Positions 1-64,000 of a stretch of 64,000 nucleotides of DNA are shown piece after piece. Under the pieces are notes generated by a model. That model ran no database searches, had not been told where the DNA came from, and saw only the letters and a program-made list of their open reading frames with translations. Within the stretch, counting starts at the first letter, position 1, and each line of letters opens with the position of its first letter. This stretch comes from a virus (taxonomy: Duplodnaviria; Caudoviricetes): positions 4,117 through 68,116 of IMG/VR virus record IMGVR_UViG_3300005937_000414; one strand, given 5' to 3'. A program made the position numbers and the translations under genes.

Positions 1-2
1 AG

Positions 3-470
3 GAGCCGTGGCCGATGGGCATGGCCGGTGGATCGAATTTCACTTCGGGTTACCTCAAGCAGCAGGCCGAGATCTCCGGTGCGTTCCTGGCCGGGATGCT
101 CAGGTTCGGCTACACGAACGTCGTGCAGATGAACTCGACGCGCTGGCGGCAGATCGTTGCCGCCGACCTGGGCATCACGATCCACCACAGCAAGTGGCGT
201 GATCCGGTGTTGTGCAAGCAGTACAACTGCATCCCGCAGGACTCCGGAAAGTTCCGTTCCAAGCAGTGGGCGTTGGGCTATGCCCCGTTTTCAGAGAGAT
301 TTCATTTCAAAGTCCCCGATCTGCCCGACATCATCAAGAGCAAGCACGGCAACACACCCCGTCCCGACGGCTCGAAGGCCAAGGCGATCCAGCCTGCCGA
401 CGAGTACGACGCACTCGCGATCTGCTGGACGTTCTACAACGAGCTTCAGGAGTCGAAGCTGCTTTCTTGA
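3..470 (+). CDS. RuvC-like Holliday junction resolvase, 5'-truncated by the window edge
   Basis: Frame open from the window start (EPWPMGMAGG...); C-terminal DEYDALAIC resembles the RuvC DxxDA acidic motif; lies next to a helicase. Confidence 0.6.
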   Translation, partial: EPWPMGMAGGSNFTSGYLKQQAEISGAFLAGMLRFGYTNVVQMNSTRWRQIVAADLGITIHHSKWRDPVLCKQYNCIPQDSGKFRSKQWALGYAPFSERFHFKVPDLPDIIKSKHGNTPRPDGSKAKAIQPADEYDALAICWTFYNELQESKLLS

Positions 471-495
471 CCCAGGGACTATTTTCTGCTACAAC
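467..495 (+). promoter_or_regulatory. sigma-70/sigma-A type promoter
   Basis: TTGACC-N17-TACAAC, with TGC before the -10 as in the other promoters. Confidence 0.55.
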
Positions 496-505
496 AGGTG
501 GCGAG

Positions 506-946
506 ATGAGGTACGTCATTCACGTAGCCGAGGAAAAAGGCGGGCCGTTCGAGACGTACGGGCCGTACGAGGACTATCCGACCGCGCATGCGGCGGGCAT
601 GGTCTACGCCCGGCAGGGCAAGGACGTGTCGCTCTACCCGGCCGACGAGGCGGCGATCTGCGATTTCTGCTCTTCCCCGCTCGTCGCGTGGAGCTACGAC
701 GTGGAGGATTTCAGAGTCGGCTCGACCGAGTGGGGATCGCGCGGCGGCTGGGCTGCGTGCGACGACTGCCACGACCTGATCGAGAAGGGTGACCCCAGGG
801 CGCTGGCGCTGCACTCGCTGCGCACGTTTTTCACGACTAACTCGCAGATCCCAGACCAGCCGGAGGTGCGCTCCCATGTGTACGAGCACATTCGCACCGT
901 GCACGGTGAGTTCTGGGCGCACAAGCGCAGCGTGAGGCACATATGA
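506..946 (+). CDS. hypothetical protein, two CxxC pairs (probable Zn binding)
   Basis: MRYVIHVAEE...CDFC...CDDC; ATGA overlap with the helicase. Confidence 0.75.
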   Translation: MRYVIHVAEEKGGPFETYGPYEDYPTAHAAGMVYARQGKDVSLYPADEAAICDFCSSPLVAWSYDVEDFRVGSTEWGSRGGWAACDDCHDLIEKGDPRALALHSLRTFFTTNSQIPDQPEVRSHVYEHIRTVHGEFWAHKRSVRHI

Positions 947-2280
947 TCGTGGGCAGCCAACTGTCTGTCGGCTTCGATGAGCTATCCGAAGGCGAGTGGA
1001 AAAGGCTGCTCTCCAAGCTGTCGTTTTCACTCGATGGTGACGTGGTTCACTGCTACCGGCGGCTCTTGACAAAGGGCGTTTACAAGCTTCCGCGTGGAGC
1101 GTGGAGCCTGTTGCCCAATCACATCGTCTACCACGACAAGCGCTCGTGCCCACCAGCCCCCGAGTACGATTTCACGCTCAAGCTGGACGACACCGACAAA
1201 GACCCCCGCTTTTCGGGCCAGTCGGATGCCGTAACCGCCATGTTCGAGCACGAGCAAGGGCTGTTGATCCGCCCGCCCGGCACGGGTAAGACGCAGATTG
1301 CGCTGGCCTTCGCTGCCAAGGTGAAAACGAAGACGCTCGTGCTCGTGCATACGGACGATATCCTGCGCCAGTGGGTGAGCGCAGTCGAAGAGGTGATGCC
1401 CGACGCGCCGGTCGGAGTGATCAGACAGCGTCAGTTTTCAATTGGGCACGTCACCATCGCGATGGTGCAGACGCTGAACAAGCGCTACATGCACAAGTCG
1501 CGCTCCTGGTGGCAGCAGTGGGGCTGCGTGATTGCCGACGAGGCGCATCATGTCTCCGCTCCCACCTGGGAGGCCGTGATGAACAGGTGCTACGCCAAGT
1601 ACAGGTTCGGCTTCACGGCCAGCGAGACGCGGGCGGACGGCATGCATCCTACGATGAAATTCATCGTCGGCCCGGTCATCCACAAGATGAAATTCAGTTC
1701 GACCGTAAAGCTCACCGTCGAGCCGACGCAGACCGGCTTTCGCTATCTGTACCGGGGCCGCTGGGACTGGATGCCGCTGCTCGAAGCTCTGACCGCAGAC
1801 GAGGGGCGCAACCGCAAGATAGCGGAGGTGATCGACCGTGAGATCGCGGACGGAAATTCTGTCCTCGTGCTTAGCAGACGAATTGGCCACCTTGGAAACA
1901 TTGCTGGCTTTGTGCAAGCTGATGCTGAGATCCTCACTGGAAAACGTAGCCGAACTGATCGAAAGCGAATCCTTCGAGATTTCAGAGACGGACGGCTTAA
2001 GTGCCTTCTCGCTACGCAGCTTGCAGACGAAGCTCTCGACGTGCCAAGACTCAATCGAGTCGTGCTCACGTTCCCTGGCAAGCACGAGGGCCGGATTATC
2101 CAGCAGATCGGACGGGCGCTGAGAACGCATCCGTCCAAGAGCGATGCCAAGATCTACGACATGGTGGACGAGGTGGGCGTGCTGCGCCACCAGTACAGCC
2201 AGCGAGTGAAAACGTACAACACGAACAGGATCTCTGTCAACAGCCCGATCATGAGGAAGTTGAAATTGTGGCAGCGCTAA
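943..2280 (+). CDS. superfamily 2 (DEAH-box) DNA helicase
   Basis: PPGTGKT Walker A, DEAHH, TAS motif III, QQIGRALR motif VI. Confidence 0.93.
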   Translation: MIVGSQLSVGFDELSEGEWKRLLSKLSFSLDGDVVHCYRRLLTKGVYKLPRGAWSLLPNHIVYHDKRSCPPAPEYDFTLKLDDTDKDPRFSGQSDAVTAMFEHEQGLLIRPPGTGKTQIALAFAAKVKTKTLVLVHTDDILRQWVSAVEEVMPDAPVGVIRQRQFSIGHVTIAMVQTLNKRYMHKSRSWWQQWGCVIADEAHHVSAPTWEAVMNRCYAKYRFGFTASETRADGMHPTMKFIVGPVIHKMKFSSTVKLTVEPTQTGFRYLYRGRWDWMPLLEALTADEGRNRKIAEVIDREIADGNSVLVLSRRIGHLGNIAGFVQADAEILTGKRSRTDRKRILRDFRDGRLKCLLATQLADEALDVPRLNRVVLTFPGKHEGRIIQQIGRALRTHPSKSDAKIYDMVDEVGVLRHQYSQRVKTYNTNRISVNSPIMRKLKLWQR

Positions 2281-2753
2281 AGGATCTTCGTGGCCAGAAA
2301 TTCAGTCGGCTCCTTGTGCTTGAGATGGTGCCGAGAGAAATGTGGCGTGAAAGAAGAGCCGAGTGGCTGTGTGGATGCGACTGCGGAAATCTGATTCATG
2401 TGCGTGGTGACGCATTGCAGTGCGGCGGGACTACAAACTGCGGCTGTTGGCGCAATGTTCGCCATGAGCATACGAGAGGGAGAAAGGCTTCCTCAACCTA
2501 TAGAAGCTGGCGCATGATGATTCAACGATGTGAAAATCCTAGGGTCGAAAATTTTCGGAACTATGGTGGCCGTGGCATAACGGTTTGTAAACGGTGGCAT
2601 AGGTTCGAGAATTTCCTAGCTGACATGGGGGTACGCCCTGAAGGCATGTCAATTGATCGCATCGATAACGATGGTGACTATGAGCCTGGCAACTGTCGCT
2701 GGGCTACTCGTCAGGAACAAGCCCGAAAAGAGGAGACGAAACTGTGGCGATGA
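2268..2753 (+). CDS. HNH-type homing endonuclease
   Basis: GTG start with SD; WLCGCDCG, YGGRGITVCKRW, SIDRIDNDGDYEPGNCRWAT signature. Confidence 0.9.
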   Translation: MAALKDLRGQKFSRLLVLEMVPREMWRERRAEWLCGCDCGNLIHVRGDALQCGGTTNCGCWRNVRHEHTRGRKASSTYRSWRMMIQRCENPRVENFRNYGGRGITVCKRWHRFENFLADMGVRPEGMSIDRIDNDGDYEPGNCRWATRQEQARKEETKLWR

Positions 2754-2947
2754 AAAAGAAAGACGTGAAGGACGTGAAGAAGGCAGGCAAGAAGCGGGAC
2801 GAGATCGCGCTGGAGACGGCGCGTCAACTCCGGGCGCTGGGCGAGCGTGTCACCGTGCTCGAACGTCGCCTGGACGATCTCGTGATCCTCGGAGACGTGA
2901 AGGAGGAGAAGCCGAATGCCAGCCAAAGCCCGGACACCCAGGTCTAA
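2744..2947 (+). CDS. small hypothetical coiled-coil protein
   Basis: 67 aa, SD upstream, coupled to neighbours. Confidence 0.65.
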   Translation: MAMKKKDVKDVKKAGKKRDEIALETARQLRALGERVTVLERRLDDLVILGDVKEEKPNASQSPDTQV

Positions 2948-3431
2948 CGTCGTGAAAACGGAGGCCGACGCTAAGGCGGCCCTCCTGAAGTATCGCGCGA
3001 TCAAGGAAGACATCGCGGTGCGGATGGCAGCGGCCGGGATTCCTGACTTGGAAGAACAGGCCGACGAACTGAGGCAGAAGGCAACCGACTGGGCTGTGAA
3101 AAACGACAAGGACACGATCTCACTGGGCGGCAAGGTTTACGCGCGTCTGCGCCGGGACAAGTATGGCGGCACCTGGGTGGCGACGAGCGACGACCTAACG
3201 AGCGACACGCCGGTCAGCGTGGTTCCGCTACGCACGATCCTCTGGAACAAGTACGCGAAGAAGGGTGACAAGACGATGTTTAATGAAATCTGGCATCGTG
3301 TGTCTAGGCGGGCTGTCGATCCGGACAAGCTCGACCGTGCGGTTCAGGAAGGTGTGCTCACGGCCGACGAGATCTCTCCGGCGTTCTACGAGAAGGACAA
3401 GGCTCCTTTCCTGATCCTGTACGGAGACTGA
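2916..3431 (+). CDS. hypothetical protein (weak resemblance to Mu Gam-like end-binding proteins)
   Basis: Helical N-terminus followed by beta segment DTISLGGKVYARLRR; family call is low confidence. Confidence 0.6.
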   Translation: MPAKARTPRSNVVKTEADAKAALLKYRAIKEDIAVRMAAAGIPDLEEQADELRQKATDWAVKNDKDTISLGGKVYARLRRDKYGGTWVATSDDLTSDTPVSVVPLRTILWNKYAKKGDKTMFNEIWHRVSRRAVDPDKLDRAVQEGVLTADEISPAFYEKDKAPFLILYGD

Positions 3432-3433
3432 AA

Positions 3434-3775
3434 ATGCCGACGAAGAAGCATCGACCCAAGCTCAAGCCGTTGAAGAAGCGCAAGCCCGTCGAGCCGAACG
3501 TGCTGATCACCGGACGCAACAAGGTGCTTCCTCGTGAGATGAACTATTTCAAGCCCGTCCGCTACCGCAACCACCTGACGCTCGCAGAGATGGCTCGTGA
3601 AATTCCATGCGACCCATCCTGGCTCAGGAAGCTGGAGCGGGCGGGCCGCATCCCAATGGCTCAGCGCGTGCAGCGTGGAAAACTTTCGATTCGGCTCTGG
3701 TCGCCGGAGCAGCGCGACGAGATCAAGGAGATCATGGCCAGGCATCAGGTGGGAAGGCCGCCCAAGGAAAGATGA
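3434..3775 (+). CDS. HTH (MerR-like) DNA-binding protein
   Basis: TLAEMAREIPCDPSWLRKLERAGRIP...RLWSPEQ pattern. Confidence 0.7.
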   Translation: MPTKKHRPKLKPLKKRKPVEPNVLITGRNKVLPREMNYFKPVRYRNHLTLAEMAREIPCDPSWLRKLERAGRIPMAQRVQRGKLSIRLWSPEQRDEIKEIMARHQVGRPPKER

Positions 3776-3777
3776 AA

Positions 3778-4128
3778 ATGCCTACGAAGAAACACAGAAT
3801 GGGCGAGGAGAAGACGATGAACGTGTCGGTTGTCGGGTTGAACTACCGCATGACCAGCACGACACAAGAACAGCTACAGGAACACACACCGATGCTCGTG
3901 GAGCTTGTGCGCGAACCTGAAAACAACCACGATGAGAATGCAATTGCCGTTCATCTGACGCGCTGGCGCAAGGACATGATGATTGGCTATCTGCCTCGCG
4001 ATGTGGCTGCGAAGCTTGCCCCACTGCTCGATCACGGGGATGTGGAAATCACCTCCGTCTGGCTGAAAGACGTGGTGCCGGGAGGGTTTGGGGAGCTACT
4101 GATCAGCTTCCGCAGAAAAATTTCCTAA
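3778..4128 (+). CDS. stand-alone HIRAN domain protein
   Basis: VVGLNYR, REPENNHDENAIAV and IGYLPRDVAAKLAPLLD are HIRAN hallmarks. Confidence 0.88.
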   Translation: MPTKKHRMGEEKTMNVSVVGLNYRMTSTTQEQLQEHTPMLVELVREPENNHDENAIAVHLTRWRKDMMIGYLPRDVAAKLAPLLDHGDVEITSVWLKDVVPGGFGELLISFRRKIS

Positions 4129-4134
4129 GAAGCC

Positions 4135-4163
4135 TTGACGTTTTCCTTCTAGGGGGCTACGCT
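4135..4163 (+). promoter_or_regulatory. promoter
   Basis: TTGACG-N17-TACGCT upstream of the histone-like gene. Confidence 0.6.
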
Positions 4164-4217
4164 GGGGGCCAGACAGGCTTTTCAGCCCGACCAGAATTCA
4201 CTCAAGGAGACGGAAAA

Positions 4218-4964
4218 ATGGCAACAATGCAGGAACTGCGTATCACGGCCAAGACTCTCGGAGTCCCGGCCGCGCAGATCCGGAAGGCGTCCACTTCGGC
4301 CGCGCTCTCGGATCTGATCAGCGAGAGGTTGAACGGTGGCGCGGCTCGCAAGCCCGTGACGAAGAAGGCTCCCGTGCGCAAGGCGACGACGCCGACGCGC
4401 AAGACTCGCACTCCGGCCAAGAAGGCGGCTGCTGTGAAAAAGAGCACGCCGACGCCCAAGGCATCGCCCAACGGCGACGCCGGTCGGCACGTCCTCGGCT
4501 CGATCAACTACAACGACATCGAGGGCTGGAACGCCCGGCCCGGCTCGATTCCTGATCTGATCATCAAGTCGCTGCGCAAGCACAAGGGCGACCGCGAGCG
4601 GGTTTTCAACGCGCTCGTGCCCGACATCTGGGACTACGTGGGCCGCAAGATGGCGGACGGCTCGAAGCGCACGCAGGCGTCGGCCGAGGACATGCTGCGC
4701 TACCGCATCTCGCGCACGGCCTGGGACTTCGCGATGAAAACGGGCCAGCACGAGAAGAGCACGAACCGCGCCACGTACGGTGAGGGCACGCGCAAGGCTC
4801 CGGCCAAGAAGGCCGCTCCTGCCTCCAGGAAGCCCGCGACGAAGAAGACGGCTCCGGCCCCCACCCGCAAGCGGGCGACGGCTCAGAAGCCCGTACAGCG
4901 CCGCACGCGGCGTGCTGTGAGCCGCACGACCCGGCCGGTTGCCAAGAAGAAGGCCCGGCGCTAG
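4218..4964 (+). CDS. histone H1/HupB-tail-like basic DNA-binding protein with a globular core
   Basis: Two K/R/A/P/T-rich low-complexity arms (PAKKAAAVKK, KKAPAKKAAPASRK) flank a ~90 aa folded-looking core. Confidence 0.8.
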   Translation: MATMQELRITAKTLGVPAAQIRKASTSAALSDLISERLNGGAARKPVTKKAPVRKATTPTRKTRTPAKKAAAVKKSTPTPKASPNGDAGRHVLGSINYNDIEGWNARPGSIPDLIIKSLRKHKGDRERVFNALVPDIWDYVGRKMADGSKRTQASAEDMLRYRISRTAWDFAMKTGQHEKSTNRATYGEGTRKAPAKKAAPASRKPATKKTAPAPTRKRATAQKPVQRRTRRAVSRTTRPVAKKKARR

Positions 4965-4973
4965 CACTGAGAG

Positions 4974-5000
4974 TGGGCGAGAGAGATCTCGCCCATTTTC
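4974..5000 (+). terminator. intrinsic terminator
   Basis: TGGGCGAGA-GAGA-TCTCGCCCA followed by TTTT. Confidence 0.7.
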
Positions 5001-5054
5001 AGGCTAGAATAGACCCAGGGTCAGATTTCCGACAGAGAGAAAGGAGAAAATGAA

Positions 5055-5384
5055 ATGAGATGGGGACGTGTACTCTTCACATTTGCGCTTGGCTACGTCG
5101 GCTTCAAGATCGACGGCTGGGCAGGAACGTTTTCGTTTCTGCTTCTGTTCTTCCTCGGCTGCTTCCTGTTCTATTACATCTTTGAGCCGATCTACCGCGA
5201 CTTTCAAGGTCTTTTCAGCCGGATCGGCGGCAACACGTACAACATCCACGTCAACGCCACGCCCGGCCAGGACGGCCATCCCGATGTCGAGGGCACGGCA
5301 CGCAGGCATCCCGATCCCACGCGCCCCGACGACGAGGAGTGGGCCGGAGCAATTACCTATCGGCTGGAGAGAGGCAAGCGTTGA
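5055..5384 (+). CDS. membrane protein (two TM segments)
   Basis: Hydrophobic N-terminal half; strong SD AAAGGAG. Confidence 0.75.
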   Translation: MRWGRVLFTFALGYVGFKIDGWAGTFSFLLLFFLGCFLFYYIFEPIYRDFQGLFSRIGGNTYNIHVNATPGQDGHPDVEGTARRHPDPTRPDDEEWAGAITYRLERGKR

Positions 5385-5454
5385 CTTCCAGGCTCTGATC
5401 CTGTTTACTTCGCGAACTGGCAGGATCGTTTTTCACTCGTGGAAAGGATCGGAT

Positions 5455-5736
5455 GTGGAGATCAAGGTCAATGTAGGTGAGACGACTCTGAAGGCAGTGG
5501 TCAGATTTGCGACGCCGCCGGACAGTGTTCCGACGTGGGAAGTCGGCAACAGTTCCGTGCTCGCTGTCTACCCGTCGGCAGACGGACTCTCCGCGACGTT
5601 CGATGTGCTCGCTCCCGGCGCGTCCAGCGTTGTGGTACACGCGGCCAAGGACACGGATGAAATTCTTCTCTCTGGACTCGTGACCGCGTTTGCAGGCGGT
5701 ACGTACGTAGGTTCGGTCGAGTTTTCGACCGGTTAG
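5455..5736 (+). CDS. small beta-rich (Ig-like) protein
   Basis: GTG start after GGAAAGGA; 93 aa of alternating beta-strand pattern. Confidence 0.6.
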   Translation: MEIKVNVGETTLKAVVRFATPPDSVPTWEVGNSSVLAVYPSADGLSATFDVLAPGASSVVVHAAKDTDEILLSGLVTAFAGGTYVGSVEFSTG

Positions 5737-5766
5737 AGCTTCCATCCGCCGGGGTAGGCACCAAGG

Positions 5767-5795
5767 GAGCCGCTCGCAAGGGCGGCTCTTCTTTT
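5767..5795 (+). terminator. intrinsic terminator
   Basis: GAGCCGCTC-GCAA-GGGCGGCTC then TTCTTTT. Confidence 0.75.
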
Positions 5796-5806
5796 GAAAA
5801 TTGCCC

Positions 5807-5836
5807 TTGACACGGCCCTGGACAGCTTGCTACAGT
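5807..5836 (+). promoter_or_regulatory. promoter driving the ncRNA/tRNA-like unit
   Basis: TTGACA-N18-TACAGT. Confidence 0.65.
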
Positions 5837-5843
5837 ACCCTGT

Positions 5844-5968
5844 GACGCTGACAGGTAGCCCCATTGCCACCCTGTGAAGCCAAGCCGGAGAAGCCCATTC
5901 AACGGCGGCGGTGGAGGAATAGCTGCGAGAGAGGCGGGGCCAAAGAACGCAGACCGCCTGTCAGCGTC
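5844..5968 (+). ncRNA. candidate rod-shaped structured ncRNA
   Basis: Perfect 12-bp closing stem GACGCTGACAGG/CCTGTCAGCGTC; nested GCCCC/GGGGC and CCACC/GGTGG helices; begins at the predicted TSS; no credible ORF. Confidence 0.55.
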
Positions 5969-5988
5969 GAGTTTTCAAGCCCTCTCCG

Positions 5989-6064
5989 GGCCGCCCTAGC
6001 TCAACGGGTAGAGCGTCTCCGGCAAGTGTGGGGAAGGTTCCTGGTTCGATCCCAGGGGGCGGCC
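5989..6064 (+). tRNA. tRNA-shaped RNA, His-like acceptor end, non-canonical 9-nt anticodon loop
   Basis: Acceptor GCCGCCC/GGGCGGC; D-arm GCTC-AACGGGTA-GAGC; T-arm CCTGG-TTCGATC-CCAGG; anticodon stem TCTCC/GGGGA with loop GGCAAGTGT; G-1 and C73; no encoded CCA. Confidence 0.7.
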
Positions 6065-6099
6065 CGGAGAGTTTTCAACCCGACAAGAAGCGAGGAGAG

Positions 6100-6315
6100 A
6101 TGAGCAGCAAGCAAGTGACGATTCAGGCCCGCCTGACGTTTTCACTCGTTAAGGGCAGGCCGGTCGATGCAGAGACGCTCTTGGATGCGTTTGCGGGCAC
6201 GGTCGGCCAGCAGAACGGCGCACGCCGTCCGTTGAACGTCACGATGGGGTACGAGGAAGACCTGACGACTCCGGACATCGTGTACGAGTGCTATCTGGTC
6301 GAGGAGGTGGGCTGA
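6100..6315 (+). CDS. hypothetical protein
   Basis: 71 aa, SD GAGGAG. Confidence 0.7.
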   Translation: MSSKQVTIQARLTFSLVKGRPVDAETLLDAFAGTVGQQNGARRPLNVTMGYEEDLTTPDIVYECYLVEEVG

Positions 6316-6317
6316 AA

Positions 6318-6503
6318 ATGTACCGCCCGATTGACATTCAGATCCAGCTTACGCCTGATGAGGCGAGGGCGCTGTGGGTGCTCGTGAAAAATGTGGAGAG
6401 CTTCGAGCCGCTGGCGACTGCGCTGAAGGATGCGCTTCAGCATTGCGCCGAGTGGGGCACGTATCCCGCCCCGTACCGGGCGCTTGTTGTGGGGGTGAAG
6501 TGA
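6318..6503 (+). CDS. hypothetical protein
   Basis: 61 aa, TGA-AA-ATG coupled on both sides. Confidence 0.7.
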   Translation: MYRPIDIQIQLTPDEARALWVLVKNVESFEPLATALKDALQHCAEWGTYPAPYRALVVGVK

Positions 6504-6505
6504 AA

Positions 6506-7537
6506 ATGCATTCTCCCGCACCCTGGCATGCAGCGATCCAGGCATACAACGAGGCGATGGCGTTCTTGCACGGCCCGAATGCGAAGGATTATCTCGAAGC
6601 CTGGGAGGAAGATCGCACGGCGCGTTACGGCCCCGAGCTTGGCCAGCCGTCCGGTGTGGCAGGACGCCATCTCGTCTACGACATGGCACGTGCCGATCCG
6701 ATTTTCATTACGGAGGATATGCTCCAGGTCGTGTACTCGGCAATGAAAGGGTTCGACTCCACGGAGGAGATCGGAGAAGACGACTTTTTCATCCCGGCCG
6801 GGTTTGCGTACTTGCCACAGCCGTTCTACTCGATCACGGTGGATAACAGGCGACTTGCCTGGCGGGCGGTTTCATGGCGAGTCGCTCGCATGTGGACGAC
6901 GGGCGAGCCTGGGCTGGAGCAGAAGCTTCGTGAACGCTACGGCGAGCGAGAAGAAGGGATTTACAGCGAGGAAGAAGTTACCGAATTGGCCTCGCATGTG
7001 GATGAAGAATTTGTCGTTCGTGTCACGATGTGGGCACATCTGGACGACGAGGATGATTTTCCGATACCACCCGATATGGTCGAGACGATCAAGTCGATGA
7101 ACACACCTTGGCTGATCTCGCACATGACGGCCATTCCATTTTCAGCGATCCCCGACATCCGCGAGCAGCGCGGAGAAGGCGATGCAAAAGCCGATTGGCT
7201 TACGTTTCTGCGCGTGCTGAACAGGGTGATGGCCGAGAAGATCATCGTCAAGGAGCGCCAGCAGGCTCCACGCCCGTACCGCCGGGAGGCACAGCGCAGG
7301 AACTGGCCGCCCAAGGACGTGATCGTGGTCGAGCTACGGCGCAGGACGACGAAAGGCGCGTACGATGAAAACTCCGGCCGCCACTACTCGCACCAGTGGA
7401 TCGTGCAAGGCTTCTGGCGCAACCAATACTATCCGTCGATGAAAACGCACCGGCAGAAGTACATCGCGGAGTACGTGAAAGGCCCGAAGGACAAACCGCT
7501 GATCATCAAGGATCGTGTCTGGAACCTTGATAGATGA
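6506..7537 (+). CDS. conserved phage hypothetical protein
   Basis: 343 aa; C-terminal HQWIVQGFWRNQYY...YVKGP matches the widespread phage H-x-V-x-G-H-W-R-x-Q...KGP motif. Confidence 0.8.
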   Translation: MHSPAPWHAAIQAYNEAMAFLHGPNAKDYLEAWEEDRTARYGPELGQPSGVAGRHLVYDMARADPIFITEDMLQVVYSAMKGFDSTEEIGEDDFFIPAGFAYLPQPFYSITVDNRRLAWRAVSWRVARMWTTGEPGLEQKLRERYGEREEGIYSEEEVTELASHVDEEFVVRVTMWAHLDDEDDFPIPPDMVETIKSMNTPWLISHMTAIPFSAIPDIREQRGEGDAKADWLTFLRVLNRVMAEKIIVKERQQAPRPYRREAQRRNWPPKDVIVVELRRRTTKGAYDENSGRHYSHQWIVQGFWRNQYYPSMKTHRQKYIAEYVKGPKDKPLIIKDRVWNLDR

Positions 7538-7570
7538 AAATCAAACCATCCCAAAGAGCGAGGTTTTGAA

Positions 7571-7798
7571 ATGACGATTTGGGAAGCGAAGGAGTGGGCA
7601 AGGGAGATCCATCCCCGTCTTGTGGTTTTCAATCACTGGAGCGGGCGCTACTACGAGGTGCGCTATCCAAGCTCCACCGGTAAGCAAGTCGCCGTAGCTT
7701 ACTCTCTGCCCGAGCTACACGGGATCCTGCAGGGGATTCAAGTCGGGAAGAAAATTTTCTTGACACCACGTCGGAAGACTGCTACTTTACCTGCATAG
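7571..7798 (+). CDS. hypothetical protein
   Basis: 75 aa, SD GAGG. Confidence 0.65.
   Translation: MTIWEAKEWAREIHPRLVVFNHWSGRYYEVRYPSSTGKQVAVAYSLPELHGILQGIQVGKKIFLTPRRKTATLPA
7760..7788 (+). promoter_or_regulatory. promoter
   Basis: TTGACA-N17-TACTTT. Confidence 0.65.
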
Positions 7799-7826
7799 CA
7801 CGGAAAACCCGACGAAAGGAAGCATC

Positions 7827-8180
7827 ATGAACGACCAGCGTGACAAGCTTTGGGACGAGGTTCGGCAGCTTGTGCTCGACTCCGGCCCGCTCCCGCAGGA
7901 GATCGACGCCCGCATCGCGGAGCTTTCTGAGCAAGAGCACGTTGATTTCAGCGAGCAGCGCGAGGGTCTGATCGCAGACCTGATCATCGCTCGCTGCGCC
8001 GTGATCGTCTCGCAGTCTCCCGGCCCGATGCAGGGTGCTCCTCTGCACGTCGTCCTGGGCGCGGCTGCAGGCCAGGCTATGCAGCGTGAGCAGCAGGCGA
8101 TCCAGGAGGCGTTCGGCCAGATCGTGAATTTCATCGAGACGCAAGCCGAGATCTCCGAGCTTCCGACAACCGACGAGTAG
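7827..8180 (+). CDS. hypothetical protein
   Basis: 117 aa, SD GAAAGGA; followed by hairpin GAGGGCGGGA-GCGA-TCCCGCCCTC (8196-8219). Confidence 0.75.
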   Translation: MNDQRDKLWDEVRQLVLDSGPLPQEIDARIAELSEQEHVDFSEQREGLIADLIIARCAVIVSQSPGPMQGAPLHVVLGAAAGQAMQREQQAIQEAFGQIVNFIETQAEISELPTTDE

Positions 8181-8237
8181 TACCCCCAACACACCGAGGG
8201 CGGGAGCGATCCCGCCCTCACCCGTTCCCGAGAAAGG

Positions 8238-8504
8238 ATGAAAATGGAGACGAAGATCACCGGCCTGACGCCGCTCAACGTGAAGGCGCTGAGCGAGGTT
8301 TTCAGCGAGTCGGCCGCACACGGTGCGCTCGTGCTCACGGCGACGACGGCCACCTGGACGAACGACACCCCTCTGATGGCCATCTTCAAGCTCGACAAGG
8401 CGATGGCAGAGCTTTCCTGGAGAGGCCATCCGAGGCACTCTCTGCACGCCGTACGGCGCAAGCTGGTGAACCTGGCCAACTTGCCCGGAAAAACGGTCTG
8501 GTGA
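8238..8504 (+). CDS. hypothetical protein
   Basis: 88 aa (alternative ATG at 8244), SD GAAAGGA. Confidence 0.7.
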   Translation: MKMETKITGLTPLNVKALSEVFSESAAHGALVLTATTATWTNDTPLMAIFKLDKAMAELSWRGHPRHSLHAVRRKLVNLANLPGKTVW

Positions 8505-8743
8505 GCGATCCGCTCTACGAGGGTCTGCTCGCGGCCGTCGGGATCACCGTTTTCATTGCGGCGATCCTGGCGGCCGTTCTGGCCTTCATCAGTGAAAAGC
8601 GTCAGAAGAAACGCCGCCAGCGGGTCGAGGACGTGCTGGAACTAGCGCTGGAGAAAATCATCGGGGGAAAAATTTCGGGGTACGACCGCGAATGGGCATG
8701 GCGCACGCAGCAGCGGCTTTGGATGAAAAAGAGGGGGGAGTAA
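8501..8743 (+). CDS. single-pass membrane protein
   Basis: LLAAVGITVFIAAILAAVLAFI followed by a basic tract. Confidence 0.7.
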   Translation: MSDPLYEGLLAAVGITVFIAAILAAVLAFISEKRQKKRRQRVEDVLELALEKIIGGKISGYDREWAWRTQQRLWMKKRGE

Positions 8744-9184
8744 ATGCCGGTGAAAAAAAGAACCGCTCTTAGGCTCAGGTTCGAGCAGGGATTTCAGCGT
8801 GGCGCTCCTGACGAGTGTTGGCCGTGGCTCAAAGCTCGAACGCTCAAGGGCTATGGTCGGATCTATGCCGGACGGCAAAGACTCGCCCATCAAATTTCAT
8901 ATGAGTTGTACGTTGGCTCGATTCCGTTCGGCCTGGAGATCGATCACAAATGCGAAAACAAGTGGTGCGTGAATCCAGCCCATCTGGAAGTGAAAACTAA
9001 AGGCGACCATACGAAGCGTCATGGCCCGCATCGACCGCGTTCTAGCCACTGTAAACGAGGCCATGCGCTGACGCCTGAAAGCCGTATCGAGTGGAGTACG
9101 GGAACCATGTGCCGGATCTGTCACAATGCTGGGAAGCGTGCTCGACGGAAAGGAATTACAGTCGAGGAGGAGCTATGCCTGTAA
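8744..9184 (+). CDS. HNH homing endonuclease with C-terminal Zn module
   Basis: CWPW, IDHKCENKWCVNPAHL, then HCKRGH...CRIC. Confidence 0.9.
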   Translation: MPVKKRTALRLRFEQGFQRGAPDECWPWLKARTLKGYGRIYAGRQRLAHQISYELYVGSIPFGLEIDHKCENKWCVNPAHLEVKTKGDHTKRHGPHRPRSSHCKRGHALTPESRIEWSTGTMCRICHNAGKRARRKGITVEEELCL

Positions 9185-9378
9185 AGAACCCGATTCGCCC
9201 TGGGGATGGTGATCCTCGTCACGGAAGCGTCAATGGTTACACCAACCACGCATGCCGCTGTGATCTGTGCCGGGAAGCCAACACGGAGGCGCACCGGCTG
9301 TACATGGACGGCAATGAGGAGCAGAGAAAGCGGCACGCAGCGCGTGAAAACGCTGCGTATCATGACGGAAGGCGCTGA
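9175..9378 (+). CDS. small Cys/His-rich protein
   Basis: HGSVNGYTNHACRCDLCREAN motif, common in actinophage small genes. Confidence 0.75.
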   Translation: MPVKNPIRPGDGDPRHGSVNGYTNHACRCDLCREANTEAHRLYMDGNEEQRKRHAARENAAYHDGRR

Positions 9379-9419
9379 AATGCTCCACTCTGCGCCGTAT
9401 ACACGAGGAGACGAATGAA

Positions 9420-9806
9420 ATGAGCAATCACCTGTATCGCTTGTCGGACGACCCCGAGCAGCGGCGAATTGAAATTCGCGAGCGCTATAAAGAGACACGC
9501 GAGAACGTGCGCAAGAAGATCTGGCAGAACCAGGAGGCAATCCGGCTTCGTGCTGAAAACCTTATGAACCGCTGGATCATCAAAGGGGAGATCGACCCCG
9601 ACGAGGCGATGGCGGTCGCACGGGACAGCCGCAACCTTATCGAGGAGATCCAGCGCGAGGAGTACCCTGAAGAGTTTTTCAAGACGAGCGGGCGCAGGAA
9701 GTCTCTCACGCGCTGCCCGCACTGTGCCCGGCAGTACGCGTCGCGTACCGGGCTGGACGGCCACCTGCGCCGCATGCATCCCGAGCACGCTCCAAAGAAA
9801 TCTTGA
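9420..9806 (+). CDS. protein with C-terminal C2H2 zinc finger
   Basis: CPHCARQYASRTGLDGHLRRMH fits CxxC-x12-HxxxxH. Confidence 0.75.
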   Translation: MSNHLYRLSDDPEQRRIEIRERYKETRENVRKKIWQNQEAIRLRAENLMNRWIIKGEIDPDEAMAVARDSRNLIEEIQREEYPEEFFKTSGRRKSLTRCPHCARQYASRTGLDGHLRRMHPEHAPKKS

Positions 9807-9830
9807 CACTGCATTTTCCTTTTGCTACTG
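9803..9830 (+). promoter_or_regulatory. promoter
   Basis: TTGACA-N16-TACTGT. Confidence 0.6.
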
Positions 9831-9902
9831 TGCCCGCATGACAAGCAAGCCCGAATGCAAGCGCCTGAGAGATCGAACTTACCGACAAGAGAGGATCAGG
9901 CA

Positions 9903-10124
9903 ATGAAAAGACCGCTCAACTGGCGCAAGCGGACGTATCCCTGGACGCCGACGAAGAAGGACAAGACCGTCGTGCAGAGCTTCGCGGCGATTCGCTCCGG
10001 CATCCTGCCGATCCTGGAGCTAAACCTCCAGGGCAAGCCGGAGCTTGTCTACGTGGATACCCGCACCAAGGCCGGTCTGAAGCAGTACGAGGCCGCGCTG
10101 AAAAGGGGGGTGCAAAAGTCATGA
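9903..10124 (+). CDS. basic hypothetical protein
   Basis: 73 aa, SD GAGGA. Confidence 0.65.
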   Translation: MKRPLNWRKRTYPWTPTKKDKTVVQSFAAIRSGILPILELNLQGKPELVYVDTRTKAGLKQYEAALKRGVQKS

Positions 10125-10990
10125 GCACGATGATCTCCATCGACTGGGACTTTTTCATCCCCCACGGCATGTACGAGCGGGAGATCTACCTCCCGGCCGT
10201 CAAGGACACGCTGCACGGCTCGCTCGTTTTCGACTGGCAGATGTCCGAGTCGCGCTCTGCCGACTTCGAGCGGGCGCTGTGGGAGATCCGCGCGGCGAAT
10301 TTCAAAACGTGGGGTCTGGACATCGAGGAGATGACCCGGCCGCCGCTTTCCAACCAGGATTTCATGACGGAACTGAGCATCAAGCTCAACGATGCCGTCG
10401 TGCCCGCCTGGAAGGCCGACTCCCACGCCTGGGGGTCGATCATCGCTCGCGATTACGCGAAGGTCTACGGCCCGCTCTCCGTTGTGAATTTTGATGCCCA
10501 TCACGACCTGGGCTACCGTAATACCGGCCTGCCCGTGCTCGACGCTGAAAACGGGAACGTGCATTGCGACGACTGGGCCTGGATGGCGCTCGAAAAGGGT
10601 TGGATCTCGGATTACACCGTGGTCTACCCGGACTGGCTGGGCAAGGTCGAGTGGGAGGGCGTCAAGCGTCCGTGGCTCAAGCGGTTTTCAAAGCGCGTCC
10701 ATATTCAGACGTGGAGCGAGTGGGTCATGACGAGCACGGAACTGGACGACCCAGAGGTCGGCTTCATCTGTCGCTCAAGCTCGTGGACGCCGCCGTGGCT
10801 CGACGGTGAGTTTGAAAACCTGTGCGACGAGTGGGGCTACGTGGAGTGTCTCGACTGCAACATGGGCACGGCGAACACGGATTACAACGTGTGTGAAAAG
10901 CGCGAGTGGGACTGGGCCGACGTGGACTCCCAGATCGAGGCTCGCAACGCCATGATCAAGCGCCTGGAAGAAATTCAAAATCAGGCTTGA
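10121..10990 (+). CDS. UPF0489/arginase-deacetylase-fold metallo-hydrolase
   Basis: SIDWDFF, DSH and NFDAHHD metal-binding motifs. Confidence 0.7.
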   Translation: MSTMISIDWDFFIPHGMYEREIYLPAVKDTLHGSLVFDWQMSESRSADFERALWEIRAANFKTWGLDIEEMTRPPLSNQDFMTELSIKLNDAVVPAWKADSHAWGSIIARDYAKVYGPLSVVNFDAHHDLGYRNTGLPVLDAENGNVHCDDWAWMALEKGWISDYTVVYPDWLGKVEWEGVKRPWLKRFSKRVHIQTWSEWVMTSTELDDPEVGFICRSSSWTPPWLDGEFENLCDEWGYVECLDCNMGTANTDYNVCEKREWDWADVDSQIEARNAMIKRLEEIQNQA

Positions 10991-11016
10991 CACTTTCATC
11001 GGCCGGCTGCTACTGT
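10987..11016 (+). promoter_or_regulatory. promoter
   Basis: TTGACA-N18-TACTGT. Confidence 0.65.
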
Positions 11017-11053
11017 ACTGGGCATGAGCACTTCCGACAACGAAAGGAACACC

Positions 11054-11392
11054 GTGAAGCGGTACACCCCTTCCCTTAGCAGCATCCTGTTCCACCCCGG
11101 CCAGATCGCCATGAACGCGGACTGCTATCACGCGCTCCGCGAGGTGATCGAGGACGAGGGCGAATTTCAGGCCGTCATGCGGCTCCTGATCGGCCGTCAC
11201 GTCACCGGCAACTGGGGCGACGTGGACGAGCACGACAAGGGCGTCAACAACGCGGCCGTGAAAAGTGGCGCGAGGATCATTTCCAGCTACGACGTGAACG
11301 GCGTGACGGTCTGGATCATCACCGAGGCCGCGCAGACGGACGATCCCAAAGTGCGCCAGGTGACGACGTTCCTCAGACCGATTGACTATTAG
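11054..11392 (+). CDS. conserved plasmid/phage hypothetical protein (RHxxGDWG family)
   Basis: RHVTGNWGDV...RIISSY...VWIITEA...TTFLRPIDY; GTG start after GAAAGGA (ATG 11024 is an alternative leaderless start). Confidence 0.8.
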   Translation: MKRYTPSLSSILFHPGQIAMNADCYHALREVIEDEGEFQAVMRLLIGRHVTGNWGDVDEHDKGVNNAAVKSGARIISSYDVNGVTVWIITEAAQTDDPKVRQVTTFLRPIDY

Positions 11393-11416
11393 TCCGGCAT
11401 GTTGTAGGATAGAGGA

Positions 11417-11884
11417 ATGCCTCCCACGCGGACAAGAGAGTACATCGAGAGCCGGTTTCAGCGTCAGCCAAACGGGTGCTGGCGCTGGACTGGCGCTATT
11501 AGCAATTTCAGAAACGGTGTCCCACGCTACGGTCATCTTGTGTTTGAGGGAAAGCGTTTTCAAGCGCATCGGCTCATGTGGGAGTTTTACAACGGGTCGA
11601 TCCCGGATGGTCTGTTTGTCCTTCACTCGTGCGACGATACCCTTTGTGGAAACCCTGATCACCTGTTCCTGGGCACACACCAGGACAACATGGACGACAT
11701 GATGAAAAAGGGCCGGAGCGCAGACCAGCGGGGCGAGCGCAACGCTAACGCCAAGCTCACGCGCAAGCAGGTAGTTGAAATTCGGAAGGCCAGAGGATCG
11801 CAAGAAGCCATCGCGCGGCGATTCGGAATCACGCAGTCGATGGTAAGCAAGATCAAACTCCGACAAAACTGGAAGGACTACTGA
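11417..11884 (+). CDS. HNH homing endonuclease with C-terminal HTH
   Basis: CWRW, VLHSCDDTLCGNPDHL, GTHQDN, NAKLT. Confidence 0.9.
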   Translation: MPPTRTREYIESRFQRQPNGCWRWTGAISNFRNGVPRYGHLVFEGKRFQAHRLMWEFYNGSIPDGLFVLHSCDDTLCGNPDHLFLGTHQDNMDDMMKKGRSADQRGERNANAKLTRKQVVEIRKARGSQEAIARRFGITQSMVSKIKLRQNWKDY

Positions 11885-11886
11885 AA

Positions 11887-12144
11887 ATGGACGGCATGTG
11901 CGGACTCGACGCGTGGATCACGGGCGGGCGCTATAGCTCGTCCGCGATCCGTGTCACTTGCCCGGAGTGCGAGCACGAGACGCCCGTTTTCACCGAGACG
12001 GAATACGGGCAGACGACCTGGACGCCGGAGGAGTGCGAGAAGTGCCACCGGGAGTTTTCAGGAGACGAGCAGCAGGAGCACGACACGCCCGACGACTACG
12101 AGCCTGACGACTGGCCCGAGCCGCCGGACGAGTGGGGAATTTGA
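11887..12144 (+). CDS. acidic Zn-ribbon protein
   Basis: CPEC...CEKC plus acidic tail. Confidence 0.7.
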   Translation: MDGMCGLDAWITGGRYSSSAIRVTCPECEHETPVFTETEYGQTTWTPEECEKCHREFSGDEQQEHDTPDDYEPDDWPEPPDEWGI

Positions 12145-12152
12145 AAATCCCC

Positions 12153-12181
12153 TTGACATACCCGGCGAAGCCTGCTACTGT
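12153..12181 (+). promoter_or_regulatory. promoter
   Basis: TTGACA-N17-TACTGT. Confidence 0.7.
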
Positions 12182-12216
12182 ACGCAGGCAAGCCAATCCC
12201 GACGAAAGGATCGACC

Positions 12217-12456
12217 ATGACACAGAAGGATTACACCAAGTTCGCAGAGGTGCTGGGCGAGGCTCTCGCACGCGCTCTCGTTCGCGGAGGCGAGCAGGCC
12301 CGCACGCTCGTGTACGAGACGGTCTACGAGCCGCTCACGAACGTGCTCGCGGCCGACAACCCCCGCTTCGACCGCACGAAGTTCGCGTTTTACACCGCAC
12401 AGGCCGAGCAGCGCTATGACATCACGCCGCGCCGCACCGAGATCGTGGAGGCGTGA
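12217..12456 (+). CDS. hypothetical protein (DNPRFDRxKF motif)
   Basis: 79 aa, SD GAAAGGA. Confidence 0.75.
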   Translation: MTQKDYTKFAEVLGEALARALVRGGEQARTLVYETVYEPLTNVLAADNPRFDRTKFAFYTAQAEQRYDITPRRTEIVEA

Positions 12457-12458
12457 AA

Positions 12459-12662
12459 ATGCGCTCCACCGTCATCCTCGTCAGCCTCGCTCTGATTACG
12501 CTCGCCGTCGCAGGCGTGGTCTGGGCGAGCAGCCGTGTCTACTCCTGCACGGCCACGCTCGACCATCCTTGCACCGTGAATTTCAACGGGCGCATGCAGG
12601 AGGACGAGTTTCAGATCGACTATCGTTCCGGCAAGCTCTACATTGAAAGGATCATTCCATGA
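12459..12662 (+). CDS. small membrane-anchored/secreted protein
   Basis: N-terminal hydrophobic segment; TGA-AA-ATG coupling. Confidence 0.65.
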   Translation: MRSTVILVSLALITLAVAGVVWASSRVYSCTATLDHPCTVNFNGRMQEDEFQIDYRSGKLYIERIIP

Positions 12663-13153
12663 CCGCCCAAGACCCACAAGACCCGTCGAATGCCGCCCTT
12701 TGGTGGCAGAACGAAGGCGAATTTCAGGACGAGTTCGGGAACGTGCTCACGGTCGGCTCACGCTGCATTTACGGCGTGCCTGAAGACAAGACCGATCCCG
12801 ACTACCAGTGTGTGATTTACGAGATCACGGAGCCGGATGGCGACGTGGACGAGTACGGCCGCTCGATTTACATCGCGCCGCGCGTCAAGATCCGCTTCGA
12901 CACGGGCGAGACGGATTCGATCCAGGCGAGTGTCAACCACCACCAGTCCGATTTCGACTGGACGGTTTACGACGTGTCCGACCTGGAACTGGTCAAGCCG
13001 TTTTCAGTCGGCCTGACCGAGGGCGAGACGTTTGCCTATTTCGCCACTCTGGCCGAGGCCGAGGCATGGATTGCGAACAAAGAGCAGGAAGATCCCGAGG
13101 GCGTGCTGGCCGGGAACTATTTCATTCACGGCCCCGAGCCGGAGAAGTCATGA
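12659..13153 (+). CDS. acidic hypothetical protein
   Basis: 164 aa, ATGA overlaps at both ends. Confidence 0.75.
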   Translation: MTAQDPQDPSNAALWWQNEGEFQDEFGNVLTVGSRCIYGVPEDKTDPDYQCVIYEITEPDGDVDEYGRSIYIAPRVKIRFDTGETDSIQASVNHHQSDFDWTVYDVSDLELVKPFSVGLTEGETFAYFATLAEAEAWIANKEQEDPEGVLAGNYFIHGPEPEKS

Positions 13154-13482
13154 GCTATCGCTACGGCTACGATGAAATCGCTGCGGCGCTGCGGGCGAAC
13201 GACAGGCGCGTGAACCCTGACCAGAAGTTCGAGCCGGTCGAGTCGGCCGAGGATCTGCTAGACCCCGTGTCCGACGTGCTGAAAACGTTCGGCGTGGATC
13301 CCGAGGGCGTAACCGAGGCGAGCATGCAGCGAGCACTCCGGGTCGCGGAAAGCGGTGAAATCGACGCGCTGATCGTGATCGGTGGCGGGTTTCCTCTACT
13401 GGCATCATGGGGAGCAGCCTGGATGGATGGCTTCTGCGCTGCGTTGCAGCTTCTCCGGCCGCTTGACGAGGAGTGCGAATAA
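13150..13482 (+). CDS. hypothetical protein
   Basis: 110 aa, ATGA overlap. Confidence 0.7.
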   Translation: MSYRYGYDEIAAALRANDRRVNPDQKFEPVESAEDLLDPVSDVLKTFGVDPEGVTEASMQRALRVAESGEIDALIVIGGGFPLLASWGAAWMDGFCAALQLLRPLDEECE

Positions 13483-13589
13483 CTGCTACATTGGCTCGCG
13501 TACGACTGTTTGATCCTTTCTTTTGTCGGGAAGGTAGCAAGGCAGGGAGGCCCGGTTTGATCCGCCGGGCCTCTCGCATTTTCAAGGCC

Positions 13590-13678
13590 GGACGGGATAG
13601 TCGGGTAAACCCATGCGCAGTGGAACCCGGCGCACCAGGGCGGGAGACTTGAGCCGCTTCCGCCCTCACCCCGTCCCA
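13590..13678 (+). ncRNA. candidate multi-stem (cloverleaf-like) RNA
   Basis: GGACGGG/CCCGTCC closing stem enclosing three hairpins, including a 10-bp AGGGCGGGAG/CTTCCGCCCT stem. Confidence 0.3.
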
Positions 13679-13699
13679 ACTTGAATTTCAAACCTTCCC

Positions 13700-13728
13700 T
13701 TGACACTCTCGTGTGGGCCTGCTACTGT
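13700..13728 (+). promoter_or_regulatory. promoter
   Basis: TTGACA-N17-TACTGT. Confidence 0.7.
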
Positions 13729-13771
13729 ACTTAGCGCAAGGCCCACCGACAGTAGAGAGAGGACACAGGTC

Positions 13772-14632
13772 ATGGCAGAGCAGAGGACAGACGAGCACCG
13801 GCCCAGCATGGCAGACCCGGCCGATTACGATTACATCACGGCGTTCTACCAGGGCGACTCGGACTGGATGTACATGGCGTACAAGCCGGAGATGGAGATT
13901 TACGACGAGATCATCGGCCAGGAGGAGATCTTCCAGGGTAACTGGCTTTTCAAGGGCACCTGCGACCACTGCGGCGCGGCTTTCAACCACGGCGTGCTTT
14001 TCAAGCACACCCCCTCGAACGAGATCGTCCACATCGGCCACATCTGCGCGGCGAATACCATCGGCCTGCCGGACAAGGCCGCCGCTGCCCGCAAGCGTGC
14101 TGAAAAGCAGGCCCAGGAGTTGAAGCTCCAGGCAGAGCGGCGCGAGCAGGCGGCCGGGTGGCGCGAGCAGAACGCCGAAATCGTGGACTGGATCAACTCC
14201 CGCCCCGAGGACGCCCACCCGTTTCTGCGCGATATGAAAAAGGCGCTGGAGCAGTGGGGCAAGCTCACGGACGGCCAGCTTCGCGCAACGGTCAAGTGGA
14301 TGGAGCGCGACAAGGCCCGTGCGGCTGAGCAGCCTCGCGAGACGCCCGCTACGCCGCTGGAGGAGGGTCGTTACACGATGACGGGTGTCGTCAAGAACGT
14401 CAGGTGGCAGACGGGCGATTTCGGCACCCAGTTGAAAATGCTGGTCGAGCTTCGCGACGGAAACCGCGTCTGGGGTACTTGCCCCTCGGCTCTGGCCGAT
14501 CATCTCCCCGAGGACGAGATCGTCGGCAAGTCGATCCTCTTCACCGGCACGGTCAAGCAGAAGCGCGGGGACGAGCATTTCGGTTATTTCAGTCGCCCGT
14601 CCGGTGCGAAGGTGATTCGGTTCGAGAACTGA
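13772..14632 (+). CDS. hypothetical protein with CxxC/HxxHxC Zn site and probable C-terminal OB fold
   Basis: CDHCG...HIGHIC; C-terminal beta pattern GRYTMTGVVKNV...ILFTGTVK. Confidence 0.75.
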   Translation: MAEQRTDEHRPSMADPADYDYITAFYQGDSDWMYMAYKPEMEIYDEIIGQEEIFQGNWLFKGTCDHCGAAFNHGVLFKHTPSNEIVHIGHICAANTIGLPDKAAAARKRAEKQAQELKLQAERREQAAGWREQNAEIVDWINSRPEDAHPFLRDMKKALEQWGKLTDGQLRATVKWMERDKARAAEQPRETPATPLEEGRYTMTGVVKNVRWQTGDFGTQLKMLVELRDGNRVWGTCPSALADHLPEDEIVGKSILFTGTVKQKRGDEHFGYFSRPSGAKVIRFEN

Positions 14633-14645
14633 TAGGCTAGCGGGA

Positions 14646-15095
14646 ATGAGAATCTCGCCTGCGGCGCGAGCCAGATTTGAGACGAAATTTCATCAGGGTC
14701 GGCACGATCAGTGCTGGCCCTGGTCTGGTTCTGTGAGTCGAAAAAGCCGGTACATGGTTTACGGCGTTTTTCACTACGCAGGCCAGAACCACCCGGCGCA
14801 CCGGATTGCATACAAGCTCTATGTTGGGTCGCCCGGTCGGATGTTGGTTCATCACACCTGTGAAAATCCTCTTTGTGTGAACCCGGCTCACCTGGCGTTG
14901 AAGACTCGACGCAAGCATGCGCTGTTGCACAACCCAAGGGATCGCAAGACGCATTGCCCGATTGGGCATAAGTTCACATCTGAAAACACGTTCCGGCGTG
15001 CGGACGGCAAGCGCGAGTGCCGAATCTGTCGCAACGAACGTGCCCGGCAGTACAGGTTGCATCAAAAGGAAAATGCTGCTACAGTACGTCCGTAA
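14646..15095 (+). CDS. HNH homing endonuclease with C-terminal Zn module
   Basis: CWPW, VHHTCENPLCVNPAHL, HCPIGH...CRIC. Confidence 0.9.
   Translation: MRISPAARARFETKFHQGRHDQCWPWSGSVSRKSRYMVYGVFHYAGQNHPAHRIAYKLYVGSPGRMLVHHTCENPLCVNPAHLALKTRRKHALLHNPRDRKTHCPIGHKFTSENTFRRADGKRECRICRNERARQYRLHQKENAATVRP
15057..15085 (+). promoter_or_regulatory. promoter embedded in the HNH 3' end
   Basis: TTGCAT-N17-TACAGT preceded by TGC. Confidence 0.55.
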
Positions 15096-15122
15096 GCTCT
15101 TTCCGACACGAAAGGATCACTC

Positions 15123-15482
15123 ATGACGAAGGTAAGCAAGATCACTCGCGCGGACTTGGACAAGGCCATCCTGCTACGGGAGGCGGTCACGGATTACATT
15201 CTGGCCGATGCTCTCGACGGTGTGTATCGGGAGCAGGAATGGGGCCAGATGCATGCTGCGTTTTCAACGACGGACACGGCCGCGCTGACCAAGCTTGCGG
15301 CCGATCTCAAGCGCAATCTCGACTTCGTGGAGCCGGGTACGGTTCTCAAGAGCCTGTCCCGCGCGAAGTTCCGGGCGCTCGACACGTCCGGCCTGACCAG
15401 GGTCATTCGCGAGACGCCCGGCACCAGGCTGTACGCTCGCACGCTGCTGGAAGCGAACATCGAGGAAACGCCCTTCGGCTAG
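15123..15482 (+). CDS. hypothetical protein
   Basis: 119 aa, SD GAAAGGA. Confidence 0.75.
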   Translation: MTKVSKITRADLDKAILLREAVTDYILADALDGVYREQEWGQMHAAFSTTDTAALTKLAADLKRNLDFVEPGTVLKSLSRAKFRALDTSGLTRVIRETPGTRLYARTLLEANIEETPFG

Positions 15483-15503
15483 ATCCTCCGAGATACCGTT
15501 TTC

Positions 15504-15530
15504 AAGGCCCGGCGCAAGTCGGGCCTTTTT
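15504..15530 (+). terminator. intrinsic terminator
   Basis: AGGCCCGGC-GCAA-GTCGGGCCT then TTTT. Confidence 0.75.
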
Positions 15531-15547
15531 CGTGTAGAATCGGCCGT

Positions 15548-15967
15548 ATGGATGTTCTGGAAGCTCGCATAGCGGAGAAGATCCGCGTAGAGGGGGATTG
15601 CTGGCTCTGGCAGGGTTACACCCTCGGACGCGGTGAGTACGGCGGGATTTCAGTTGACGGTACCTACAAGTACGTTCATCGGGTCATGTATGAAATTCTT
15701 ATTGGGCCGATCCCGGATGGCTTGACTCTCGATCATTTGTGCCGTCAGACCCTGTGCGCAAACCCTTTTCATTGCGAGCCGGTTACGCTGCGAGAGAACA
15801 TCTTGCGGGGAGACAGTCCGACAGCCGTTAACGCTCGAAAGTCGCACTGCATCCACGGCCACCCGCTTTCAGGTGAAAACCTGTACACCGCGCCGGACGG
15901 GCATCGTTACTGCCGCACCTGCCGCAGGCGTCTCAGGCGAGAGTCTTATTGGCGGAACGGCACCTAG
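15548..15967 (+). CDS. HNH homing endonuclease with C-terminal Zn module
   Basis: CWLW, LDHLCRQTLCANPFHCEPVT, HCIHGH...CRTC; TAGAAT 7 nt upstream suggests a leaderless mRNA. Confidence 0.88.
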   Translation: MDVLEARIAEKIRVEGDCWLWQGYTLGRGEYGGISVDGTYKYVHRVMYEILIGPIPDGLTLDHLCRQTLCANPFHCEPVTLRENILRGDSPTAVNARKSHCIHGHPLSGENLYTAPDGHRYCRTCRRRLRRESYWRNGT

Positions 15968-16009
15968 AGCGAGACGCCGTTTTCATAGCCCCGCGCAACA
16001 TACCGCCCC

Positions 16010-16050
16010 AAGCGAAGACCCCGGCCTAGGTGCCGGGGTCTTCGGCTTTT
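16010..16050 (+). terminator. intrinsic terminator
   Basis: GAAGACCCCGGC-CTAGGT-GCCGGGGTCTTC then GGCTTTT. Confidence 0.75.
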
Positions 16051-16571
16051 GCGGGACGCCGTACCCCCCGGTTTCAGCGTCCTCGGGGCGGGAGCATGAA
16101 AGCGCAGAGCATGAGCAGCATGAAAAGGATCACGAACGTCTGGCCCGACACGAGCGCCGGATCCTAGCTCACCCCCCGCAAAGCGGGCATAGTGGCAGGT
16201 TTCGACGCTCGTGTCGCACGCCGCACGCCGGGCAAGCCCCGCACATGCCCGTGGAAGCCGCTGTAAGCCTCTCTAAGCCTCTTCGGCCGTTGACTCGACA
16301 CCTGACCTTCCTGTAGGGTCGAGGCCGTCAGAGGGCGTCCTAGAGCCTCTCGTGGGTAAGCCGCAGCCCCCTGGGAGGCTCTAGGAGCCTCTCTGGCGGC
16401 TTCACAGGGTTGTCCTCACCCCCTGGCATCCCCCGTCGCCACAGAAGCCGCTAGGGAGGCCCACAGCGGCTTTGAGAGTCATGCCTGACCGGCAGCCACA
16501 GGCGCAGGGCGAAAAAGTCTCCAAAATGAGCCGCAAGGGCCGTGTCAGAGCGATCCCCCCGGATCCGGGCC

Positions 16572-17010
16572 TGAAAACATTTCAAGCCCGGCCAAAGTGT
16601 TTTCACTTTGAGTTCGAGATCTGTTCCAGACTGGTTTTCACTTCGTTTTGGGGCTGGGTTTCCGGTTTCGTGAAAACCTGGCGTCCCTTAGTGGTTTTCA
16701 CCAGGGGGGTCGTTCTCACCCCAGAAAACAGACCGGCGTTTTGAAAACGAGGGTACGGGCCACCGCTCGCTACCTGTCGGCAGATCTCGCCGCAGCGACC
16801 GTAGCCAATGTTGAAAACAGACCCAGGCAGTTGTCGGCAATGAAAACAGGGCCAGACCTGGGATCGTTTTCCACGATGAAAACAAGCAGAGCCTACTCTA
16901 GTTATCCAAACTGGCAACAACGGGAACAAAAAAATCCCGCGAGGGATCTGAGGTCAGCTAGCCGGGAGTTTGTCGAGAATGAAAACGGCCGTTTCGGCGG
17001 CCGTGAAAAC
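16572..17010. repeat. array of 11 TGAAAAC/GTTTTCA heptamers in non-coding DNA
   Basis: Copies at about 16572, 16599r, 16634r, 16671, 16694r, 16742, 16812, 16841, 16877, 16980 and 17004. Confidence 0.85.
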
Positions 17011-17356
17011 CGAAGTTACGAAACCCGTTCCGCCCGAAACGTCAGCTTGCGGTGATCGGGCATATCGGGAAAGTCTGCGAGCAACTGTCGCAAGTCGTCA
17101 CAAGTGAAATTGCGAGCGATGCGCAGTCGATTGCGACTCAAGGGAATTGAAGACCAGCGACAACCGCAGTCCTCGGTTCCAGTCCAGAGTTCGTCTCTGA
17201 AAACCTGCCTAGCGACCGTCCAAAGCTCGGACGGGTTTTCAATCCAAACCGTGCCCAGGTCGGCATCGATTGGGTTACTCGATCCTTCGTCGATGATTCT
17301 GTATTCCATGCTTGATCCTTTCAGGTATCCGGCTAGGATCCTGATCCCTCGCGGGA
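16935..17356. repeat. inverted repeat A enclosing the 97-aa gene
   Basis: TCCCGCGAGGGATC (16935-16948) and CTAGCCGG (16958-16965) are exact reverse complements of 17343-17356 and 17329-17336. Confidence 0.85.
17016..17309 (-). CDS. hypothetical protein
   Basis: 97 aa; SD context GAAAGGATCAAGCATG identical to that of the next gene upstream. Confidence 0.75.
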   Translation of the reverse strand: MEYRIIDEGSSNPIDADLGTVWIENPSELWTVARQVFRDELWTGTEDCGCRWSSIPLSRNRLRIARNFTCDDLRQLLADFPDMPDHRKLTFRAERVS

Positions 17357-17369
17357 ATGTTCGCGAGGA

Positions 17370-18315
17370 TGAAAACGAGACTTGATTCAGGGGACTGCCC
17401 TAGGCTTTGTCGGGAGTTAGCTTCCCTTGATTTCGTCCAGTACCGCTTTCAGTTTCGCGGTCATTTCGTCCTCAGGGAAGCTACTAGGTGAGTAGGGACA
17501 ATCGAGATGAATCGTCCCCGTCTCACGTTCGTATTTCACGTTCCACGATCCCCCGTTTCTGCGACCCATGCCGCTCGTGATGGTCATGCCGACTTGATCG
17601 GCATGCATGCACATTGCGACGAACGTCAGACCGCGAAAGCTCGCGGGGGAAACCATTGGACTCCACGCGGTGAAATCCGATCTTTCGTTTTCTTTCTTGA
17701 CGCGAATCACGGTCGTTCGCGGCGACGAAGCCGCTTCCTGAACCATGCCGCTATCTGCCTTGTGCCGGATCGTAATCTGGCAGTCGATCCCGTGCAATTC
17801 AAGCGCAGTGACCGCCCGATTCAGCCAAGTGAAATACTGGCCCAGGATGCGGTGGCCCGTTGTGCAGACCATGCCGATTTCAGCGTCAATCGCCAGTCCA
17901 GGGATTGACTCGGTTTTCGTCCAGTCCAGCATGTATTCATCCTCGCCGTCAAGCGCGAGATCGAGCAGCATTTCATCGCCTTCCTCTGCGATGACCATCC
18001 GGGATTCCTCCCGGATCGGCGGCAGGAAAGTGTCGAAACCTTTCAGTTCCGAGGACTGGTATCCATGCTGTAGCCAGTCCTGCAGTTCACCCTTTGAGAA
18101 GCCTGCCCATTGGGCACGGCTGTAATCGGGGTTTACACACTTTTTCGCTTTCGTCGCATTGGCAGCCCGCTTGAATCCCTTGCGGGATCCCGCTTGCAAA
18201 CTGAGGACTCGTTCCCTCAGGTCTTCCCATTCAATCGTTACGCGGTTTTCATTCTTTTCCATGCTTGATCCTTTCGGTGCCCTTAGGCAATCCCCTGGAT
18301 CAAGCCTCGTTTTCA
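17370..18315. repeat. inverted repeat B enclosing the 281-aa gene
   Basis: 17370-17404 versus reverse complement of 18281-18315: 30/35 identical. Confidence 0.88.
17417..18262 (-). CDS. probable AAA+ ATPase partner (degenerate VWA/CobT-like)
   Basis: Start MEKNEN after GAAAGGA; EEGDEMLLDLALDGEDEYMLDW resembles CobT/VWA-partner segments; adjacent to a MoxR-type ATPase. Confidence 0.6.
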   Translation of the reverse strand: MEKNENRVTIEWEDLRERVLSLQAGSRKGFKRAANATKAKKCVNPDYSRAQWAGFSKGELQDWLQHGYQSSELKGFDTFLPPIREESRMVIAEEGDEMLLDLALDGEDEYMLDWTKTESIPGLAIDAEIGMVCTTGHRILGQYFTWLNRAVTALELHGIDCQITIRHKADSGMVQEAASSPRTTVIRVKKENERSDFTAWSPMVSPASFRGLTFVAMCMHADQVGMTITSGMGRRNGGSWNVKYERETGTIHLDCPYSPSSFPEDEMTAKLKAVLDEIKGS

Positions 18316-19888
18316 AAGTGCACAACACGTCGTTCCCGCTTTGTGAAATCCCCCCGATACCCTGAGGGAATTTCAAGTGTTGCCTAGGGTGAAACTAGCG
18401 CTTGACGTTCCGGTAGGCGAGCAACTCCTCAATCGCCGGATCGATATCGACCCAGATACGACCCATCCGGAAGCGGTCAAGCGTTGCGAAGTCGAGGGCT
18501 TTGCGACCCTTGAAAACGCGATTAGCGCCGCTTCCCCAGGTGTTGGCGGTTGCGGCCGCGATGTAATCCAAATGCTTGTCTACGGTCTTACCCGAAGTCG
18601 TATTGAACATTTGATCGGATTCCATCGCGTTGTTGATCAGGATCAGCATTGAAGCGTCGGCCGAGTCGATTTCATCGAAGTTGAAGAAACCGCCGTTACA
18701 GAAACGATCCTGATACTCGGACGAAACGTATCCACCACCTTCACCCTTCGTGATCGCAAGCAACTGATTCGCAAGCGTCATTTTCAGGTTCGGGTCATCG
18801 GGGAAAAGTTCGTCCAGGTCGCTCCGTCCGAGCAGCGCCGAAAGTGCAATTGCTTGATCGACTCCCGCAATCGTATTGCGTCCGAGCAAGTCGCCACGAG
18901 TAGCACCGGATGACATTGCCGCTTCCCCGTAGGGAAGATCCATGAAATCAGCCAGTTGCTTGACCAAGTGGGACTTACCGGTACCCGCAGGCCCGCAGAG
19001 ATAAATCGGCTGACGGCACTGCGCATACACAAACGCTAGCCCGAACATTTCATGCAATTTCTCCGTCCTACCCGTGTCCTTACGGACAATCGTAGTGGGC
19101 AGATCGAGAGTTTTTGCAATGTCACGGGACACTTGCTTGAAATCGACCTGAGGGATGTTGAAATCCCGCTTTGCACCGTCGGGCCAATCGATGGTCATCG
19201 TGGCCAAACAGGTATCGGCCGAAAGACCGCCAACAGGGATCAGGTTCCCGGCCGCGTTGAACGGGCGGATACTGATTTTGTCGATGTAGCGGTCATCCTT
19301 TTCACGCCGGTCACACTCCACGCGGATTTCACGAGCACGGGCAACGAACTTGTCGAGTTCGCTGACCGCGCGCACTTTCGATCCAGCCTGGGGCTTCGGC
19401 GTTTCCCTTTCGTCCTCAGGTTCGGGTTGAACCTCGATTTCCGGCACGCCCCGTCCGCCATCGAAAACGAAGGGTTCGGGGGGTGTGACAATCGGCGTTT
19501 CCGGAACGGGCGACGGGGAGATTTCCCCGCGTTGCATCGCGTTGTAAATCCGCGAGACATGCTGTTCCAGCATGACCAGTTGCTCCCAAATGGGCTTCCG
19601 CTCGCGCTTCGGCCCACCCGGTACCGGATTCTCCACGTTCGCACTGAAAACCATCGGGGGAGTCTGCGACTCCACGAGCGGCCGCAAAGCAGTGACCGCT
19701 TCCCTTTCGGTTTTTCTAGCGAGGTAGAGATCCCGGATCATTCCGACCTGAGTCGTTGATCCCGCGAGCATGATGCGATTGCGATTCATGTAGTTAGTCC
19801 TTTCGTGACTGAGTGATCCTACGTTTGTCGGATACCTCAGGGGCACGAAGGGATTTCACAAAGCGGGAAACAACGGGATGTGCACTTT
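18315..19888. repeat. inverted repeat C enclosing the AAA+ ATPase gene
   Basis: Exact blocks AAAGTGCACA, TTCCCGCTTTGTGAAATCCC and CCCTGAGG (18315-18367) versus reverse complement of 19835-19888. Confidence 0.9.
18395..19789 (-). CDS. MoxR/CbbQ-type (AAA_5) AAA+ ATPase with long N-terminal extension
   Basis: GPAGTGKS Walker A, FNFDEID Walker B, AATANTWG, LDFATLDRF; start MNRNRI after GAAAGGA. Confidence 0.88.
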   Translation of the reverse strand: MNRNRIMLAGSTTQVGMIRDLYLARKTEREAVTALRPLVESQTPPMVFSANVENPVPGGPKRERKPIWEQLVMLEQHVSRIYNAMQRGEISPSPVPETPIVTPPEPFVFDGGRGVPEIEVQPEPEDERETPKPQAGSKVRAVSELDKFVARAREIRVECDRREKDDRYIDKISIRPFNAAGNLIPVGGLSADTCLATMTIDWPDGAKRDFNIPQVDFKQVSRDIAKTLDLPTTIVRKDTGRTEKLHEMFGLAFVYAQCRQPIYLCGPAGTGKSHLVKQLADFMDLPYGEAAMSSGATRGDLLGRNTIAGVDQAIALSALLGRSDLDELFPDDPNLKMTLANQLLAITKGEGGGYVSSEYQDRFCNGGFFNFDEIDSADASMLILINNAMESDQMFNTTSGKTVDKHLDYIAAATANTWGSGANRVFKGRKALDFATLDRFRMGRIWVDIDPAIEELLAYRNVKR

Positions 19889-20760
19889 TGAGTTTTCAAG
19901 GTTCGGCGCTGGCATGGGGCTAACTGCGCCCGGCCGACCTGGCGGGAGAATCAACCGCGTTACTAGGTTGCATCGCAATTTCAGTGCCCAAACGATCTGG
20001 TGACCATCGATGCGGGGATTTCGAACCGGAGTTTGAAGCCGTCGGGGAATCCCCCGTTCGCGAACGGGTTTCTCAACCGCCAAGTTTTCAATGATCATGG
20101 TGGGGAATCGCTTCCCCGTGGCCCGCTTCAACGGCCGGGCCAGACCACAGAATACCAGTCCTCCTCTCCCCGCGCGAGGGTGCAGGAAAGCGAATCGACC
20201 GTAGGTCAAAACCGCTCAGAAACCCTCGTTTTCATTCATTGTTGCCTGCCCGGACGAACGGGTGTAATTCCCTCTCACGGCCCCACTAAAACCGCCTACG
20301 GTCTTCCAGTCCGGATACGGTCGTTTCCCCGCTGAAAACATTCATTCGAGTCCTCTATTTTCAAAGCCGATCCAAGCGGGCCGAGTATTGAAGTAGGGTG
20401 GGAGAGTAGGGGTGGGTTTGGGAAGTTGGGTGAAAACCTCCAAATCCCTCCAAATCCCCCTGGGCTCACGATGAAATTCCCCCCTGGATACCTCTGTGTA
20501 CCCTCTGGGTTTTCATTTCAGGCCGAATGCGTTTTCAACGCCGGTAACTAACCGACCCCAGGTCTGTTTCAGGGTGTCTATCCTCTAGGTTTTCATTCTG
20601 GATAACCCTCTGCAGATCTCGGGGATTTTCCGATGAAAATCGAGGTTGTAAGTGCTGGCTTACGAAACGTCCGTTCGATTGCAAGAACAGGCTTCGGATC
20701 CGAGATTTCAGTTTCTCTAAAAACGAGAAAACCGCATGGTTGAGCCAAATCCGGGTGATA

Positions 20761-20895
20761 TCACTCTCATTGAGAGTGAAAATGAAAACATGCGATTTGC
20801 AGGGACTTTGTGACCTCGTGAAGTGAACACGTGAAAATGAAAACGAGACGTACCCTGGGGGGCTTTTTGAAACACTGGATTTTGAAACACTGGAT
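20761..20895. repeat. palindrome and short repeats in the divergent non-coding region
   Basis: TCACTCTC-ATT-GAGAGTGA (20761-20779); GTGAAAATGAAAAC twice (20776, 20831); tandem TTTGAAACACTGGAT twice (20866-20895). Confidence 0.75.
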
Positions 20896-21012
20896 TTGGG
20901 TATTAGACCCAGAGTCTGGGCCAACCTGGATCTAGAAAACCACTCTGGGAAAAATTTTACCCTTTTTGGCTTGTTCTGAACACTTCTCGACCGCCTGCTA
21001 CAATCGGCTGCC

Positions 21013-21273
21013 ATGAGAATCGACCGGCAGGAACAGAACGAGATTTCACGGCGGGTCAAGCAGTGTCTTCACGACAAGCGAAATCCGCTTGAAGATCTCC
21101 AAAAGGCTCAAGCAGCCTCGCACCAGCTTGGCAAGAAATTCCGCGAGTCCCGCAACAGGGACGGCACGTATCCCTCCACGATTTCAGACCAGTACGCCAG
21201 ATCTCTGCGCGAAGTGCAGATCTGCGAGCACGTCCTCGAAGATTTCAACGAACAGAAGGTGAGGGCCGCATGA
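21013..21273 (+). CDS. hypothetical protein
   Basis: 86 aa; TGC-TACAAT -10 element 8 nt upstream (leaderless-type start). Confidence 0.7.
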   Translation: MRIDRQEQNEISRRVKQCLHDKRNPLEDLQKAQAASHQLGKKFRESRNRDGTYPSTISDQYARSLREVQICEHVLEDFNEQKVRAA

Positions 21274-21494
21274 TTCGCCTTTTGCCCCTCTACGACAAGT
21301 TTTCAATCGAGCCGGGTGAGACGACGGAGACGCTCAGGCAGCGGCTCATGCAGCGTTGGGGAATCAATTTCACTCTCACGCTGATCGAGACATCGAACAA
21401 CCGCTATCTGCCCCCCGACGAGATCCTGATCGACAGCAGGGAATATTTCATGGTCACGAGCTACGACCTCCCACTGTCACGCACATCTGCGTGA
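21270..21494 (+). CDS. hypothetical protein
   Basis: 74 aa, ATGA overlap. Confidence 0.6.
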   Translation: MIRLLPLYDKFSIEPGETTETLRQRLMQRWGINFTLTLIETSNNRYLPPDEILIDSREYFMVTSYDLPLSRTSA

Positions 21495-21804
21495 CACACC
21501 CCTGCGTGAAGCAAACAAAAAAGGAGGAGGGTTTCTCAAGCCCTCCTCCAACTCCAGCCCCGTTTTCAATTTTGCCTCGACTCCGTACCTCCTTTGAAAA
21601 AAGAGGGAGGCTCTTCTCTGTGAGCCTCCCTCCCGCAACAACCGCACTTCGGAGGCTACCTCCCGGCAGGTACCGTCCGGACTTCCCTGCCGAGAACCAC
21701 CCTTCCCGCCATCTCCCAGGTCAGGCTCTGGGAATCTATTCCGACTCGTAGACCTTGCCTGCCGAAGCGGCTACAATCCTACACGAGCGAACGAAGGAGT
21801 CAAG

Positions 21805-22002
21805 ATGCCACGCAGAGCGTACTCCAAAGGATCGAGGAAGGCTCTGGCCGCAATGAAAAAGAGATACGGTGCCAAGAAGGGCACCAGTGTGTTCTACGCC
21901 AAGGCGAATCGCTACGGCAAGCGGGGAATTTCAAGAGCCAGGAAGGCCAACTCCGTCTACAGCAAAGGCTCTCACAGAGTCAAGCGCAGGAAGCGCAGAT
22001 GA
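21805..22002 (+). CDS. small very basic protein (MKKRYGAKKG...VFYA motif)
   Basis: 65 aa, no acidic residues; TAGACC-N17-TACAAT promoter and AAGGAG SD upstream. Confidence 0.75.
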   Translation: MPRRAYSKGSRKALAAMKKRYGAKKGTSVFYAKANRYGKRGISRARKANSVYSKGSHRVKRRKRR

Positions 22003-22235
22003 TCTTCGGTTTGAAAACATCCACCCAGAACCTTCCGGACGGCTGGACACCGCTCGATGCCATCGCGGTGATCAAGTGTCTCGATGAAAACGGCATTCCT
22101 GCGTTTTGCATCCGTGCGACCGAGACGCTTTCTTCGTGGGAGTCTCTCGGCCTCTTGCAGGCCGCTGTCGATTCGCAGAGGAGCGCGATCATCGACAACT
22201 TCGAGGACGAAGAAGACGATCCCGCAGAAGAATGA
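21999..22235 (+). CDS. small acidic hypothetical protein
   Basis: 78 aa, ATGA overlaps. Confidence 0.7.
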   Translation: MIFGLKTSTQNLPDGWTPLDAIAVIKCLDENGIPAFCIRATETLSSWESLGLLQAAVDSQRSAIIDNFEDEEDDPAEE

Positions 22236-22426
22236 AAAGATGTAACCGCTTTCTCGGCATGGAGAAGATCGCAGACGGCGAGTTCCAGCCCTACTACTGC
22301 CTCTTGCCCAAAGGGCATTCAGGCCCGTGTGCGGACTGGACTGCCTGGCTGGGCGTGCCTCATCCCGACTTCACGACACCAGGAGTGTCATGCAAAGGCC
22401 AAAAACCCCAGGGCTGCCCTTCCTGA
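22232..22426 (+). CDS. small Cys/His protein (CLLPKGHSGPC)
   Basis: 64 aa, ATGA overlap. Confidence 0.55.
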   Translation: MKRCNRFLGMEKIADGEFQPYYCLLPKGHSGPCADWTAWLGVPHPDFTTPGVSCKGQKPQGCPS

Positions 22427-22596
22427 TCTCCGCTCAAACGGTCGGTGCTCAGAAGGCCCACCGCAATTTCATCCAGTTCTACGGTTACGAAGAAGGCAAT
22501 CGAATTTTCTTGCAGAAGGCGGACGAGCAGGGCACAGGCTCCACTCAGAGGAAGCGCGTCAACTCCGTTTACAAGCACGGGGCCAAGCTGAAGTGA
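22390..22596 (+). CDS. small protein paralogous to 21805-22002
   Basis: FYGYEEGNRIFLQKA...RKRVNSVYKHG aligns with RYGAKKGTSVFYAKA...RKANSVYSKG; SD AGGAG. Confidence 0.65.
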   Translation: MQRPKTPGLPFLISAQTVGAQKAHRNFIQFYGYEEGNRIFLQKADEQGTGSTQRKRVNSVYKHGAKLK

Positions 22597-23045
22597 TCGT
22601 CAAGAAGTCCACTACCCAGCGCTTCTGGGCGAAAGTTGAAAAAACCGATACGTGCTGGTTGTGGACAGCTTCCCAGAACGGTATGGGTTATGGGCAGTTC
22701 TGGCATCACGTCGGGAGTGCAACCAGCAAGGGCAAGAAGGTACTTGCTCATCGTTTCGCATACGAGCTACTCATCGGTGAAATCCCCGAAGGGATGACGC
22801 TCGATCACGTCAAGGAACGATGCGGGAACACAAACTGCGTCAACCCTGACCATCTGGAGCCGGTCACGCAACGTGAAAACCTTCTCAGAGGCAACACGAT
22901 TGTTGCGCGGAACGCTGCCAGGACTCGTTGCCCTCAAGGTCACAAGTACACGACCAGGAATACTTACGTCGGGCCTACCGGGGATCGCAAATGCCGGATG
23001 TGCGCCAAGCTGAGCGCACGGCGCAGAAGAGCCTCTCTCCGGTGA
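22593..23045 (+). CDS. HNH homing endonuclease with C-terminal Zn module
   Basis: RFWAKVEKTDTCWLW, LDH...CVNPDHLEPVTQREN, CPQGH...CRMC. Confidence 0.9.
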   Translation: MIVKKSTTQRFWAKVEKTDTCWLWTASQNGMGYGQFWHHVGSATSKGKKVLAHRFAYELLIGEIPEGMTLDHVKERCGNTNCVNPDHLEPVTQRENLLRGNTIVARNAARTRCPQGHKYTTRNTYVGPTGDRKCRMCAKLSARRRRASLR

Positions 23046-23539
23046 GTGAAATTCAGGCTAAGTGGTGTCGCGGGCCGAGCCATGAAGCTCCGGCCATGCT
23101 TCCTGACACCGAAGAGTTTTTTTACTTTTACAAGTCTGGCCCACGCGAAGGAAAATCGCATTCATGGTGTCGTGCGTGCCACTCTTGGAACGGTTTTCAG
23201 AATTCGACGCTCATCGACTGCAAGAAAATTCTTCCCTACGTCCTGGAGTTGGTGCTTCGGTGTGGTTCGAGGGAGGCAGCGGCCAACTACTCCCAAGTTG
23301 CCTGTTCTGCAATTTATCGAATCACCTCCTACGGACAATGCACCGTCCAGGTGGCTACTGCCAGGAAGCTGCTGCTTGCCTTGGATGCCAGGAGGAGGGA
23401 GGATCGAGCAGCGGGGCATACTCCGGAGGCTCTCCTCCAGCATAGGATGAAAATGGCAGATGCAGAGAGGCGCATGGAGATCTCGGCCGAGACGCGTCCC
23501 GTGCCGCTGCCGCCGCCTTCTCACTACTTCGAGGAGTGA
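23042..23539 (+). CDS. Zn-binding/HTH-like hypothetical protein
   Basis: KWC...H...SWCRAC, followed by a helical HTH-like segment; GTGA overlap. Confidence 0.65.
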   Translation: MSEIQAKWCRGPSHEAPAMLPDTEEFFYFYKSGPREGKSHSWCRACHSWNGFQNSTLIDCKKILPYVLELVLRCGSREAAANYSQVACSAIYRITSYGQCTVQVATARKLLLALDARRREDRAAGHTPEALLQHRMKMADAERRMEISAETRPVPLPPPSHYFEE

Positions 23540-23601
23540 GTGAGCTACACTCGTCCTGCTAGCCCACGTCTCCTCGCCGGGGGCTGGCATTCGGGCTGAG
23601 G

Positions 23602-23636
23602 GAGGGCCGGGTGAAAACTCGGCCCTCGTTTTCGTT
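23602..23636 (+). terminator. intrinsic terminator
   Basis: GAGGGCCGGG-TGAAAA-CTCGGCCCTC then GTTTTCGTTT. Confidence 0.65.
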
Positions 23637-23652
23637 TAGACTCGCTCGCAGC

Positions 23653-25350
23653 ATGCCCGTCTCCGCACGGAAAAAGCGCCAGTCCCCTGCCCCCCAGGAG
23701 CGAGCGAGCTTCTCCTCGCTCAAGTCGCTTGCCCGCCCCGATCTGTGGGCGGCCAGTATGGAATTGAAAGTGGATGGACGGCCGTTCAGCCTCATGGGTC
23801 GCGAGTACGTGCGTCAGGTGATTCGCGATTACAGCCCGGAGATTGTAATTCCGAAGGCGGCGCAGATGGCCTTCACGATCACGTTCCTGGCCAAGAGCCT
23901 GCACAACGTGACGGAACGCCGCCTCAACGGCCTCTACCTGCTTCCCGTGAAAACGGGGGCGATTCCGTTCGTGCAGGCCCGCATCGACCCGATCATCGAG
24001 TCCAACGCCAAGCTGTCCGCCCGCTTCTCGGCCGTGGACAACCGCCTGCACAAGCAGTCCATCGACGGGGTGAACTTCTACATCCGGGGTACGAACATCC
24101 TCAGGGAGCTTCAGGAGATCCCCGTCGATTTTCAGATCTGGGACGAGCGTGATCACATGGTCGAGGAGCACCTCTCCGACGCCAGGCATCGCATGGACGG
24201 CTCCGTGTTCAAGCGGCTGATCGTGCTGGGCACTCCGACCGTCGAGGGCTACGGGGTGTACGCCGACGACGGCTGGGACTACTCCGACCAGCACCGCTGG
24301 GAAATCCCCTGCCCCGGCTGCGGAAGATTTCAGGTTTTGAACTTCAACGACACGTCGCTGCCCTACTCGAATTTGAAATTGGGCGACACGGCCGACGAGT
24401 GCGTGCTGGAATGCCCGTTCTGCCACCACGAGTTCTCGGATCAGGAGCGCCCCGGCCTCAACGCGCTGGGCCGCTGGACGCCGTACCACCTGGACGGCCG
24501 CATCCGGGGCTATCACATCAACCAGTTCAACTCGCCCACACAGCCCTTGCGCGAGATCATGGTTGATTTTTTCAAAGGGCAGCGCGAGGCTCGCAAGCTG
24601 AGGAGCTTCTGGAACCAGAACATGGGCCGCGCCTACACGGCGGCGGGCGACAGGATTACACCGGAGCTTCTCGACAAGTGCCGCCAGCCCGGCTATCACA
24701 CGGGCGGCCTGCCCAACTCCTCGCTGGCCGTCGGCATCGACATCGGCACGGTGCTGCACTGCTGGTGCTGGCACTTCGACGCGTACAAGAGGAAAATGCT
24801 GTGGAACGTGAGGATCTTCTCCTCCTGGTTCGAGCTTGACCGCTTTCTGAATTCGCTGTCCTCGTGGGTCGGCGTCATCGACGCTCATCCCGAAAAGTCG
24901 AAGGCGTATGATCTGGCCTTGAAATATCACGGTCGCTTATGGATAGGCTTCTCCGAGGATCGTCCTGCGGCCCACGAGGTGGCGAACTTCTCGATTCTGA
25001 AAATGGGAGAGCCGGGCTACGTGACAATCGACAAGACGATGGCCCTCGATAATTTCATCGGGGACATGATCAACGGGATCACGATCTTCCCGCCCAACGC
25101 ACGCGAGCTTGGCGAGGAGATGCCCAGAAAGCCGTACAACGGGCTGTACCACCAACTCGTGCAAATGGTCAGGGTCGAGGAGGAGAACACGAAGGGCACC
25201 GTCGTGGCCCGCTGGAAGAAGAACCGCAACGCAGACCACTGGCACCACGCCGGGATGTTCGCGACGGTCGCCGCCATCCAGACGCCGCAATTACAGATCC
25301 CGGCCAGCCTTTCTGCCGCCATGAACCAGTCTCTGATCGGGAGTGCGTGA
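23653..25350 (+). CDS. terL: terminase large subunit (lambda GpA-like)
   Basis: IPKAAQMAFT ATPase motif, WDERD Walker B, GTPT, CPGC/CPFC Zn site, GIDIG nuclease motif, DHWHH; start uncertain (23653 or 23758). Confidence 0.9.
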   Translation: MPVSARKKRQSPAPQERASFSSLKSLARPDLWAASMELKVDGRPFSLMGREYVRQVIRDYSPEIVIPKAAQMAFTITFLAKSLHNVTERRLNGLYLLPVKTGAIPFVQARIDPIIESNAKLSARFSAVDNRLHKQSIDGVNFYIRGTNILRELQEIPVDFQIWDERDHMVEEHLSDARHRMDGSVFKRLIVLGTPTVEGYGVYADDGWDYSDQHRWEIPCPGCGRFQVLNFNDTSLPYSNLKLGDTADECVLECPFCHHEFSDQERPGLNALGRWTPYHLDGRIRGYHINQFNSPTQPLREIMVDFFKGQREARKLRSFWNQNMGRAYTAAGDRITPELLDKCRQPGYHTGGLPNSSLAVGIDIGTVLHCWCWHFDAYKRKMLWNVRIFSSWFELDRFLNSLSSWVGVIDAHPEKSKAYDLALKYHGRLWIGFSEDRPAAHEVANFSILKMGEPGYVTIDKTMALDNFIGDMINGITIFPPNARELGEEMPRKPYNGLYHQLVQMVRVEEENTKGTVVARWKKNRNADHWHHAGMFATVAAIQTPQLQIPASLSAAMNQSLIGSA

Positions 25351-25352
25351 AA

Positions 25353-25979
25353 ATGCCTACTCAATATTACAAGTCTCCGGGCACGAGGCCGAAATCGCCC
25401 GAGGCCCGCAACGCCCAGCGCGAGCGCGAGCTTCAGCGTATCCGCCGCAAGTACCGCAAGGGAACGACGCTGGACAAGAAGCTTTTGCCCGGCGAGCGCA
25501 AGCAGATCGAGGACACGGTGATCGTGCTGCGCCTGGCCGGGTACGAGCGCTCGCAGATCTCCAGGATCATCGGAATTTCATCCGATCAGGTCAAGCGGGT
25601 CATGGAAGATCCCAAGACGACGGAGCGGCTCGTGCATCTCAGGGCCACGATTTCACAAGCCGCGCTCGACTTGCTGCAGGGCTACATGATCGAGGCGATC
25701 CAGACCATCGTGGACATCATGCGCATGGCCGACGACGACAAGATCGTGTTGCAGGCGTGCGCCGAGATCCTCGACAGGGCCGGGATCGTCAAGGCGTCGC
25801 GCCAGGAGCGGCTGCAGGTCAACGAGCAGCGCACGACGCTCACGGACGACGGCATCGTGGAGGCGCTGCGTGCGGCCTCGCCCGAGATCCAGGAGCAGGC
25901 CGCGCAGCTTTTCGAGCAACTGGAGGGCTTGCTGTCCGACAACGGCGCTCCTGTGAAAAAGAAGCGCCAGCCTGCCTGA
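25353..25979 (+). CDS. probable terminase small subunit / HTH protein
   Basis: HTH (LRLAGYERSQISRIIGIS) plus a helical ACAEILDRAG segment typical of TerS; placed after TerL. Confidence 0.5.
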   Translation: MPTQYYKSPGTRPKSPEARNAQRERELQRIRRKYRKGTTLDKKLLPGERKQIEDTVIVLRLAGYERSQISRIIGISSDQVKRVMEDPKTTERLVHLRATISQAALDLLQGYMIEAIQTIVDIMRMADDDKIVLQACAEILDRAGIVKASRQERLQVNEQRTTLTDDGIVEALRAASPEIQEQAAQLFEQLEGLLSDNGAPVKKKRQPA

Positions 25980-25998
25980 AAATGAGCGGTAGGCTCAG

Positions 25999-27579
25999 AT
26001 GAGCAACGGCTTCCCGGCCACAATCGTCGTTCCGCCCGTCAAGGTGCAGGGCAAGGTGCTCACCTCGACAATCTCGGGCATCGAGTGGGCCGACCCGACG
26101 GGCGGCTCGGGTGGCACCGTCTCGCTCGACTACACGTTCCATACCGCGACGACCGTACCGCCTTCCGACGGCTCGCTGCGCCTCGACAACGCGAACCAGC
26201 AGGCCGCCACGAAGATCTACATGTCGAATTTCACGCGTGCGAACAACGACGCGACGAACGTGCTGGCGACGATCTCTGTGGGCCAGGAGATCTACGTCCA
26301 GGACGATACGGACTCGACGCGCTGGTTCAGGTACACGGTCACGGCCGATACGGTTGCGCAGAGCGGGTACTTTGAAATTCCAGTCGCGTTCGAGTCGGCC
26401 GGTGCTGCGCTCTCGAACAACACGAACGCGACGGCGATCCTGATCTCGCCTCCGGTGCCAGGCCCACCGGGGCCACAAGGCCCGGCAGGCCCACCGGGGC
26501 CGCAAGGGCCGCAGGGAGCAACAGGCCCGCAAGGGCCACAAGGCGACACAGGCCCGCAGGGCGCTACGGGGGCACAAGGCCCACCTGGACAGGGTGTGCC
26601 AACAGGAGGCACAGCCGGTCAGTACCTGAGCAAGCTCTCATCGACCGACTATTCCACGCAGTGGTCGAGCATGCACAGCCAGCGGGTGGGCACGCTGGCG
26701 GCGCGGCCCACACCCGGCTCTGTCCCGATTGACTCGCTTTACTTCGCCACCGATGTTGCGCAAACGTACCGCTCCAACGGCACCAATGCCTGGGAAGTCG
26801 CATCCCAAGATGTAATTCCCGGTGGTGCTACCGGACAGGTGTTGACCAAGACAGGCAGCGCCCTCGATCAGATCGCGTGGCAGGCTGCGGCAGGCGGTGC
26901 GGATTTGGTTTACAACGGCGACTTCCCCGCCAACACGCCCTACACCGACGGCGACATTGTAATTAGTGGTGGCATCGCCTACATGTGCGTCACGCCGACC
27001 GCGAACGCGCCGACGCCCTGGCCGGGCGGCGCGTCGCCAGCACCCACACCGCCAACTGTGTCCTACGGCACGTCCCTGCCTGCCTCGCCTGCCGACGGCC
27101 AGGAGGCGATTCTCGTGGACAACGTCAGCAACCCCAGCTACCAGTGGCGGTTCCGCTACAACGCCGGGTCGTCCTCGGCCTACAAGTGGGAGTACGTCGG
27201 GGGCGCGCCCGCCTTCGCGAACAATCCGAGCCAATACACGCTGACCGTCACTGCGACGTGGCAGTACCCGAACGCCTCGCCCGAGTTCGCCGTGCCGCGC
27301 GCTGGCGTCTATCGAATACGGATGTTCTGCAGCGCGGTCACGCAGGCCACTGGCTTCGCATCATTCCACGGGGTTGCAGACGCCTCGGTGGGTACGACGC
27401 CGGTCAGCTACCAGTCGGTCTGGAGTGTCCCGGCCTACAACTACTTCACGCCATCCGATGACTCGGTTGTGACGATCGCGACGGCGGGCCACACGCTCCG
27501 TGTCGTCCACTACATCGAGCAGCAGCCGCTGCTGGTATCGGCCCGCAGGCTGTGGGTCGAGCCGGTGCGCGTCTCATGA
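25999..27579 (+). CDS. collagen-repeat fibre/appendage protein
   Basis: (G-X-Y)n tract [10 protein letters not shown]...; modular [10 protein letters not shown] and YGTSLP...QWRFRYN domains. Confidence 0.8.
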
Positions 27580-28277
27580 GCACGCCCAACCCGGCCAGCA
27601 CCGAATGGGTTCCCTTGTGGAACTTGAACGGCGGCATCGACCTGCGCTACCGGGGCGACTGGGCGGCTGGCTCCTACATGGACGGCGACATCGTCGTCTA
27701 CGCCGGGATCGCCTACATGTGCGTGCGGCCGACGTCCGCCGTCCCGGCAGCCTGGTCGCCGCCGCAGACGACGCCCGGCTACGGCACGTCGCTGCCTTCC
27801 AACCCGGTGAACGGGCAGGAGCATGTGCTGGTCGACTCGCTGACCGCGCCGACGTACCAGTGGCGCTTCCGTTACAACGCCAACTCCACTTCGACGTATA
27901 AGTGGGAGTTCGTTGGTGGAACGCTTGTCCACGTCGAGGTGATTGCAGCCATTTCAACGGGCAGCGGGTCGTTTGTTGACGTTGGTGGGCCGAGCTTCGC
28001 GATCCCCCGAGCTGGCGATTACAACTTCGGCATCGGTGGTCAGGTGCAGGGAATCGGAGCACTGTCTCCCAACGGGGCAGGGCTGACTGCCACCGACGAC
28101 TACTCCGTAACGTGGGCGGCAACTGGCACAGGCTTTTCGATGAATATGAATGTTTGGTCTGAGTTTCGACGGAATGGTTTGACCACAGGGACTGTTTCGG
28201 CCTTCCTGCGGTTGATCAGTGGCTCAGCTAGCTCGCAGCGCACTCGCCTTCGCATCCAACCGGTGCGCGTCTCATGA
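27576..28277 (+). CDS. fibre/appendage paralogue 2
   Basis: Shares the YGTSLP-x-P-x-GQE...QWRFRYN...KWE-VGG domain and the PVRVS C-terminus with 25999-27579. Confidence 0.75.
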
Positions 28278-28771
28278 GCACGCCGAACCCCGCATCGACC
28301 GATTGGGTGCCGATCTGGTCGCTCGGCGGCGGGCCGTCGATCCCGACGCCGGTCGTGAACGGCCAGTGGCTGAAAGGCTCGGGCGGCGCGGTGATCTGGT
28401 CGCCGATCACACCAGCCGACATTTCCGGCTATCCGAACAATCGCGGGCAAGCACTACGCGGCGATGGGCAGTGGCGCGACACCTGGGAGATGGTGCAGGG
28501 AAATTACGGAAACAACGTCAAGCTGCAGGCGGGCCAGACCGTGATCAATGTTCCCGCCAGTGCGAACACGACCATCGTCGTGAATCTGCCTGCCCCTTGG
28601 CCGACCGGCCATCTTGGTTTTTGGGGGAGCGCATGGCCGCAGGCGGCTTGGAATGGCGTGAACGTGCTCGGAGTCGGCTTGCCCGCCAACTTGAGCCAGG
28701 GGCAGATCCAGATCTCCAACTCGTCGGGCGCACAGAATTTCACGGTCTTCTGGCTGAGCATCGGCTATTAG
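28274..28771 (+). CDS. fibre/appendage paralogue 3
   Basis: N-terminus [15 protein letters not shown] matches paralogue 2; beta-rich C-terminus ending FWLSIGY. Confidence 0.7.
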   Translation: MSTPNPASTDWVPIWSLGGGPSIPTPVVNGQWLKGSGGAVIWSPITPADISGYPNNRGQALRGDGQWRDTWEMVQGNYGNNVKLQAGQTVINVPASANTTIVVNLPAPWPTGHLGFWGSAWPQAAWNGVNVLGVGLPANLSQGQIQISNSSGAQNFTVFWLSIGY

Positions 28772-28780
28772 GGAGGACGC

Positions 28781-28963
28781 ATGCACATACAGGCGACGAT
28801 TACATATGCGCCCGATGACCAACCATCCATGAGTACAACTGAAATCGTGGATGCGCTGTTCGCGGCGATGGGCGCTGATGAGGACAAGGACACTTGCCAG
28901 GTGCAGGTGTCCCAGACAGGTTCGGCCGGGGCGTTGACACCGCCGGTACTGCCCGCGCCATGA
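28781..28963 (+). CDS. small acidic protein
   Basis: 60 aa, SD GGGAGG. Confidence 0.65.
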   Translation: MHIQATITYAPDDQPSMSTTEIVDALFAAMGADEDKDTCQVQVSQTGSAGALTPPVLPAP

Positions 28964-30492
28964 AAATCGTTCAAAGAGTAGGTGAGATGATCTCCGACCT
29001 GAGCCGCTACATTCCGTTTTCATGGAGCACAGGCTCTCTGCGCTCGTACGGCAGCCGAATTTTCACGTATTTCTGGGGCGAGCGCAGGCAGACGCCTTCC
29101 CAGGTCAACTATCAGGTCACGCGCACGCTCTACAGGAACGACGGCGACATCTGCCTCGGCTCCGGCTTCGCCAGGCCGATTGTCGATCTGCAAGTCGGCT
29201 TCATCGGCCTGCCCATCGTCAACACCGAGAACGAGTCCACGAACGACTTTCTCAACGAGTGCATCCAGGAGTTCTGGGTCGAGGAAATTCAGCAGATGCT
29301 CAGGGATTCGCTGCGCGACTCCAAGACGGTCGTCAGGATCCAGCGCCCCGACATTCTCGACCCGCTGATGACGCTGGACGAGGCTGAGCACTGCGCTCTT
29401 GAAATCATCCCGCCCGAGTTGGTGACAATCGAGCGCAACGCCCGTAACAAGCGCGTGATCGAGCGTGCGATCATCCGTCATACGTTCAACATCGTGAAAT
29501 CGCCGGGCAATCCTGCGACCGGCCAGGATCCGACCGTCGAGGAGCACGACATCCTGGAGATCATCACCCGCGAGAATTACAGGTTTTACGACCAGACGGC
29601 CGACGAGTGGATGAACGAGCTTGCCTCGAACAACCGTTGGGGCTTCGTGCCGCTGGAGGAGGTTTACAACGAGTGGGACGCCGGGCTTCAGTCCGGGCAG
29701 AGCGAGTACGAGCCGGTGCTGCCGTTCATGCGGGCTTTTCACGACGTGCTTACGCAAGGGCTTCAGGCACACCGCTATCACTCCACGCCCAAGGTCGTCC
29801 TGAAATTGCAGGACGTGGCTCCGTTCATCAAGAACAACTTCCCCGAGGCGGTAGACCCGACGACGGGCGAGATCAAGCCGCACGCGGAGATCTCCTGGCG
29901 CGGCCGTGAAATTCTTTTCTTGCAAACGGGTGACGACATGACGTTCCTGGAGGCCCGTTCCGTGCTCGGTGACACGAACACGCTGCTGGAGTTCCTGATC
30001 GACTGCATCTGCGTCTCATCGCAGACTCCGGAGTGGGCGTTCATGCGCGTCTCGGGAGGAACGGCCAACTCCGACCGCAATGCGCAGACTGTTCCCTTTT
30101 TGAAAAAGATCGAGAAGAAGCGCAGGGTCTACCAGCGGCCGATCCAGAATCTCCTGAAAATGGCGCTCGTCATGTCCGGCATGATCCCCGTGCGCGCCAA
30201 GCTCTCCTGGGAGATGGTCAGGCCGGACGATCTGGTCGTGCACATGCAGGCTTTTCAGCAGCTTGTGATAGGTCTGGAGGTTGCGCTCCAGTCCGGTGAG
30301 ATCTCGGACGAGACGTACATGCGCATGATCAAGGTCTTTCTCCCGGCGATGAAATCAATCGACCAGGAGAAGAAAGACGCTGAGCGCGACCAGCAGGAGC
30401 GCATCGCCGCTCTGCCGCCCGTCCAGGCGCAGACCGGCCTGCCGCCTCCCGAGATTCGAAACAGGCCGGTTCCCACAGGGGCCAGACAGTGA
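28960..30492 (+). CDS. portal protein
   Basis: 510 aa; position between terminase and head genes; SPP1-like features (VPLEEVYNE...GQSEYEPV, TPEWAF). Confidence 0.8.
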   Translation: MKIVQRVGEMISDLSRYIPFSWSTGSLRSYGSRIFTYFWGERRQTPSQVNYQVTRTLYRNDGDICLGSGFARPIVDLQVGFIGLPIVNTENESTNDFLNECIQEFWVEEIQQMLRDSLRDSKTVVRIQRPDILDPLMTLDEAEHCALEIIPPELVTIERNARNKRVIERAIIRHTFNIVKSPGNPATGQDPTVEEHDILEIITRENYRFYDQTADEWMNELASNNRWGFVPLEEVYNEWDAGLQSGQSEYEPVLPFMRAFHDVLTQGLQAHRYHSTPKVVLKLQDVAPFIKNNFPEAVDPTTGEIKPHAEISWRGREILFLQTGDDMTFLEARSVLGDTNTLLEFLIDCICVSSQTPEWAFMRVSGGTANSDRNAQTVPFLKKIEKKRRVYQRPIQNLLKMALVMSGMIPVRAKLSWEMVRPDDLVVHMQAFQQLVIGLEVALQSGEISDETYMRMIKVFLPAMKSIDQEKKDAERDQQERIAALPPVQAQTGLPPPEIRNRPVPTGARQ

Positions 30493-30614
30493 AAACGAGA
30501 AGCCATGTACCGAGGATCGGCCGCAGGAAGTCGATTCGGCCGAAGAAGAGGAAGGTCGGAGGCACGAACCCGACCAAGTTGGCAGCCGCCAGGATGAGGC
30601 GTAGAAGGAAGTGA
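30489..30614 (+). CDS. protamine-like 41-aa peptide
   Basis: MKTRSHVPRIGRRKSIRPKKRKVGGTNPTKLAAARMRRRRK; 18/41 K+R, no D/E; GTGA overlap with portal; below the ORF track cutoff. Confidence 0.6.
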   Translation: MKTRSHVPRIGRRKSIRPKKRKVGGTNPTKLAAARMRRRRK

Positions 30615-30620
30615 TCTTCA

Positions 30621-30878
30621 GTGGCACGCAAGAAATGGATTTCCGGGGCCGTCAAGAACAAAGGCGCATTGCGCAAGACGGCTGGAGTGAAAAAAGGCCA
30701 GAAGATCCCGCAGAAGAAATTGCAGGCGATGGCCAAGAAGGGCGGCAAGACCGGCCGCCGGGCACGGCTCGCGCTTACGCTGCGCAAGATGAACCGAGGC
30801 CGTTCCAGAAAGTCAAGCCGCACCCGCAGCAGGAGGCGCTCTTCTAGGCGCAGGACGACGAGACGGAGGCGCAGATGA
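30621..30878 (+). CDS. very basic protein with Arg/Ser protamine-like tail
   Basis: KWISGAVKNKGALRK...KIPQKKL...RARLALTLRKM motif (recalled from other phage small proteins) plus RSRRRSSRRRTTRRRRR. Confidence 0.75.
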   Translation: MARKKWISGAVKNKGALRKTAGVKKGQKIPQKKLQAMAKKGGKTGRRARLALTLRKMNRGRSRKSSRTRSRRRSSRRRTTRRRRR

Positions 30879-31015
30879 GGAAATTCACGGATATCTCAGG
30901 CTTGATGTGGCGGGCGCGGGTCAAGGACAAGCGCGGTCGTGTGCTTTTCACGTATCCGTCGTCCTACGCGACTCCCTCCGTGCGCACTCGCTGGGGAAGG
31001 TTTCTGCGAGGGTGA
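30875..31015 (+). CDS. small basic peptide (46 aa)
   Basis: MRKFTDISGLMWRARVKDKRGRVLFTYPSSYATPSVRTRWGRFLRG; ATGA overlap. Confidence 0.5.
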   Translation: MRKFTDISGLMWRARVKDKRGRVLFTYPSSYATPSVRTRWGRFLRG

Positions 31016-31096
31016 GCAAGAAGAAGCGAATTCCCCAGGCATCGAAGAAGGGCAAGTACGAGAAGGGAAAAAAGGCAAGAGCAGCGAGGAGGGGCA

Positions 31097-31213
31097 ATGG
31101 CAGTAGTTTTGAAATTTCCCTACAACCGGAACAAGAAGAGTGGGAAGAGCCTTCAGAAGGCAAATCCGTACACGGTGGTTCACTCGCCGCCGGGCAAGAT
31201 CATCAAGCCGTAG
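31097..31213 (+). CDS. small basic peptide (38 aa)
   Basis: MAVVLKFPYNRNKKSGKSLQKANPYTVVHSPPGKIIKP; SD GAGGAGG. Confidence 0.55.
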   Translation: MAVVLKFPYNRNKKSGKSLQKANPYTVVHSPPGKIIKP

Positions 31214-31227
31214 GAAGGAGGTAGAGA

Positions 31228-31602
31228 ATGGCGACGATCAAGAAAGCGACGAACCCGCAGAGTCCCAAGACTCCGAAGGGCGTCACCGCCAACTCCAAGA
31301 GCGGCTCGTGGCACGACGAGAGCCAACTGACCCGCCAGAACGTGAAAACGCGCGTCTCGGTTCGGCGTCTGTTCGTGCCGTACGTGCAAGGCAGCACGAC
31401 GAGCAACAATTTCAGTCCCGTCGAGTCACAGTTCACGAACAACACCAACCCGCGCTTCGACCCCTCCAAGGCTCCGGGTGCCGTCACGATCCTGGACGGC
31501 ACGCCGCGGCCTCCGCAGGGCAACCCGAACGCGGGCCATCAGAAGGTGATCAAGCAGACGAACCAGATGAAAACTGGCGGGAAGACACTGAAGCGGAGGT
31601 GA
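31228..31602 (+). CDS. basic, probably disordered protein
   Basis: 124 aa, K/T/N/P/S-rich; SD GGAGG. Confidence 0.75.
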   Translation: MATIKKATNPQSPKTPKGVTANSKSGSWHDESQLTRQNVKTRVSVRRLFVPYVQGSTTSNNFSPVESQFTNNTNPRFDPSKAPGAVTILDGTPRPPQGNPNAGHQKVIKQTNQMKTGGKTLKRR

Positions 31603-31636
31603 ACATGGACGACATCATCATCGAGGGCTAAGGAAA

Positions 31637-32089
31637 ATGCTCTCACGAGACGACTGTAAGTATCTGGCCGGTTTGTTCGACGGCGAGGGAAGTGTCCATG
31701 CCGGAATCCACGTTTCAGCTAGCGGCCATTTTTCATTGGGTATGCGGCTGTCGATCACGAATACAAACCCGACGGTGCTGTATTGGCTCCAAAACGAAGT
31801 TGGAGGAAACGTTCATGTCCAAGAAGCAGGCAAGGACGGAAGGAAAATGCACGTATACCGCTGGGTGATCGGTGGAAAGGACAGCGAGAAGTTCGCTCGA
31901 AAGATACTTCCGTACTGTCGAATGAAATCTGGACAGTTGGTGCCCTACATCGAACTGCGTGGGCGGATCTATCCAGGTAGCCAGAAACCTTTGCGGGAGT
32001 CTCCTGCTTCAAGGGCCGAATGGAAAATTCGGCAAAAGCTGGTCGATAAGATCACCAGCGACCCCTACAGAAAAAGAATGGGGGTGTAA
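31637..32089 (+). CDS. single-motif LAGLIDADG endonuclease
   Basis: YLAGLFDGEGSV; LSITNT; ILPYCRMK. Confidence 0.88.
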   Translation: MLSRDDCKYLAGLFDGEGSVHAGIHVSASGHFSLGMRLSITNTNPTVLYWLQNEVGGNVHVQEAGKDGRKMHVYRWVIGGKDSEKFARKILPYCRMKSGQLVPYIELRGRIYPGSQKPLRESPASRAEWKIRQKLVDKITSDPYRKRMGV

Positions 32090-33246
32090 TGAAAAACGAC
32101 GAAGCAATTGTCGAGGTGTTCGAGACGGCCGTCGAGATGACGAGCGACTCGAATGCCGTCGTCCCGATTCCGCCTGAAATCCTCTCCCGTGTCACGAGCG
32201 GAGACGACGACCCGCGCTTCGCCACGTTCGTAATCGAGTCCGGCTGGAGCAGGAGCAGACGCTTCTGGGGGCCGGAGCTTTTCAACGACGTGGCGGGTGA
32301 GATGAACAACGCGGCCCAGGGCGAGCCGATTGTCGGCTACATGGGCCACATTAAGGACGAAGACGACCCGTACGTCTTCCCTGAAATCCAGCTTCAGTGG
32401 CTGGGCGCGAAGCTCACGAAGCTGGGTGACAAGGCCAGGCTGGCCGTCAAGGCGTACGTCCTGCCCCAGACGAAGGGCCGGGACTACCTGCTGCGCGGCC
32501 TGGTGAAAAACGTCTCCTGGCGTGGCAAGGTCAGCCAGGAGCGCTACGAGGACGGTGTGAAAATCAAGAGCTTTCGAATCGAGTCCATCGACCTGGCCAG
32601 GCCGCGCTCTGCCGGGATGAACGCAGGACTCGTCGCGCTCACGAGTGAGATGGAAGGAGGAAATGACTTGAAGCCGGAAGAGATCGCCGCTCTTTCACAG
32701 AACGAGCTTCGGGCGCACAACCCCAACCTCGTGCTGGAGATCGAGACGGCGGTGAAAACACCATTGCAGGAGCAGGTTTCCGAGATGACAGACGAGGCGG
32801 CTGCCGTACAGCCGACGCTCGACCTGATCCCGGAGTTCAGGCGCATCCTCGGCCTGGCCGACGACGTGGACGACGTGACCGTGCTCGCCAAGGCACTGGG
32901 TTCGATCAAGGACGCAGGCAAGACGGTGCGCGACTCGATCCTGGAGTCCGTGCTCGTGAAGAAGTTCAAGGACGAGGGCACACGCTCGCTCGTCAAGCGG
33001 CTGATCGTCAGCGAGATGGACGATCTGCGCAATTTCAAGGCGAGCGGCAACTCCGGCGACGACGAGAAGGCCGTCTCCGAGATGGTCAACACGTTCATCG
33101 ACGGGGACGAGACGATCAAGGCCCAGGTGTCCGAGATGGAAGAGACACCCGCTTCGCCGCCGACGACGGAGCGCTCGCGTGATGGACGGCGCGAGTTGAA
33201 AGTCGGCACGACAACCTCGCGGATTCGCGTCCGCTCGGCAAGGTAG
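32089..33246 (+). CDS. prohead protease/scaffold fusion (probable)
   Basis: N-terminal globular region (GYMGH, WRG, SIDLA) then acidic helical C-terminus; lies between portal and capsid genes. Confidence 0.65.
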   Translation: MKNDEAIVEVFETAVEMTSDSNAVVPIPPEILSRVTSGDDDPRFATFVIESGWSRSRRFWGPELFNDVAGEMNNAAQGEPIVGYMGHIKDEDDPYVFPEIQLQWLGAKLTKLGDKARLAVKAYVLPQTKGRDYLLRGLVKNVSWRGKVSQERYEDGVKIKSFRIESIDLARPRSAGMNAGLVALTSEMEGGNDLKPEEIAALSQNELRAHNPNLVLEIETAVKTPLQEQVSEMTDEAAAVQPTLDLIPEFRRILGLADDVDDVTVLAKALGSIKDAGKTVRDSILESVLVKKFKDEGTRSLVKRLIVSEMDDLRNFKASGNSGDDEKAVSEMVNTFIDGDETIKAQVSEMEETPASPPTTERSRDGRRELKVGTTTSRIRVRSAR

Positions 33247-33252
33247 GTGAAA

Positions 33253-33861
33253 ATGAGCGAAACCGAGGCAACCCCGAAGAAGAAGTCCACCAGCCGGGCC
33301 GAAGCGGGCCTGGTCGAGGAGGGCTTCGAGGCTCAGCCGCAGGACGAGGCAATCGCGGCGGGCGAGCACATCGACTTCGACGCCCTGGAGGAAGCGGACG
33401 GCCTGGTCGAGACGGCTCAGTCCTCGCTGAAAGTCAGCGGCATGAGTCAGGAGGAGCAGAGCATGGACATGACACCCGCCGTCGTCGGCCCTCCGGGCTA
33501 CGGCTCGCCGGATCCGGTCACCGCTGCCGGGCGGCTGCTGCCGCTCGACCAGCATCCGTTCAACCCCAATGCCCTGCCGGACGACCATCCGGCCAGGATC
33601 GATGAAAACTACGGCGTCGGCTATCAGGCCGATCTGTCGGGCGACGAGATCGGCACGCAGTTCCCCGGCGCTCCCGGACGCAGCGATCTGGAGACGGATT
33701 TGCTGGGCACGGGCGAGAGCGAGGCCGAGGCGACCGATTACGGTGCGCAGACGAAGGACGAGCTTCTGGCCGAGGCGCAGACGCGTGGCCTCGATGTCAC
33801 GTCCGCGAACACGAAGGCCGAGATCATCACGGCGCTCCAGGAGGACGACGCCTCCTCCTAG
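33253..33861 (+). CDS. acidic head protein with C-terminal HeH/Rho-N-like motif
   Basis: TKDELLAEAQTRGLDVTSANTKAEIITAL. Confidence 0.7.
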   Translation: MSETEATPKKKSTSRAEAGLVEEGFEAQPQDEAIAAGEHIDFDALEEADGLVETAQSSLKVSGMSQEEQSMDMTPAVVGPPGYGSPDPVTAAGRLLPLDQHPFNPNALPDDHPARIDENYGVGYQADLSGDEIGTQFPGAPGRSDLETDLLGTGESEAEATDYGAQTKDELLAEAQTRGLDVTSANTKAEIITALQEDDASS

Positions 33862-33912
33862 CACGACTGTTTCTGAAAACGCCTCTCTGATGTGCAAGAA
33901 GGGAGTTGGGAG

Positions 33913-34590
33913 ATGGGCCAGTTGATCCGTGATCACGACGCCGCATATCTCGCCGGGCATCTCGACGGCGACGGTTCGATCACCGATAACGGCAGCGGTT
34001 ACGTTCGTGTGCAGTGGATCAGCGCCCATAAGACGACAATAAATGAAATTCGCCGGATGCTCAGGCGAGAGGGTGTTACTGCCTACGTGAAAAATGTCGG
34101 CGGTAGCAAGAACGTGCTCTGGTGCGTCTGTATCTACCGTCAGGATGATTGCAAATTCACACTGGAACGGATTGCTCCGTATCTTGTTGTGAAATCCGAT
34201 CAAGCCTGGACGGTGCTGGGGGCATTTGGGTCACGGCTCAAGCATTACCACACTCCTCTCGGTTGGGACTATCTGGCCGGGTTGCTTGACACGGATGGTC
34301 ATGTGACCCAACAGCAGAGATGGAAAAACGGCGGTCTGACGTATCGGGTCGCGTGGACGCAGAAGTACAAGCGAGGGTTTTCAGAGATCCAGGCGTTTCT
34401 CTCAGAGGCAGGAATTGCGTCGAAGCCAATACTCCTTCACTCGGGAGTGTGGCAACTGAGGGTACTTCGTCAGGGTGAAATTCTGATTCTCCTTGAAGAG
34501 ATGCTTCCGTACCTGATCACGAAGGCAGCTAAGGCAAAGAAAACAATCTCTGATGTGCAAGAAAGGTGGGAAATATGTGTGGACAGTTGA
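33913..34590 (+). CDS. double-motif LAGLIDADG endonuclease
   Basis: YLAGHLDGDGSI and YLAGLLDTDGHV. Confidence 0.9.
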   Translation: MGQLIRDHDAAYLAGHLDGDGSITDNGSGYVRVQWISAHKTTINEIRRMLRREGVTAYVKNVGGSKNVLWCVCIYRQDDCKFTLERIAPYLVVKSDQAWTVLGAFGSRLKHYHTPLGWDYLAGLLDTDGHVTQQQRWKNGGLTYRVAWTQKYKRGFSEIQAFLSEAGIASKPILLHSGVWQLRVLRQGEILILLEEMLPYLITKAAKAKKTISDVQERWEICVDS

Positions 34591-34946
34591 AGCACGACGG
34601 CAGGGCCACACAGGGCGGCGTGACCGCCCCGGCGGCCCAGGCCATTGTCAAGGGCGACCTGTACCGGATCAACGCCTGGAACGGGATCGCTCTGAAAACC
34701 ATCGGGGCGTCGGACACACTGCGCACGATGGACATGGAAATCGCTCCGGATCGGATCTGGTACGTCAAGCTCCCGGCCGCGCTCAGCCCGGCCGTGGGCG
34801 ATCCGCTGTACTGGACGGCGGGTGCCGGGTTCAAGCGGGGCGATACCGATCTGTCCGCAACCGTCGCAGGCTCACCTGCCTGCAAGGTCGAAGAGGTGAA
34901 GGATGCGAACGGCTACGCCGCCGTGCGCGTTCTCAACCTCGCGTAA
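34575..34946 (+). CDS. capsid decoration/cement protein (DUF2190-like)
   Basis: 123 aa, small Gly/Ala-rich beta protein directly before the MCP. Confidence 0.65.
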   Translation: MCGQLKHDGRATQGGVTAPAAQAIVKGDLYRINAWNGIALKTIGASDTLRTMDMEIAPDRIWYVKLPAALSPAVGDPLYWTAGAGFKRGDTDLSATVAGSPACKVEEVKDANGYAAVRVLNLA

Positions 34947-34968
34947 AGGCGAAGGGAGGGTAATTTCA

Positions 34969-36159
34969 GTGACGAAGACAGCACAGGGTGTCCTGATTCC
35001 CGACGCGCTGACGATGGACAAGATCACCCGCTTCGACAAGAACGGGCGCATGTTCATCGGGCACGACGGCCGCTTCGGCCCGCTCACACCGGGAGCGTAC
35101 CTGGCGACGGACGGACATTTTCAAGACCTGAACCACAGGCGCTGGCAGAACGGCAGCCTCGTCGGTGAAATCGCGACGGTGCAACTCGTCTCCGCGTCCG
35201 AGATGGAAGGGCGGCTCGTGCCGCAGTTCTTCGAGGACATGGTGACAATCGATCTGCTGGAGCCGGTCAGCGAGATGATCACCACGTCCGACGGGGCGAT
35301 GGATCTGCTCGACAAGGTGCGCATCGACATCGACCAGGGGCTGGCCGAGGTTCCCGTCCTGTACACGCCGCTCTACGAGCGGGTCAACGGCCCGTTCCCC
35401 GGCGGCTCCGTGCAGATCGGCGGCGATGTCGTGTTCGACGCGAACGTCGTTTTCATGGAGAAGTTCGAAGCAGGCGAGATCATCTTCGGTACGCTGGCCA
35501 AGGCCGGAGTCCCCAGCTTCGTCCCCATCTCGACGTACGCGGCGGGCTTCGAGTGGACGGAGGACATGATCGAGTACGACCGCTCCTACGAGATCTCGAT
35601 GAATTCGAGGGCGTTCGGCCGGGCGTACAACTATCTGCTCAACCACCTCCACCTCTCACCGATCATCGCCTACACGTACGCCGCCGCCAACAAGACGGCG
35701 GCTGCATCGGGCCAAGGCTCGCTGCAGGCGAACACGCTCGTGACTTTTCAGAACGCGTACAAGCACGCCGCCCAGGCTCTGCCGCAGCGGGTGCCGTCGT
35801 GGATCCTCGCCAACGAGGCCGACCGTTTTCAGATCGAGGACGCGCTGCTCACGCCCGTCATCGACGCGAACGGCAACCCTTTGCGGCGTGTGCCGGTCAC
35901 GGGCATCATCTACTACAACGGCGCGACGGTCACGAACGGCGTCAAGTCGTACGTCTATCCGGGTGTCACGGCGGGCAAGTGCTATTTCATCATGCCGGAT
36001 CTGCGCATGAAGGAGCTTGTCCACCACGACCTCCGCATCGACATCGGCCCGGCGGACATCTCGCGGTTGATCGAGGGCCAGCAGGTTGCGCGTGCACGGC
36101 GTGGCCTCTATCTCGACATCCCGAACAGCGTCGAAGAAGTCACGCTACCCACGAGTTGA
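34969..36159 (+). CDS. major capsid protein
   Basis: 396 aa from GTG after GGGAGG; size, position and strongly biased codon use. Confidence 0.8.
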   Translation: MTKTAQGVLIPDALTMDKITRFDKNGRMFIGHDGRFGPLTPGAYLATDGHFQDLNHRRWQNGSLVGEIATVQLVSASEMEGRLVPQFFEDMVTIDLLEPVSEMITTSDGAMDLLDKVRIDIDQGLAEVPVLYTPLYERVNGPFPGGSVQIGGDVVFDANVVFMEKFEAGEIIFGTLAKAGVPSFVPISTYAAGFEWTEDMIEYDRSYEISMNSRAFGRAYNYLLNHLHLSPIIAYTYAAANKTAAASGQGSLQANTLVTFQNAYKHAAQALPQRVPSWILANEADRFQIEDALLTPVIDANGNPLRRVPVTGIIYYNGATVTNGVKSYVYPGVTAGKCYFIMPDLRMKELVHHDLRIDIGPADISRLIEGQQVARARRGLYLDIPNSVEEVTLPTS

Positions 36160-36205
36160 GGAAGTGAGCTTGCCTACCCAGGTCGAAAACTGTAGCCTTT
36201 CGGCC

Positions 36206-36805
36206 ATGAGCGAAGTGATCAGACATACGCTCTCACAGGTGGATCCTGCGGCCCGTACTGCCGTTTGTTCGGTGTGCGGGCCGATCAGGATTCGCTCGCG
36301 TGGGATGAGCAGACATGGAAAACCTCAATGGCGTTGCGCAGAGGCGCAAAACTTCTATATGCGGGAGGTAGCGTCCAAATCTGAAAAAGGAAAACAGTGG
36401 CAAAGGGAAAGCTCGGCTCGCTACAGGAGCAAGAATCCCGAAAAGGTCAAGACTGAAGTCAAGAAGTGGAAAAAGGAAAATCCCGAGAGAGTAAAAGCGG
36501 CTAAGGCTCGCTGGGATCGTGAAAATCCCGAACGGGCCTGGCAACTCAACGCCAAAGCGAGAGCAATGGAATTTGATGCTTTCGTGGAGGATGTTGACAG
36601 GCAAGAGGTTCTCAGGCGGTACGGCTTCCGGTGCGGAATCTGTGGGAAGCCTTTCAAGAAAGGACGGTTTGAAATCGACCACATCGTCCCATACACGCTC
36701 GGCGGGAAGCACTCGTACGAGAACACTCAACCGGCACACACCTCCTGCAACCGCAAGAAGCGTAACAAGCTGGTTGCTCAGGAAGTCACGCTGCCCACGT
36801 CGTGA
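36206..36805 (+). CDS. HNH homing endonuclease
   Basis: CGICGK...EIDHIVPYTLGGKHSYENTQPAHTSCNRKK. Confidence 0.9.
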   Translation: MSEVIRHTLSQVDPAARTAVCSVCGPIRIRSRGMSRHGKPQWRCAEAQNFYMREVASKSEKGKQWQRESSARYRSKNPEKVKTEVKKWKKENPERVKAAKARWDRENPERAWQLNAKARAMEFDAFVEDVDRQEVLRRYGFRCGICGKPFKKGRFEIDHIVPYTLGGKHSYENTQPAHTSCNRKKRNKLVAQEVTLPTS

Positions 36806-37048
36806 GCAGTGGCAGGCACACCGGCTGGAGGGGGGCTGCCGCCCGACAGCCCCTCTCTGAGCCTCTAGGACGCCTCAGGAGCTTTCAGAGGCATCCCAAC
36901 CCTGTCCAGACGATCTCAGGCCGTCAGAACGGCTCCTGTGGCCTCCCAGCGCATGCTCTGGTAGGGTCGCCCGGACAGTCGAGGGTCGAAGTGGAACCGA
37001 ATGCACATGGTTTTCAATCCGAATCGATTGCCCTTATAGGAGGGTGAG

Positions 37049-37771
37049 ATGGGAGTACCTGTCAGGCTGGATTTCACACCTCCGACTCTCCCCGAAGTGG
37101 CCTCTCTGCACATCGAGGAGGCTTCCGACCAGCAGGGGACTTTTTCCGAGATCGAGGTAGTGACGGAAGTAGGCTCCTACCCGAATTACATTTCGTACTA
37201 CACGACGCAGAACGCAACTGCCGTGGATTATTGGTTCCGCATCCGCTGGAAGACATCCGAGGGGGTTTTCACAGACTACTCCCCGGCCATTCAGGGAGGC
37301 ACCAAGCTGCTCGTGCAGGAGATCGTGGACAGGGTGATCCTGCGCAACCCAGCTTTGAACGAGGTGATCGTCACGCAGGAGGCCGTTGCCGTTGTCTCTG
37401 AAAACTTTCCCGGCGAAGACCCACTCACGATCCCTGTTGAAAATGCGACGTACGTGCAGATCCGGGGTATGACGAACATGACGCTCGCCCGCTCGCTGAT
37501 CGCGACGACGCTGGCGTCGGGTGGCTCCGTCTCGAAATTCACTGCGGGCCTCGTTTCTCTGCAGGCAGGCACGACAGCGGCCGACCCGACCAAGGCAATC
37601 GACGCGCTGATCAAGTCGGCAAACGACGATCTGGGCACGGGAGCGAGCTACGTGCTGCTCATGTCCACGGTCGATCCGACGGGCGCGAGCTACGGTTACT
37701 GCTGCGGGCCTGGCGGCTCGTTGCACGGAGTCGATCTGACCCGCACCGTCGCGATGGTGGATTACGCGTAA
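37049..37771 (+). CDS. head-tail adaptor (probable)
   Basis: First gene after the MCP unit; 240 aa; positional call. Confidence 0.55.
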   Translation: MGVPVRLDFTPPTLPEVASLHIEEASDQQGTFSEIEVVTEVGSYPNYISYYTTQNATAVDYWFRIRWKTSEGVFTDYSPAIQGGTKLLVQEIVDRVILRNPALNEVIVTQEAVAVVSENFPGEDPLTIPVENATYVQIRGMTNMTLARSLIATTLASGGSVSKFTAGLVSLQAGTTAADPTKAIDALIKSANDDLGTGASYVLLMSTVDPTGASYGYCCGPGGSLHGVDLTRTVAMVDYA

Positions 37772-38607
37772 TGTCAACGCTCGCCCAGATGAACGCGCTT
37801 TTTCAATCGAACGCGTCGAGTGCACGCTACTACCGCTCGTCGGGCCGCTCTCTGCCCTGTCCTTGCAGAACACCCGAGGGCTTCAGGGATCCGGAGCTTC
37901 ACCTCTCGTTCGCTCAGTACGGGGTCGAGTCGTTCTCTGTTTCATCCGGCGTAATTCCAGCGGGCACGCAGCTTCGTTACACGCTCGTCGCAATCGGCAG
38001 CAACGGAGTGGCTATGTCACCGGCCGTCGTCTACCCGCCGCTCTACTCGGACGAGATCACGGATGCCCAGAGTTTTCAGGTTTCGCTCGCTTTCAACTGG
38101 CCGCCCGGTGAGGCGTTTGTGGGCGGTAACTGGGCCGTGTATCGCTCTGAAAACGGGGACAGCCCCACTTTGCTGGGCACACTCGACCATCCGTCCACGA
38201 CGTTCGTGGACAACTACCCGCTTGGCTCGGGTAGCGTGGGCCTGATCGAGCCTGTGCTGTGCAACGAGGCTGGTGAAATTCCGCAGACTCCCATCGACAT
38301 GATCGTCAAGGCGTTTGTGCAGCCGATTCAGAGCACGAGGGCCACGCGTCTCTCGACGGAGTACCTGCAGGAGGTGTTCGGCACCATCGAGGCGGACGAT
38401 CACCTGGGTATCTTTCCCGTGACGTGGAGCGGCAACCGGCTCGATTTCAGGAACTGGGGCCAGCACGGCGAGGATTTCATCGAGTACGACGGTCAGCGCT
38501 TCTTCGTTATCAACGCGAACATGATCCCCGATCCCGGAAACGGCGACCCGGAACATCACTGGGAGACGGGCCTCAGACTGATTCGAGAGGATGGTCTTGT
38601 GTCATGA
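37771..38607 (+). CDS. head closure/neck protein with FN3-like insert (probable)
   Basis: CPC...C frame interrupted by a ~120 aa beta insert; C-terminal DFIEYDGQRFFV typical of head-closure proteins. Confidence 0.55.
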   Translation: MSTLAQMNALFQSNASSARYYRSSGRSLPCPCRTPEGFRDPELHLSFAQYGVESFSVSSGVIPAGTQLRYTLVAIGSNGVAMSPAVVYPPLYSDEITDAQSFQVSLAFNWPPGEAFVGGNWAVYRSENGDSPTLLGTLDHPSTTFVDNYPLGSGSVGLIEPVLCNEAGEIPQTPIDMIVKAFVQPIQSTRATRLSTEYLQEVFGTIEADDHLGIFPVTWSGNRLDFRNWGQHGEDFIEYDGQRFFVINANMIPDPGNGDPEHHWETGLRLIREDGLVS

Positions 38608-39062
38608 CGCCGATGGACTGGGCATATGCGGCGGCCTTTTTTGACGGCGAGGGATGCGTGACTGTCAACATCGCTGAAAGGAAAACGGCTACTCAAAGCT
38701 GTGTGGTTGGAGCGAGAGCGATGAATCTTTCGCTTCGCGTGGCGAACAACGATCCGACTGTGCCTCGCTGGTTCGAGAAGAACATCGGTGGCACGGTTCG
38801 TTTTCATTCAGCAACGCGCGACTCGTACGTTTGGATCGTTCAGGGCGACCTGGCGCGAGCAGTGGCAGTGAAACTGATGAAATACACGAAGATGAAGAAG
38901 CGGCAGCTTCGTCTCTTCGTTCAACTCATGGATACGCGACAGCCCAACCTGGGTCGTGGGTATACGACGCCTGATTCAGTGTGGAGGCAGCGTGAGAAGC
39001 TGATTTCACAACTGAGGGCTGACCCATATCGGCGGCGCAGAGGTGAGTCGGTGATTTCATGA
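38604..39062 (+). CDS. single-motif LAGLIDADG endonuclease
   Basis: YAAAFFDGEGCV; LRVANND; MKYTKMK. Confidence 0.88.
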   Translation: MTPMDWAYAAAFFDGEGCVTVNIAERKTATQSCVVGARAMNLSLRVANNDPTVPRWFEKNIGGTVRFHSATRDSYVWIVQGDLARAVAVKLMKYTKMKKRQLRLFVQLMDTRQPNLGRGYTTPDSVWRQREKLISQLRADPYRRRRGESVIS

Positions 39063-39106
39063 AGCTAGGACTCAGGATGATTCGCGAGGACGGGCTGGTG
39101 AGCTAA

Positions 39107-39892
39107 GTGGCCAGGCTCGTTCACTGGGACACGCCCAAAGGCATGGGCGGGCTTTTTCAGATCACGCCCCAGACGATCAACGGCATCGAGGCGTACATCC
39201 GCTGGGCGCAGTACGAGGTGCCACGCAACCTGCCCGTCTACATGGACAGGCTGGCGCATTTCATGGCCTTGAAAAACCAGGGATTCGCCCGCAGGATGGC
39301 ATTCGGCCCACTCGACCCGGACGGCAGGCGCACGGAGCTTGCCTGGCGCACACCGGAGCAAGGGATCAGGAGAATTTCACAGAACTACTACCTGGGCTGG
39401 AAGGTCAGGAAACTGCGTCAGGGCCACTACCGGCTGTACAACGCGTCCAAGGAGGCGTATTTCATCGAGTTCGGGATCTCCGAGGTCGGCTTCGGTGAAA
39501 ATCGTCATGTGCCCAAGGGCAGGATTCGCCGTCCCGTCAGGAAGCTGTCGCTGATCAAGACGATTCGCTTCATGGCGACGACGCAGGCGTACCATCGCAT
39601 CTGGACGGACATTTTCAGGTCGCGGCACACGTCTGGTGGCTTTTCACAAAAAGTACAGTCCCCGGCCGGAGGGCATCTGCGCTGGGAGGACATCTCGGAG
39701 CACGAGGCTGGTTCGGTCATGCGTGGCAATCTCCGCGCCGGGCGCTCGCTGACGCACGGCCTGCGCAACGAGGGCGGGCAGATTCAGCAGCGCAGGCCCA
39801 ATGCAGGCGGCGGCACGTACAGAGGCCCGTATCTGCGCGGCAGGGGCAGTGTGCTGCCGCCGACGGGAAGGAGGCGACCGCCGTGGCGGTGA
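39107..39892 (+). CDS. neck/tail-completion protein (HK97 gp10-like position)
   Basis: AYFIEFG motif, basic C-terminus. Confidence 0.55.
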   Translation: MARLVHWDTPKGMGGLFQITPQTINGIEAYIRWAQYEVPRNLPVYMDRLAHFMALKNQGFARRMAFGPLDPDGRRTELAWRTPEQGIRRISQNYYLGWKVRKLRQGHYRLYNASKEAYFIEFGISEVGFGENRHVPKGRIRRPVRKLSLIKTIRFMATTQAYHRIWTDIFRSRHTSGGFSQKVQSPAGGHLRWEDISEHEAGSVMRGNLRAGRSLTHGLRNEGGQIQQRRPNAGGGTYRGPYLRGRGSVLPPTGRRRPPWR

Positions 39893-40557
39893 AATACGAC
39901 CCTGAAAGCTGGCTGGAGTCGGCCGTCCGCGTGCTCAAGGAGTACCTGGAGCAGGAATTTCACCAGTCGCTCAGCAACGGCGGCGAGTTCGTGGGCGAGG
40001 ACGCGTACGAGATCGTTGCCGAGTTCCCAGGCTCGGATCTGGACACGCGCAGGATGCCGATGCACAGGACAGTCGTCCATTTCGAGGTGGACGACATCCA
40101 GAGCGGTGTGGTCGGCATCGGGGACAACATTTTCATTTCGACGTACGACGAGACGGCACAAGAGGTCACAGGGCGCACGGGTGAGGTTCATGTTCTGAAC
40201 ATCGACGTGGGCATCTGGGCCAGTGATGCGTCCGGCGGTGCCACGGCCCGGCTCAGGGCCAAGCAGATCCTCCAGAACAGCCTGGGCGGTGCAAGAGGGA
40301 TCACCAGGCTCAGGAATTTCAGCGATGGTGGTGACGGGGCACTGGAGATCACCGGCTTCTCGGGCGGCAGGTTCATCATGGACAGGATCAACGACATGCA
40401 AGTTTTCAGGATGATCGAGTCCACGCTCATGATCCGCGTGTTCAGCCGTGTGCCTCTGGACGCGAGTGACAGCGGCCCGGCTATCGAGGAGTTCGAGATC
40501 GACCCGTTCATCCAGACCTATGATGAAAACGGACAACTGGTGGAAGTAAAGGACTGA
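39883..40557 (+). CDS. tail terminator (probable)
   Basis: Acidic 224-aa protein immediately before the sheath gene. Confidence 0.55.
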   Translation: MAVKYDPESWLESAVRVLKEYLEQEFHQSLSNGGEFVGEDAYEIVAEFPGSDLDTRRMPMHRTVVHFEVDDIQSGVVGIGDNIFISTYDETAQEVTGRTGEVHVLNIDVGIWASDASGGATARLRAKQILQNSLGGARGITRLRNFSDGGDGALEITGFSGGRFIMDRINDMQVFRMIESTLMIRVFSRVPLDASDSGPAIEEFEIDPFIQTYDENGQLVEVKD

Positions 40558-40570
40558 AAGGTGGTGAAGA

Positions 40571-41719
40571 ATGTCTAGCACTTTGCTCGACCCCCGTGTA
40601 ATCGACGCCAGCACACTGACACCGAGGCAGACGAGCGAGATTTTCCTTCAGCCCGCTGTCGAAGGGCAGGCGGATACGGCCGGGACGGCGAACATCAATG
40701 TGCCCATACTGATTTCACGTCTCGACCAGGCGGCCGACCAGTTCGGGGCGAACTCACCGCTGTACCGCAACATCAAGGCGCTGCTCGACCGTGGCGCAGG
40801 CCCGGTGATCGGTATCGCGTCCGTCAAGGGTGCGACTCCTCCGACGCTCGCGCAACGACAGGCGGCCTGGGAGAAGCTGGAATCGGACACGAACATCCGC
40901 ATCCGGCTGACCGACTCCGAGGTGCAGGCCGACCTCACTGCACTTTCAGTTTCGTGTGCGAACGCGAGCCTGATCGACAACAAGCAGATCGCCTTCGTCG
41001 GCATGCCGTCCGGCACGACGAAGGCGAACCTGATCGCCGCAGCGACGGCGATCACGGCAGGCGGTGAAATTCCCGCATCGCGGACGTGCCTCGTCGCTCC
41101 CGGCGTCTACGACCAGACGGGAACGCTCAGGGGCGGTTCGTTCGGAGCCGCATGCGTGGCCGCCGAGGTGGCCAAGAACGGGGATCCGTCCAACGATCTC
41201 GACCTGTGGGACATTCCTTTGCTCACGGCAATCGAGCTGGACGCGTTCGGCCTTCCGATTTTCAGAAGGAAGGTTGTGTCCGGCGTGCCCATGAACGACT
41301 ACGAGGATCTGCTGCAGGGTGGTATCACACCGCTTCAGCCGTCTCGCATCGCCGGAGGCGTGGCCACGACGCATCTGCGCACGGCGTACACGACGAACAC
41401 CGCGTACGACTCACTGTACACGCGCATCATCGTGGATCAGCTTTTTGTGGACGTGCGCGACTATCTGTATGGCGGTGGCTTTTTCAGACAAGGGAACACC
41501 GAGACGACTCGCAACTGGATCAAGTCGGGCGTGATGGCACTGCTGGACGAGCGCCGCACCTGGCTGGCTCCGGTCGAGCAGCCGGACGGTACGCGTGGCT
41601 ATAAGGTCAACGTTGTCGCCTCGGCGGATTTCCGCCAGGTGATCGTCGGCTACGAGGGGATCGTCGTTCGCGGAATTTCAACGATCAAGGTTGCAGGGAA
41701 CCTCACAATCCCGGTCTAG
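40571..41719 (+). CDS. contractile tail sheath protein (compact)
   Basis: 382 aa; C-terminal RIIVDQL...GNTETTR...I sheath pattern. Confidence 0.8.
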   Translation: MSSTLLDPRVIDASTLTPRQTSEIFLQPAVEGQADTAGTANINVPILISRLDQAADQFGANSPLYRNIKALLDRGAGPVIGIASVKGATPPTLAQRQAAWEKLESDTNIRIRLTDSEVQADLTALSVSCANASLIDNKQIAFVGMPSGTTKANLIAAATAITAGGEIPASRTCLVAPGVYDQTGTLRGGSFGAACVAAEVAKNGDPSNDLDLWDIPLLTAIELDAFGLPIFRRKVVSGVPMNDYEDLLQGGITPLQPSRIAGGVATTHLRTAYTTNTAYDSLYTRIIVDQLFVDVRDYLYGGGFFRQGNTETTRNWIKSGVMALLDERRTWLAPVEQPDGTRGYKVNVVASADFRQVIVGYEGIVVRGISTIKVAGNLTIPV

Positions 41720-41737
41720 CGAAAGGAGGTATGAAAA

Positions 41738-42157
41738 GTGGGTTGGTTGGCTGGCATAACAGCGGTAGACCTGGACATCAAGTTCGAGGCCGGTACGCAT
41801 TTCACGGCCGTGCAGGAGATGACCGAGGAGTTCCGCCAGGAAGTCGCGTATCAGGGCGCATTCAGGCACGACGGCCCCGTGCTGCGGCGCAAGCGCAGAT
41901 CGGACGAAGGCACGATCAGCTTTTCGGTCATACTGCTGAAGAGCGGAATTTCAGGGGAGATGAACAACGAGGACAAGCTCAAGGACATGGAGGACTTCGA
42001 GATCACGACGATCCGGGGCAACCATACGTGGACGTACAAGGGCTGCAACTGGAATCGAATTTCAATTCGTTCCACGCTCGACCAGTGCACGCTCGATGCC
42101 GACGTGTCCGTGCCCGGCTATCCCGCGCCGTATCCGGCGGGAGTCGGTCTGGGCTAG
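41738..42157 (+). CDS. tail tube protein
   Basis: 139 aa after the sheath; FEITTI...TYKGCNW. Confidence 0.7.
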   Translation: MGWLAGITAVDLDIKFEAGTHFTAVQEMTEEFRQEVAYQGAFRHDGPVLRRKRRSDEGTISFSVILLKSGISGEMNNEDKLKDMEDFEITTIRGNHTWTYKGCNWNRISIRSTLDQCTLDADVSVPGYPAPYPAGVGLG

Positions 42158-42160
42158 GCC

Positions 42161-42487
42161 GTGGACAAGCGGGTGGAAGAACTTATCGAACGCGGCGTGA
42201 GCGCGCTCGAAAAGCTGGCGCAGGACGAGATCGAATTTCAGGTGGAGACAAAGCCACCTGTCTGTCCGCACTGTGAGCGGATCAACCCCAGTGTGCGCAT
42301 TGATGAGGCACATGGATCCGGCCCGCTGGTCGAGCATTTCACGCAAGCCCAGTGCCTGCACTGCAACCGGGTCTTCTACGTCATCCCGCTGCATGTGGAA
42401 TGCCTGAAAAACGAAGCCGAAGCAAGGATGCTAATCGAGGAGAAGGTGAGCCTGGGTGGCTACGAACGCAACGGAACAAACAACTAG
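42161..42487 (+). CDS. small Zn-ribbon protein
   Basis: CPHC...CLHC. Confidence 0.7.
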   Translation: MDKRVEELIERGVSALEKLAQDEIEFQVETKPPVCPHCERINPSVRIDEAHGSGPLVEHFTQAQCLHCNRVFYVIPLHVECLKNEAEARMLIEEKVSLGGYERNGTNN

Positions 42488-43103
42488 GGAGAAAATTCGC
42501 GAGCGTCGGCTCGACCGCATGCGCCTGGGCCAGGCGGTGTGCGACTACGTGACGCTGCCCTCCGACCCTGAAATTCGCCTGTGCATCGTCCCCTTGCGCG
42601 AGGCGGACTACCTGGCCGTGCTTGAAAAGGTCAACGTGGTAGAGGCGAACGACGACATCTCCGGCATGGCCGTGCGCGAGCGTGTGATGGCCCAGGAAGT
42701 CTGCGTACGCTCGATTCGCGAGGAGTTCGACCTGACGACCCGCGTCTACCCCGACGTGGAGGAGATGCTCAAGGATCTCGAAGTCGCTGACATCGATGAA
42801 ATCTACGACCGTTACAAGGAGATGACGCAGAAGTCGTCTCCTACCCTGGAGGGGATCCCGGAGGAGGAGTTCATCGAGATAAAAAAACTCTTGCAGGCAA
42901 TGGACTGGAGCGCTCTATCTGGGCGATCATGGTACGCAGCCAAACGCTTCCTTTCAACGATTACGCCCTCGCCACTCCTGGACAGCTTGCCTGGGTTTAC
43001 CTCAACCAACTCGTTGACTACGACGAGCGAGTCCGAAAAATCCACGTCCACTGCCTCACCAAATTTCACCAAGAAAGATGCGAAGTCTGCGGAGAGTCGA
43101 TAG
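42456..43103 (+). CDS. tail assembly chaperone (G)
   Basis: Between tube and tape measure genes; contains a slippery site. Confidence 0.75.
   Translation: MATNATEQTTREKIRERRLDRMRLGQAVCDYVTLPSDPEIRLCIVPLREADYLAVLEKVNVVEANDDISGMAVRERVMAQEVCVRSIREEFDLTTRVYPDVEEMLKDLEVADIDEIYDRYKEMTQKSSPTLEGIPEEEFIEIKKLLQAMDWSALSGRSWYAAKRFLSTITPSPLLDSLPGFTSTNSLTTTSESEKSTSTASPNFTKKDAKSAESR
42881..42887 (+). other. -1 programmed frameshift slippery site
   Basis: A AAA AAA in the chaperone frame; the -1 frame is open to 43258 (KTLAGNGLERSIWAIMVRSQTLP...). Confidence 0.75.
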
Positions 43104-43258
43104 CGGATGTGAGCAAGGTGCCTGCCGAACTACAAGACAAGATCTACCGGCCGGGTGAAGACGGCAAGATCCAGGAATTCACCTGGAACCGGAAGAAGGT
43201 AGAGCGGTTCGGTGACACCACGGACGAAGACGAGACTGAAATCGACATAGACATATGA
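42881..43258 (+). CDS. frameshift extension of the tail chaperone (GT)
   Basis: Open -1 frame ending in an ATGA overlap with the TMP. Confidence 0.65.
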   Translation, partial: KKTLAGNGLERSIWAIMVRSQTLPFNDYALATPGQLAWVYLNQLVDYDERVRKIHVHCLTKFHQERCEVCGESIADVSKVPAELQDKIYRPGEDGKIQEFTWNRKKVERFGDTTDEDETEIDIDI

Positions 43259-45414
43259 GCACGATTTTCAACCAAGTCCTGACCGAATTCCGGGTAGTCG
43301 GCACCGGGGTTCAGGCCGGGATGCAGCAACTGGTCGGCGGAACCACACAGTGGACGCGCAGTATCCAGGATGCGACCAGGCAAAGTGAAAAGCTGAGTGC
43401 CTTGTGGAGAGCGTTCGGCACGACGTTGCGCTACGCCATCGCCGGTCAGGTCGTTTTCGGAATGGGCAGGTTCATCACGCAGTTGAAAGAAGTCCAGGTG
43501 CAGATGGGCTTGATCTCGGCAATTGGCGAGCTTCAAGGAGGCCAACCAATCGTCGGCCAGAACCTGACCAATCTGATGCGAGACATTCGTGTCGGGGCCG
43601 TCGAGTCTCTCACTCCCGTGCAGCAGTACAACGACGCGGTGATCAACCTGCTCTCCACGATCCAGAACGTGCCGCAAGATCAAATTACACCGATGGTGAC
43701 GACGATCACTCGGGCGGCGCAACTGGCCCAGGTCGGGGCCGAGGATGCAACTCGTGCATTTACAACACTTGGTGTCGCGTTCGGGCAGCGGCCGACACCG
43801 GAGAGCATCCAGACGATGGCCCAGGAGTTTTTCATCCTGACCAAGCAGGCACCAGGTGGCGTTCCCGCCGGTCAGCAGATGCTCCAGCAGATGGGGCAGC
43901 TTGCTGCATTGACCCGCGCTGCACACGGCACGCCTCCTGAAATGTTCGCGCTGATGCTCTCCGGGCTGCGCGGTGGTATTCCTCCGGCTCAGGCAGGACG
44001 TGCGCTCCAGTTCTTCCTCCAGACGCTTGCCTTCCCAGGCCAGCAGGTGGCTCCTTCTCGCAAGGCGCTGGCCTCGGTCGGGATTACACCGCTCTCGAAC
44101 ATGACACTGCAAGAGCGGCTCAATGCAATTTTCAAAAGAGCCGGTGCGATGGGTGTCAGGGGCGATTTGGGCCAGGTCATGAACCTGGACGAGGAGACGA
44201 TGGCCGGGTTGGAAGGCATGGATGCGACTTCGGCGCTCCAGCAGGTCGGAATCTCAGGGCCGGGTGCCGTCTTCCTCGGAACCGTTTTCAGGAGGATCCA
44301 CGCTTTGCGCATGGCGTTGGCGCTCTCCACTCAAGTCCAGATGGGTCAGTTCGACCAGGATATGAAAATGATGCAGGATGCGCACGAAGGCATCGTCAGC
44401 GACACGAACGACATGGCCAAGGCGTGGGAGCGGCTTGCCGATCAGGCTCCGCTCCAGGCGGCAGCAACTGCTCTCGACGCGCTCAGGGTTCAAATTTCAC
44501 AGGATCTGCTCGCGCCTGTGCTCAAGCCGGTTGCGAAAACGCTTGTCAGAGGCGTGGGTGTGGCGCAGGAGCATCCTGACGAGACTCGCAACCTGTTGAT
44601 CGCCGCTCTGCTTGGCGGTGGAGCTATTGGCGGCTTCAAGTTTTTCAAGGGGCTGGGTAGAACCGGTGTCCCGCTTGCTGCGGCTGCCCAGAGCATCATG
44701 TCGGGCGACCGCCAGTTGGGCACGCTGCTCAACCCGATGTACGTGATTATCGTCAGCGACATGAGCACGATTTTCAATCCAGGCGGAAGGTACGGCCCGC
44801 CCAGGCCGTATGGGCCGAGGCCGAGGCCAGAAGGAGATCTGCCGGGTGACAGGCCGAGGACGACGAGAACAGGACGAGCAGGACGATTTGGGAGGATTTT
44901 CAGGCCGGTTGCAAGCGTCGGCGGTGCCTTGCTTAGCTGGCCTGCAGCAGTTGCAGCGGGTGGAACGGAGCTAGCTGCGCAGATGGGCGGCGGGCGCTGG
45001 GGGCCAGGGCCGATAAGCGATCCTCTGGGATTTCTTTGGTCGTCTTCGGGCCAGGTAGGGAGAGAGTGGAGAAACGCCTGGCGTGACTCCGGGGTCGTTC
45101 GCCCGGCACTTGAGCAGATTTTCAACTTTGGCGGCAGCAAGAACAAGCTTTCGTTTGACCAGGCGGTTGCGATCAAGAAGGCACAACAGGCTGGCATGCC
45201 CGAAGATCAGCTACGCCGAATGGCGTTCGGCATGGCCCGCTCGTCCGATCCGGATATTCAAGCATCAGGCAGGCCCAACGAGTTGACGCTGAACATCAAC
45301 CTCAAGCATCCGGACGGCACCAAGTCGAGGAAAAAGGTTCACCTGCCGATTACGCAGTATCAGAATGGAAAAGCTCCTTCCCAAGGCGGCAGTGCCGCGA
45401 AATCGAGAAAGTAA
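43255..45414 (+). CDS. tape measure protein
   Basis: 719 aa, Ala/Gly/Gln-rich helical protein after the chaperones. Confidence 0.85.
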   Translation: MSTIFNQVLTEFRVVGTGVQAGMQQLVGGTTQWTRSIQDATRQSEKLSALWRAFGTTLRYAIAGQVVFGMGRFITQLKEVQVQMGLISAIGELQGGQPIVGQNLTNLMRDIRVGAVESLTPVQQYNDAVINLLSTIQNVPQDQITPMVTTITRAAQLAQVGAEDATRAFTTLGVAFGQRPTPESIQTMAQEFFILTKQAPGGVPAGQQMLQQMGQLAALTRAAHGTPPEMFALMLSGLRGGIPPAQAGRALQFFLQTLAFPGQQVAPSRKALASVGITPLSNMTLQERLNAIFKRAGAMGVRGDLGQVMNLDEETMAGLEGMDATSALQQVGISGPGAVFLGTVFRRIHALRMALALSTQVQMGQFDQDMKMMQDAHEGIVSDTNDMAKAWERLADQAPLQAAATALDALRVQISQDLLAPVLKPVAKTLVRGVGVAQEHPDETRNLLIAALLGGGAIGGFKFFKGLGRTGVPLAAAAQSIMSGDRQLGTLLNPMYVIIVSDMSTIFNPGGRYGPPRPYGPRPRPEGDLPGDRPRTTRTGRAGRFGRIFRPVASVGGALLSWPAAVAAGGTELAAQMGGGRWGPGPISDPLGFLWSSSGQVGREWRNAWRDSGVVRPALEQIFNFGGSKNKLSFDQAVAIKKAQQAGMPEDQLRRMAFGMARSSDPDIQASGRPNELTLNINLKHPDGTKSRKKVHLPITQYQNGKAPSQGGSAAKSRK

Positions 45415-46209
45415 ATGGCCCCACGTCCGCCCACAATCGATCCGAAAGCCAAGCGCTTCTACGGCGAGGACACCGCCAAGTACCTGATCAACCCCGGTAC
45501 GGTCAGTGCGCCGGGCAGGCACACGCCTGGCCAGCTTCGGCATGCACGCCCCTACCTGGCGAACGGACGCAAGCTGTTTGTCTTTCCCACTCCCGTCGAA
45601 GGATTTTCACGTTCCGGCCAGGCCCAACTCGGCCTGCGCCACTACATCGGGGACTGGAAGGCGGATGGCGTTACGATCCACTACGAAGAGGGAAGAATTA
45701 CACTGAACGGCCTTTTCCCCGGTCAGACTTCGCAGCAGAACATGGTCGAGTGCCTGATGATGCTGCGCTCGAAGCACAAGGGCCGTGGCCTCGTGCTCTA
45801 TGCACCCGGTCTTTTCAACCGGGAGCAGTATATCCTGCCCGAGAACTGGGATTTCACGCACGACGAGGAAGATCGCACGCATTCGATCCACTACTCGATC
45901 ACGTTCGTGAAAATCGGGGAGGGCAAGAAGGTCGCGGATCCTCTGAGCATGCCGCCGTACTACCGCCCGGTTACGCGCAAGTCGAAGCCGAAGGGCAAGG
46001 CGGCGCGGACGTACACGGTCAAGGCTGGGGCGCGAACGCTGCGTACCATCGCTGCCAAGCCCAGCGTGTACGGCGACCCCAAGAAGTGGACGCAGCTTCT
46101 GGCGCTCAACCGAGCACGGATCGAGTCGATTCAGGAGAAGGGCACGACAATCGGCAGTTACAAGCTGCCAAATTACAGGCTACCGGTCGGTTTTCAACTC
46201 AGATACTGA
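45415..46209 (+). CDS. tail tube initiator/baseplate protein with LysM-like C-terminus
   Basis: TYTVKAG...LRTIA...YGDPKKWTQL. Confidence 0.65.
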   Translation: MAPRPPTIDPKAKRFYGEDTAKYLINPGTVSAPGRHTPGQLRHARPYLANGRKLFVFPTPVEGFSRSGQAQLGLRHYIGDWKADGVTIHYEEGRITLNGLFPGQTSQQNMVECLMMLRSKHKGRGLVLYAPGLFNREQYILPENWDFTHDEEDRTHSIHYSITFVKIGEGKKVADPLSMPPYYRPVTRKSKPKGKAARTYTVKAGARTLRTIAAKPSVYGDPKKWTQLLALNRARIESIQEKGTTIGSYKLPNYRLPVGFQLRY

Positions 46210-46394
46210 TGAACCCGCAGGCAAAGGCAAAGGTGAGAGCGAGGCACAAACAGGCTATTGCTGAATTTCAGCGCTGGTTGAGGCGCAACCCCAGGGCCAA
46301 GCTGGAGAAGCAGATCCAGATGTTCGACGCTTTCATCGATGATGCTAGTCCGACGCTGGCTGAAAAGAGGAAGCGTGCCACCGCCCGTCGTTAA
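46209..46394 (+). CDS. small basic protein
   Basis: 61 aa, TGATG overlap. Confidence 0.5.
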   Translation: MNPQAKAKVRARHKQAIAEFQRWLRRNPRAKLEKQIQMFDAFIDDASPTLAEKRKRATARR

Positions 46395-48948
46395 CGCCTC
46401 TCATCTGCCCAGTATCCGTGCCGTGATCACGACCAAGTGGGGTCGTGGCTACACGAAGCGTGTAATTCCGCATGTCGAGAGCTTCTACGTGGACACGTCG
46501 CTCGACAACGACGCCGATTCCTGGCAGATCACGCTTGGCGATCCGACTGGGGACTATCTGGCGATGATGAACCGTGACAGCGAGGTGCGTATCGAGCTTC
46601 TCAGCGCCGACCCCGGAGGTGCCGGGCACATCATGACCGGGATCGCGGACGATCTCTCGTATGACCAGGACGGTGCCTACACGATTTCAGGCCGCGACTA
46701 TGCCTCGCTTGCGCTCGACTCGATGGTCGAGCCGCAGAAATGGAAAAAGGTCAAGCCGATGTATGTGATCGGCAACCAGGCCAAGCAGCTTGGCTATCCC
46801 CAGGTGAGCCTCAACAACGTCTCGAAGTGGAAAAAGGTCATCAAGACGGACGGCTCCGAGACGTACTGGGAGTTCTGGTTCCGTCTCGTGCGCAACGACA
46901 AGGCGTATCTGTGGGTGGGGCCGAACGGAGCGCTCATCCTCAACCGCTTGAATTACAGCGAGCGGCCTACGTACTACTTCGGCACGCCCAAGAAGGATGA
47001 CCCGGAACTGATTCAGACGGCGCACATCCCTGTCGAAGGTCTTGAAATTCGCAAATCTACCCAGGGCCGTGCTTATAAGATCTGGACGTACGTGAACAGC
47101 GGCAAGTTGCGCACGACGATTCCCGTGACCGACATGACGATTGACGACTGGGTCAAACGCCCCGTGAAAGTCATGCAGGACACGCAGTCGGGCAAGGTCA
47201 CCGGGGCGAAGAAGCGGGCCTGGAACGAGATCTACGAAGGCAAGGTGGGGGCTGTCGAGATCCGGCTCGTGATTTCAGACCCCACGTACGTGATCTCGCC
47301 CAACCGCATGGCCCGCGTGCGCATTCCCGAGATCGATTTCATCGGCACGTATTTCATCGTTGGCACGAAGGTGCAGGCAGGGCCGGACGGCTTCGTCCAG
47401 GAGATCAGGCTGCGTGAAAAGGAGATGGCCCTCTCGCGCCGTGTGCCCCAGGAGCCGAAGATCCCAGGTCGCACGCAGAAAGCCCCGGCCGAAGGCGGTG
47501 AGGCCGACGTGGGCGAGCAGATCGGAGCGTTCATTCCCAGGCCCGACTGGGGCAACTACTTCGAGAATGCCGCCCGCGAGCACCAGGGCTTCTGGGACTT
47601 CGACATTTTCACGGCGTTCTTGCTGGCCATCGCCAAGCAGGAGTCCGGTTTTCGCAACATCCGCCAGATCGGCATGAACATCGGTGAGGACAGGATCGAG
47701 TGGTATCCGGTTCTGCCCGGCGACCCCGACCCGGCCGACAAGGACACACACGGGCGGCAGAAGCCCGGCCATACGAACTCACGTCCGGACTGGGAGCTTA
47801 ACTTCGCCAATCAGGTAGGCACGCACGGCCTGAGCCAGGAGGCGGGTGTCGGCCCGATGCAGCTTACATGGCGCAAATGGAAAACAAATGCCGACGACTG
47901 GTATGCGGATCATCATCCCAAGGCGAACCACGGACGGGATCAGTATCTGGGCGGGCGCTGGGATCCGGAGAGCAACATCATGGAGGGTGCCAGATATTTC
48001 AAGTCTTGCCTCGACCAGACGCACATGGAGCCGGGTGGCGACGACTCGAACCAGTTCGCGGCGATGGAAAAGGCATATGCACTCTACAACGGAGGTTCGT
48101 CGGAGTCGTACATTCGTGCCAAGGCTGTGCGCAAGGTCGCAACGAGGTTCCTCGACCCGGTTCGGGCTGCGGTGGAGACTGCACAGGCGGACAGTGCAGA
48201 CGACAGCACGGACGGCGGTACGCTGACGAGCGACATTTTCCCACTGGGCTGGCCGAACAACGAGCAGATCATCGCTGCTTTTCAGCGCAGCATGTGGTGG
48301 GGGCAGGTTCCCTCTGCTCCTGCCGCTGGGCCGATTTCACCTGGGCTACCTCATATCGAGTTCATCAAGTCCCCGGTTTACACTGCGCGGCTGGCCGACA
48401 TCCTCTGGATCGTGATCCACACGATGGAAAACAACTCGAAGACGCCCGATATCGAAGAAAACAATGTCGCGTACAGCGTTGCTCAGGACTTCGCGACGGG
48501 CAAGCGCGGTGTCTCCTCACACTACTGCATCGACAACCTCAAGGTGTACCAGTGCGTGTACGACAAGTTCGCTGCGAACGCAACGGCTGGATACGCAGTC
48601 GGAGTGGCGGGCGGGCTTTCGACAGACCAGTACAGCCTACAGTTCGAGCATGCAGGCACGGCCGAGCAGACGGCTGCCCAGTGGGGTGACAACTATTCGC
48701 AGAACATGTTGAGGCTCTCGGCAAGGGTCGTGGCCGACAAATGCAAGAAGTACGGGATTCAAGTCAGGCATCTGACCGTCCCTGAAATTCAGGGAGGGCT
48801 GATCTCCGGGATCTGTGGGCACAACGATATCAACGACGCATTCCGGGCCAGCAACCCCGGCAGTGACATGAGCCACTGGGATCCCGGCCCGAACTTCCCC
48901 TGGGCTGATTACATCCAGATGGTGCAGGATGCAAAGGATGCGATGTAA
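46375..48948 (+). CDS. baseplate hub fused to lytic transglycosylase and Amidase_2 domains
   Basis: N-terminal hub-like region; AIAKQESGF, GVGPMQL and YNGG (SLT); IVIHTME, SSHY, EHAG, GHND, HWDPG (amidase). Confidence 0.85.
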   Translation: MPPPVVNASHLPSIRAVITTKWGRGYTKRVIPHVESFYVDTSLDNDADSWQITLGDPTGDYLAMMNRDSEVRIELLSADPGGAGHIMTGIADDLSYDQDGAYTISGRDYASLALDSMVEPQKWKKVKPMYVIGNQAKQLGYPQVSLNNVSKWKKVIKTDGSETYWEFWFRLVRNDKAYLWVGPNGALILNRLNYSERPTYYFGTPKKDDPELIQTAHIPVEGLEIRKSTQGRAYKIWTYVNSGKLRTTIPVTDMTIDDWVKRPVKVMQDTQSGKVTGAKKRAWNEIYEGKVGAVEIRLVISDPTYVISPNRMARVRIPEIDFIGTYFIVGTKVQAGPDGFVQEIRLREKEMALSRRVPQEPKIPGRTQKAPAEGGEADVGEQIGAFIPRPDWGNYFENAAREHQGFWDFDIFTAFLLAIAKQESGFRNIRQIGMNIGEDRIEWYPVLPGDPDPADKDTHGRQKPGHTNSRPDWELNFANQVGTHGLSQEAGVGPMQLTWRKWKTNADDWYADHHPKANHGRDQYLGGRWDPESNIMEGARYFKSCLDQTHMEPGGDDSNQFAAMEKAYALYNGGSSESYIRAKAVRKVATRFLDPVRAAVETAQADSADDSTDGGTLTSDIFPLGWPNNEQIIAAFQRSMWWGQVPSAPAAGPISPGLPHIEFIKSPVYTARLADILWIVIHTMENNSKTPDIEENNVAYSVAQDFATGKRGVSSHYCIDNLKVYQCVYDKFAANATAGYAVGVAGGLSTDQYSLQFEHAGTAEQTAAQWGDNYSQNMLRLSARVVADKCKKYGIQVRHLTVPEIQGGLISGICGHNDINDAFRASNPGSDMSHWDPGPNFPWADYIQMVQDAKDAM

Positions 48949-49455
48949 ATGCCGCTCATCTCTGTTGACAACATCGACCCGTCCGTGCTCAGCCCGGCTG
49001 AATTTCGCCAGTACAAAGTCTGCTGCGCCGCTATTTGGTGCCTGCGCCACAAGGACGACCTCAGCTACGGCGCGACTCGTGATGTCAGGAACTGGCACCC
49101 GCCGCCATCCATGCCCAACGTGCTGGACTGCTCTGCGCTCATCCACTATTGCTTCAAGGTCGCGGGCTGCCCCGACCCGAGTGAAAATTCCAATTATGCG
49201 GGCAACACCGCTTCCTTGTGGGGCAGTGGGATCCTCGTCGGCGGCAAGAACGTGACGACCGGGCAGATGCGTCCGGGCGACGTGTGCTTCTACGGCTGGA
49301 AGGTTCCAATGGTCGGTGGCGACAGCGAGCATGCCACGCTGTATGTGGGGCAGGGCAAGGTAATTTCACAGGGCAGCGAGGAAGGGCCGTTCCTGGTCGG
49401 CTACAAGAGCGATTTCAAGAAGCCGTTCATCGGAGTAAAGCGCTACAGGTTCTGA
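48949..49455 (+). CDS. NlpC/P60 cell-wall peptidase
   Basis: LDCSALI, GDVCFY, EHATLYVGQG. Confidence 0.88.
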   Translation: MPLISVDNIDPSVLSPAEFRQYKVCCAAIWCLRHKDDLSYGATRDVRNWHPPPSMPNVLDCSALIHYCFKVAGCPDPSENSNYAGNTASLWGSGILVGGKNVTTGQMRPGDVCFYGWKVPMVGGDSEHATLYVGQGKVISQGSEEGPFLVGYKSDFKKPFIGVKRYRF

Positions 49456-49820
49456 TGATCAGCGAGGAGGAATGGAACTCGATCCGGGCCGTGTGCGAGA
49501 AGATCTCACGCGAAGTGGCCGGTACGAGAGGCGAGTGGTTCCAGACCGGGCGCGTGATCAAGCGCGATGAAAAAAACCGGCTCGTCTGGATCAAGGGCAT
49601 GGGCCACACGCCGCTGCCCGTTGTCGGCTTCGAGTACGACGTGCGCTACTACGACACGGACGACGAGGGAAATTTGCGCGTGAGAAACGCCCGTGCCAAA
49701 GTCGTCGTGCCCGCGCTAGGAGCAACCGTGCTCGTTGCATTCGAGCTTGGCTCCACCCGCCTGCCACGCTGCCTGGGCATCGTTCAAGGAAAAAACTATC
49801 TGGAGACGGAGGAAGACTAA
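49455..49820 (+). CDS. baseplate spike/OB-fold protein (probable)
   Basis: GRVIKRD...VLVAFELG pattern; position. Confidence 0.55.
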   Translation: MISEEEWNSIRAVCEKISREVAGTRGEWFQTGRVIKRDEKNRLVWIKGMGHTPLPVVGFEYDVRYYDTDDEGNLRVRNARAKVVVPALGATVLVAFELGSTRLPRCLGIVQGKNYLETEED

Positions 49821-49822
49821 CC

Positions 49823-50245
49823 GTGGCTTGGGACTTGGCGATTTCAGATTACGGCGACCTGATCATGTCCGGGAACCGGGATCTGGCCGGAGTCTCGGGC
49901 GACGACCTGACCAGCCAGCGCATCACGACACGCCTGCTCGTGCATCGCGGCTCGTGGTTCTACGACCCGGAAGGGACGTTCGGCAGCGATCTCTACCAGG
50001 CGCTGGGCAAGCCGACCACACAGGATGTTGAAATCGATTCGAGGGTGCGTGATGCGCTGCGCGAGATGGAGGATGTCCTGATCGAGAGTGTGGACTGGAA
50101 GTACACGGATGATGAAAAATCGATCGTCGTACGTGTCGAGTACACGGACAACCCGCAGGAAGAGGAGTCCTCGCTCCAGTCGGAGGCCAGTGAGCTTACG
50201 TCTACCGTCGTCACAGTCCCGCTCGCGCCAGGAGGAGGTGCCTAG
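49823..50245 (+). CDS. baseplate wedge gp25/W-like protein
   Basis: DLAISDYGDL...RLLVHRGSWFYDPEGTFGS. Confidence 0.75.
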   Translation: MAWDLAISDYGDLIMSGNRDLAGVSGDDLTSQRITTRLLVHRGSWFYDPEGTFGSDLYQALGKPTTQDVEIDSRVRDALREMEDVLIESVDWKYTDDEKSIVVRVEYTDNPQEEESSLQSEASELTSTVVTVPLAPGGGA

Positions 50246-51655
50246 GTGCCTGTCTCGCTTTCCACCATTTACAAGACTCGCCAGGACATCCTGACGAGCA
50301 TGATCCAGCAACTCACCGCTGGGATTCCGGACGCTTACACCGGTACGGACGGTGTAATTCGCATCATCTTCGAGATCGAGGCAGGGCAGTTCGAGAGTCT
50401 CTATCTCGCGGAGCAGTTGCTGCTGGAGGACATGTGGGTTTCCACGGCGAGCTACCAGGCGCTGGTTCGCTACGGCGACCAGTACGGCTTGCCCATGTTC
50501 CAGGGCAACCGCGCCGAGGGCACGCTCATGTTTTCAGGAGATGACGGAGGCTACATCCCCCAGGGCACGCTGGCCGCGCACGATCCCGGCAACGGCCTGG
50601 ATCCGATCTACTTCGAGACGACTGCCGACGCAACGCTGCCGTCAACCGGGGATCCGACTCCACCCTTGGCAACCCCGGTTGACGGCGGTGGAAACCTGAC
50701 CGGTGCCTACGAGTACATCCTCACGTACACGACGGCACTGGGCGAGACGCTGCCGTCCGACGAGTCTGAAATCAAGACGGTCAACGCAGGCATGATCGAC
50801 CTGACGGGCATCGCCCTGGGCGGGCCGGGCACGACGGGGCGCAGGCTCTATCGCGCTCGCAACGGTGATGGAAATTTCAGGCTTGTCAACGATTTTGCCG
50901 AGAACACGACGACGACCTGGCAGGACAACGTGAGCGATGCGTCGATTGCCAGTGCAGAGACTCCTCCCATCGTGGACACGGGCCATGCCGTCGTCGTGGC
51001 GGCGTCTGCCCAAGAAGTGGGTGTCGATGGCAACGTCGTCGTCGGCTCGATCACGACGATTTCAGACGGCCCCGCCGAGCTTACGGACGTGACGAACACG
51101 ATTGCGTTCACGGGCGGCCAGGATCCGGAGGACTCGGAGATCTATCGCTCACGTCTCTTGAATTTCATCAGGAATCCGCAGACCGGCTCCGTCTCGGACA
51201 TCGAGGCGTGGGCGCTGAACGTGGACGGCGTGGAGAGCGCGACCGTCCTTGAAAACACACCTGGGCCGGGCGAGGTGACCGTGCAGATCACCGGGCCGGG
51301 CGGCTCTGTTGCCACGCCGGAGTTGATCGATGAGGTTCAGCAGACGCTCGATGCGCTCGACTACGCGAACATCACGATTCATGTCGAGACGTTTACACCG
51401 CTCTCGACCGATGTGACCGTTGACGTGACCGAAGGTAGCGGCTACACACTGCAGGCGGTCACTCCGTCCGTGCAGCAGGCAGTCTCCGATTACATCAACG
51501 ATCTCGGAGTTGCCGAGACTCTGAAAATCTCGGGTATCATCGATGCCGTGTTCGGACTGGCGGGTGTGGACGACGTGGTGGTCACGACCCCTACTACCAA
51601 CCAGGCTACACCCGCCGGGCAGAAGCGGGTTGCCGGGGTAATCACAGTCACATGA
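50246..51655 (+). CDS. baseplate J-like protein with FN3-like insert
   Basis: GGQDPEDSEIYRSR, GPGEVTV; ~120 aa insert. Confidence 0.88.
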   Translation: MPVSLSTIYKTRQDILTSMIQQLTAGIPDAYTGTDGVIRIIFEIEAGQFESLYLAEQLLLEDMWVSTASYQALVRYGDQYGLPMFQGNRAEGTLMFSGDDGGYIPQGTLAAHDPGNGLDPIYFETTADATLPSTGDPTPPLATPVDGGGNLTGAYEYILTYTTALGETLPSDESEIKTVNAGMIDLTGIALGGPGTTGRRLYRARNGDGNFRLVNDFAENTTTTWQDNVSDASIASAETPPIVDTGHAVVVAASAQEVGVDGNVVVGSITTISDGPAELTDVTNTIAFTGGQDPEDSEIYRSRLLNFIRNPQTGSVSDIEAWALNVDGVESATVLENTPGPGEVTVQITGPGGSVATPELIDEVQQTLDALDYANITIHVETFTPLSTDVTVDVTEGSGYTLQAVTPSVQQAVSDYINDLGVAETLKISGIIDAVFGLAGVDDVVVTTPTTNQATPAGQKRVAGVITVT

Positions 51656-52278
51656 GCGAGCCGTATCCGCCCACGCCGAACCAGCCTTCGCTCCCCGCGG
51701 AGACGACATTCACGGAGGCAGAGCTTGTCTTCCTGGACGAGTCTCCCCCTGGGCTTTTCCCGGAGAACCAGGATTCGAACTTCGGCTTCATCTTCCGCAA
51801 GATTTTCAGCGATCTCTCGCAGGACGTGGCGAACTGGCAGGACGTTCTTTACAACGAGCACTTTGTGCAGACATCGGCCCAGTTCCTCGACCAGTGGGAG
51901 ATCGAGTATGGCCTGCCCCCGGTCGGTGAAGGTGCGACGGTTGAATTTCAGAGAGCGAACATTTTGGCCCGTGTCCAGCGTGGGCCGTTTACACGCACCA
52001 GGCGCGACAACATCATTCGCCAGTTCGTGGAGACGACGTTTGGCACGGTGATTCAGCTTGTGCCGCAGGGAGTGGGCATCGATCTGGGCGGGATACCGAT
52101 TTACGGCGAGCCGGGCGACGTGGATTCTCTGTTCGACGTGATCGAGAACATCCCCGAATTTTCATATGTCGTGTGGATCGCTTCTACGAATACGCCGAAC
52201 CTCACTGCGCTGACCCGTGAGTTGAAGCGTATTACGCCAGCAGGAATTTCATTTACAATCACAAGTGTGCATCCGTAG
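51652..52278 (+). CDS. baseplate wedge protein (gp48/YmfQ-like)
   Basis: LDQWEIEYGLP...RITPAG. Confidence 0.78.
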   Translation: MSEPYPPTPNQPSLPAETTFTEAELVFLDESPPGLFPENQDSNFGFIFRKIFSDLSQDVANWQDVLYNEHFVQTSAQFLDQWEIEYGLPPVGEGATVEFQRANILARVQRGPFTRTRRDNIIRQFVETTFGTVIQLVPQGVGIDLGGIPIYGEPGDVDSLFDVIENIPEFSYVVWIASTNTPNLTALTRELKRITPAGISFTITSVHP

Positions 52279-52290
52279 GAGGTGAGGTAG

Positions 52291-52818
52291 TTGGGTACGA
52301 GATTCAACATCGTAGATTGGAGGTGGCTGGCTGCTTTCACCGACGCAGAGGGTTCAATCGTTCTTGCCAAGAATTTCGAGAAGCGGCCATCCCAGATCAA
52401 CGTCAGGTGGTATCAGAGTGAAAATCAGATCGAGTTGCTCTGGGCCATCAAGGACTTCCTGGACGAGAAAGGAATCTCGAACTACTGGTATGCCAACGAG
52501 AGCAATACCAATTTCAGGGCCACTGCGTTGGTTTGGACGCTTGGCGTTTCTGGAGTTGCGTCCTGTCAGGTAGTCCTCAAAGGAATCCGTCCATTCCTGA
52601 TTTCAGAGAAGAAGATCGAACGGGCTGACAAGGCACTCGAAGTTTTCAACGGGTACAAGGGCCGCGTGTATACGAAAGCCTCGAAGTGCAGGAAAGGTCA
52701 TGACATGACGAAGCCAAAGAACATCTACACACGGCCGTCAGGTGCGCGTCAGTGCCGAGTCTGTATGCAAGAGGTCGAGCGCAACCGCAAAAGGGATCGT
52801 CGGAAGGTGGCGATCTGA
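52291..52818 (+). CDS. LAGLIDADG endonuclease fused to a C-terminal Zn module
   Basis: WLAAFTDAEGSI; C-terminal CRKGH...CRVC; TTG start after GGAGGTGAGG. Confidence 0.85.
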   Translation: MGTRFNIVDWRWLAAFTDAEGSIVLAKNFEKRPSQINVRWYQSENQIELLWAIKDFLDEKGISNYWYANESNTNFRATALVWTLGVSGVASCQVVLKGIRPFLISEKKIERADKALEVFNGYKGRVYTKASKCRKGHDMTKPKNIYTRPSGARQCRVCMQEVERNRKRDRRKVAI

Positions 52819-52819
52819 A

Positions 52820-53722
52820 ATGGGGTCGAGATTCAAGATCTTCGAGAGCACCGGCCTCGCCCCCAACGGGCGTCTCTATGCCGGAGATCTCAACCAGATG
52901 CAGGACAGCTACGCCGATCAGACGAACCTGTCTCAGGAAGTCGGCGTAGCCGCGTTGACGATTGGCGAGACTGCACTGAAATTGCTGCGATACGGAACCG
53001 GTGAGGCGCGGTTGTCCGGGTTGCTGCGCATCGACGGCATCCTGCGCGGCCTGGGAGGGCTGTACGCGGGTGCGTTCACGACGGCGCAGCGCGATGCCAT
53101 CGCGGCAGGCTCGCGCCCGTACGGACTGATCATCCTCAACACGACGACGAATCAGATCGAGTGGAACAAGGGCACGGACGCCACGCCGAACTGGCAGCCC
53201 ATCGCTCCGGTTTTAGGCTCTGGGTCTATTACCGGCTCGATGCTGGCCCCGAACAGCGTGGACTCCTCGAAGATCGTAGACGGCACTGTGACGTACGCAG
53301 ACCTGGATGGAGGGTTGAAGCCGACTGTGAGCGCGGCGGCCGGTGCAGAGGCTCTCAGAGCCTTGGGGACGGGTGCCAGCACAGCCTGCGCCGGGAACGA
53401 CATCCGCCTGACAGGTATCGCGGGCGTGAGCACGCCGACGGCCAGCTACACGCTTGTGATCTCGGACGCAGGCGGCATGGTGCGCATGAACGTCGCCAGC
53501 GCGAACACGCTGACCGTTCCGGCCAATGCGACGGTCGGCTTCCCCGTCGGGACGATTGTCAACGTCGTGCAGTACGGAGCGGGCCAGACGACGATTGCCG
53601 CCGCCGGAGGAGTCACGCTGCGCGTGATCCCCGGCTTGAAATTGGTCGGCCAGTACGCGATGGCGTCGCTCGTCAAGGTCGCGACGGACGAGTGGGTCGT
53701 CTCGGGGAACCTGTCGGCATGA
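52820..53722 (+). CDS. tail fibre protein
   Basis: After the baseplate wedge genes; GSITGSMLA...VDSSKI repeat and a C-terminal fibre module (SYTLV...QYGAGQTTI). Confidence 0.75.
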   Translation: MGSRFKIFESTGLAPNGRLYAGDLNQMQDSYADQTNLSQEVGVAALTIGETALKLLRYGTGEARLSGLLRIDGILRGLGGLYAGAFTTAQRDAIAAGSRPYGLIILNTTTNQIEWNKGTDATPNWQPIAPVLGSGSITGSMLAPNSVDSSKIVDGTVTYADLDGGLKPTVSAAAGAEALRALGTGASTACAGNDIRLTGIAGVSTPTASYTLVISDAGGMVRMNVASANTLTVPANATVGFPVGTIVNVVQYGAGQTTIAAAGGVTLRVIPGLKLVGQYAMASLVKVATDEWVVSGNLSA

Positions 53723-54498
53723 GGATCCTCGCGCACCCAGGTGACCTGATCGCACCTTCCTGCGTTTTCACCAGTCCGGCTGCCGGGAACGTCGCGGACA
53801 CAATAACGATCTCGGTCAACGCGACGGACAACTACGGTGTGGCGGGGGTGCAGTTCAAGATCGACGGCGCGAACATCGGTGCGGAGGACACGTCACCACC
53901 TTTTTCAACTACCCTTGACACGCATATGTACGCGAACGGCGGGCACACGCTTACTGCGGTTGCGCGTGACGCAAAAGGAAATTCAACGACTGTCAACCGG
54001 AGCATTAACGTGGCCAACTCGCCTCCGGCGGCGGGCTTCGTCTTCTGGGGCGACTTGATGCAACCGGATGGCGAAGGTGGCTGGACGAGCTATCGCTCTG
54101 GAGCAGCAAATTACGGCGACCGCTACAGCACCCTGATCTTGAATGCTACGTCCTGGTGGGGCGGGCCGGGGCAAGGAGCCGGTGCGCTTCCGGTTCTCAA
54201 TCTGCCGGGCAATCCCGACTCGACTCACTATCAGATGCATATTCAGATGTGGGCAGGCAGGCTCGAAGGCGGCAGCGAGCACAACGTCGTGCGCATGTCA
54301 CTTGTCTGGTACGGCAGCGAGTATGAGATGTTCAACCAGCAAATTACTGTTTACAACGGGCTGGTCGGGCCTGTATTCGATGCAAACGGCGGCGAGCCGA
54401 TGCAGTGGCTGCGCTGGGCGAACGACCCCGGCTGGAACGACGGCTTCACGCAGGACATTCGCATCTACTACTATTTCACTCCGAAGTACGCAAGCTAG
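53719..54498 (+). CDS. bacterial Ig-like (Big) domain virion protein
   Basis: ATDNYGVAGVQFKIDG...NGGHTLTAVARDAKGN. Confidence 0.8.
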   Translation: MRILAHPGDLIAPSCVFTSPAAGNVADTITISVNATDNYGVAGVQFKIDGANIGAEDTSPPFSTTLDTHMYANGGHTLTAVARDAKGNSTTVNRSINVANSPPAAGFVFWGDLMQPDGEGGWTSYRSGAANYGDRYSTLILNATSWWGGPGQGAGALPVLNLPGNPDSTHYQMHIQMWAGRLEGGSEHNVVRMSLVWYGSEYEMFNQQITVYNGLVGPVFDANGGEPMQWLRWANDPGWNDGFTQDIRIYYYFTPKYAS

Positions 54499-54507
54499 GT
54501 GGTGAAG

Positions 54508-55461
54508 ATGAGCGAGTGGTATGAAAAAGCTTACCGTGGAGGAGGGCCGGTTCAGGTGAAGTTCCCCCGGCCGTTGTACCCTCCTGACGCGGCTGCCAAG
54601 GGCAAGACGCCTTCCAAGGACGGCCCGGACGTGGTTGCGTACAAGCGGGCGATTTGCCATGCGGGGCGCTGGGGCGAATGGGCACCCGATACCTGGGACG
54701 ACTCGTTTTCCAACGCGTTTTCACACGGCAAAGGCCCGAACGTGAAGGACACGGGGATAGCAGGTTTTCAACGTCAACAGAAGTTGGACGATACCGGCTG
54801 GATCGGGGAGAAGACGTTCAACAACATGCGCTATGCGCTGATCTCCGACCCGAGCGCACCGCATTACGGCGAGCCGATCCTCGACTCGGTGTGCGTCGAT
54901 CTGCTCGAACAGGCGTATGAAATGTTCAACGAGCCGCCTGAAGAAGCCAAGCTGACACGAAAACAGATACCGAGTCCCAACTACTCCAGCAGGGGTGGCC
55001 TGGACGTGCGGTTGATCGTGCTCCACACCGCCGAGGGAGCGACGACCATCGAATCACTCGGCTCCTGGTTCGCAAACCCCGCCAACGATGTCTCCTCGCA
55101 CACCGGCATCGATGACAAGGCCGGTGTAATCGGTGAGTACGTGCGCAGGGATTACAAAGCCTGGACGGCAATGAACGCCAACCCGGTCGCCGTGCAGACC
55201 GAGTTGTGCGCCTTCGCCAAGTGGAGCACGAGCGAGTGGAACAAGCACCCCAACATGCTTGAAAACTGCGCACGCTGGATCGCAGAGGAAGCCGCACATT
55301 TCGACATACCGATTACCAAGCTGACCCCCTCACAGGCACAGGGCAGCGGTCGCGGGGTCTGCCAGCACGCCGATCTCGGATCGTGGGGCGGCGGTCACTG
55401 GGACTGCGGGTCTGGTTTTCCGATTGACAAGGTGCTGGACATGGCGCAAGGAGGTGTGTAA
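54508..55461 (+). CDS. endolysin (PG-binding-like N-terminus plus Amidase_2)
   Basis: FQRQQKL...TGWIG; IVLHTAEG, SSH, ELC, CQH, HWDCG. Confidence 0.88.
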   Translation: MSEWYEKAYRGGGPVQVKFPRPLYPPDAAAKGKTPSKDGPDVVAYKRAICHAGRWGEWAPDTWDDSFSNAFSHGKGPNVKDTGIAGFQRQQKLDDTGWIGEKTFNNMRYALISDPSAPHYGEPILDSVCVDLLEQAYEMFNEPPEEAKLTRKQIPSPNYSSRGGLDVRLIVLHTAEGATTIESLGSWFANPANDVSSHTGIDDKAGVIGEYVRRDYKAWTAMNANPVAVQTELCAFAKWSTSEWNKHPNMLENCARWIAEEAAHFDIPITKLTPSQAQGSGRGVCQHADLGSWGGGHWDCGSGFPIDKVLDMAQGGV

Positions 55462-55581
55462 ATGCATGGGCAGCCTGAAGAGGAAGTCGAGTGGCCCGAG
55501 CCGAAGGAAGACCCTGAAGAAGAACCGGACGAGCCGTGGGCACGCGACGATGAAAAAGACGACAAGAAGGACGAGCCGTAA
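55462..55581 (+). CDS. 39-aa very acidic peptide
   Basis: MHGQPEEEVEWPEPKEDPEEEPDEPWARDDEKDDKKDEP; SD GGAGG; abuts the lysin and overlaps the holin start. Confidence 0.55.
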   Translation: MHGQPEEEVEWPEPKEDPEEEPDEPWARDDEKDDKKDEP

Positions 55582-55775
55582 TGTCGGTCATCGCACCATA
55601 CGCCAAGGCAATCATCGCAGCGCTCGTTGCGTTTCTCACGGCGATCTCGACCGGTCTGGTTGCAGATGGCCTTTCCTGGAGCGAGATCGTCACCTCACTG
55701 ATCGCCCTGCTTGTCGCAGCAGGAGCGGTTTTCACAGTTCCGAACCGGCCCAAGAATTCTGTCGAAACGCAGTGA
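55581..55775 (+). CDS. holin
   Basis: 64 aa, two TM segments, YAKAIIAA...VFTVPN actinophage holin pattern. Confidence 0.8.
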   Translation: MSVIAPYAKAIIAALVAFLTAISTGLVADGLSWSEIVTSLIALLVAAGAVFTVPNRPKNSVETQ

Positions 55776-55999
55776 CTCTTGTTGCGATTTCGGAAATTCT
55801 GACAGATCCTGCTGCCTGGGGGGCGTTCTTGACAGGAGTAGGTAGCGTGATCGGTGCTATGTTTTCATTAAAGCGGACACGCAATCGGGCCGAGGACGAG
55901 TGCAAGCGGCGCATCCAGGAAATTCGGACGGCATTTGCACAGGGAACTAAGTTCGAGAGAAAGGCCGGGGAACGTGGTAGGAGGTCGGCTGAAAAATGA
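55772..55999 (+). CDS. membrane protein (lysis cassette)
   Basis: One TM segment plus charged tail; GTGA overlap. Confidence 0.6.
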
Positions 56000-56418
56000 T
56001 CGAGAGAGCAAGGGATTTTTTGAACGCATACCCGCCGCTCGCTCTGGCAGCGATGCTTGCAGGACTGCTGCTGGCCGGGACATCGGGCTTTTTCGCAGCC
56101 AGTGCGCTTGGCATAGGCTCGCAGGAGCCAATCAGGACGGTCACGATCAACGCCGGAGCAGGAGAGCAGGGGCCACCTGGCCCACCTGGGCCACAAGGTG
56201 AAAAAGGGGAACAGGGCGAACAGGGCATACAAGGTGAAAAAGGAGAGCCTGGTGCCCAGGGCGCTCAAGGCCCGGCTGGGCCTCCAGGCCCGAAAGGCGA
56301 CCCCGGCCCACAAGGCCCGTCGGGAGCCACGACATGCCCGAACGGGTTTTCACACGGCATCCTCGTCATCAACGCACCAGGAGGGCAGGTAACCCAGTTC
56401 ACATGCCTGAAAGACTAA
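55996..56418 (+). CDS. membrane-anchored collagen-repeat protein
   Basis: TM segment, (GXY)n, terminal C...C pair. Confidence 0.75.
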
Positions 56419-56771
56419 ATGAAAAAAGAAGCGCAGCCGACACCGCCGTCGTGATCCTGGCGGGTGGCCTGGCCGCAACGGTCGTGATTCTCACGACGGG
56501 CGTGCTCGTTAACACGATTCGCAACAATGGGGCAGGGCTTGGTGAAAACGCCACACAGGTGCTGCTCACCTGCCTGGGCGGCATCATTGCCTTGCTTGGC
56601 TCGTTTATCGGCTATGCGTTCGGCAAGCGGGTCGCTTCCGATGAAAACAACGGAGACGAGCATAGCATCGTCGGCTGGACGCAGCCGATACCACCCCCGA
56701 CACCCCCTCCCCCGCCGCATCCTCCGGACGAAGAGCCGACGAAAGTCGATTGGCCCAAGCGCAACGAGTGA
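56403..56771 (+). CDS. two-TM membrane protein with Pro-rich tail
   Basis: Two hydrophobic segments, [14 protein letters not shown]. Confidence 0.65.
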
Positions 56772-57538
56772 TGCGCTACGGCAAGAGAGAGCCGGAGTAC
56801 GACGAGCGCACGATCCAGTTCTCGAAGTTCCTGGACGCAGATTTTCACGCTCCGACCAAGTTCGACTTCGACCGCAATCGGGCTGAGATCCCCATCTCGG
56901 ACTGGGGATCACAGAATTACAGCTGTGACGTGATCGCTTCCCAGGCCAACCAGCTTTTGCGCTTCGGCCGCATTGACGAGCGCAGGACGCTGCCGCTCAA
57001 CCAGCGCGATGTCATCAACCGCTACAAGAGACTCTCAGGCTCGAAGCGGAACCACGACGAGCAGGACGTGGGTCTGACGATGCTCAAAGCTTTTCAAGCA
57101 TGGAAGAGCGGCTGGAAGCTGGGCGGCAAGGATTACAAAATCGCGCTGTACGGGGAGATCTTCCCGAACGAGCACGACTTGCTGCGTACGTCGATCTACA
57201 TTTTCAGAGGCGTGCACTTCGGCTTCTGGCTGCCCAAGGCGGTCGAGGGAAATTTCACGGTCTGGGACTGGAAAGGCGAGAACGGGCAGGACTGGAAGGC
57301 AGGCGGACTGGGTGGCACGGTCGGCTACTGCAAGGCGTACAACTCGTACGTATACGAGGTAATTCTGTGGGGAAATCCCATTCGTGTCACGAACTCGTTC
57401 GTTGAAAAATACTGCGACGAGTGCTGGATCGCCGTGGAGACGCTCGACTACTGGGCCAAGACGGTGCTTGACTTGCGCTCTCTGATCATGCTATATCCCT
57501 CCCTGGCAGAGCACTACAACCAACCGAAAGGCGGGTGA
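56771..57538 (+). CDS. papain-like (C1/C39-type) peptidase homologue, possibly inactive
   Basis: Layout matches actinophage lysin peptidases (D-x-G, I...G-x-x-FG-x-x-LP, WG...F-x-x-KY-x-DE), but the GDC and GGH motifs read SCD and GGT. Confidence 0.55.
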   Translation: MRYGKREPEYDERTIQFSKFLDADFHAPTKFDFDRNRAEIPISDWGSQNYSCDVIASQANQLLRFGRIDERRTLPLNQRDVINRYKRLSGSKRNHDEQDVGLTMLKAFQAWKSGWKLGGKDYKIALYGEIFPNEHDLLRTSIYIFRGVHFGFWLPKAVEGNFTVWDWKGENGQDWKAGGLGGTVGYCKAYNSYVYEVILWGNPIRVTNSFVEKYCDECWIAVETLDYWAKTVLDLRSLIMLYPSLAEHYNQPKGG

Positions 57539-57608
57539 TCTCAGCAAAACAAAGGGACGACGGGTGAAATTTGCCCGCTGGCTTTGCAAGCTGACAAAGG
57601 AGCGTTCT

Positions 57609-57956
57609 TTGAAAACCAAGCTGTTGAAAACGGTTGCTGTCCTCTGGCTTGCGCTAGGGGGCGCAGCCGCACAAGAGACAGCCTTGGCACAGGGCACTAC
57701 GTCGAAGTGGCTGTGGAACGCGTTCATGTGCATCCATCGTTACGAAGGCTCGTGGAGTGCGAACACGGGCAACGGCTACTACGGCGGTTTACAGATGGAC
57801 TGGAATTTCATGAGAGCATACGGCCCCGAGTATCTGAGGCGATGGGGGCCAGCACACAACTGGCCGCCGTCCGTGCAGATCGAAGTCGCATCGCGCGCCT
57901 GGAAAACCCGTGGCTTCGGGCCGTGGCCGAACACACGCAGGATGTGTGGCGTTTGA
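57609..57956 (+). CDS. secreted Rpf-like transglycosylase
   Basis: Signal peptide KTKLLKTVAVLWLALGGAAA; CIHRYEG...NTGNGYYGGLQ...QIEVA...GFGPWP; TTG start after AAGGAG. Confidence 0.85.
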   Translation: MKTKLLKTVAVLWLALGGAAAQETALAQGTTSKWLWNAFMCIHRYEGSWSANTGNGYYGGLQMDWNFMRAYGPEYLRRWGPAHNWPPSVQIEVASRAWKTRGFGPWPNTRRMCGV

Positions 57957-58068
57957 GGAGGTGAAAATGCCCAATCTTCGCGATCCACTGCTCCCCCAGT
58001 GGATCATTGCAATTGCATTCGTCTTGCTGCTCCTGTTCGGCTTCGACTGGATCAGCTAAGCTCAGGCC

Positions 58069-58126
58069 GAGAGGCTCGCCAGGCTAAGCCGCAGTCCCCT
58101 TCGGGGGAGCCTGCGAGCCTCTCTTT
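58069..58126 (+). terminator. branched hairpin/terminator
   Basis: GAGAGGCTCG/CGAGCCTCTC plus CAGGCT/AGCCTG enclosing a UUCG hairpin, then TTT. Confidence 0.55.
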
Positions 58127-58158
58127 ATCGCTCTTTCCAGGCGTTATCCGGTTCCATA

Positions 58159-58187
58159 TTGACTTCGGGATCGAGAGGGCGTATGCT
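58159..58187 (+). promoter_or_regulatory. promoter for the replication module
   Basis: TTGACT-N17-TATGCT. Confidence 0.65.
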
Positions 58188-58342
58188 CGCTCCTACGTCA
58201 GGTGATTCACCGATGGATCCGATTCTGCGGTGAATTTTCCTTTCGTCGGCAGCAGTTGAGGGAGGGTCTGCGGATCCTCCCTCGCTGTTTGGGCCGACAT
58301 TTGAAATTCCGACAAGAGAAAGAGCCGAGAAAGGAAGGTTAC

Positions 58343-58636
58343 GTGATACATTTCCTATTTTGTGCGGATTGTCACGAGCGGGTTCCACTCTCCGGTGGGG
58401 TTTTCACTGGACGTCGAATGTTCGGTCGAACGAGCGCGAGCCGTCAGGCGAGCGCTCAGCCTACGGGAAGTTGCAAGGCGGGTTTTCTGGTTTTAGCCCG
58501 AAGCGCCTTCGCGAAAGCTCACCCCCCTTTAAAGGGGGGTGGTTTCCGGAAAGCTAGGGCGGAGGGGGTGTGGGGGAACCCATTTTCAACTCTGAATCGA
58601 CCCAGGGTTAAGGCGGCGGTTGAAAATGTCTGTTGA
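58343..58636 (+). CDS. possible 97-aa protein
   Basis: GTG after AAAGGAAGG, CADC motif; region is palindrome-rich and may be non-coding. Confidence 0.35.
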   Translation: MIHFLFCADCHERVPLSGGVFTGRRMFGRTSASRQASAQPTGSCKAGFLVLARSAFAKAHPPLKGGGFRKARAEGVWGNPFSTLNRPRVKAAVENVC

Positions 58637-59984
58637 ATCGCTCGTGATCGCTGCGCTTTCGAGCGAAGGCAGCCTCAAGAAGGCGTTCATGGCCGGGATC
58701 GATGTGGATGCATTCGAGATCTGCGACGACGAGTTCGCCTGGATGGTTCGGCGCACGGAATCGAAGATGCCGATCACGCCGATCTTCTTCAAACGGAAAT
58801 TCCCGGAGTTCGACTTCGTGGTTTCGGAGGAGTCCACGACCGATCTGATCGAGGAACTGAAAAAAGAGCGGGCATACGTCGCGATTTCCTCTGCCATAGA
58901 GGAGATGCTAGGAGGGGATGAGCCTCTCGATGCCGATAACGCGCTCTACAAGTTCGACAGCTTCAGGGAAGTCCTTGAGGAGGTACGCAGTCAGGTAGCC
59001 AGGGTCGATTCGCTGGTGATGGTCAAGGCTGGCTGGCAAGCGCACTATCAGAAAATGAAAAACCTCGCCTCCTTGCGCCAGAACGGGGAGATTCCTGGAA
59101 TCCCTACAGGACTTGCACACCTGGACTTGCACTGGGGAGGACTTCAGGGCGAGACAACATACCTGTACCTGGGCAGGCCAGGAGATGCCAAGTCGTTTTC
59201 ACTCGCCCAACTCGTGGTTGAGGCTGCGTGGAACGGCTACCGTGCAGTCGTGTTCTCGCCGGAGATGAGCGAGCACCAACACTTCGCAAGATTTCACACC
59301 CTCCTCTCTGCCAAGAAGGAGGTGCAGGAAGCATGTGGACTCAACGAGGCATTCCCAAATCGGCTCTTGCGCGAAGGTCGCGGTTTCAACTTGAAAACGT
59401 ATCGCCGCTTCTGCCAGTGGCTGGAGTCAGAGCTTCGAGGCGAGATGGTGCTCTTCACTCAGAAGTACCGGCGGGAACAGATGTCCGTTAGCTACATTCG
59501 CTCGCATCTCAGGGAGGTCGAGGCGGATCTCGTCGTGGTCGATCCGCTTTACAAGCTGCGTCCTCCACGTCGTCGTGGTACGCGTTGGGAGGAACTTGGC
59601 GAGATCACCGACGCGCTGATGAATTTGGCGCACGAGTACAACATACCCGTCGTAATTTCAAATCAGGCGAACCGAGCGTTGATCGGCAAGGACGACGCGC
59701 CGAGTATGAATTCATCCTTCGGATCCGATGCTCCTGTGCAGGAAGCGGATACTGTGATCGGTGTCAGGCATATGGACTCCGATCGGAAGCTCAAGTTTTC
59801 ATGCACAAAAAATCGTTACGGAGAACGCTTCAAGTTCGAGGCACGCTTCTTGCCCAACTTCGGGGTCGTTCAGGACATCACGCCGCTGAAGGATGTCTAT
59901 GCTCGTGGATTCGATACCGATCAGCTTGAAAAGCTGGAGGCTCAACTCGAAGAAGAGGAAGCGGAGCACGATACGTACAAATGA
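58626..59984 (+). CDS. DnaB-like replicative helicase
   Basis: GRPGDAKS Walker A variant, FSPEM, VVVDPLY, QANR, QEAD, KNRYG. Confidence 0.9.
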   Translation: MSVESLVIAALSSEGSLKKAFMAGIDVDAFEICDDEFAWMVRRTESKMPITPIFFKRKFPEFDFVVSEESTTDLIEELKKERAYVAISSAIEEMLGGDEPLDADNALYKFDSFREVLEEVRSQVARVDSLVMVKAGWQAHYQKMKNLASLRQNGEIPGIPTGLAHLDLHWGGLQGETTYLYLGRPGDAKSFSLAQLVVEAAWNGYRAVVFSPEMSEHQHFARFHTLLSAKKEVQEACGLNEAFPNRLLREGRGFNLKTYRRFCQWLESELRGEMVLFTQKYRREQMSVSYIRSHLREVEADLVVVDPLYKLRPPRRRGTRWEELGEITDALMNLAHEYNIPVVISNQANRALIGKDDAPSMNSSFGSDAPVQEADTVIGVRHMDSDRKLKFSCTKNRYGERFKFEARFLPNFGVVQDITPLKDVYARGFDTDQLEKLEAQLEEEEAEHDTYK

Positions 59985-60268
59985 AAACCAGTGCCAAGAG
60001 GAGGTACATAATGGGCACAGGAGAGATCGTGGATTTTTCAAAGCCAGCGAAGAACCCGCCCGTCGAAGGCACGCAGCAGCCGCAGGAGATCCAGCGTCTG
60101 TCCGGCTCGCAGGGAGTGCCGCACGGTGTCGAGGTGCGCGTGCACGAGACGGTCACGGTCGAGAACGACAAGCTGCGCAGCATGGTACGCAGGCCGGGGG
60201 ATCCTGAAATCCGGGTCAGGGACGGTAATCCCAAAGAGTGGGAGGAGACGAAGCGGAACGATGATTAA
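59981..60268 (+). CDS. hypothetical protein
   Basis: 95 aa (alternative ATG at 60011 after GAGGAGG). Confidence 0.6.
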   Translation: MKTSAKRRYIMGTGEIVDFSKPAKNPPVEGTQQPQEIQRLSGSQGVPHGVEVRVHETVTVENDKLRSMVRRPGDPEIRVRDGNPKEWEETKRNDD

Positions 60269-60674
60269 TTTCATCTGCGGTTGCACGTCCAAGATGGATC
60301 TCCCGACCGACGAGAGCAGCTTCAAGACGTTCGATTCGGTCGTGCTCGACCAGGAGGGCTTCGTCATCTGCCAGGTTCACCGCGAGCGCAGGTACGGCTG
60401 GCGTTCCGTGCCCTATACGGCGCAAGCCCCTCAGCAGGCTCTCACAGCCGGTATGACGGCCTTGGAACACGAAAGGTGGCTCGTGTGGGGGGAAGTGCCT
60501 CGAACGCGTCCCTGGCCCTCTCAGAGCCGCACAGAGGATCGTAGGGACAACAGAGATCCACAAGAGATCGGTGCTGAAATTCTTCGGAAGAACATCTGGA
60601 ACGAGACGAGCCTGGGGCCGCCACCTTCAAGTGCGGCCCAGAACGGAGGACAGCTTGAAATTCCGGGGACGTGA
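60261..60674 (+). CDS. hypothetical protein
   Basis: 137 aa, CGC...CQVH. Confidence 0.65.
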   Translation: MINFICGCTSKMDLPTDESSFKTFDSVVLDQEGFVICQVHRERRYGWRSVPYTAQAPQQALTAGMTALEHERWLVWGEVPRTRPWPSQSRTEDRRDNRDPQEIGAEILRKNIWNETSLGPPPSSAAQNGGQLEIPGT

Positions 60675-61683
60675 CATAGATCCGGTCGCGCTCTGGTCGG
60701 AGTACGTCGAGTTTCCGAGTAACACGAAGGAGGACGGTTCCGAGTTCTCGCCGCTCGTGTTCTGCCCCAATCCACAGCACGACAATTTCAGATCTCCGGC
60801 CTTCCAGGTCAACCTGCGGCTGCCGCTCGTTCATTGCTTCAGCCGCTGCGGTATCGGCGGCACGTACGAGCACGCCGTGGCCATGATTCACGGTCTGTAT
60901 GAAAAGCATCAGGTCAGCGAGGCGACGAACGAGCGTGAGAGGACGATTCGCCGCCGCAAGGCAGAGCGTGAGGCGAGAAAGATCATCCTGCGCGGGGCCA
61001 AGACGAGTGTTTTTACGAGAGTGCACGACGAGAAGCGCCCTGTCGCCAAGACGAAGTATGCTCGCAAGCTGGAGTACGAGCGCTTCATGCCCGAAGCCGG
61101 ACTTCGGTATTTGAAATCGCGTGGGGTCAGTGGCCGGGAGATCTCGCTGTGGGAGTTGGGCTGGGATCCTGAAAACCAGCGGATCGTGATTCCGGGCAAC
61201 GACGAGAACGGCCGCCTGCGCTTTTTGATCAAGCGGGCCGTCAAGGAGAGCCAACAGCCCAAGTACCTGTACACGGAAGGCTTCGAGAAGACGAGCGTAC
61301 TGTTCGGGGCCGACACGGTTCTGAAAAACCCGGCTGGGATTATCCTGGTCGAGGGCAGTTTGGATGTGATCAAGCTCTCCAAGTACGGACTGCCCGCCGT
61401 GGGCATCCTCGGTACCGGAATTTCAGATCGCCAGCGCAGCATCATCTCGAACTTGCGGCCCAAGTCGATTTTTCTCATGTTCGACAAGGACGCTGCGGGC
61501 GTGCGCAACATCGAGATCGCGTACGAGATGCTCAAGCACTACCCTTTGCACGTATGCCGGTACCCGAAAGGAAAATCGGATCCGGCCGAACTGAGCGAGA
61601 AAGAGGCCGAGCACTCGATTCGAGGAGCGATTCCGATTCTGATTTGGCGTAAACGGCTCAGAGAGCGGCAAACTCGGCCTTGA
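60655..61683 (+). CDS. DnaG-like primase (Zn finger plus TOPRIM)
   Basis: CPNPQH...HCFSRC; YLKSRG; KYLY; ILVEGSLDV; FDKDAAG. Confidence 0.9.
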   Translation: MKFRGRDIDPVALWSEYVEFPSNTKEDGSEFSPLVFCPNPQHDNFRSPAFQVNLRLPLVHCFSRCGIGGTYEHAVAMIHGLYEKHQVSEATNERERTIRRRKAEREARKIILRGAKTSVFTRVHDEKRPVAKTKYARKLEYERFMPEAGLRYLKSRGVSGREISLWELGWDPENQRIVIPGNDENGRLRFLIKRAVKESQQPKYLYTEGFEKTSVLFGADTVLKNPAGIILVEGSLDVIKLSKYGLPAVGILGTGISDRQRSIISNLRPKSIFLMFDKDAAGVRNIEIAYEMLKHYPLHVCRYPKGKSDPAELSEKEAEHSIRGAIPILIWRKRLRERQTRP

Positions 61684-61759
61684 TTATTCGTCCCAGGGAT
61701 GGTAGCTTAACCAGACAAGCCTGAATGCCAGGCACCCGACGAAGGAGAACATCACCGAG

Positions 61760-62420
61760 ATGGCACTGAAAAGGACTTCCAGAGACAAGCGGATGCGCGT
61801 TCGCACCGTGCGCACTCGCGAGGAGCGCAAGCGCCCCAGCGTTTTCATGCGCTTGAAAGCGGACGAGAGCTTCCGGGGCGTCGCTCTGTTCGAGCCGGAT
61901 CCCGAAGCGGCCGAGAAGGGTGAAAACCCCGGCTACTTCGAGTATTACGATCACTACGACAAGGCCGGGAACACGTACGTCCCGTGCAGCGGCGAGGACT
62001 GCCCGTTCTGTGCGGCGAACGACAACCCGTCCACCCGCGCCCTGACCGCCTGGTACTTCCCCGAGGCTCCGGACGCGAAGGATCAGATCAAGCTTTTCAC
62101 GATGAACTACAGCACCATCGAGGACATCACGGACGAAGCCGAGGAAGAGGACGGGATTCTCGGCAAGAAGATCCGCATCAAGCGGCTCGATGACCGGGGG
62201 AATTACAAGATCAAGGTACTCCCCGACAAGCCGCTCACGGCCAAGCAGCAGAAGGATCTGCTCAAGCGCCTGGAGGAAGAGGTGCTCAAGGGCGACGGCA
62301 TGGAGGGACTCGTCGTCGCGCAACTGAAAAGGCAGATCGAGCGGCTCAAGGCTCTCGACTTGCTCGAAGAGGAAGAAGAGGAAGACGAGGACGGCGACGA
62401 GGACGAGGAGGAGATCCAGA
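61760..62420 (+). CDS. ssDNA-binding protein (gp32-like), C-terminus interrupted at the junction
   Basis: H...C...CPFC Zn site, aromatic OB-like core, long acidic tail; sequence character changes abruptly after ...GAGATCCAGA. Confidence 0.65.
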
Positions 62421-63997
62421 CCGGCACGCGGGCCGCGGCGGCGGGCGGCGCGTCCGCGCGCGAGCGTCCCGAACGGCTCCCAGAGCGCCCAGCCCTGTCG
62501 GCCAGCCAGGGCGGAGGCACGGGCGGCGACTGGCCCGAGCCCCGCGAAAGCTCCCCGGTCGAGCCGCAACAACGTGTCGGCGAACTCGACATCCGCCTTC
62601 GTGGATAGATGGCCACCGCCCATGCGACGGCGGGCGGCTGCCAGCCGAAGGGCGGCCACGTCCGAGCGTCCCGCGCGCAGGCTCCCACGGGCCTCCGCGA
62701 GCAGGCCCTCGACGTGGAGTCGGTTCGAGTCCAGTTCACCCGCGAGTCGCTGCACCTCGCGGCCGAGCTCGACCGCGCGCGCAGGCGATCCGACGAAGGT
62801 CTCGGCCATCGCGTGGAACGCGATCGCGTCGGCTTCCGCGTACCGGAACCCAGAGCGCTGGGCGAGGGGCCGCGCCTCCTGCATGTGCCCGACCGCGTCC
62901 GCGAACTCGCCCCGGTAGAACGCCGCCGACCCCGCCGTCCGAGCGAGCGACGCCCTCGAACGCAGGTCGCCCTCGTCCCCGGTGAGCCGCTCGGCCCGCG
63001 TGAACCACCGCCGGAAATCCCGACCGCCGTGGGGCGTGAGCACGAACGCGAGGTCGTGCGCCGCGACCGACATCCCCCACCGGTCGCGCGACCGGGCGAA
63101 CAGCGCGTAGGAGGCGACGAGGTCCCGGATCTCCCGATTCGGATCGCTGCTGCCCCAGGCCTCGGAGCGGCGATGGAGCGCCCATGCCTCGCCGCGCAGG
63201 TCGCCTTCCGCGTGGAACAGTCGCCGGGCATCCTGCACGAGCGTTCGTGCCCGCGCCGACCGACCGAGGTCGGACTCGGTCCGGCCGAGGCAGAGCAACG
63301 CGCGGGCCCGGCGCTTCCGATCGCGGATCCGCTCCGCGATCCCCCTGGCCTCTGAGGCGTCGACGAGCGCCTCCCGATGGTCCCCCATCTCGATCAGGCT
63401 CTCGGCGCGGCCGATCAACAGGTCCGCGAGCTCCGCCGGCTCTATCCCTTCCGGCGCCGAGCGGGCAACGGCGAGCGCCCGGCCAAAGATCGAAGCCGCA
63501 AGCCCCGCTTCGTACGCGAACGTGCGCTCCGCCCATCGGCGCAACGACCGGGCGGCGAGCGCCGCGGTCTCGACGGGCGCGCCCCTCCCGACCCGGGAGC
63601 GCCCGAGCTCCCAGGCTCGCTCGCGGTGGTGCGCCACCGACGCGACCGGATCCTCCTTCAGGTCCGCCTCGCGCTCCTCGAGCCACGCGGCGATCGCCAG
63701 GTGCTTAGCCGAGCGTTCGGCGCGCGGGATCGAGCCGTAGGCCACCTCGCGGATCAGGACGTGCTTGACTTCGAGCTCAACCGCGCCGGGAAGGACGCTG
63801 GGCTCTCGCCGGACGAGGAGCCCGCGCTCCTGGAGGACGTCGACGGCCCGGCCGGATCCGCGCCCGGCCGACAGGTGCTCGAGCAACCGGTCCCACGTCG
63901 CCTCGCCCGAGACCGCCGCGTCCTGGAGCACTGACTTCTCGCTCGGCGGCAGCCCGTCGAGACGGGCGGCGATCAGGCGGCGGATCGTGGACGGCAC
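62421..63997 (-). pseudogene. fragment of a bacterial cyclase-associated AAA ATPase/TPR protein
   Basis: TIRRLIAARLDGL...KHVLIREVAY...TPR-like helices; much higher GC; open at the window end and broken at the junction. Confidence 0.7.
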
Positions 63998-64000
63998 GCC

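Follow-up and report, generated by a model that had tools for sequence, protein, structure and literature searches.

Chi, KOPS and DUS/USS are over-represented signal words of bacterial genomes, and the pac site of phage P1 is a cluster of TGATCA/G hexamers bound by the pacase. To our knowledge, recognition words dispersed over a phage genome are known only as a few dozen stoperators. These are repressor sites scattered over the genomes of Cluster A mycobacteriophages (PMC9283540, PMC6550527). Among MerR-like proteins, BldC acts as a monomer that reads AATTXXXX(C), the AT-rich minor groove being occupied by its wing (PMC5859096), and Gp36 of phage D29 binds repeats (PMC12266134). The parvovirus MVM carries binding sites for its NS1 protein (ACCA repeats) along the genome (PMC7592911). 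Here we analyzed a short word, TGAAAW (TGAAAA or TGAAAT), in a window of 64,000 nucleotides, the whole stretch of DNA under study; literature searches returned no described equivalent.

Counted on both strands, TGAAAW occurs 412 times within positions 1-62,415, about once per 151 bp, and takes up about 4% of the genome. Over positions 1-62,420, the copies divide into 139 TGAAAA, 111 TTTTCA, 65 TGAAAT and 97 ATTTCA, where base composition predicts about 24 in all. The counts behind the original prediction were reproduced exactly, with 18 copies in 1-3000 (8 plus, 10 minus), 14 in 39,950-42,070 and none in 62,421-64,000. One hundred dinucleotide shuffles yielded 44.85 ± 5.57 copies, and Markov models of order 1, 2 and 3 predicted 48, 62 and 135 (z 58, 46 and 25). 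Within 67 coding sequences, which hold 286 copies, shuffling of synonymous codons left 56.6 ± 6.5 (z 35) and shuffling of codon order left 26.9 (z 56). The excess therefore survives every codon and Markov null (45-135 expected versus 412), and the proposal that the word is selected holds at the DNA level. The consensus is TGAAAW followed by Y; the upstream flank carries no information, nor does any position outside TGAAAWY. TGAAA is present in 481 copies, as opposed to 92-126 for each of AGAAA, CGAAA and GGAAA. The one-letter neighbors of TGAAAW are present at expected levels, so that the word has no depleted precursor.

The word is found in all reading frames and on both strands, and called genes contain 389 of 457 TGAAA sites. 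Its imprint on codon choice is strong. Lysine that follows NTG is encoded by AAA in 69 of 85 cases (81%) compared with 86 of 533 (16%) elsewhere, glutamate flanked by T and AW is encoded by GAA in 55 of 63 cases compared with 18 of 130, and serine after NTT is encoded by TCA in 41 of 79 cases compared with 45 of 789. The rare codon pairs that had been named as the source of the motif (TTT TCA, ATT TCA, GTG AAA and TTG AAA) were confirmed. A reading of the word as an off-frame stop codon (the 'ambush' idea) was rejected, as TGAC, TGAG and TGAT are not enriched. The sites are divided almost equally between the strands (215 plus, 220 minus) with no switch along the genome, 226 of 434 neighboring sites share an orientation, as in a random order, and plus-strand genes carry sense and antisense copies in about equal number (125 versus 141). 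The absence of strand polarity, which had been taken to speak against a Chi- or KOPS-like use, is borne out by these numbers and by spacing that ignores orientation.

TGAAAW sites are spaced more evenly than chance, with an exclusion zone of 40-60 bp that is indifferent to orientation. When two dense non-coding arrays and a word-poor insert (Table 1) are left out, the coefficient of variation (CV) of the gaps is 0.64, only 7 gaps are shorter than 25 bp (57 expected), and only 7 are longer than 400 bp (27 expected). Genome-wide, the pair correlation g(d) below 20 bp is 0.07-0.4, and word counts per gene are under-dispersed. Cross-strand pairs less than 40 bp apart number 13, where 55.4 ± 6.3 are expected; in a distant relative, C84, they number 27, where 93.2 ± 7.1 are expected. 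The same-strand CVs equal those of a random-relabelling null, and the regularity is confined to the combined lattice. Because the exclusion zone ignores orientation, the word appears to be read in the duplex and not on one strand. The zone is broken within the non-coding arrays and is hence no hard steric footprint. Fourier analysis of the word positions revealed no helical (about 10.5 bp) or other strict periodicity. This lattice-like arrangement fits the ideas of a binding lattice or self-mark put forward in the original prediction.

Relatives were collected with the large terminase TerL as the marker, which gave about 60 metagenomic loci at 47% identity or more, with 36-63% GC. Nearly every one of them carries a word of the same kind (three weakly). 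The words include TGAAAT/GAAATT, TGACAA, TGGAAT and TGTAAT, and the TG is invariant across lineages. Relatives at 35% TerL identity have no such word. At 77% nucleotide identity, word sites are retained in about 50% of cases, roughly twice as often as random hexamers (25-30%), and about half of the individual sites turn over between relatives; the word is thus kept across the clade while its positions change. Lost words were not replaced within 30-50 bp, in a comparison that is underpowered because the relatives' words differ in part. C84 carries 224 copies of TGAAAA and 369 of TGACAA, and the two words repel each other (combined CV 0.65, versus 0.77 and 0.88 separately) and hence form one functional class. 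In eight bacterial contigs of the metagenome-assembled genome that holds C84 (MAG G001), including the contig with rpoB, TGAAAA and TGACAA are near expectation; these contigs are the putative host by binning, which does not prove the association. A megablast of 24 kb against GenBank phages and a TerL single-query search of genome contigs gave no match.

Table 1. Positions of the arrays, genes and segments of the window that are discussed in the text.
Feature	Positions	Strand	Remarks
wHTH protein	3434..3775	+	Leading candidate reader; 113 aa, MerR/Xis/BldC-like; basic N-terminal tail, invariant C-terminal GRP
Non-coding array 1	16570..17010		12 words, mostly TGAAAAC; orientation flip near 16,720
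Non-coding array 2	20300..20900		Divergent control region; about 15 words
Basic 65-aa protein	21805..22002	+	Very basic, highly conserved
Large terminase TerL	23611..25350	+	GpA type; marker for relatives
Small terminase TerS	25347..25979	+	Alternative candidate reader; HTH; phrog_2538, HTH_7; downstream of TerL
Word-poor genes	25999..28277	+	Collagen-like/CBM protein and neighbor; 63-66% GC; 2 versus 10.4 and 1 versus 4.8 words expected
DnaB-like helicase	58620-59984	+	Reader if the word is a priming signal
DnaG-like primase	60571-61683	+	Toprim/DNAG_N and phrog_47 matches
SSB-like gene	61760..62415	+	Acidic tail cut by compositional junction
Foreign tail	62416..64000		74.6% GC; TPR regulator fragment on minus strand

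The first array lies between converging transcription units. In two relatives, L006 and L011, arrays made of their own word, likewise with flipped orientation, lie equally far from TerL (-6 to -7 kb). The second array includes tandem TGAAAATGAAAAC pairs (6-bp offset) and 20-bp repeat units, and tandem word pairs occur in this array only. C84 carries the word but has no dense arrays. When IMG/VR was searched for three TGAAAAC within 45 bp of one another, the only contigs obtained were AT-rich and showed a 2-4-fold excess. The longest gap between words, 26,373-27,951, falls within the collagen-like/CBM region, and the genes for this protein and its neighbor are common to only 6-10 relatives; these word-poor genes are probably a recent acquisition.

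The original prediction also held that the word stops at the phage boundary, a claim that found no support. The last 1,580 bases have 74.6% GC and would contain about 0.09 sites by chance, so that finding none there is uninformative. The SSB-like gene is interrupted by the junction near 62,415, which is most likely a chimera of the assembly rather than a border between phage and host; the tail beyond it is not part of the phage and was probably mis-joined. For two rhizosphere runs, the analysis covered assembled contigs.

The reading we prefer, still tentative, is that TGAAAW may well be a lineage-specific binding word for a phage protein that binds double-stranded DNA. We infer the protein reader, its identity and the role of the genome-wide array. 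A sequence-specific protein encoded by the phage would bind single asymmetric sites in either orientation, so that the genome would carry one bound site about every 150 bp. Within genes, coding cost and diminishing returns would hold the sites at least 40-60 bp apart, and the two non-coding arrays would act as high-occupancy sites. The array of sites as a whole might organize or bend the genome, or label phage DNA so that it is packaged or protected. A monomeric reader would agree with the lack of dyad symmetry in the word. By analogy with BldC, the wing or the GRP tail of the reader may occupy the minor groove, which is narrow at the AAAW tract, while the recognition helix reads the TG side; the TGACAA of distant relatives has no pure A/T tract, however, and weakens the minor-groove part. 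Drift in the specificity of the reader could then account for drift of the word among lineages (TGAAAA, TGAAAT(T), TGACAA, TGGAAT and TGTAAT).

The leading candidate for such a reader is the winged helix-turn-helix (wHTH) protein at 3434-3775. It has weak matches to Pfam HTH_31 (below the gathering score) and to the phrog_66 excisionase/regulator family, and it is present in all five complete relatives, in C84 and in two partial records; the partial records in which it was not matched (G007-G009) are 20-66% complete and hence uninformative. An AF2 model of the protein (pLDDT 77) found only MerR-type wHTH proteins as its top PDB matches, namely CadR (Z 8.0, rmsd 1.4 over 57 aa) and RacA (Z 7.3), with excisionases at Z 5.5-6.7. 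The fold match is middling, with Z at most 8.0 and a Foldseek E-value of 0.03, and phages without any such word commonly encode MerR/Xis-like proteins. Histone-like, HTH and basic proteins had all been proposed as readers. The HTH class has provided the best, clade-wide candidate. The suggested basic proteins are not clade-wide; the 65-aa basic protein occurs in two of the five complete relatives and was rejected, and an ESM Atlas search with it returned viral hypotheticals only. Regex and Pfam searches of the window found no HU/IHF, ParB or methyltransferase, and thus no histone-like protein of the HU/IHF kind. A C2H2 zinc-finger protein (9420-9806) was rejected as a universal reader, being present in none of the five complete relatives. 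PDB sequence searches with four conserved uncharacterized proteins gave no match.

A bolder form of the binding-word reading, which we hold to be possible but doubtful, is a 'phage chromatin' peculiar to the clade. A small monomeric wHTH protein would be docked every 120-150 bp on a private, co-evolving word. Phage DNA would thereby be distinguishable from host DNA along its whole length, as a mark of self that serves packaging or gives shelter from nucleases or defense systems.

An alternative reader is TerS, for which the word would be a recognition element and the dense arrays a pac- or cos-like initiation site. The isolated words would hold the terminase on phage DNA or mark the DNA as packageable, and the exclusion zone would prevent pseudo-pac clusters in genes. 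TerS contains an HTH, and it has matches in 65 related loci, where its recognition helix varies between word groups: ISRGQV goes with TGAAAT/GAAATT, ISSDQV is that of this phage, NIQGSLV goes with TGACAA and GERKSTI with TGGAAT. The flipped arrays of L006 and L011, which keep a constant distance to the terminase genes, point the same way. Nonetheless, the association between helix and word is confounded with phylogeny, and L186/L187 and L195 have SRGQV yet plenty of TGAAAA. The recognition-helix differences of both the wHTH protein and TerS follow phylogeny, and thus single out no reader. Hundreds of dispersed sites are not used by any known terminase, C84 has no array, and 2.7 and 6.6 kb separate the arrays from the terminase genes. 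We consider packaging recognition by TerS unlikely.

We regard as very unlikely the possibility that the word is the start signal of a DnaG-type primase of the phage, which would copy a WTTTCA template into a pppGAAAW primer with a cryptic 3' A; its frequency would be upheld because an AT-rich site is otherwise rare in a GC-rich genome. The phage does encode a DnaB-like helicase and a DnaG-like primase, and relatives encode DnaE. The invariant TG is what cryptic and initiating nucleotides would produce, and the primase sites of T7 are pentamers of the same logic. However, reading of one strand predicts that sites on opposite strands are independent, whereas these exclude each other as strongly as same-strand sites do, and sites on one strand taken by themselves show no regular spacing. 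Okazaki synthesis would also need far fewer starts than the one per about 300 bp that each strand offers, and no switch of polarity is seen along the genome.

The same low probability is given to a role that needs no protein, in which the word acts through its own structure, as a flexible TG/CA step beside a stiff A-tract, and is spaced so as to ease bending or condensation of the DNA in the capsid. A word that is orientation-blind, evenly spaced and without dyad symmetry would suit this role, as would the preference of the relatives for AnTn tracts such as GAAATTC and GAAATTTC and their avoidance of TpA. But the specificity is too sharp, with TGAAA several times as frequent as its A/C/GGAAA counterparts; there is no helical phasing; and the word is specific to lineages, missing from relatives at 35% TerL identity and replaced in others by TGACAA, which has no A-tract.

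Only a slight chance remains, in our view, for the word as a DNA modification target or other anti-defense mark, where more sites would give more protection. It resembles Type I/III/BREX targets in being short and asymmetric, and it is a dense, self-specific mark missing from the putative host contigs. Yet N6/N4, D12-class and C5 methyltransferases (PF01555, PF02086 and PF00145) were absent in five complete relatives in searches run with positive controls, the proteins searched in the window included no methyltransferase, and a modification target does not predict the exclusion zone. Finally, VSP repair skews pentamer counts in E. coli, and strand symmetry and presence in all frames are expected of such a DNA-level drive, but it is hardly credible that the word is a functionless by-product of context-specific mutation or mismatch-repair bias, since several one-step neighbors would need to convert to the word and none is depleted, and since such a drive accounts for neither the regular spacing and cross-strand exclusion, nor the dense non-coding arrays kept in relatives, nor site conservation at twice the background.

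Taken together, the word takes precedence over codon choice in every gene, follows a rule of spacing and has been passed down, with drift, through a whole clade of uncultured soil phages. Constraint this strong implies that the word has a central function, exerted on the entire chromosome. Identification of the reader would add a new side to phage DNA biology, be it genome marking, organization or protection. As signatures, private words of this kind may also help to bin phage contigs and to recognize genes acquired recently, and could reveal chimeric joins such as those at the two ends of this contig.

The word shares with Chi, KOPS, DUS and USS that it is short, non-palindromic and held far above chance by selection, and USS are likewise spaced more evenly than random. 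Those are words of host genomes that occur only once per 1-5 kb, with polarity in the case of Chi and KOPS, whereas TGAAAW is specific to a phage clade, 10-30 times denser, orientation-blind and not enriched in putative host contigs. The P1 pac site resembles the first array and its flip in having TGA-initial hexamers in two groups in non-coding DNA, but its hexamers are found at pac only and contain Dam sites, while TGAAAW also saturates the whole genome. In MVM, as may be the case here, the recognition word of a viral protein is repeated beyond the origin and tags viral DNA; there, 14 octamer sites lie on the 5-kb genome of a eukaryotic single-stranded DNA virus and NS1 is a nickase-helicase, a protein of a kind that was not identified here.

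With BldC, the candidate reader would share, to judge from a model whose fold matches are middling, the minimal MerR-type fold without the dimerization coiled coil. The BldC monomer recognizes a narrow minor groove of AATT type together with a single base contact, and it bends DNA, and its sites (AATTCGGTC, GATTTCCCC and GAATTTCGC) resemble the words of this clade, in which TG followed by AAAW or AATT would match an A/T tract with a flanking base contact, TGACAA being the exception. BldC and Gp36 form head-to-tail multimers on adjacent 9-bp repeats at a few promoter sites; unlike these, the putative sites here are single, at least 40-60 bp apart and genome-wide. Stoperators, like TGAAAW, are asymmetric words without a dyad that are dispersed through the coding DNA of a whole phage genome and vary between relatives, and they are read by a monomeric phage protein, as we propose here. 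No repressor or integrase family was found among the approximately 90 proteins searched, many of which belong to no family at all. Stoperators measure 13 bp, there are about 24-36 of them in a genome, and their orientation follows transcription, whereas the word here measures 6-7 bp and is present in about 435 copies, in seemingly random orientation and at regular spacing.

We recounted the hexamer TGAAAW (TGAAAA, TGAAAT and their reverse complements, here called the word; one copy on either strand is a site), which the original prediction had held to be over-represented throughout the phage and on both strands. The counts matched exactly, with 18 words in positions 1-3000 (8 plus, 10 minus), 14 in 39,950-42,070, 412 in 1-62,420 and 0 after 62,420. 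Against these 412, dinucleotide shuffles gave 44.85 ± 5.57 words and simulated Markov chains of order 1, 2 and 3 gave 48, 62 and 135; synonymous-codon shuffling in 67 genes gave 56.6 ± 6.5 against 286 observed (z 35). The excess thus persists under both dinucleotide and codon nulls, which do not refute the predicted over-representation. The consensus is TGAAA followed by W (A 55%, T 36%) and then Y, with zero information upstream or farther downstream, so the word has no dyad symmetry. The first T is specific, since TGAAA occurs 481 times and AGAAA, CGAAA and GGAAA 92-126 times each. One-letter neighbours of the word are at expected abundance and no precursor is depleted, which makes a single mutational route unlikely.

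The word is a DNA-level signal to which codon choice yields. Within genes it is as frequent in the sense as in the antisense orientation, and it occurs in all reading frames except those giving an in-frame TGA stop. The lysine codon is AAA in 69 of 85 cases after NTG against 86 of 533 elsewhere, glutamate is encoded by GAA in 55/63 cases between T and AW against 18/130 with only AW following, and serine by TCA in 41/79 after NTT against 45/789. Of 67 genes, 42 end in TGA, the preferred stop codon, and 14 of these 42 stops also begin TGAAAW; selection for the word may have shaped stop-codon choice and gene junctions. The GTGAAAA at the overlap of the two terminase genes is itself one copy.

Outside two arrays and one inserted block, the sites were spread more evenly than chance, with a gap coefficient of variation (CV) of 0.64 and a gamma shape of about 2.4; control pentamers of similar abundance had a gap CV of about 1.05. 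Gaps below 25 bp numbered 7 against 57 expected and gaps above 400 bp 7 against 27, for 93% of bases the nearest word was no more than 150 bp away (86% under random placement), and counts per gene were under-dispersed (chi-square 54.7, 85 degrees of freedom). The exclusion zone of about 40-60 bp was equal for like- and unlike-orientation pairs (pair correlation 0.07-0.44 below 40 bp). When one strand's sites were slid against the other's, 55.4 ± 6.3 cross-strand pairs closer than 40 bp were expected and 13 were observed, and same-strand gap CVs equalled those from random orientation labels on the combined lattice. These results demonstrate that the spacing rule is a property of the duplex and of neither single strand. 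No strict periodicity was found, including at 10.5 bp; the regular spacing itself goes beyond what had been predicted.

The exclusion rule is broken in two non-coding regions, the arrays listed in the table. Two relatives, L006 and L011, carry arrays of their own word at an equal distance upstream of the terminase; none was found in C84, a distant relative. The only word-poor genes form a block that has almost no words; as few relatives share it, it was probably inserted recently and has not yet gained the clade's word.

Positions of features discussed in the text (window coordinates unless a record is named; L041 is the present record, L038 carries C84)
Feature	Position	Remarks
Winged-helix protein (wHTH)	3434-3775 (+)	113 aa
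tRNA-Leu, anticodon AAG	5990-6065	ARAGORN
Homing endonuclease genes	8744-9184, 11417-11884, 14646-15095, 31637-32089, 36086-36805; L041:3391-3822	at least five HNH_3, one LAGLIDADG
Array 1, non-coding	16,570-17,010	12 words, mostly TGAAAAC; orientation flip near 16,720
AAA_5 ATPase/DUF7192 cassette	17,417-19,846 (−)	
Array 2, divergent control region, non-coding	20,300-20,900	about 15 words including tandem pairs
65-aa basic protein	21,805-22,002	
Second small basic protein	22,327-22,596	
Large terminase, GpA-type (TerL)	23611-25350	
Small terminase with HTH (TerS)	25347-25979	directly downstream of TerL
Word-poor block	25,999-28,277	collagen-repeat/CBM_5_12 protein and neighbour; GC 63-66%; between TerS and portal
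Probable portal gene	28894-30492	position and conservation; no family match
Two mini-ORFs	30,489-30,878	between portal and head genes
Capsid protein	34903-36159	
Example stop/word overlaps at gene ends	3429, 3773, 7535, 11882, 12142, 22233, 25348	
Right-hand join region	62,380-62,450	
Left record end	L041:1-510	outside window
Replication/recombination block of C84	L038:10000-19400	about 8 kb

Judged by its genes, the phage is myovirus-like. It encodes a baseplate J protein, a Mu gp48-like protein, a DnaB-like helicase, a DnaG-like primase, an SSB-like protein and a DEAD-box helicase. The TerS gene lies downstream of TerL and overlaps its stop codon, an unusual order. The record contains six or more HNH-type homing endonuclease genes, five of them within the window, and one or more LAGLIDADG genes; all those listed have normal word density and so appear to circulate within the clade. 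Both arrays flank a minus-strand cassette of a CobS/MoxR-like AAA_5 ATPase (phrog_249) and a DUF7192 protein, a pair that recurs in L006, L011, L020, L167 and L201. Upstream of the terminase genes, two small basic proteins have a common C-terminal NSVY-x-K/H-G motif, and the 65-aa one retains 84-86% identity in relatives with a terminase identity of only 65-70%. In the proteins of the two mini-ORFs, which are translationally linked, Lys+Arg make up 41-43% of residues and acidic residues are absent. The 85-aa one recurs in nine relatives, and both proteins may be packaged and condense DNA.

We collected relatives from IMG/VR by TerL (26 loci by terminase search, 66 in total by profile search). 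Of the relatives whose TerL is at least 47% identical, nearly all had a word of this kind in strong excess, across many different metagenomes and GC contents of 36-63%. It was weak only in three short or divergent loci (L170, L179, L181), and absent from 3/3 relatives at 35% identity. Most relatives use TGAAAT/GAAATT(C), the present phage and its nearest kin TGAAAA plus TGAAAT, L198 TGAAAA alone, L196, L200 and L205 TGACAA plus TGAAAA, L182 and L184 TGGAAT, and L162, L181, L188 and L189 TGTAAT. In comparisons with relatives at about 77% DNA identity, roughly one site in two was kept, against 25-30% of random hexamers; the remaining half had turned over with density maintained. Five relatives are 90-100% complete (64-74 kb) and two have direct terminal repeats, so they look like free phage genomes rather than prophages.

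C84, a complete-looking 70.8 kb genome (TerL 47% identical) located in an Acidobacteria MAG, contains 369 TGACAA against about 20 expected and 224 TGAAAA against about 13. Pooled, these sites are spaced with still greater regularity (CV 0.65, mode at 60-100 bp, 18 gaps below 25 bp against 112 expected), and since the two words are jointly more regular than each separately, they are interchangeable members of one class. Eight bacterial contigs of this MAG, including the rpoB contig, showed no enrichment; to the extent that binning, which is no proof of host, identifies the host, the second refuting condition of the prediction, equal enrichment in host chromosomes, was thus not borne out.

The claim that the word stops at the phage boundary proved uninformative. 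The window is bases 4117-68116 of a record of 68,116 bases, and GC rises abruptly from 59% to 75-80% at about 62,415, a point within the SSB-like gene's acidic tail; the remaining tail (74.6% GC) would hold about 0.09 words. What is probably the source run, a rhizosphere metagenome, has an independent assembly in which the phage contig, at a depth of 9.9, extends to 62,414 and then runs on into different sequence. The depth of the high-GC pieces is 3.6-4.7 there, and the join is not spanned, with 31 letters on each side, by any record. Most likely, then, the joins are chimeras formed at a low-complexity stretch rich in GAG/GAC. The opposite end (bases 1-510) has 67-74% GC and a truncated response-regulator receiver domain, and both record ends are probably chimeric. 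Both ends are bacterial-type regulator gene fragments of 67-80% GC fused to phage DNA inside genes, the right one a TPR regulator. The present record lacks a block that C84 carries between SSB and the left-end genes and that comprises a DnaE-type Pol III alpha (1122 aa), a RecA-like gene and a PD-(D/E)XK nuclease.

What might read the word? The sharp specificity of the word, its drift between lineages, the orientation-blind exclusion, the arrays and the conservation of sites are best explained if a phage protein binds dsDNA at these dispersed words, a reading we favour at slightly less than even confidence. An asymmetric word with orientation-blind spacing points to a monomeric reader. Two HTH proteins are clade-wide, TerS (matches in 65 loci) and the wHTH (5/5 complete relatives, C84 and two partial records). 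The N-terminal tail of the wHTH is very basic, and its C-terminal GRP is invariant. The top of the match list for its model (pLDDT 77) held solely MerR-type winged-helix DNA-binding domains: CadR (Z 8.0, rmsd 1.4, 57 residues), RacA (Z 7.3) and excisionases (Z 5.5-6.7). As it lacks the MerR dimerisation coiled coil, the model suggests a BldC/Xis-type protein that is minimal and MerR-like. BldC reads AATTXXXX(C) as a monomer, with its wing in a narrowed AT-rich minor groove and a DNA bend of about 50 degrees (PMC5859096), and Gp36 of phage D29 is a MerR-like repeat binder (PMC12266134). By analogy only, a base-specific TG side next to an AAAW/AATT tract makes a BldC-like reading logic attractive. 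That the wHTH specifically is the reader is rather unlikely. In both proteins the recognition helix varies along phylogenetic lines, and this variation cannot decide between the two. As universal readers, the 65-aa basic protein (absent from 3/5 complete relatives) and a C2H2 zinc-finger protein were rejected because neither is clade-wide.

Reading by TerS, which is clade-wide and has an HTH, is more doubtful still, as we know of no terminase with dispersed sites. Primase start sites would suit the invariant TG and the phage replisome, but cross-strand exclusion contradicts them and we consider them improbable. We hold a purely structural signal to be just as improbable, because the words are sharp and lineage-specific and show no helical phasing. 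A modification target is very improbable: it does not predict the spacing, and no enzyme was found (common DNA methyltransferase families are absent from the five complete relatives). Mutational or repair drive, which explains neither spacing nor arrays, is scarcely credible.

We found no published account of such a lattice; a categorically new phenomenon, in the form of a chromatin-like self-mark positioned by sequence, seems a fairly long shot. The original case against Chi/KOPS-like use holds, as the word shows neither polarity nor strand-specific reading, and it differs from the host words DUS/USS in showing no enrichment in the putative host contigs. Among described systems, the stoperators of Cluster A mycobacteriophages (PMC9283540, PMC6550527), a network of dispersed sites, come closest; compared with them the present word is half as long, has about 15 times more copies, is regularly spaced and is oriented independently of transcription.

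Follow-up and report, generated by a model that had tools for sequence, protein, structure and literature searches.

How free-standing endonuclease genes can be housed in the packed operons of a phage, apparently inside the ends of conserved genes, is the question raised by the genome analyzed here, which is that of an uncultured soil phage, complete, 68 kb in size, and assembled from a metagenome. The window (the whole stretch of DNA that was analyzed, 64,000 nucleotides) contains 11 intact endonuclease genes of this kind, HEG1 to HEG11, all within positions 2253-52843. Seven are HNH-type, three are LAGLIDADG endonucleases, and one combines a LAGLIDADG-like motif with a zinc finger. Catalytic-domain matches (Pfam HNH_3, HNH, LAGLIDADG_3, and LAGLIDADG_1; PHROG-374) cover 10 of the 11 genes, the match of HEG11 being at motif level only. 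HNH_3 genes are found at 8744-9184, 11417-11884, 14646-15095, 15548-15967, and 22593-23045. The nuclease genes have GC3 values of 0.51-0.67 compared with 0.75-0.85 for host genes. All features described below lie on the + strand.

Two diverged copies of a host-gene end flank seven of the 11 nucleases (ORF starts 2268, 15548, 31637, 33913, 36170, 38604, and 52291). A preliminary description of this DNA had claimed such duplications for at least seven of the genes and for both the HNH and the LAGLIDADG type, and we found the layout at seven sites and with both families. The same description took the duplicated piece to be a gene terminus. This holds for four cases, in which the 3' end of the upstream gene has been replaced (helicase, g15123, major capsid, and g37771), but in the other three (31637, 33913, and 52291) it is the 5' start of the downstream gene, and the ribosome site, start codon, and first codons have been replaced. 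Nor is the number of versions per site always two as stated, because three copies are present at the sites 36130-36181 and 15462-15517. In the 3' cases the body of the host gene now reads into the supplied copy; in the 5' cases the host gene starts from the supplied ribosome site and start codon. The native end lies on the far side of the nuclease, either as a stranded stub or incorporated into the nuclease ORF, of which it then forms the first few or the last few codons, and the earlier claim that it is orphaned or absorbed was thereby confirmed at all seven sites. Insertion points are situated 1 to 12 codons inside the host-gene end, and the repeats are between about 15 and 44 nt long. Although the peptides encoded by the two copies are nearly the same, the copies are only 60-85% identical in DNA; translational coupling within the operons is kept via stop/start overlaps. 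We conclude that each of the seven elements is very probably a free-standing homing-endonuclease gene plus a short spare host-gene end, inserted as a unit within that end.

The first 3' replacement concerns the helicase gene. HEG1 (2268-2753, putative start codon) is an HNH/AP2-type endonuclease matching PHROG-374 "HNH endonuclease" at 8.6e-59. The functional, supplied helicase end (2263-2280) reads KLWQR-stop, with an extra Gln that is absent in all close homologues. The last four codons and the stop of HEG1 are the native helicase end (2739-2753), whose tail KLWR-stop is that of the closest helicases and which, along with the sequence downstream of it, is near-identical to the empty allele L076. 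The stop of this native end overlaps the ATG of the next gene, and the end also bears that gene's ribosome site. At g15123, three copies were distinguished around HEG5 (15548-15967), an endonuclease with a Pfam HNH_3 match that is paralogous to the other HNH_3 genes. The functional end (copy A, 15462-15482) is followed by a relic (copy B, 15486-15517) and then by a terminator hairpin; end, 3'UTR, and hairpin of copy A resemble an L074-type allele. The orphaned native end (copy C, 15968-15998) consists of SETPFS-stop and 12 nt of 3'UTR, and matches the closest homologue, P0016 (80% identity), which ends in ISETPFS. Copies B and C are identical at 24 of 29 positions.

Three copies are likewise present at the end of the major capsid gene. 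The functional end (copy A) extends from 36130 to 36159, its last Ser codon and stop spanning the boundary with copy B (36155-36181), a decayed older supplied end that lies in the nuclease reading frame and closely matches the functional capsid end of L073. HEG9 (36170-36805) starts with TTG at 36170 or ATG at 36206; its C-terminal part matches Pfam HNH (PF01844) at 8e-14, and its homologue P0002 occupies the same site. The native capsid end (copy C, 36779-36805) now forms the in-frame tail of HEG9. It differs from the empty allele L001 at one of 24 nt and is followed by the same terminator region. For the sites with three copies (36130-36181 plus 36779; 15462-15517 plus 15968), additional events have to be assumed, at whose nature one can only guess. 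In the fourth case, the supplied 3' end of g37771 comprises 12 codons (38569-38607), and its stop overlaps the ATG of HEG10 (38604-39062), a single-motif LAGLIDADG endonuclease with a weak Pfam LAGLIDADG_1 match that is a paralog of HEG7 (E 1e-19). The orphaned native end (39059-39106, the copy itself at 39068-39106) has become a mini-ORF of 15 codons that is coupled to the stop of HEG10 and directly adjoins the GTG start of g39107. In every empty allele, there is likewise no gap between the stop of g37771 and the start of the next gene, which overlap or abut.

Replacement of a 5' start was observed at g32089, at a head-decoration gene, and at a tail-fibre-like gene. The orphaned native start of g32089 (31605-31631) is an 8-codon stub with a stop; in empty alleles, the start MDD[IV]ITEVFE directly follows the stop of g31228. 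HEG7 (31637-32089), a single-motif LAGLIDADG endonuclease of the Pfam family LAGLIDADG_3 that is absent in 39 of 39 relatives, overlaps with its stop the ATG of g32089. The supplied start (32089-32116, MKNDEAIVE...) has an identity to L001 of 0.69 as compared with 0.88 for the whole gene. At the head-decoration gene, the native leader, ribosome site, and first four codons (MGQL; 33884-33925) have become the head of HEG8 (33913-34590), a double-motif LAGLIDADG endonuclease (Pfam LAGLIDADG_3 at 1.6e-15). This leader and start match empty alleles including L001 and L002, and HEG8 homologues likewise start with MGQL, MGRL, or LGQR. The supplied leader and start lie inside the 3' end of HEG8 (34547-34590), with the ATG at 34575 and the sequence MCGQLK, that is, with an extra Cys codon; the empty alleles, all of about 25, start with MGQLK. 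At the tail-fibre-like gene g52820, the native ribosome site, start, and first codons (GTRF; 52279-52307) now form the head of HEG11 (52291-52818), which begins with TTG. In the empty allele L041, the upstream stop and ribosome site are immediately followed by MGTRFK, and the supplied ribosome site and start (MGSRFK) are located at 52803-52836. HEG11 contains the LAGLIDADG-like motif and a zinc finger common to the HNH_3 genes; a check of its fold gave no confirmation. Both HEG8 and HEG11 thus use the native ribosome site and start of their target.

The remaining four nucleases all belong to the HNH_3 group. HEG2 (8744-9184) and the gene that follows it (ATG 9175) both start with MPVK, and the junction flanking HEG3 (11417-11884) is weakly echoed; in both cases an end duplication is suggestive only. 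HEG4 (14646-15095) is a plain intergenic insertion whose 3' end runs into a leader conserved in L074 and L075, and its flanks showed no duplication. No convincing duplication was seen in the flanks of HEG6 (22593-23045).

Unbiased self-comparison of the DNA revealed direct repeats that exactly bracket five nucleases. Their junction alignment scores were 17-19, and a score of at least 17 was reached at about 0.25% of random positions with the same spacing and in only two of 37 control genes, one of which is a tail-fibre paralog. The duplications at 2268 and 31637 were at or near background in this DNA-level test. That of HEG1 is short (about 11-19 nt) and marginal alone (p about 0.04), and that of HEG7 is at background; both are established by nuclease-free alleles and, together with the five found by self-comparison, give seven of 11. 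The codon differences between copies comprise 20 synonymous and four nonsynonymous ones, bearing out the earlier statement that the supplied copy, where it can be judged, uses different synonymous codons. In the window, four amino-acid-changing codons were observed versus 15.2 expected for randomly placed changes (P<5e-5). The further statement that a GC3-rich native copy faces a GC3-poor supplied one is clearly correct for 38569/39068 (supplied 5/12, native 10/12) and for 31605/32089 (native stub 8/8); this difference is absent at the other sites.

Comparison with endonuclease-free alleles of relatives, the check proposed in the preliminary description, showed at seven of seven sites that it is the far-side copy that is native and has kept its original context. 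The nucleases are polymorphic in presence and absence at fixed sites. None of the 39 related loci carries the four structural-region nucleases HEG7-10, the sites being empty in up to 39 relatives, and empty sites for other nucleases occur in L041, L074/L075, and L076/L077. In three other metagenomes, homologous nucleases are arranged in the same way at two of these sites, the capsid end and the start of the decoration gene, which supports the idea of a general strategy put forward earlier and indirectly hints at mobility of the elements. L073 carries a 49%-identical HNH nuclease at the capsid end, where six of seven codons are changed, every change being synonymous. At the start of the decoration gene, L078 has a 51%-identical LAGLIDADG nuclease and a supplied start with the same extra Cys codon, and L079, a 43%-GC phage, has a 35%-identical one and a supplied start with an extra codon. 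The foreign tracts are short, the identity to L001 being lowered only within the replaced pieces. The supplied end and 3'UTR of g15123 resemble the L074 lineage, whereas the orphaned copy agrees with the closest relative; in the decoration gene, it is L010 that the supplied leader resembles. Foreign affinity was seen at these two sites, the other supplied copies being too short to place.

Might the duplications mainly serve to keep translation working in a packed operon, immunity to re-cutting being secondary or absent? We consider this possible but rather doubtful; it is compatible with the reading given above. If the ribosome site of a gene lies within the final codons of the gene before it, an insertion between the two can keep both gene end and ribosome site only by duplicating their junction. 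The helicase end that follows HEG1, the native one with its ribosome site and overlapping ATG for the next gene, agrees with this proposal, as do the orphan at 39059-39106, coupled to the HEG10 stop and the g39107 start, the reliance of HEG8 and HEG11 on the native signals of their targets, and the missing duplication at HEG4, which sits in a true intergenic spacer. However, the capsid end precedes a terminator region rather than a coupled gene and is still duplicated, both here and in L073, and coupling alone leaves the strong spelling difference with kept peptide unexplained.

Far less probable is that the repeats are transposon-like target-site duplications, initially identical and later drifted. 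The inserts are indeed bracketed by direct repeats, but neither the variable repeat length nor the low identity of the copies suits a transposon with fixed-length, initially identical repeats. The differences are overwhelmingly synonymous, unlike the drift of an unused copy; moreover, hardly any change separates the native copies from empty alleles, as seen for the capsid gene, the supplied copies resemble alleles of other lineages, and a second phage likewise has the extra Cys codon.

Ordinary intergenic endonucleases, with a flanking likeness due to chance or to a shared ribosome-site/start consensus, are highly improbable as an overall explanation. HEG2, HEG3, HEG4, HEG6, and HEG7 were at background in the DNA junction test, and "MP" starts are common in the genome; yet the scores of the five bracketed junctions are rare among random positions, and empty alleles put seven insertion points inside coding sequence. 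The explanation is contradicted at seven sites but may hold for 8744 and 11417. Equally little probability attaches to self-splicing introns or inteins, the carriers of many phage homing endonucleases, with the far-side orphan as second exon: every host gene is completed in frame by a supplied end whose stop or start is of the ordinary kind, each nuclease occupies an ORF of its own and has its own stop, unlike an in-frame intein, and Rfam, including group I and II introns, gave no family at the gathering threshold anywhere in the window. An artefact of mixed-strain assembly, conceivable for a metagenome of about 10x depth, is just as improbable, considering that an independent Logan assembly of the run reproduces 31200-39900 with zero differences and no alternative joints, that three unrelated samples have the same layout, and that the junctions show exact stop/start overlaps and in-frame fusions. 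The one run that contains the genome, however, is in all probability the source of it.

For the insertion of a nuclease gene together with a spare host-gene end, a mechanism can be proposed by analogy with the mobile ORFs of fungal mitochondria. In a mixed infection with a nuclease-free phage, the nuclease would cut the intact native sequence of that phage, and repair would copy the nuclease and the spare end between gene body and native end. Since the spare copy is spelled differently, the new junction would not recreate the target site, and the same divergence would prevent the repeat recombination that would excise the element. At the capsid site, copies A and C are identical at 17 of 18 positions over the core, so immunity through different spelling is not obviously valid there. 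To judge from the alleles compared, the spelling of the supplied copy most likely comes from a foreign allele travelling with the nuclease. Such an allele explains it without special recoding, because natural alleles, as seen at the conserved capsid end, already differ at most synonymous positions and two supplied copies resemble other lineages. The word "recoded" may therefore overstate the case. More tentatively, the spare ends could be selected parts of the element, which keep the host protein intact, break the element's own target, prevent repeat-mediated loss, and carry the translation signals of the next gene; the three-copy sites at the capsid gene and g15123 and nuclease-free scars (the L074 3'UTR and a repeated start at 3429/3773) would then record, as fossils, successive rounds of invasion, loss, and re-invasion. 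If this is true, conserved phage gene ends have been shaped by a running contest with homing endonucleases.

Homing endonucleases can probably invade phage protein-coding sequence by means of a few spare codons, with neither intron nor intein, which widens the invadable sites to almost any conserved gene end. The layout explains several annotation oddities, namely short orphan ORFs beside nucleases, nuclease ORFs that begin or end with residues copied from the neighbour, and odd additional residues at gene ends. The very short foreign DNA tracts at gene ends are a source of mosaicism. In addition, the native copy beside each nuclease is its predicted recognition sequence, yielding seven new candidate enzyme/target pairs.

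A search for a published phage description of this arrangement found none; it is known from fungal mitochondria. In-frame LAGLIDADG insertions near the end of fungal rps3, with the displaced C-terminus duplicated, were reportedly described by Sethuraman et al. 2009. That case is organellar, lies within an intron-encoded gene, and is 3' only, whereas the phage has 5' cases too. Among phages, the MobA / gene 60 cassette of T4-like phages is said to have been treated by Bonocora et al. 2011. As here, the endonuclease travels with sequence that lets the interrupted gene make its product, but ribosomes there bypass a 50-nt gap (bioRxiv 10.1101/2022.08.31.505936). The supplied ends in our phage are read to a normal stop or from a normal start without any need for bypass, and the elements are not cassettes of that type.

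The Seg and Mob endonucleases of T4-like phages are free-standing and home intronlessly via double-strand-break repair in mixed infections (PMC2988022). Like them, the genes studied here are free-standing, lie between or beside conserved genes, and are present or absent among relatives. Seg and Mob genes, however, are inserted between genes and have distant cleavage sites, whereas our elements lie inside coding sequence and carry a spare end; flanking duplications are not mentioned in that review (PMC2988022; no occurrence of "duplicat").

The closest likeness is to the mORFs that make "gene hybrids" in fungal mitochondria, as in Allomyces macrogynus atp6, Glomus atp6, atp9, cox2, and nad3, Rhizopus atp9, and Mortierella cox2 (PMC3630166 and references therein), and the analogy drawn in the preliminary description was accurate. 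In these, a LAGLIDADG or other endonuclease ORF lies near the 3' end of a gene, with a foreign in-phase C-terminal copy before it and the native copy downstream; in some cases the ORF and the native piece are in phase, the copies are far apart in DNA (63.5% for Glomus atp6) and close in protein, and a horizontally transferred origin has been proposed for the inserted one (PMC3630166). At seven sites of the phage, an ORF likewise lies inside the end of a protein gene with an inserted in-phase copy, the native end is retained on the far side and matches ORF-less relatives, and the inserted copy has diverged in DNA while its protein sequence is conserved, with foreign affinity at two sites. The phage elements differ from those of the organelle in that the replaced pieces are much shorter (4-12 codons versus tens of codons) and HNH-type nucleases also take part. 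The fungal study describes C-terminal replacements only (PMC3630166), whereas in three phage cases it is the 5' end that has been replaced, with the native start captured by the nuclease, and the stop/start overlaps of a prokaryotic operon are preserved.

Eleven intact nuclease genes (HEG1–HEG11) lie on the plus strand between 2253 and 52843. Domain searches and paralogy identified those starting at 8744, 11417, 14646, 15548, and 22593 (HEG2–HEG6) as HNH_3 nucleases and those starting at 31637, 33913, and 38604 (HEG7, HEG8, and HEG10) as LAGLIDADG nucleases. A domain search located a classical HNH nuclease at the C terminus of 36170–36805 (HEG9), and 2268–2753 (HEG1) was of the HNH/AP2 type (PHROG-374, 8.6e-59). 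HEG11 (52291–52818) combines a LAGLIDADG-like motif with a zinc finger common to the HNH_3 genes; its single-sequence structure prediction was too poor for use (mean pLDDT 39). The C-terminal zinc-finger module is common to HEG11 (52681–52770) and the HNH_3 nuclease HEG6 (22923–23005; BLASTP E value 2e-6) and is also C-terminal in 8744–9184, 14646–15095, and 15548–15967, suggesting that a DNA-binding module was shuffled between the LAGLIDADG-like HEG11 and the HNH_3 families. GC3 was 0.51–0.67 for the nucleases versus 0.75–0.85 for neighboring host genes.

The virus record comprises 68,116 bases and is rated complete, the window spanning its bases 4117–68116; within the window G+C is ∼60%, and the plus strand holds nearly all genes. 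Near-identity DNA searches with 22 kb of the window against a phage collection found no near relative among deposited phages, and 39 related metagenomic viral contigs had capsid proteins 57–92% identical. Relatives almost never carry these nucleases: HNH_3 genes were present in only two loci (L060, 1765–2130; L063, 2–247), directly upstream of the large terminase, the position held by HEG6 in the window. Pattern-based scanning of viral contigs revealed no close relatives of HEG9, HEG10, or g13700, and the helicase pattern yielded one distant locus only. A g13700 homologue was absent from five complete relatives. The only run containing the record was a rhizosphere metagenome, probably the source sample, whose contigs (∼10×) held no nuclease-free joints or variants.

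Several other features of the genome were recorded. A large insert, seen as a gap of 4–9 kb, separates the capsid gene from the g37049 homologue in 10 related loci (L007, L009, L013, L015, L016, L018, L024, L033, L034, and L035). The large insert at this position in L001 (7267–13884) is a single ORF of 2205 residues, and the insert is missing from the window, L002, L006, and L030. Three adjacent tail-fiber-like paralogs (25999–28771; 39% identity over 239 residues) have a conserved start region in common, and collagen-like Gly-X-Y runs occur at 26449–26622 and 56161–56331. An exact 19-nt repeat of ribosome site and ATG (17304–17322 and 18257–18275) heads two consecutive minus-strand genes, for a 97-residue protein and a DUF7192 protein, beside an AAA_5 ATPase; this trio is adjacent in another contig too. 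The last 2.3 kb (61658–64000), with G+C up to 70–74% and a long minus-strand ORF, is unlike the remaining genome in composition.

The preliminary description held that at least seven of the nucleases are flanked by two versions of one host-gene end, and this observation was confirmed for 7 of the 11: five junctions bracketed by repeats, plus HEG1 and HEG7 on the evidence of empty (nuclease-free) alleles. The whole window was compared with itself in a strand-specific manner, and repeats 250–1300 nt apart were retained; those exactly bracketing five nucleases were among the top matches, and only tail-fiber paralogs and a few internal repeats were comparable. Alignment of each gene start with its end, taking 140 nt around each, gave scores of 17–19 for HEG5, HEG8, HEG9, HEG10, and HEG11. 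A score of 17 was reached in ∼0.25% of 3000 trials at random positions of equal spacing and by 2 of 37 control genes. HEG1 scored 13 (p ∼ 0.04), and HEG2, HEG3, HEG4, HEG6, and HEG7 were at background. Shared starts at HEG2 and junction echoes at HEG3 are suggestive of duplication, both at background in this DNA test; no relatives were found for these regions. HEG4 is a plain insertion in an intergenic leader kept in L074 and L075. Neither the junction test nor flank comparison revealed a convincing duplication at HEG6. The small paralogous genes 21805/22327 were rejected as such because this paralogous pair is also conserved in relatives that lack the nuclease, and a 10-nt echo of the g22327 end in the HEG6 3′ end was left unproven.

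Endonuclease-free alleles identified the far-side copy as native at all seven sites (HEG1, HEG5, HEG7, HEG8, HEG9, HEG10, and HEG11), as the earlier reading had anticipated. Empty sites for HEG7–HEG10 were present in related loci, and further empty alleles covered the others. The capsid gene of L001 (92% identical) ends like copy C (36779–36805), the last in-frame codons of HEG9, with one difference in 24 nt and the same downstream terminator region. For the host gene g15123, the closest homologue (80% identity) ends in ISETPFS, which is the orphan at 15968–15988 beside HEG5; for the working end EETPFG, its 3′UTR, and its terminator hairpin, the resemblance is to the more distantly related L074 lineage. 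At 1861–1880 in L074, whose g15123 allele is nuclease-free, the 3′UTR of that gene includes a short relic like the alternative gene end (PFS), which may be the footprint of a cassette later lost.

Gene starts were duplicated as well. Empty alleles of g32089 begin with MDD[IV]ITEVFE immediately past the upstream stop; beside HEG7 this native start persists as an eight-codon stub (31605–31631), and the working gene begins with MKNDEAIVE. About 25 empty alleles of the head-decoration gene have a common leader and the start MGQLK. The native leader and first four codons now head the HEG8 ORF, and the working gene starts with MCGQLK behind a diverged second leader. The four nearest HEG8 homologues (33–51% identity) all begin with MGQL, MGRL, or LGQR. 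The decoration gene of L078 likewise restarts with MCGQLK, including the extra Cys, and L079, from a 43%-GC phage, has the same layout with a different supplied start, again with an extra codon after the start. The empty allele L041 of the tail-fiber-like gene consists of the upstream stop, a ribosome site, and MGTRFK; the left copy, GTRF, now heads HEG11, and the working gene starts with MGSRFK. A further pair of starts was seen at 3429–3450 and 3773–3794, where the consecutive host genes g3434, for an excisionase-like HTH protein, and g3778 (HIRAN-like) have in common the start MPTKKHR and 22 nt of leader. Its presence in the nuclease-free L077 shows this repeat to be old, and it could be what an earlier cassette left behind after losing its nuclease.

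In every empty allele the stop of g37771 lies against the start of the next gene or overlaps it, and the same is true of the orphan at 39068–39106; the copy attached to g37771 is followed by HEG10 instead. The closest helicase homologues end in KLWR, and the working end of the helicase contains one additional Gln. L076 DNA matches the copy fused to the HEG1 tail (2739–2753), including the next gene's overlapping ATG and ribosome site. Such cases are compatible with a possible functional alternative: because a gene's end holds the next gene's ribosome site, insertion at a packed-operon junction must duplicate the junction. The orphan at 39059–39106 forms a mini-ORF that is translationally coupled, and the gene after the helicase has its ribosome site within the native helicase end. 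The capsid end, however, lacks a coupled downstream gene, so this requirement is not the whole story.

The capsid site, together with the decoration-gene starts of L078 and L079, indicated that a nuclease and its spare end move as a unit. L073, from another metagenome, has a 49%-identical HNH nuclease at the same site. Its working capsid end and nuclease-tail copy both encode TLPTSGA, with six of the seven codons different, all synonymously (0 amino acid changes versus 4.3 expected, P < 5e-5). The middle copy in the window, B (36155–36181), closely matches the working capsid end of L073, from which we deduced that B is an older, decayed supplied end. Copy A, the working end (36130–36159), appears from its sequence to be a later, native-like tandem addition of 25 nt. 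The A/B junction generates the final Ser codon and stop of the capsid gene. Deliberate recoding of that codon (AGT) was rejected, because it arises where two tandem copies, spaced 25 nt apart, meet.

The supplied copies had been described as recoded. Codon-aligned copy pairs did differ mainly synonymously (20 synonymous and 4 nonsynonymous differences); 4 amino acid-changing codons were observed in the window versus 15.2 expected for the same number of random nucleotide changes (P < 5e-5). The clearest pair, g37771, differs over 12 codons by seven synonymous changes and one nonsynonymous change, among them a six-fold Ser switch, and has GC3 of 5/12 (supplied) versus 10/12 (native). An element-carried foreign allele is favored over purpose-made recoding: even among natural alleles, these conserved ends vary at most synonymous sites (L001 and L004 differ at seven of nine capsid-end codons), and two supplied copies resemble other lineages. 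Overall identity to L001 is ∼0.87, with dips confined to the short replaced pieces; thus, no long co-converted tract is visible. An exact spare copy would recreate the nuclease's own target at the new junction, so that some divergence would be logically required if the nuclease recognizes the join.

These copies are not what transposon-like target duplication with later drift would leave: repeat lengths vary, the changes are biased toward synonymous sites, native copies are almost unchanged, and supplied copies have foreign affinities. An assembly artifact is argued against by a second assembly of the run, which reproduced 31200–39900 with zero differences, and by the identical layout in three unrelated samples. 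No intron families were detected anywhere in the window, and the ordinary stops and starts supplied to the host genes make splicing or ribosome hopping unnecessary.

These comparisons support the proposed architecture and its comparative prediction at the level of sequence. By analogy, the predicted nucleases would cut the empty site, and the occupied site would be immune. Full-text literature searches found no phage description of this layout; a review of T4 mobile elements does not mention duplications (PMC2988022), and the layout does not appear in a study of ICP1 phages that deals with nucleases located at recombination boundaries. In fungal mitochondria, mobile endonuclease ORFs are arranged as an inserted foreign C-terminal segment, the endonuclease ORF, and the displaced native C-terminal segment (PMC3630166). 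The fungal cases described there do not include the 5′-end form, in which the nuclease takes over the ribosome site and start of its target and provides a replacement, but the analogy to these elements drawn in the preliminary description holds in both the order of the layout and the copies, which in fungi too are similar as proteins but strongly diverged as DNA (PMC3630166).

Follow-up and report, generated by a model that had tools for sequence, protein, structure and literature searches.

The genes of a minus-strand operon in an uncultured soil phage are each framed by complementary flanks that have co-evolved to pair, and the message is therefore laid out like an rRNA precursor. The same layout spans this phage and about twenty of its distant relatives. 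Sequence comparison supports a function of the repeats as helices of the sense RNA, and we consider it reasonably probable that they are leader-trailer helices in the style of rRNA operons, probably cut by host RNase III.

The window, i.e. the whole stretch of 64,000 nucleotides of phage DNA that was analyzed, contains a cassette that stands out as the sole clear minus-strand unit among plus-strand modules. Here, the original prediction had placed three inverted-repeat pairs with one ORF inside each, and alignments, self-BLAST and shuffles bore this out. Pair C (18315-18367 / 19835-19888), which encloses the gene for an ATPase, has 45 Watson-Crick pairs, three G.U pairs, five other mismatches and one gap. 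Pair B (17370-17404 / 18281-18315) surrounds the gene for a DUF7192 protein with 30 Watson-Crick pairs in 35 positions, three G.U pairs, one A.C and one other mismatch. Pair A (16935-16965 / 17329-17356) encloses a 97-aa gene and consists of 14 + 8 exact pairs plus further ones, with 26 Watson-Crick pairs in total. When the whole 64-kb window was compared with its own minus strand by BLAST, the long-range inverted repeats were headed by C (E 3e-7), followed by B (E 2e-3), and flank-versus-flank alignment of pair A gave a score of 31, the maximum among 2000 shuffles being 27. The BLAST E-values, the shuffles and conservation in relatives ruled out a chance origin of the repeats.

Read on the minus strand, the 5' strand of helix C (19835-19888) belongs to the 5' UTR of the ATPase cistron and its 3' strand (18315-18367) to the 3' UTR of the same cistron, where it abuts helix B; base 18315 is common to B and C, as had been noted earlier. 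Helix B is formed by a 5' strand at 18281-18315, with a second TGAAAAC at its beginning, and a 3' strand at 17370-17404, and has 94% complementarity in the related locus L004. The 5' strand of helix A (17329-17365) comprises the core at 17329-17356 and an extension found in the minimum-free-energy fold. Its 3' strand (16921-16965, core 16935-16965) overlaps a hairpin at 16928-16949 that resembles a terminator and carries seven consecutive U residues. In L004, the orthologue of helix A is located at 8380-8412 / 8777-8812 and a T-run also follows the last arm. With the arm limits of the original prediction, the start codon lies inside the loop at 45 nt from the 5' arm in C, 18 nt in B (23 nt if the shorter BLAST arm is used) and 19 nt in A. 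RNAfold, applied to the 2981-nt sense transcript, gave a minimum-free-energy structure with helices A, B and C all present, and the corresponding antisense fold likewise contained all three. No pairing was seen between the 3' arm of a gene and the 5' arm of the gene that follows. Local palindromes are few per genome, with none reported at the cassette junctions of the window, and a search of the 14-24 kb region against Rfam matched no RNA family.

Relatives were recovered by alignment-based scans of viral contigs; a viral-contig scan with a single ATPase query found nothing. The 29 loci tested had usable flanks and a full-length orthologous ATPase with 31-100% identity, some of them being near-duplicates (31-85% among related metagenomic and viral loci). 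In a flank-versus-flank test, 27 of these 29 loci had a stem enclosing the ATPase gene, with z values of 11-26. The two exceptions are L011, whose outer stem lies beyond the tested flank, and L030, a family member without the ATPase stem and the sole related locus with usable flanks that lacks the layout. About 40 loci sharing AAA-domain similarity alone had no comparable stem (z <5 except one at 6.8, and this outlier scored 33 versus 46-68 in the family). A set of 21 non-redundant loci, in which orthologues of helix C occur in 20 loci besides that of the window, contained 53 stems, chains of two to five abutting or nested stems being the rule. The stems are 24-57 bp long with a median arm of 33 nt, and their partners lie 130-1700 nt apart across an ORF which makes up 95% of the loop. 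The start codon is located at a median of 29 nt inside the 5' arm, and the 3' arm starts at a median of 16 nt past the stop codon. The place of homologous small genes along the chain varies from relative to relative, and each such gene has a stem of its own. In four complete genomes (64-74 kb), significant inverted repeats (E < 0.05) more than 100 nt apart were confined to the cassette, which ruled out a genome-wide habit of these phages. The terminase large subunit TerL has less than 24% identity to that of any deposited phage, and a full-length orthologue of the ATPase was found in no bacterial genome.

Two statements of the original prediction needed qualification in the light of these relatives. 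That every gene of the cassette sits in its own loop is true in the window, but the relatives include loops with two small ORFs as well as nested stems. That the arms are of unrelated sequence holds for the arms of different genes, but the 5' arm of the ATPase has a loose family-wide core resembling GCTTTnnnnGAAnCCC.

The comparison of homologous cassettes for compensatory changes, proposed earlier as a check, yielded 74 double substitutions between related loci that keep the pair and 15 that break it. Arm sequences vary between lineages and complementarity is kept; in all 21 loci the cognate arm was the best partner (mean score 55.8 versus 12.8). Complementarity could also be maintained by concerted evolution of the repeats as DNA, and the excess of G.U pairs is the sole strand-specific argument for pairing in RNA. 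On the sense strand of 52 stems we counted 1638 Watson-Crick pairs and 77 G.U versus 34 A.C pairs (p 5e-5), these 111 mismatches not being phylogenetically independent; from the composition of four-fold sites a G.U:A.C ratio of only about 1.1-1.3 to 1 would be expected. The sense duplex was the more stable in 36 stems, with the opposite in 11. A recount also agreed with the earlier statement that six of the seven transition mismatches in B and C are G.U pairs on the minus (sense) strand. The topology was serial or nested throughout, with no crossing pair in any of the 21 loci. Compensatory change, the sense-strand G.U excess and this topology speak for the predicted chain of enclosing helices in the RNA.

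A boxA-like leader element, GAACCTTGAAAAC (19892-19904, minus strand), ends 3 nt before the first 5' arm of the window, and because it precedes the first helix, the analogy to rRNA is closer than had originally been proposed. Across the family, 14 of the 21 loci have TGAAAA[CT] starting 10-14 nt ahead of the first 5' arm (P about 3e-26), as compared with one of 32 later stems. The conserved form of the leader is TTGAAAAY, in the sense orientation in these 14 of 21 loci. The chain appears to begin at a single leader element, which fits a polycistronic precursor. The published boxA of the cyanobacterial ITS is GAACCTTGAAAA (PMC8461337). GAACCTTGAAAAC agrees with the cyanobacterial ITS boxA at 12 of 12 positions. 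The boxA of the host may differ from TTGAAAAC, and its RNase III may not accept these stems. In the rrn operon of the actinobacterium Saccharopolyspora, the 5' strand of the pre-23S helix starts no more than 2 nt downstream of a boxA-like TTGTTTGAGAAT. Attempts to guess the host from boxA led to rejected candidates: in a planctomycete genome, the matches to CTTTGAAAAC were not in rRNA operons, and in a Bacillota draft the boxA matches were at contig ends and no tie to rRNA was established.

The heptamer TGAAAAC is about 23-fold over-represented throughout the phage, on both strands, inside genes and with no flanking consensus, and on these grounds we rejected the reading that all of its 112 sites are promoters or boxA. 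The majority of the copies cannot serve as boxA, and the motif may have some other purpose. A sigma-70 promoter scan before the cassette gave nothing convincing, and TTGAAA was discarded as a -35 element for want of a -10 partner 17 nt downstream.

From these findings we arrive at the following proposal. The inverted repeats would be the DNA image of helices in the sense (minus-strand) transcript, in each of which part of a cistron's 5' UTR pairs with sequence immediately downstream of its stop codon, and the operon RNA would therefore fold into consecutive ORF-bearing loops, each with a stem of 24-57 bp at its base. Bacterial RNase III requires roughly 20 bp and is nearly universal in bacteria. 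The host enzyme would be expected to cut such long, near-perfect duplexes and to yield single-gene mRNAs for the MoxR-type ATPase, its VWA-like partner and the small proteins. The ends of these mRNAs would remain base-paired and hence shielded from end-dependent RNases, and each single-gene product may then have a stability and yield of its own. No RNase III, RtcB ligase or sigma factor that might account for processing, circularization or the motif was found in the phage. The possible circularization of the mRNAs in the original prediction gained no support, RtcB being the ligase family that the search covered. In rRNA synthesis, the NusB/NusE complex bridges the 5' and 3' strands and boosts processing by RNase III, and the boxA-like element may recruit the corresponding antitermination complex of the host. 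A more tentative idea, to which we give a lower probability than to the helices themselves being processed, is that this soil phage lineage makes a protein-coding operon as a mock rRNA precursor: the boxA-like leader would load the Nus antitermination and chaperone complex of the host, which would hold the 5' strand until each 3' strand emerges and so let a separate leader-trailer helix close every cistron, and RNase III would release end-paired, closed-loop mRNAs.

The helices could instead form in the RNA without being processing sites and merely close each cistron into an uncut loop, which strikes us as rather unlikely. Possible purposes of such a loop are shielding from exonucleases, insulation of the folding or translation of neighboring genes, and re-initiation from stop to start on the same cistron. 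The evidence for RNA pairing fits uncut loops equally well, start and stop are located at medians of 29 and 16 nt from the helix and so are brought close together, and the UTR-UTR pairing known from bacteria (hbs, icaR) modulates RNase access or translation and does not lead to excision. However, with 24-57 bp and few mismatches the stems are longer than RNase III needs, and special anti-determinants would be required for them to escape cleavage; the rRNA-like layout and the boxA-like leader point to processing as well. A function of the repeats at the DNA level, as recombination sites by which single-gene cassettes are inverted, excised or shuffled and through which recombination or gene conversion keeps the arms alike, is very improbable. 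Inverted repeats around whole genes are a hallmark of invertible segments, and the shifting chain positions of the small genes in relatives look modular, but neither serine nor tyrosine recombinases are encoded: PF00239 and PF00589 were absent from the complete 68-kb record, in which controls were positive. Furthermore, every pair differs in sequence and there is no shared core, so one recombinase could not serve all of them. The arms are imperfect, with the same C.A mismatch persisting in L005, L007 and L009, which counts against this explanation because gene conversion would erase such a mismatch. Homologous loop ORFs are all on the sense strand in the 21 loci, so no flipped variant exists, and the G.U excess is restricted to the sense strand. 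DNA inversion, already ranked as the lesser alternative in the original prediction for lack of a visible recombinase, and a mobile cassette were thus rejected. The same applied to the terminal repeats of transposons or MITEs and to integron attC sites, as the arms of different genes are unrelated, no integrase was found and the arms are not local palindromes.

We attach equally little probability to the idea that the helices matter mainly in antisense (plus-strand) RNA arising from rightward read-through transcription. In this reading, such transcription has to pass through the cassette on its way to the packaging and structural genes of the plus strand, and the stems and an array of plus-oriented TGAAAAC copies at 16742-17004 would serve the read-through transcript. 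The isolated position of the minus-strand cassette between plus-strand modules would suit such a reading, as would six plus-oriented TGAAAAC copies that point into the cassette and the presence of the three helices in the antisense fold. Against it stand the G.U pairs and the duplex stability, both of which favor the sense strand, the arms, which follow the limits of the sense ORFs and their ribosome-binding sites, and the boxA-like element, which in 14 of 21 loci precedes the first arm in sense orientation.

In the rRNA precursor, leader-trailer helices enclose 16S and 23S, and boxA precedes the pre-23S helix. Both features of bacterial rrn operons have been described (PMC10250234). As in these operons, the phage flanks pair across the whole enclosed RNA, several helices follow one another along a single transcript, a boxA-like element comes directly before a 5' strand and the stem lengths suit RNase III. 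Unlike in rrn operons, the phage loops hold protein-coding cistrons with ribosome-binding sites instead of rRNA, up to five stems occur in a row, some of them nested, and the boxA-like element is phage-borne. The phage stems are thus an analogue of the rRNA-operon helices, not a member of that class. In phage T7, host RNA polymerase transcribes the early operon and host RNase III separates the transcript into its individual genes, leaving duplex ends that stabilize the products. An antitermination element of the boxA type follows the early promoters of T7 (PMC3709561). The cassette resembles the T7 early region in its boxA-like element and in cutting by RNase III per gene, the latter being proposed by analogy; the T7 sites, however, are local intergenic hairpins, whereas each cassette helix spans its own ORF over 0.15-1.7 kb. 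Long-range pairing of 5' and 3' UTR in the same message that controls RNase action or translation has been reported for Bacillus subtilis hbs, with a 14-bp interaction (PMC5737220), and for Staphylococcus aureus icaR (PMC3868564). Those contacts are single and short and overlap an RNase site or the Shine-Dalgarno sequence, whereas the cassette helices have 24-57 bp, lie outside the ribosome-binding site and occur once per cistron of an operon. With invertible DNA segments such as invertons and the G and C segments of phages Mu and P1, the cassette shares inverted repeats around whole genes in a phage genome; it differs in having neither an invertase, a common core site nor an inverted variant in relatives, and in its sense-strand G.U bias.

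Long-range helices enclosing a whole RNA are textbook knowledge for rRNA, and short contacts between 5' and 3' UTR are known for a few single bacterial mRNAs. A full-text literature search returned no report of a protein-coding operon with a conserved leader-trailer helix on every cistron, or of an rRNA-precursor-like layout for protein-coding phage genes. If RNase III and the Nus factors play the same part here as in rRNA synthesis, these phages would have borrowed the production line of rRNA to set mRNA boundaries, stability and subunit ratios. An operon made as a mock rRNA precursor would then be a general and undescribed way to express phage genes, would bear on how operon mRNAs are partitioned, and could supply natural parts for insulating genes in synthetic operons. 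With 53 stems, abundant compensatory changes and restriction to one cassette, the comparative set is unusually clean for a test at the bench.

With regard to the enclosed genes, loop C holds the CDS of a 464-aa AAA_5 ATPase of the MoxR/CobS/NorQ class (18395-19789, minus strand; Pfam PF07728, phrog_249), loop B that of the 281-aa DUF7192 protein (17417-18262, minus strand; PF23822) and loop A the 97-aa CDS (17016-17309, minus strand). The 97-aa protein is unassigned to a family, with no match in Pfam or PHROG, and is 67% identical to its orthologue in L004. The AlphaFold model of the DUF7192 protein (pLDDT 83) resembles NorD, the VWA partner of NorQ: Foldseek matched it to NorQ-NorD complexes (NorD VWA domain) with an E value of 2e-4, at a TM score of only 0.34. 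Compared with MoxR-class AAA+/VWA pairs (NorQ-NorD, CobS-CobT), the ATPase of the window falls clearly into PF07728, and the VWA likeness of the adjoining DUF7192 protein stands at that TM score. The translation-initiation region GAAAGGATCAAGCATGGAA at 18257-18275 (minus strand) recurs at 17304-17322 as a direct repeat identical in 19 of 19 positions, the two copies providing the Shine-Dalgarno sequence and start of the 281-aa and the 97-aa gene, respectively.

Each of the three genes of the minus-strand cassette, an AAA_5 ATPase of 464 aa (18395-19789, PF07728), a DUF7192 protein of 281 aa (17417-18262) and a 97-aa protein (17016-17309), lies in the loop of its own long-range inverted repeat. 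The original prediction had described these pairs, of which C (18315-18367/19835-19888) encloses the ATPase gene, B (17370-17404/18281-18315) the DUF7192 gene and A (16935-16965/17329-17356) the 97-aa gene, and sequence inspection agreed with it on coordinates, pair counts and the base 18315 common to B and C. All arms are intergenic. When the window was compared with its own reverse complement by BLAST, the top two long-range inverted repeats of the 64 kb were C, with an E-value of 3e-7, and B, with 2e-3; A was weaker taken alone, yet outscored every one of 2000 shuffles of its flank. RNAfold predicts all three helices in the minimum-free-energy structure of the 2981-nt sense RNA, with 39+8 bp for C, 34 bp for B and 27+7 bp for A. 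The minus strand also has two terminator-like hairpins where the cassette ends. The first (16985-17004) is GC-rich and falls inside loop A, immediately past the stop codon of the 97-aa gene. In the second (16928-16949), which is followed by seven U, the 3' arm of helix A, itself nearly a palindrome, folds back on itself, so that this hairpin and the long-range helix are alternative pairings of the same bases.

The cassette is located between plus-strand replication genes (with an HNH gene) and plus-strand packaging genes of a virus whose 68-kb IMG/VR record is complete by CheckV and is covered by the window over 64 kb. Helicase, DnaB, primase, several HNH endonucleases, one tRNA and a gpA-type large terminase with below 24% identity to the terminase of every deposited phage are encoded in the window. 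The DUF7192 gene always follows the ATPase gene, here and in the orthologous loci (L004-L037). Because the AlphaFold model of the DUF7192 protein (pLDDT 83) best matches the NorD VWA domain in NorQ-NorD complexes (E 2e-4, TM 0.34), the two products can modestly be read as a pair made up of a MoxR-class AAA+ ATPase and its VWA partner, and the match suggests a role for DUF7192 as VWA-type partner to a phage MoxR-class ATPase. The translation-initiation regions of the 97-aa gene (17304-17322) and the 281-aa gene (18257-18275) are identical over 19 nt, GAAAGGATCAAGCATGGAA in sense orientation, which take in Shine-Dalgarno sequence, spacer, ATG and second codon; in the ATPase gene, GAAAGGA precedes a spacer that differs from theirs.

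The ATPase has many metagenomic homologues, and related loci were obtained by exact protein look-up and alignment-guided scans of viral and metagenome contigs. Of the 29 loci with a full-length ATPase orthologue and usable flanks, a set with identities of 31-100% that includes some near-duplicates, 27 showed a strong enclosing repeat on flank-against-flank alignment, with arms of 24-57 nt and z between 11 and 26. About 40 loci sharing the AAA domain alone had no comparable stem, with z below 5 except for one locus at 6.8, whose score was 33 versus 46-68 in the family. In the apparent exception L011 the outer stem is present and also encloses a small upstream gene; L030 had no ATPase stem by flank alignment or per-locus self-BLAST. 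The latter method uncovered chains of abutting stems in the relatives: five in a row in L012, five in L013 and four in L011 with one nested inside another in each, four in L036, and three each in L022, L031, L014 and L004, with no crossing helices among the stems found. In four complete genomes (64-74 kb), all significant inverted repeats (E < 0.05) more than 100 nt apart fell within this cassette. Over 53 stems the median arm length was 33 nt, the start codon lay a median of 29 nt past the 5' arm, the 3' arm began a median of 16 nt beyond the stop, and the ORF made up 95% of the loop. Homologous small genes (L011 3607-3843, L012 6227-6445, L036 1065-1268) occupy differing chain positions between phages (upstream of the ATPase and nested, last loop, or second loop), each within its own stem of unrelated sequence; from these sequences, gene-plus-helix units seem to have been reshuffled, or helices to have arisen anew around relocated genes.

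Arm sequences vary between lineages, and in 21 of 21 non-redundant loci the best partner of the 5' arm was its own 3' arm (mean score 55.8 versus 12.8 for non-cognate arms). The compensatory change expected of paired arms was found among related loci, where two-sided substitutions kept the pair in 74 cases and broke it in 15. Concerted evolution of DNA repeats could alone give such complementarity, and strand-specific evidence was therefore needed. Read on the sense strand, 52 stems contained 1638 Watson-Crick pairs, 77 G.U and 34 A.C (binomial p 5e-5, with informative mismatches that lack phylogenetic independence), a G.U to A.C ratio of 2.3 to 1 versus about 1.1-1.3 to 1 predicted from mutational bias, as estimated from the composition of four-fold sites in the genes inside the loops (T/C 0.82, A/G 0.63). 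The sense duplex was the more stable in 36 stems versus 11 (Wilcoxon p 4e-5). In L005, L007 and L009 a C.A mismatch persists at one shared position, and this speaks against gene conversion, which would erase it. Gene-by-gene DNA inversion, already ranked lower in the original prediction, keeps that place, since no serine or tyrosine recombinase was found in the genome and loop-ORF homologues are on the sense strand in every case. DNA-level models, like a role in an antisense transcript, are minor rivals. We consider it highly probable that the inverted repeats are RNA helices of the sense transcript, with mismatches that are not phylogenetically independent among the support.

The cassette carries conserved and, in our judgment, very likely sense-strand RNA helices, one per cistron, serial or nested, in one operon only and with a conserved leader ahead. 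The operon may be transcribed as a single RNA starting near the leader element, and host RNase III would cut the helices, whose length suffices and whose pairing is nearly perfect; no phage-encoded RNase III was found. Each cistron would then become an mRNA of its own with paired ends and an individual stability, an outcome well matched to a complex that may require different amounts of its subunits. AAA+ ATPases of the NorQ type are commonly pictured as hexamers that work with one VWA partner. The main rival to processing by RNase III is that the same helices are kept without cleavage and serve to protect ends, to insulate or to let ribosomes re-initiate within a closed loop. Circularised mRNAs, which had been proposed as a possible outcome, are unsupported because no RtcB ligase was found in a search limited to RtcB among ligase families.

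Near cases are the leader-trailer helices of rRNA and the RNase III hairpins of T7. The T7 hairpins are local, whereas the cassette helices each enclose a cistron, and in comparison with rrn operons the rRNA-style processing helices would here stand in series on mRNA cistrons, an arrangement for which the comparative support is unusually strong. A full-text literature search gave no account of protein-coding phage operons where each cistron is enclosed by a helix; the nearest printed cases include single 5'/3'-UTR contacts in hbs (PMC5737220) and icaR (PMC3868564).

In 14 of 21 loci the first 5' arm of the chain is preceded by the leader motif TTGAAAAY, which begins 10-14 nt ahead of it, versus 1 of 32 among later arms (chance expectation 0.0065 per locus, P about 3e-26). 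The window copy, GAACCTTGAAAAC (19892-19904, minus strand), recurs as the same 13-mer in L031 and equals the boxA of the cyanobacterial 16S-23S spacer, GAACCTTGAAAA (PMC8461337), which may not be the boxA of the host. In the actinobacterium Saccharopolyspora the rrn operon spacer reads TTGTTTGAGAAT, two bases, then TATAGTGGGTGC, and the complement of the latter, GCACCCACTATA, lies directly after the 23S gene; hence this operon and the phage cassette have in common a boxA or boxA-like element followed at once by the 5' strand of a helix closing the whole RNA. Among the features that define rrn operons are leader-trailer helices and boxA (PMC10250234), and in T7 the early promoters are followed by a boxA element for antitermination (PMC3709561). 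A simple boxA reading is weakened by the over-representation of TGAAAAC/GTTTTCA, with 112 copies in the window, 56 per strand versus ~2.4 expected per strand (~23x), on both strands, in coding and non-coding DNA and without flanking consensus. That the leader element is a boxA acting with Nus factors is conceivable, though we would put it somewhat below an even chance.

TGAAAAC forms arrays at 16572-17010 and 20084-20838. Two heptamers related to it, TGAAATT and TGAAATC, likewise rank with the most frequent ones in the window, and enrichment of TGAAAAC in the distant relatives G001-G003 is 2- to 7-fold only. A second extended boxA-like string, GTTCTTTGAAAAC (57604-57616), stands at the start of a gene called Rpf-like in the original prediction, with another TGAAAAC 15 nt past it. 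In the ~2.4 kb upstream of the cassette (19889-22328) copies of TGAAAAC are numerous and the only ORFs, 19856-20209 and 20535-21059, have no assigned family; L004 likewise has ~1.2 kb before its ATPase gene without called genes; the region may be regulatory, an origin, or RNA-encoding. At the far end, within 61658-63997, G+C is 71.6% in the last 2 kb of the window versus ~59% elsewhere, and the same interval contains a minus-strand ORF of 779 aa with no PHROG match.
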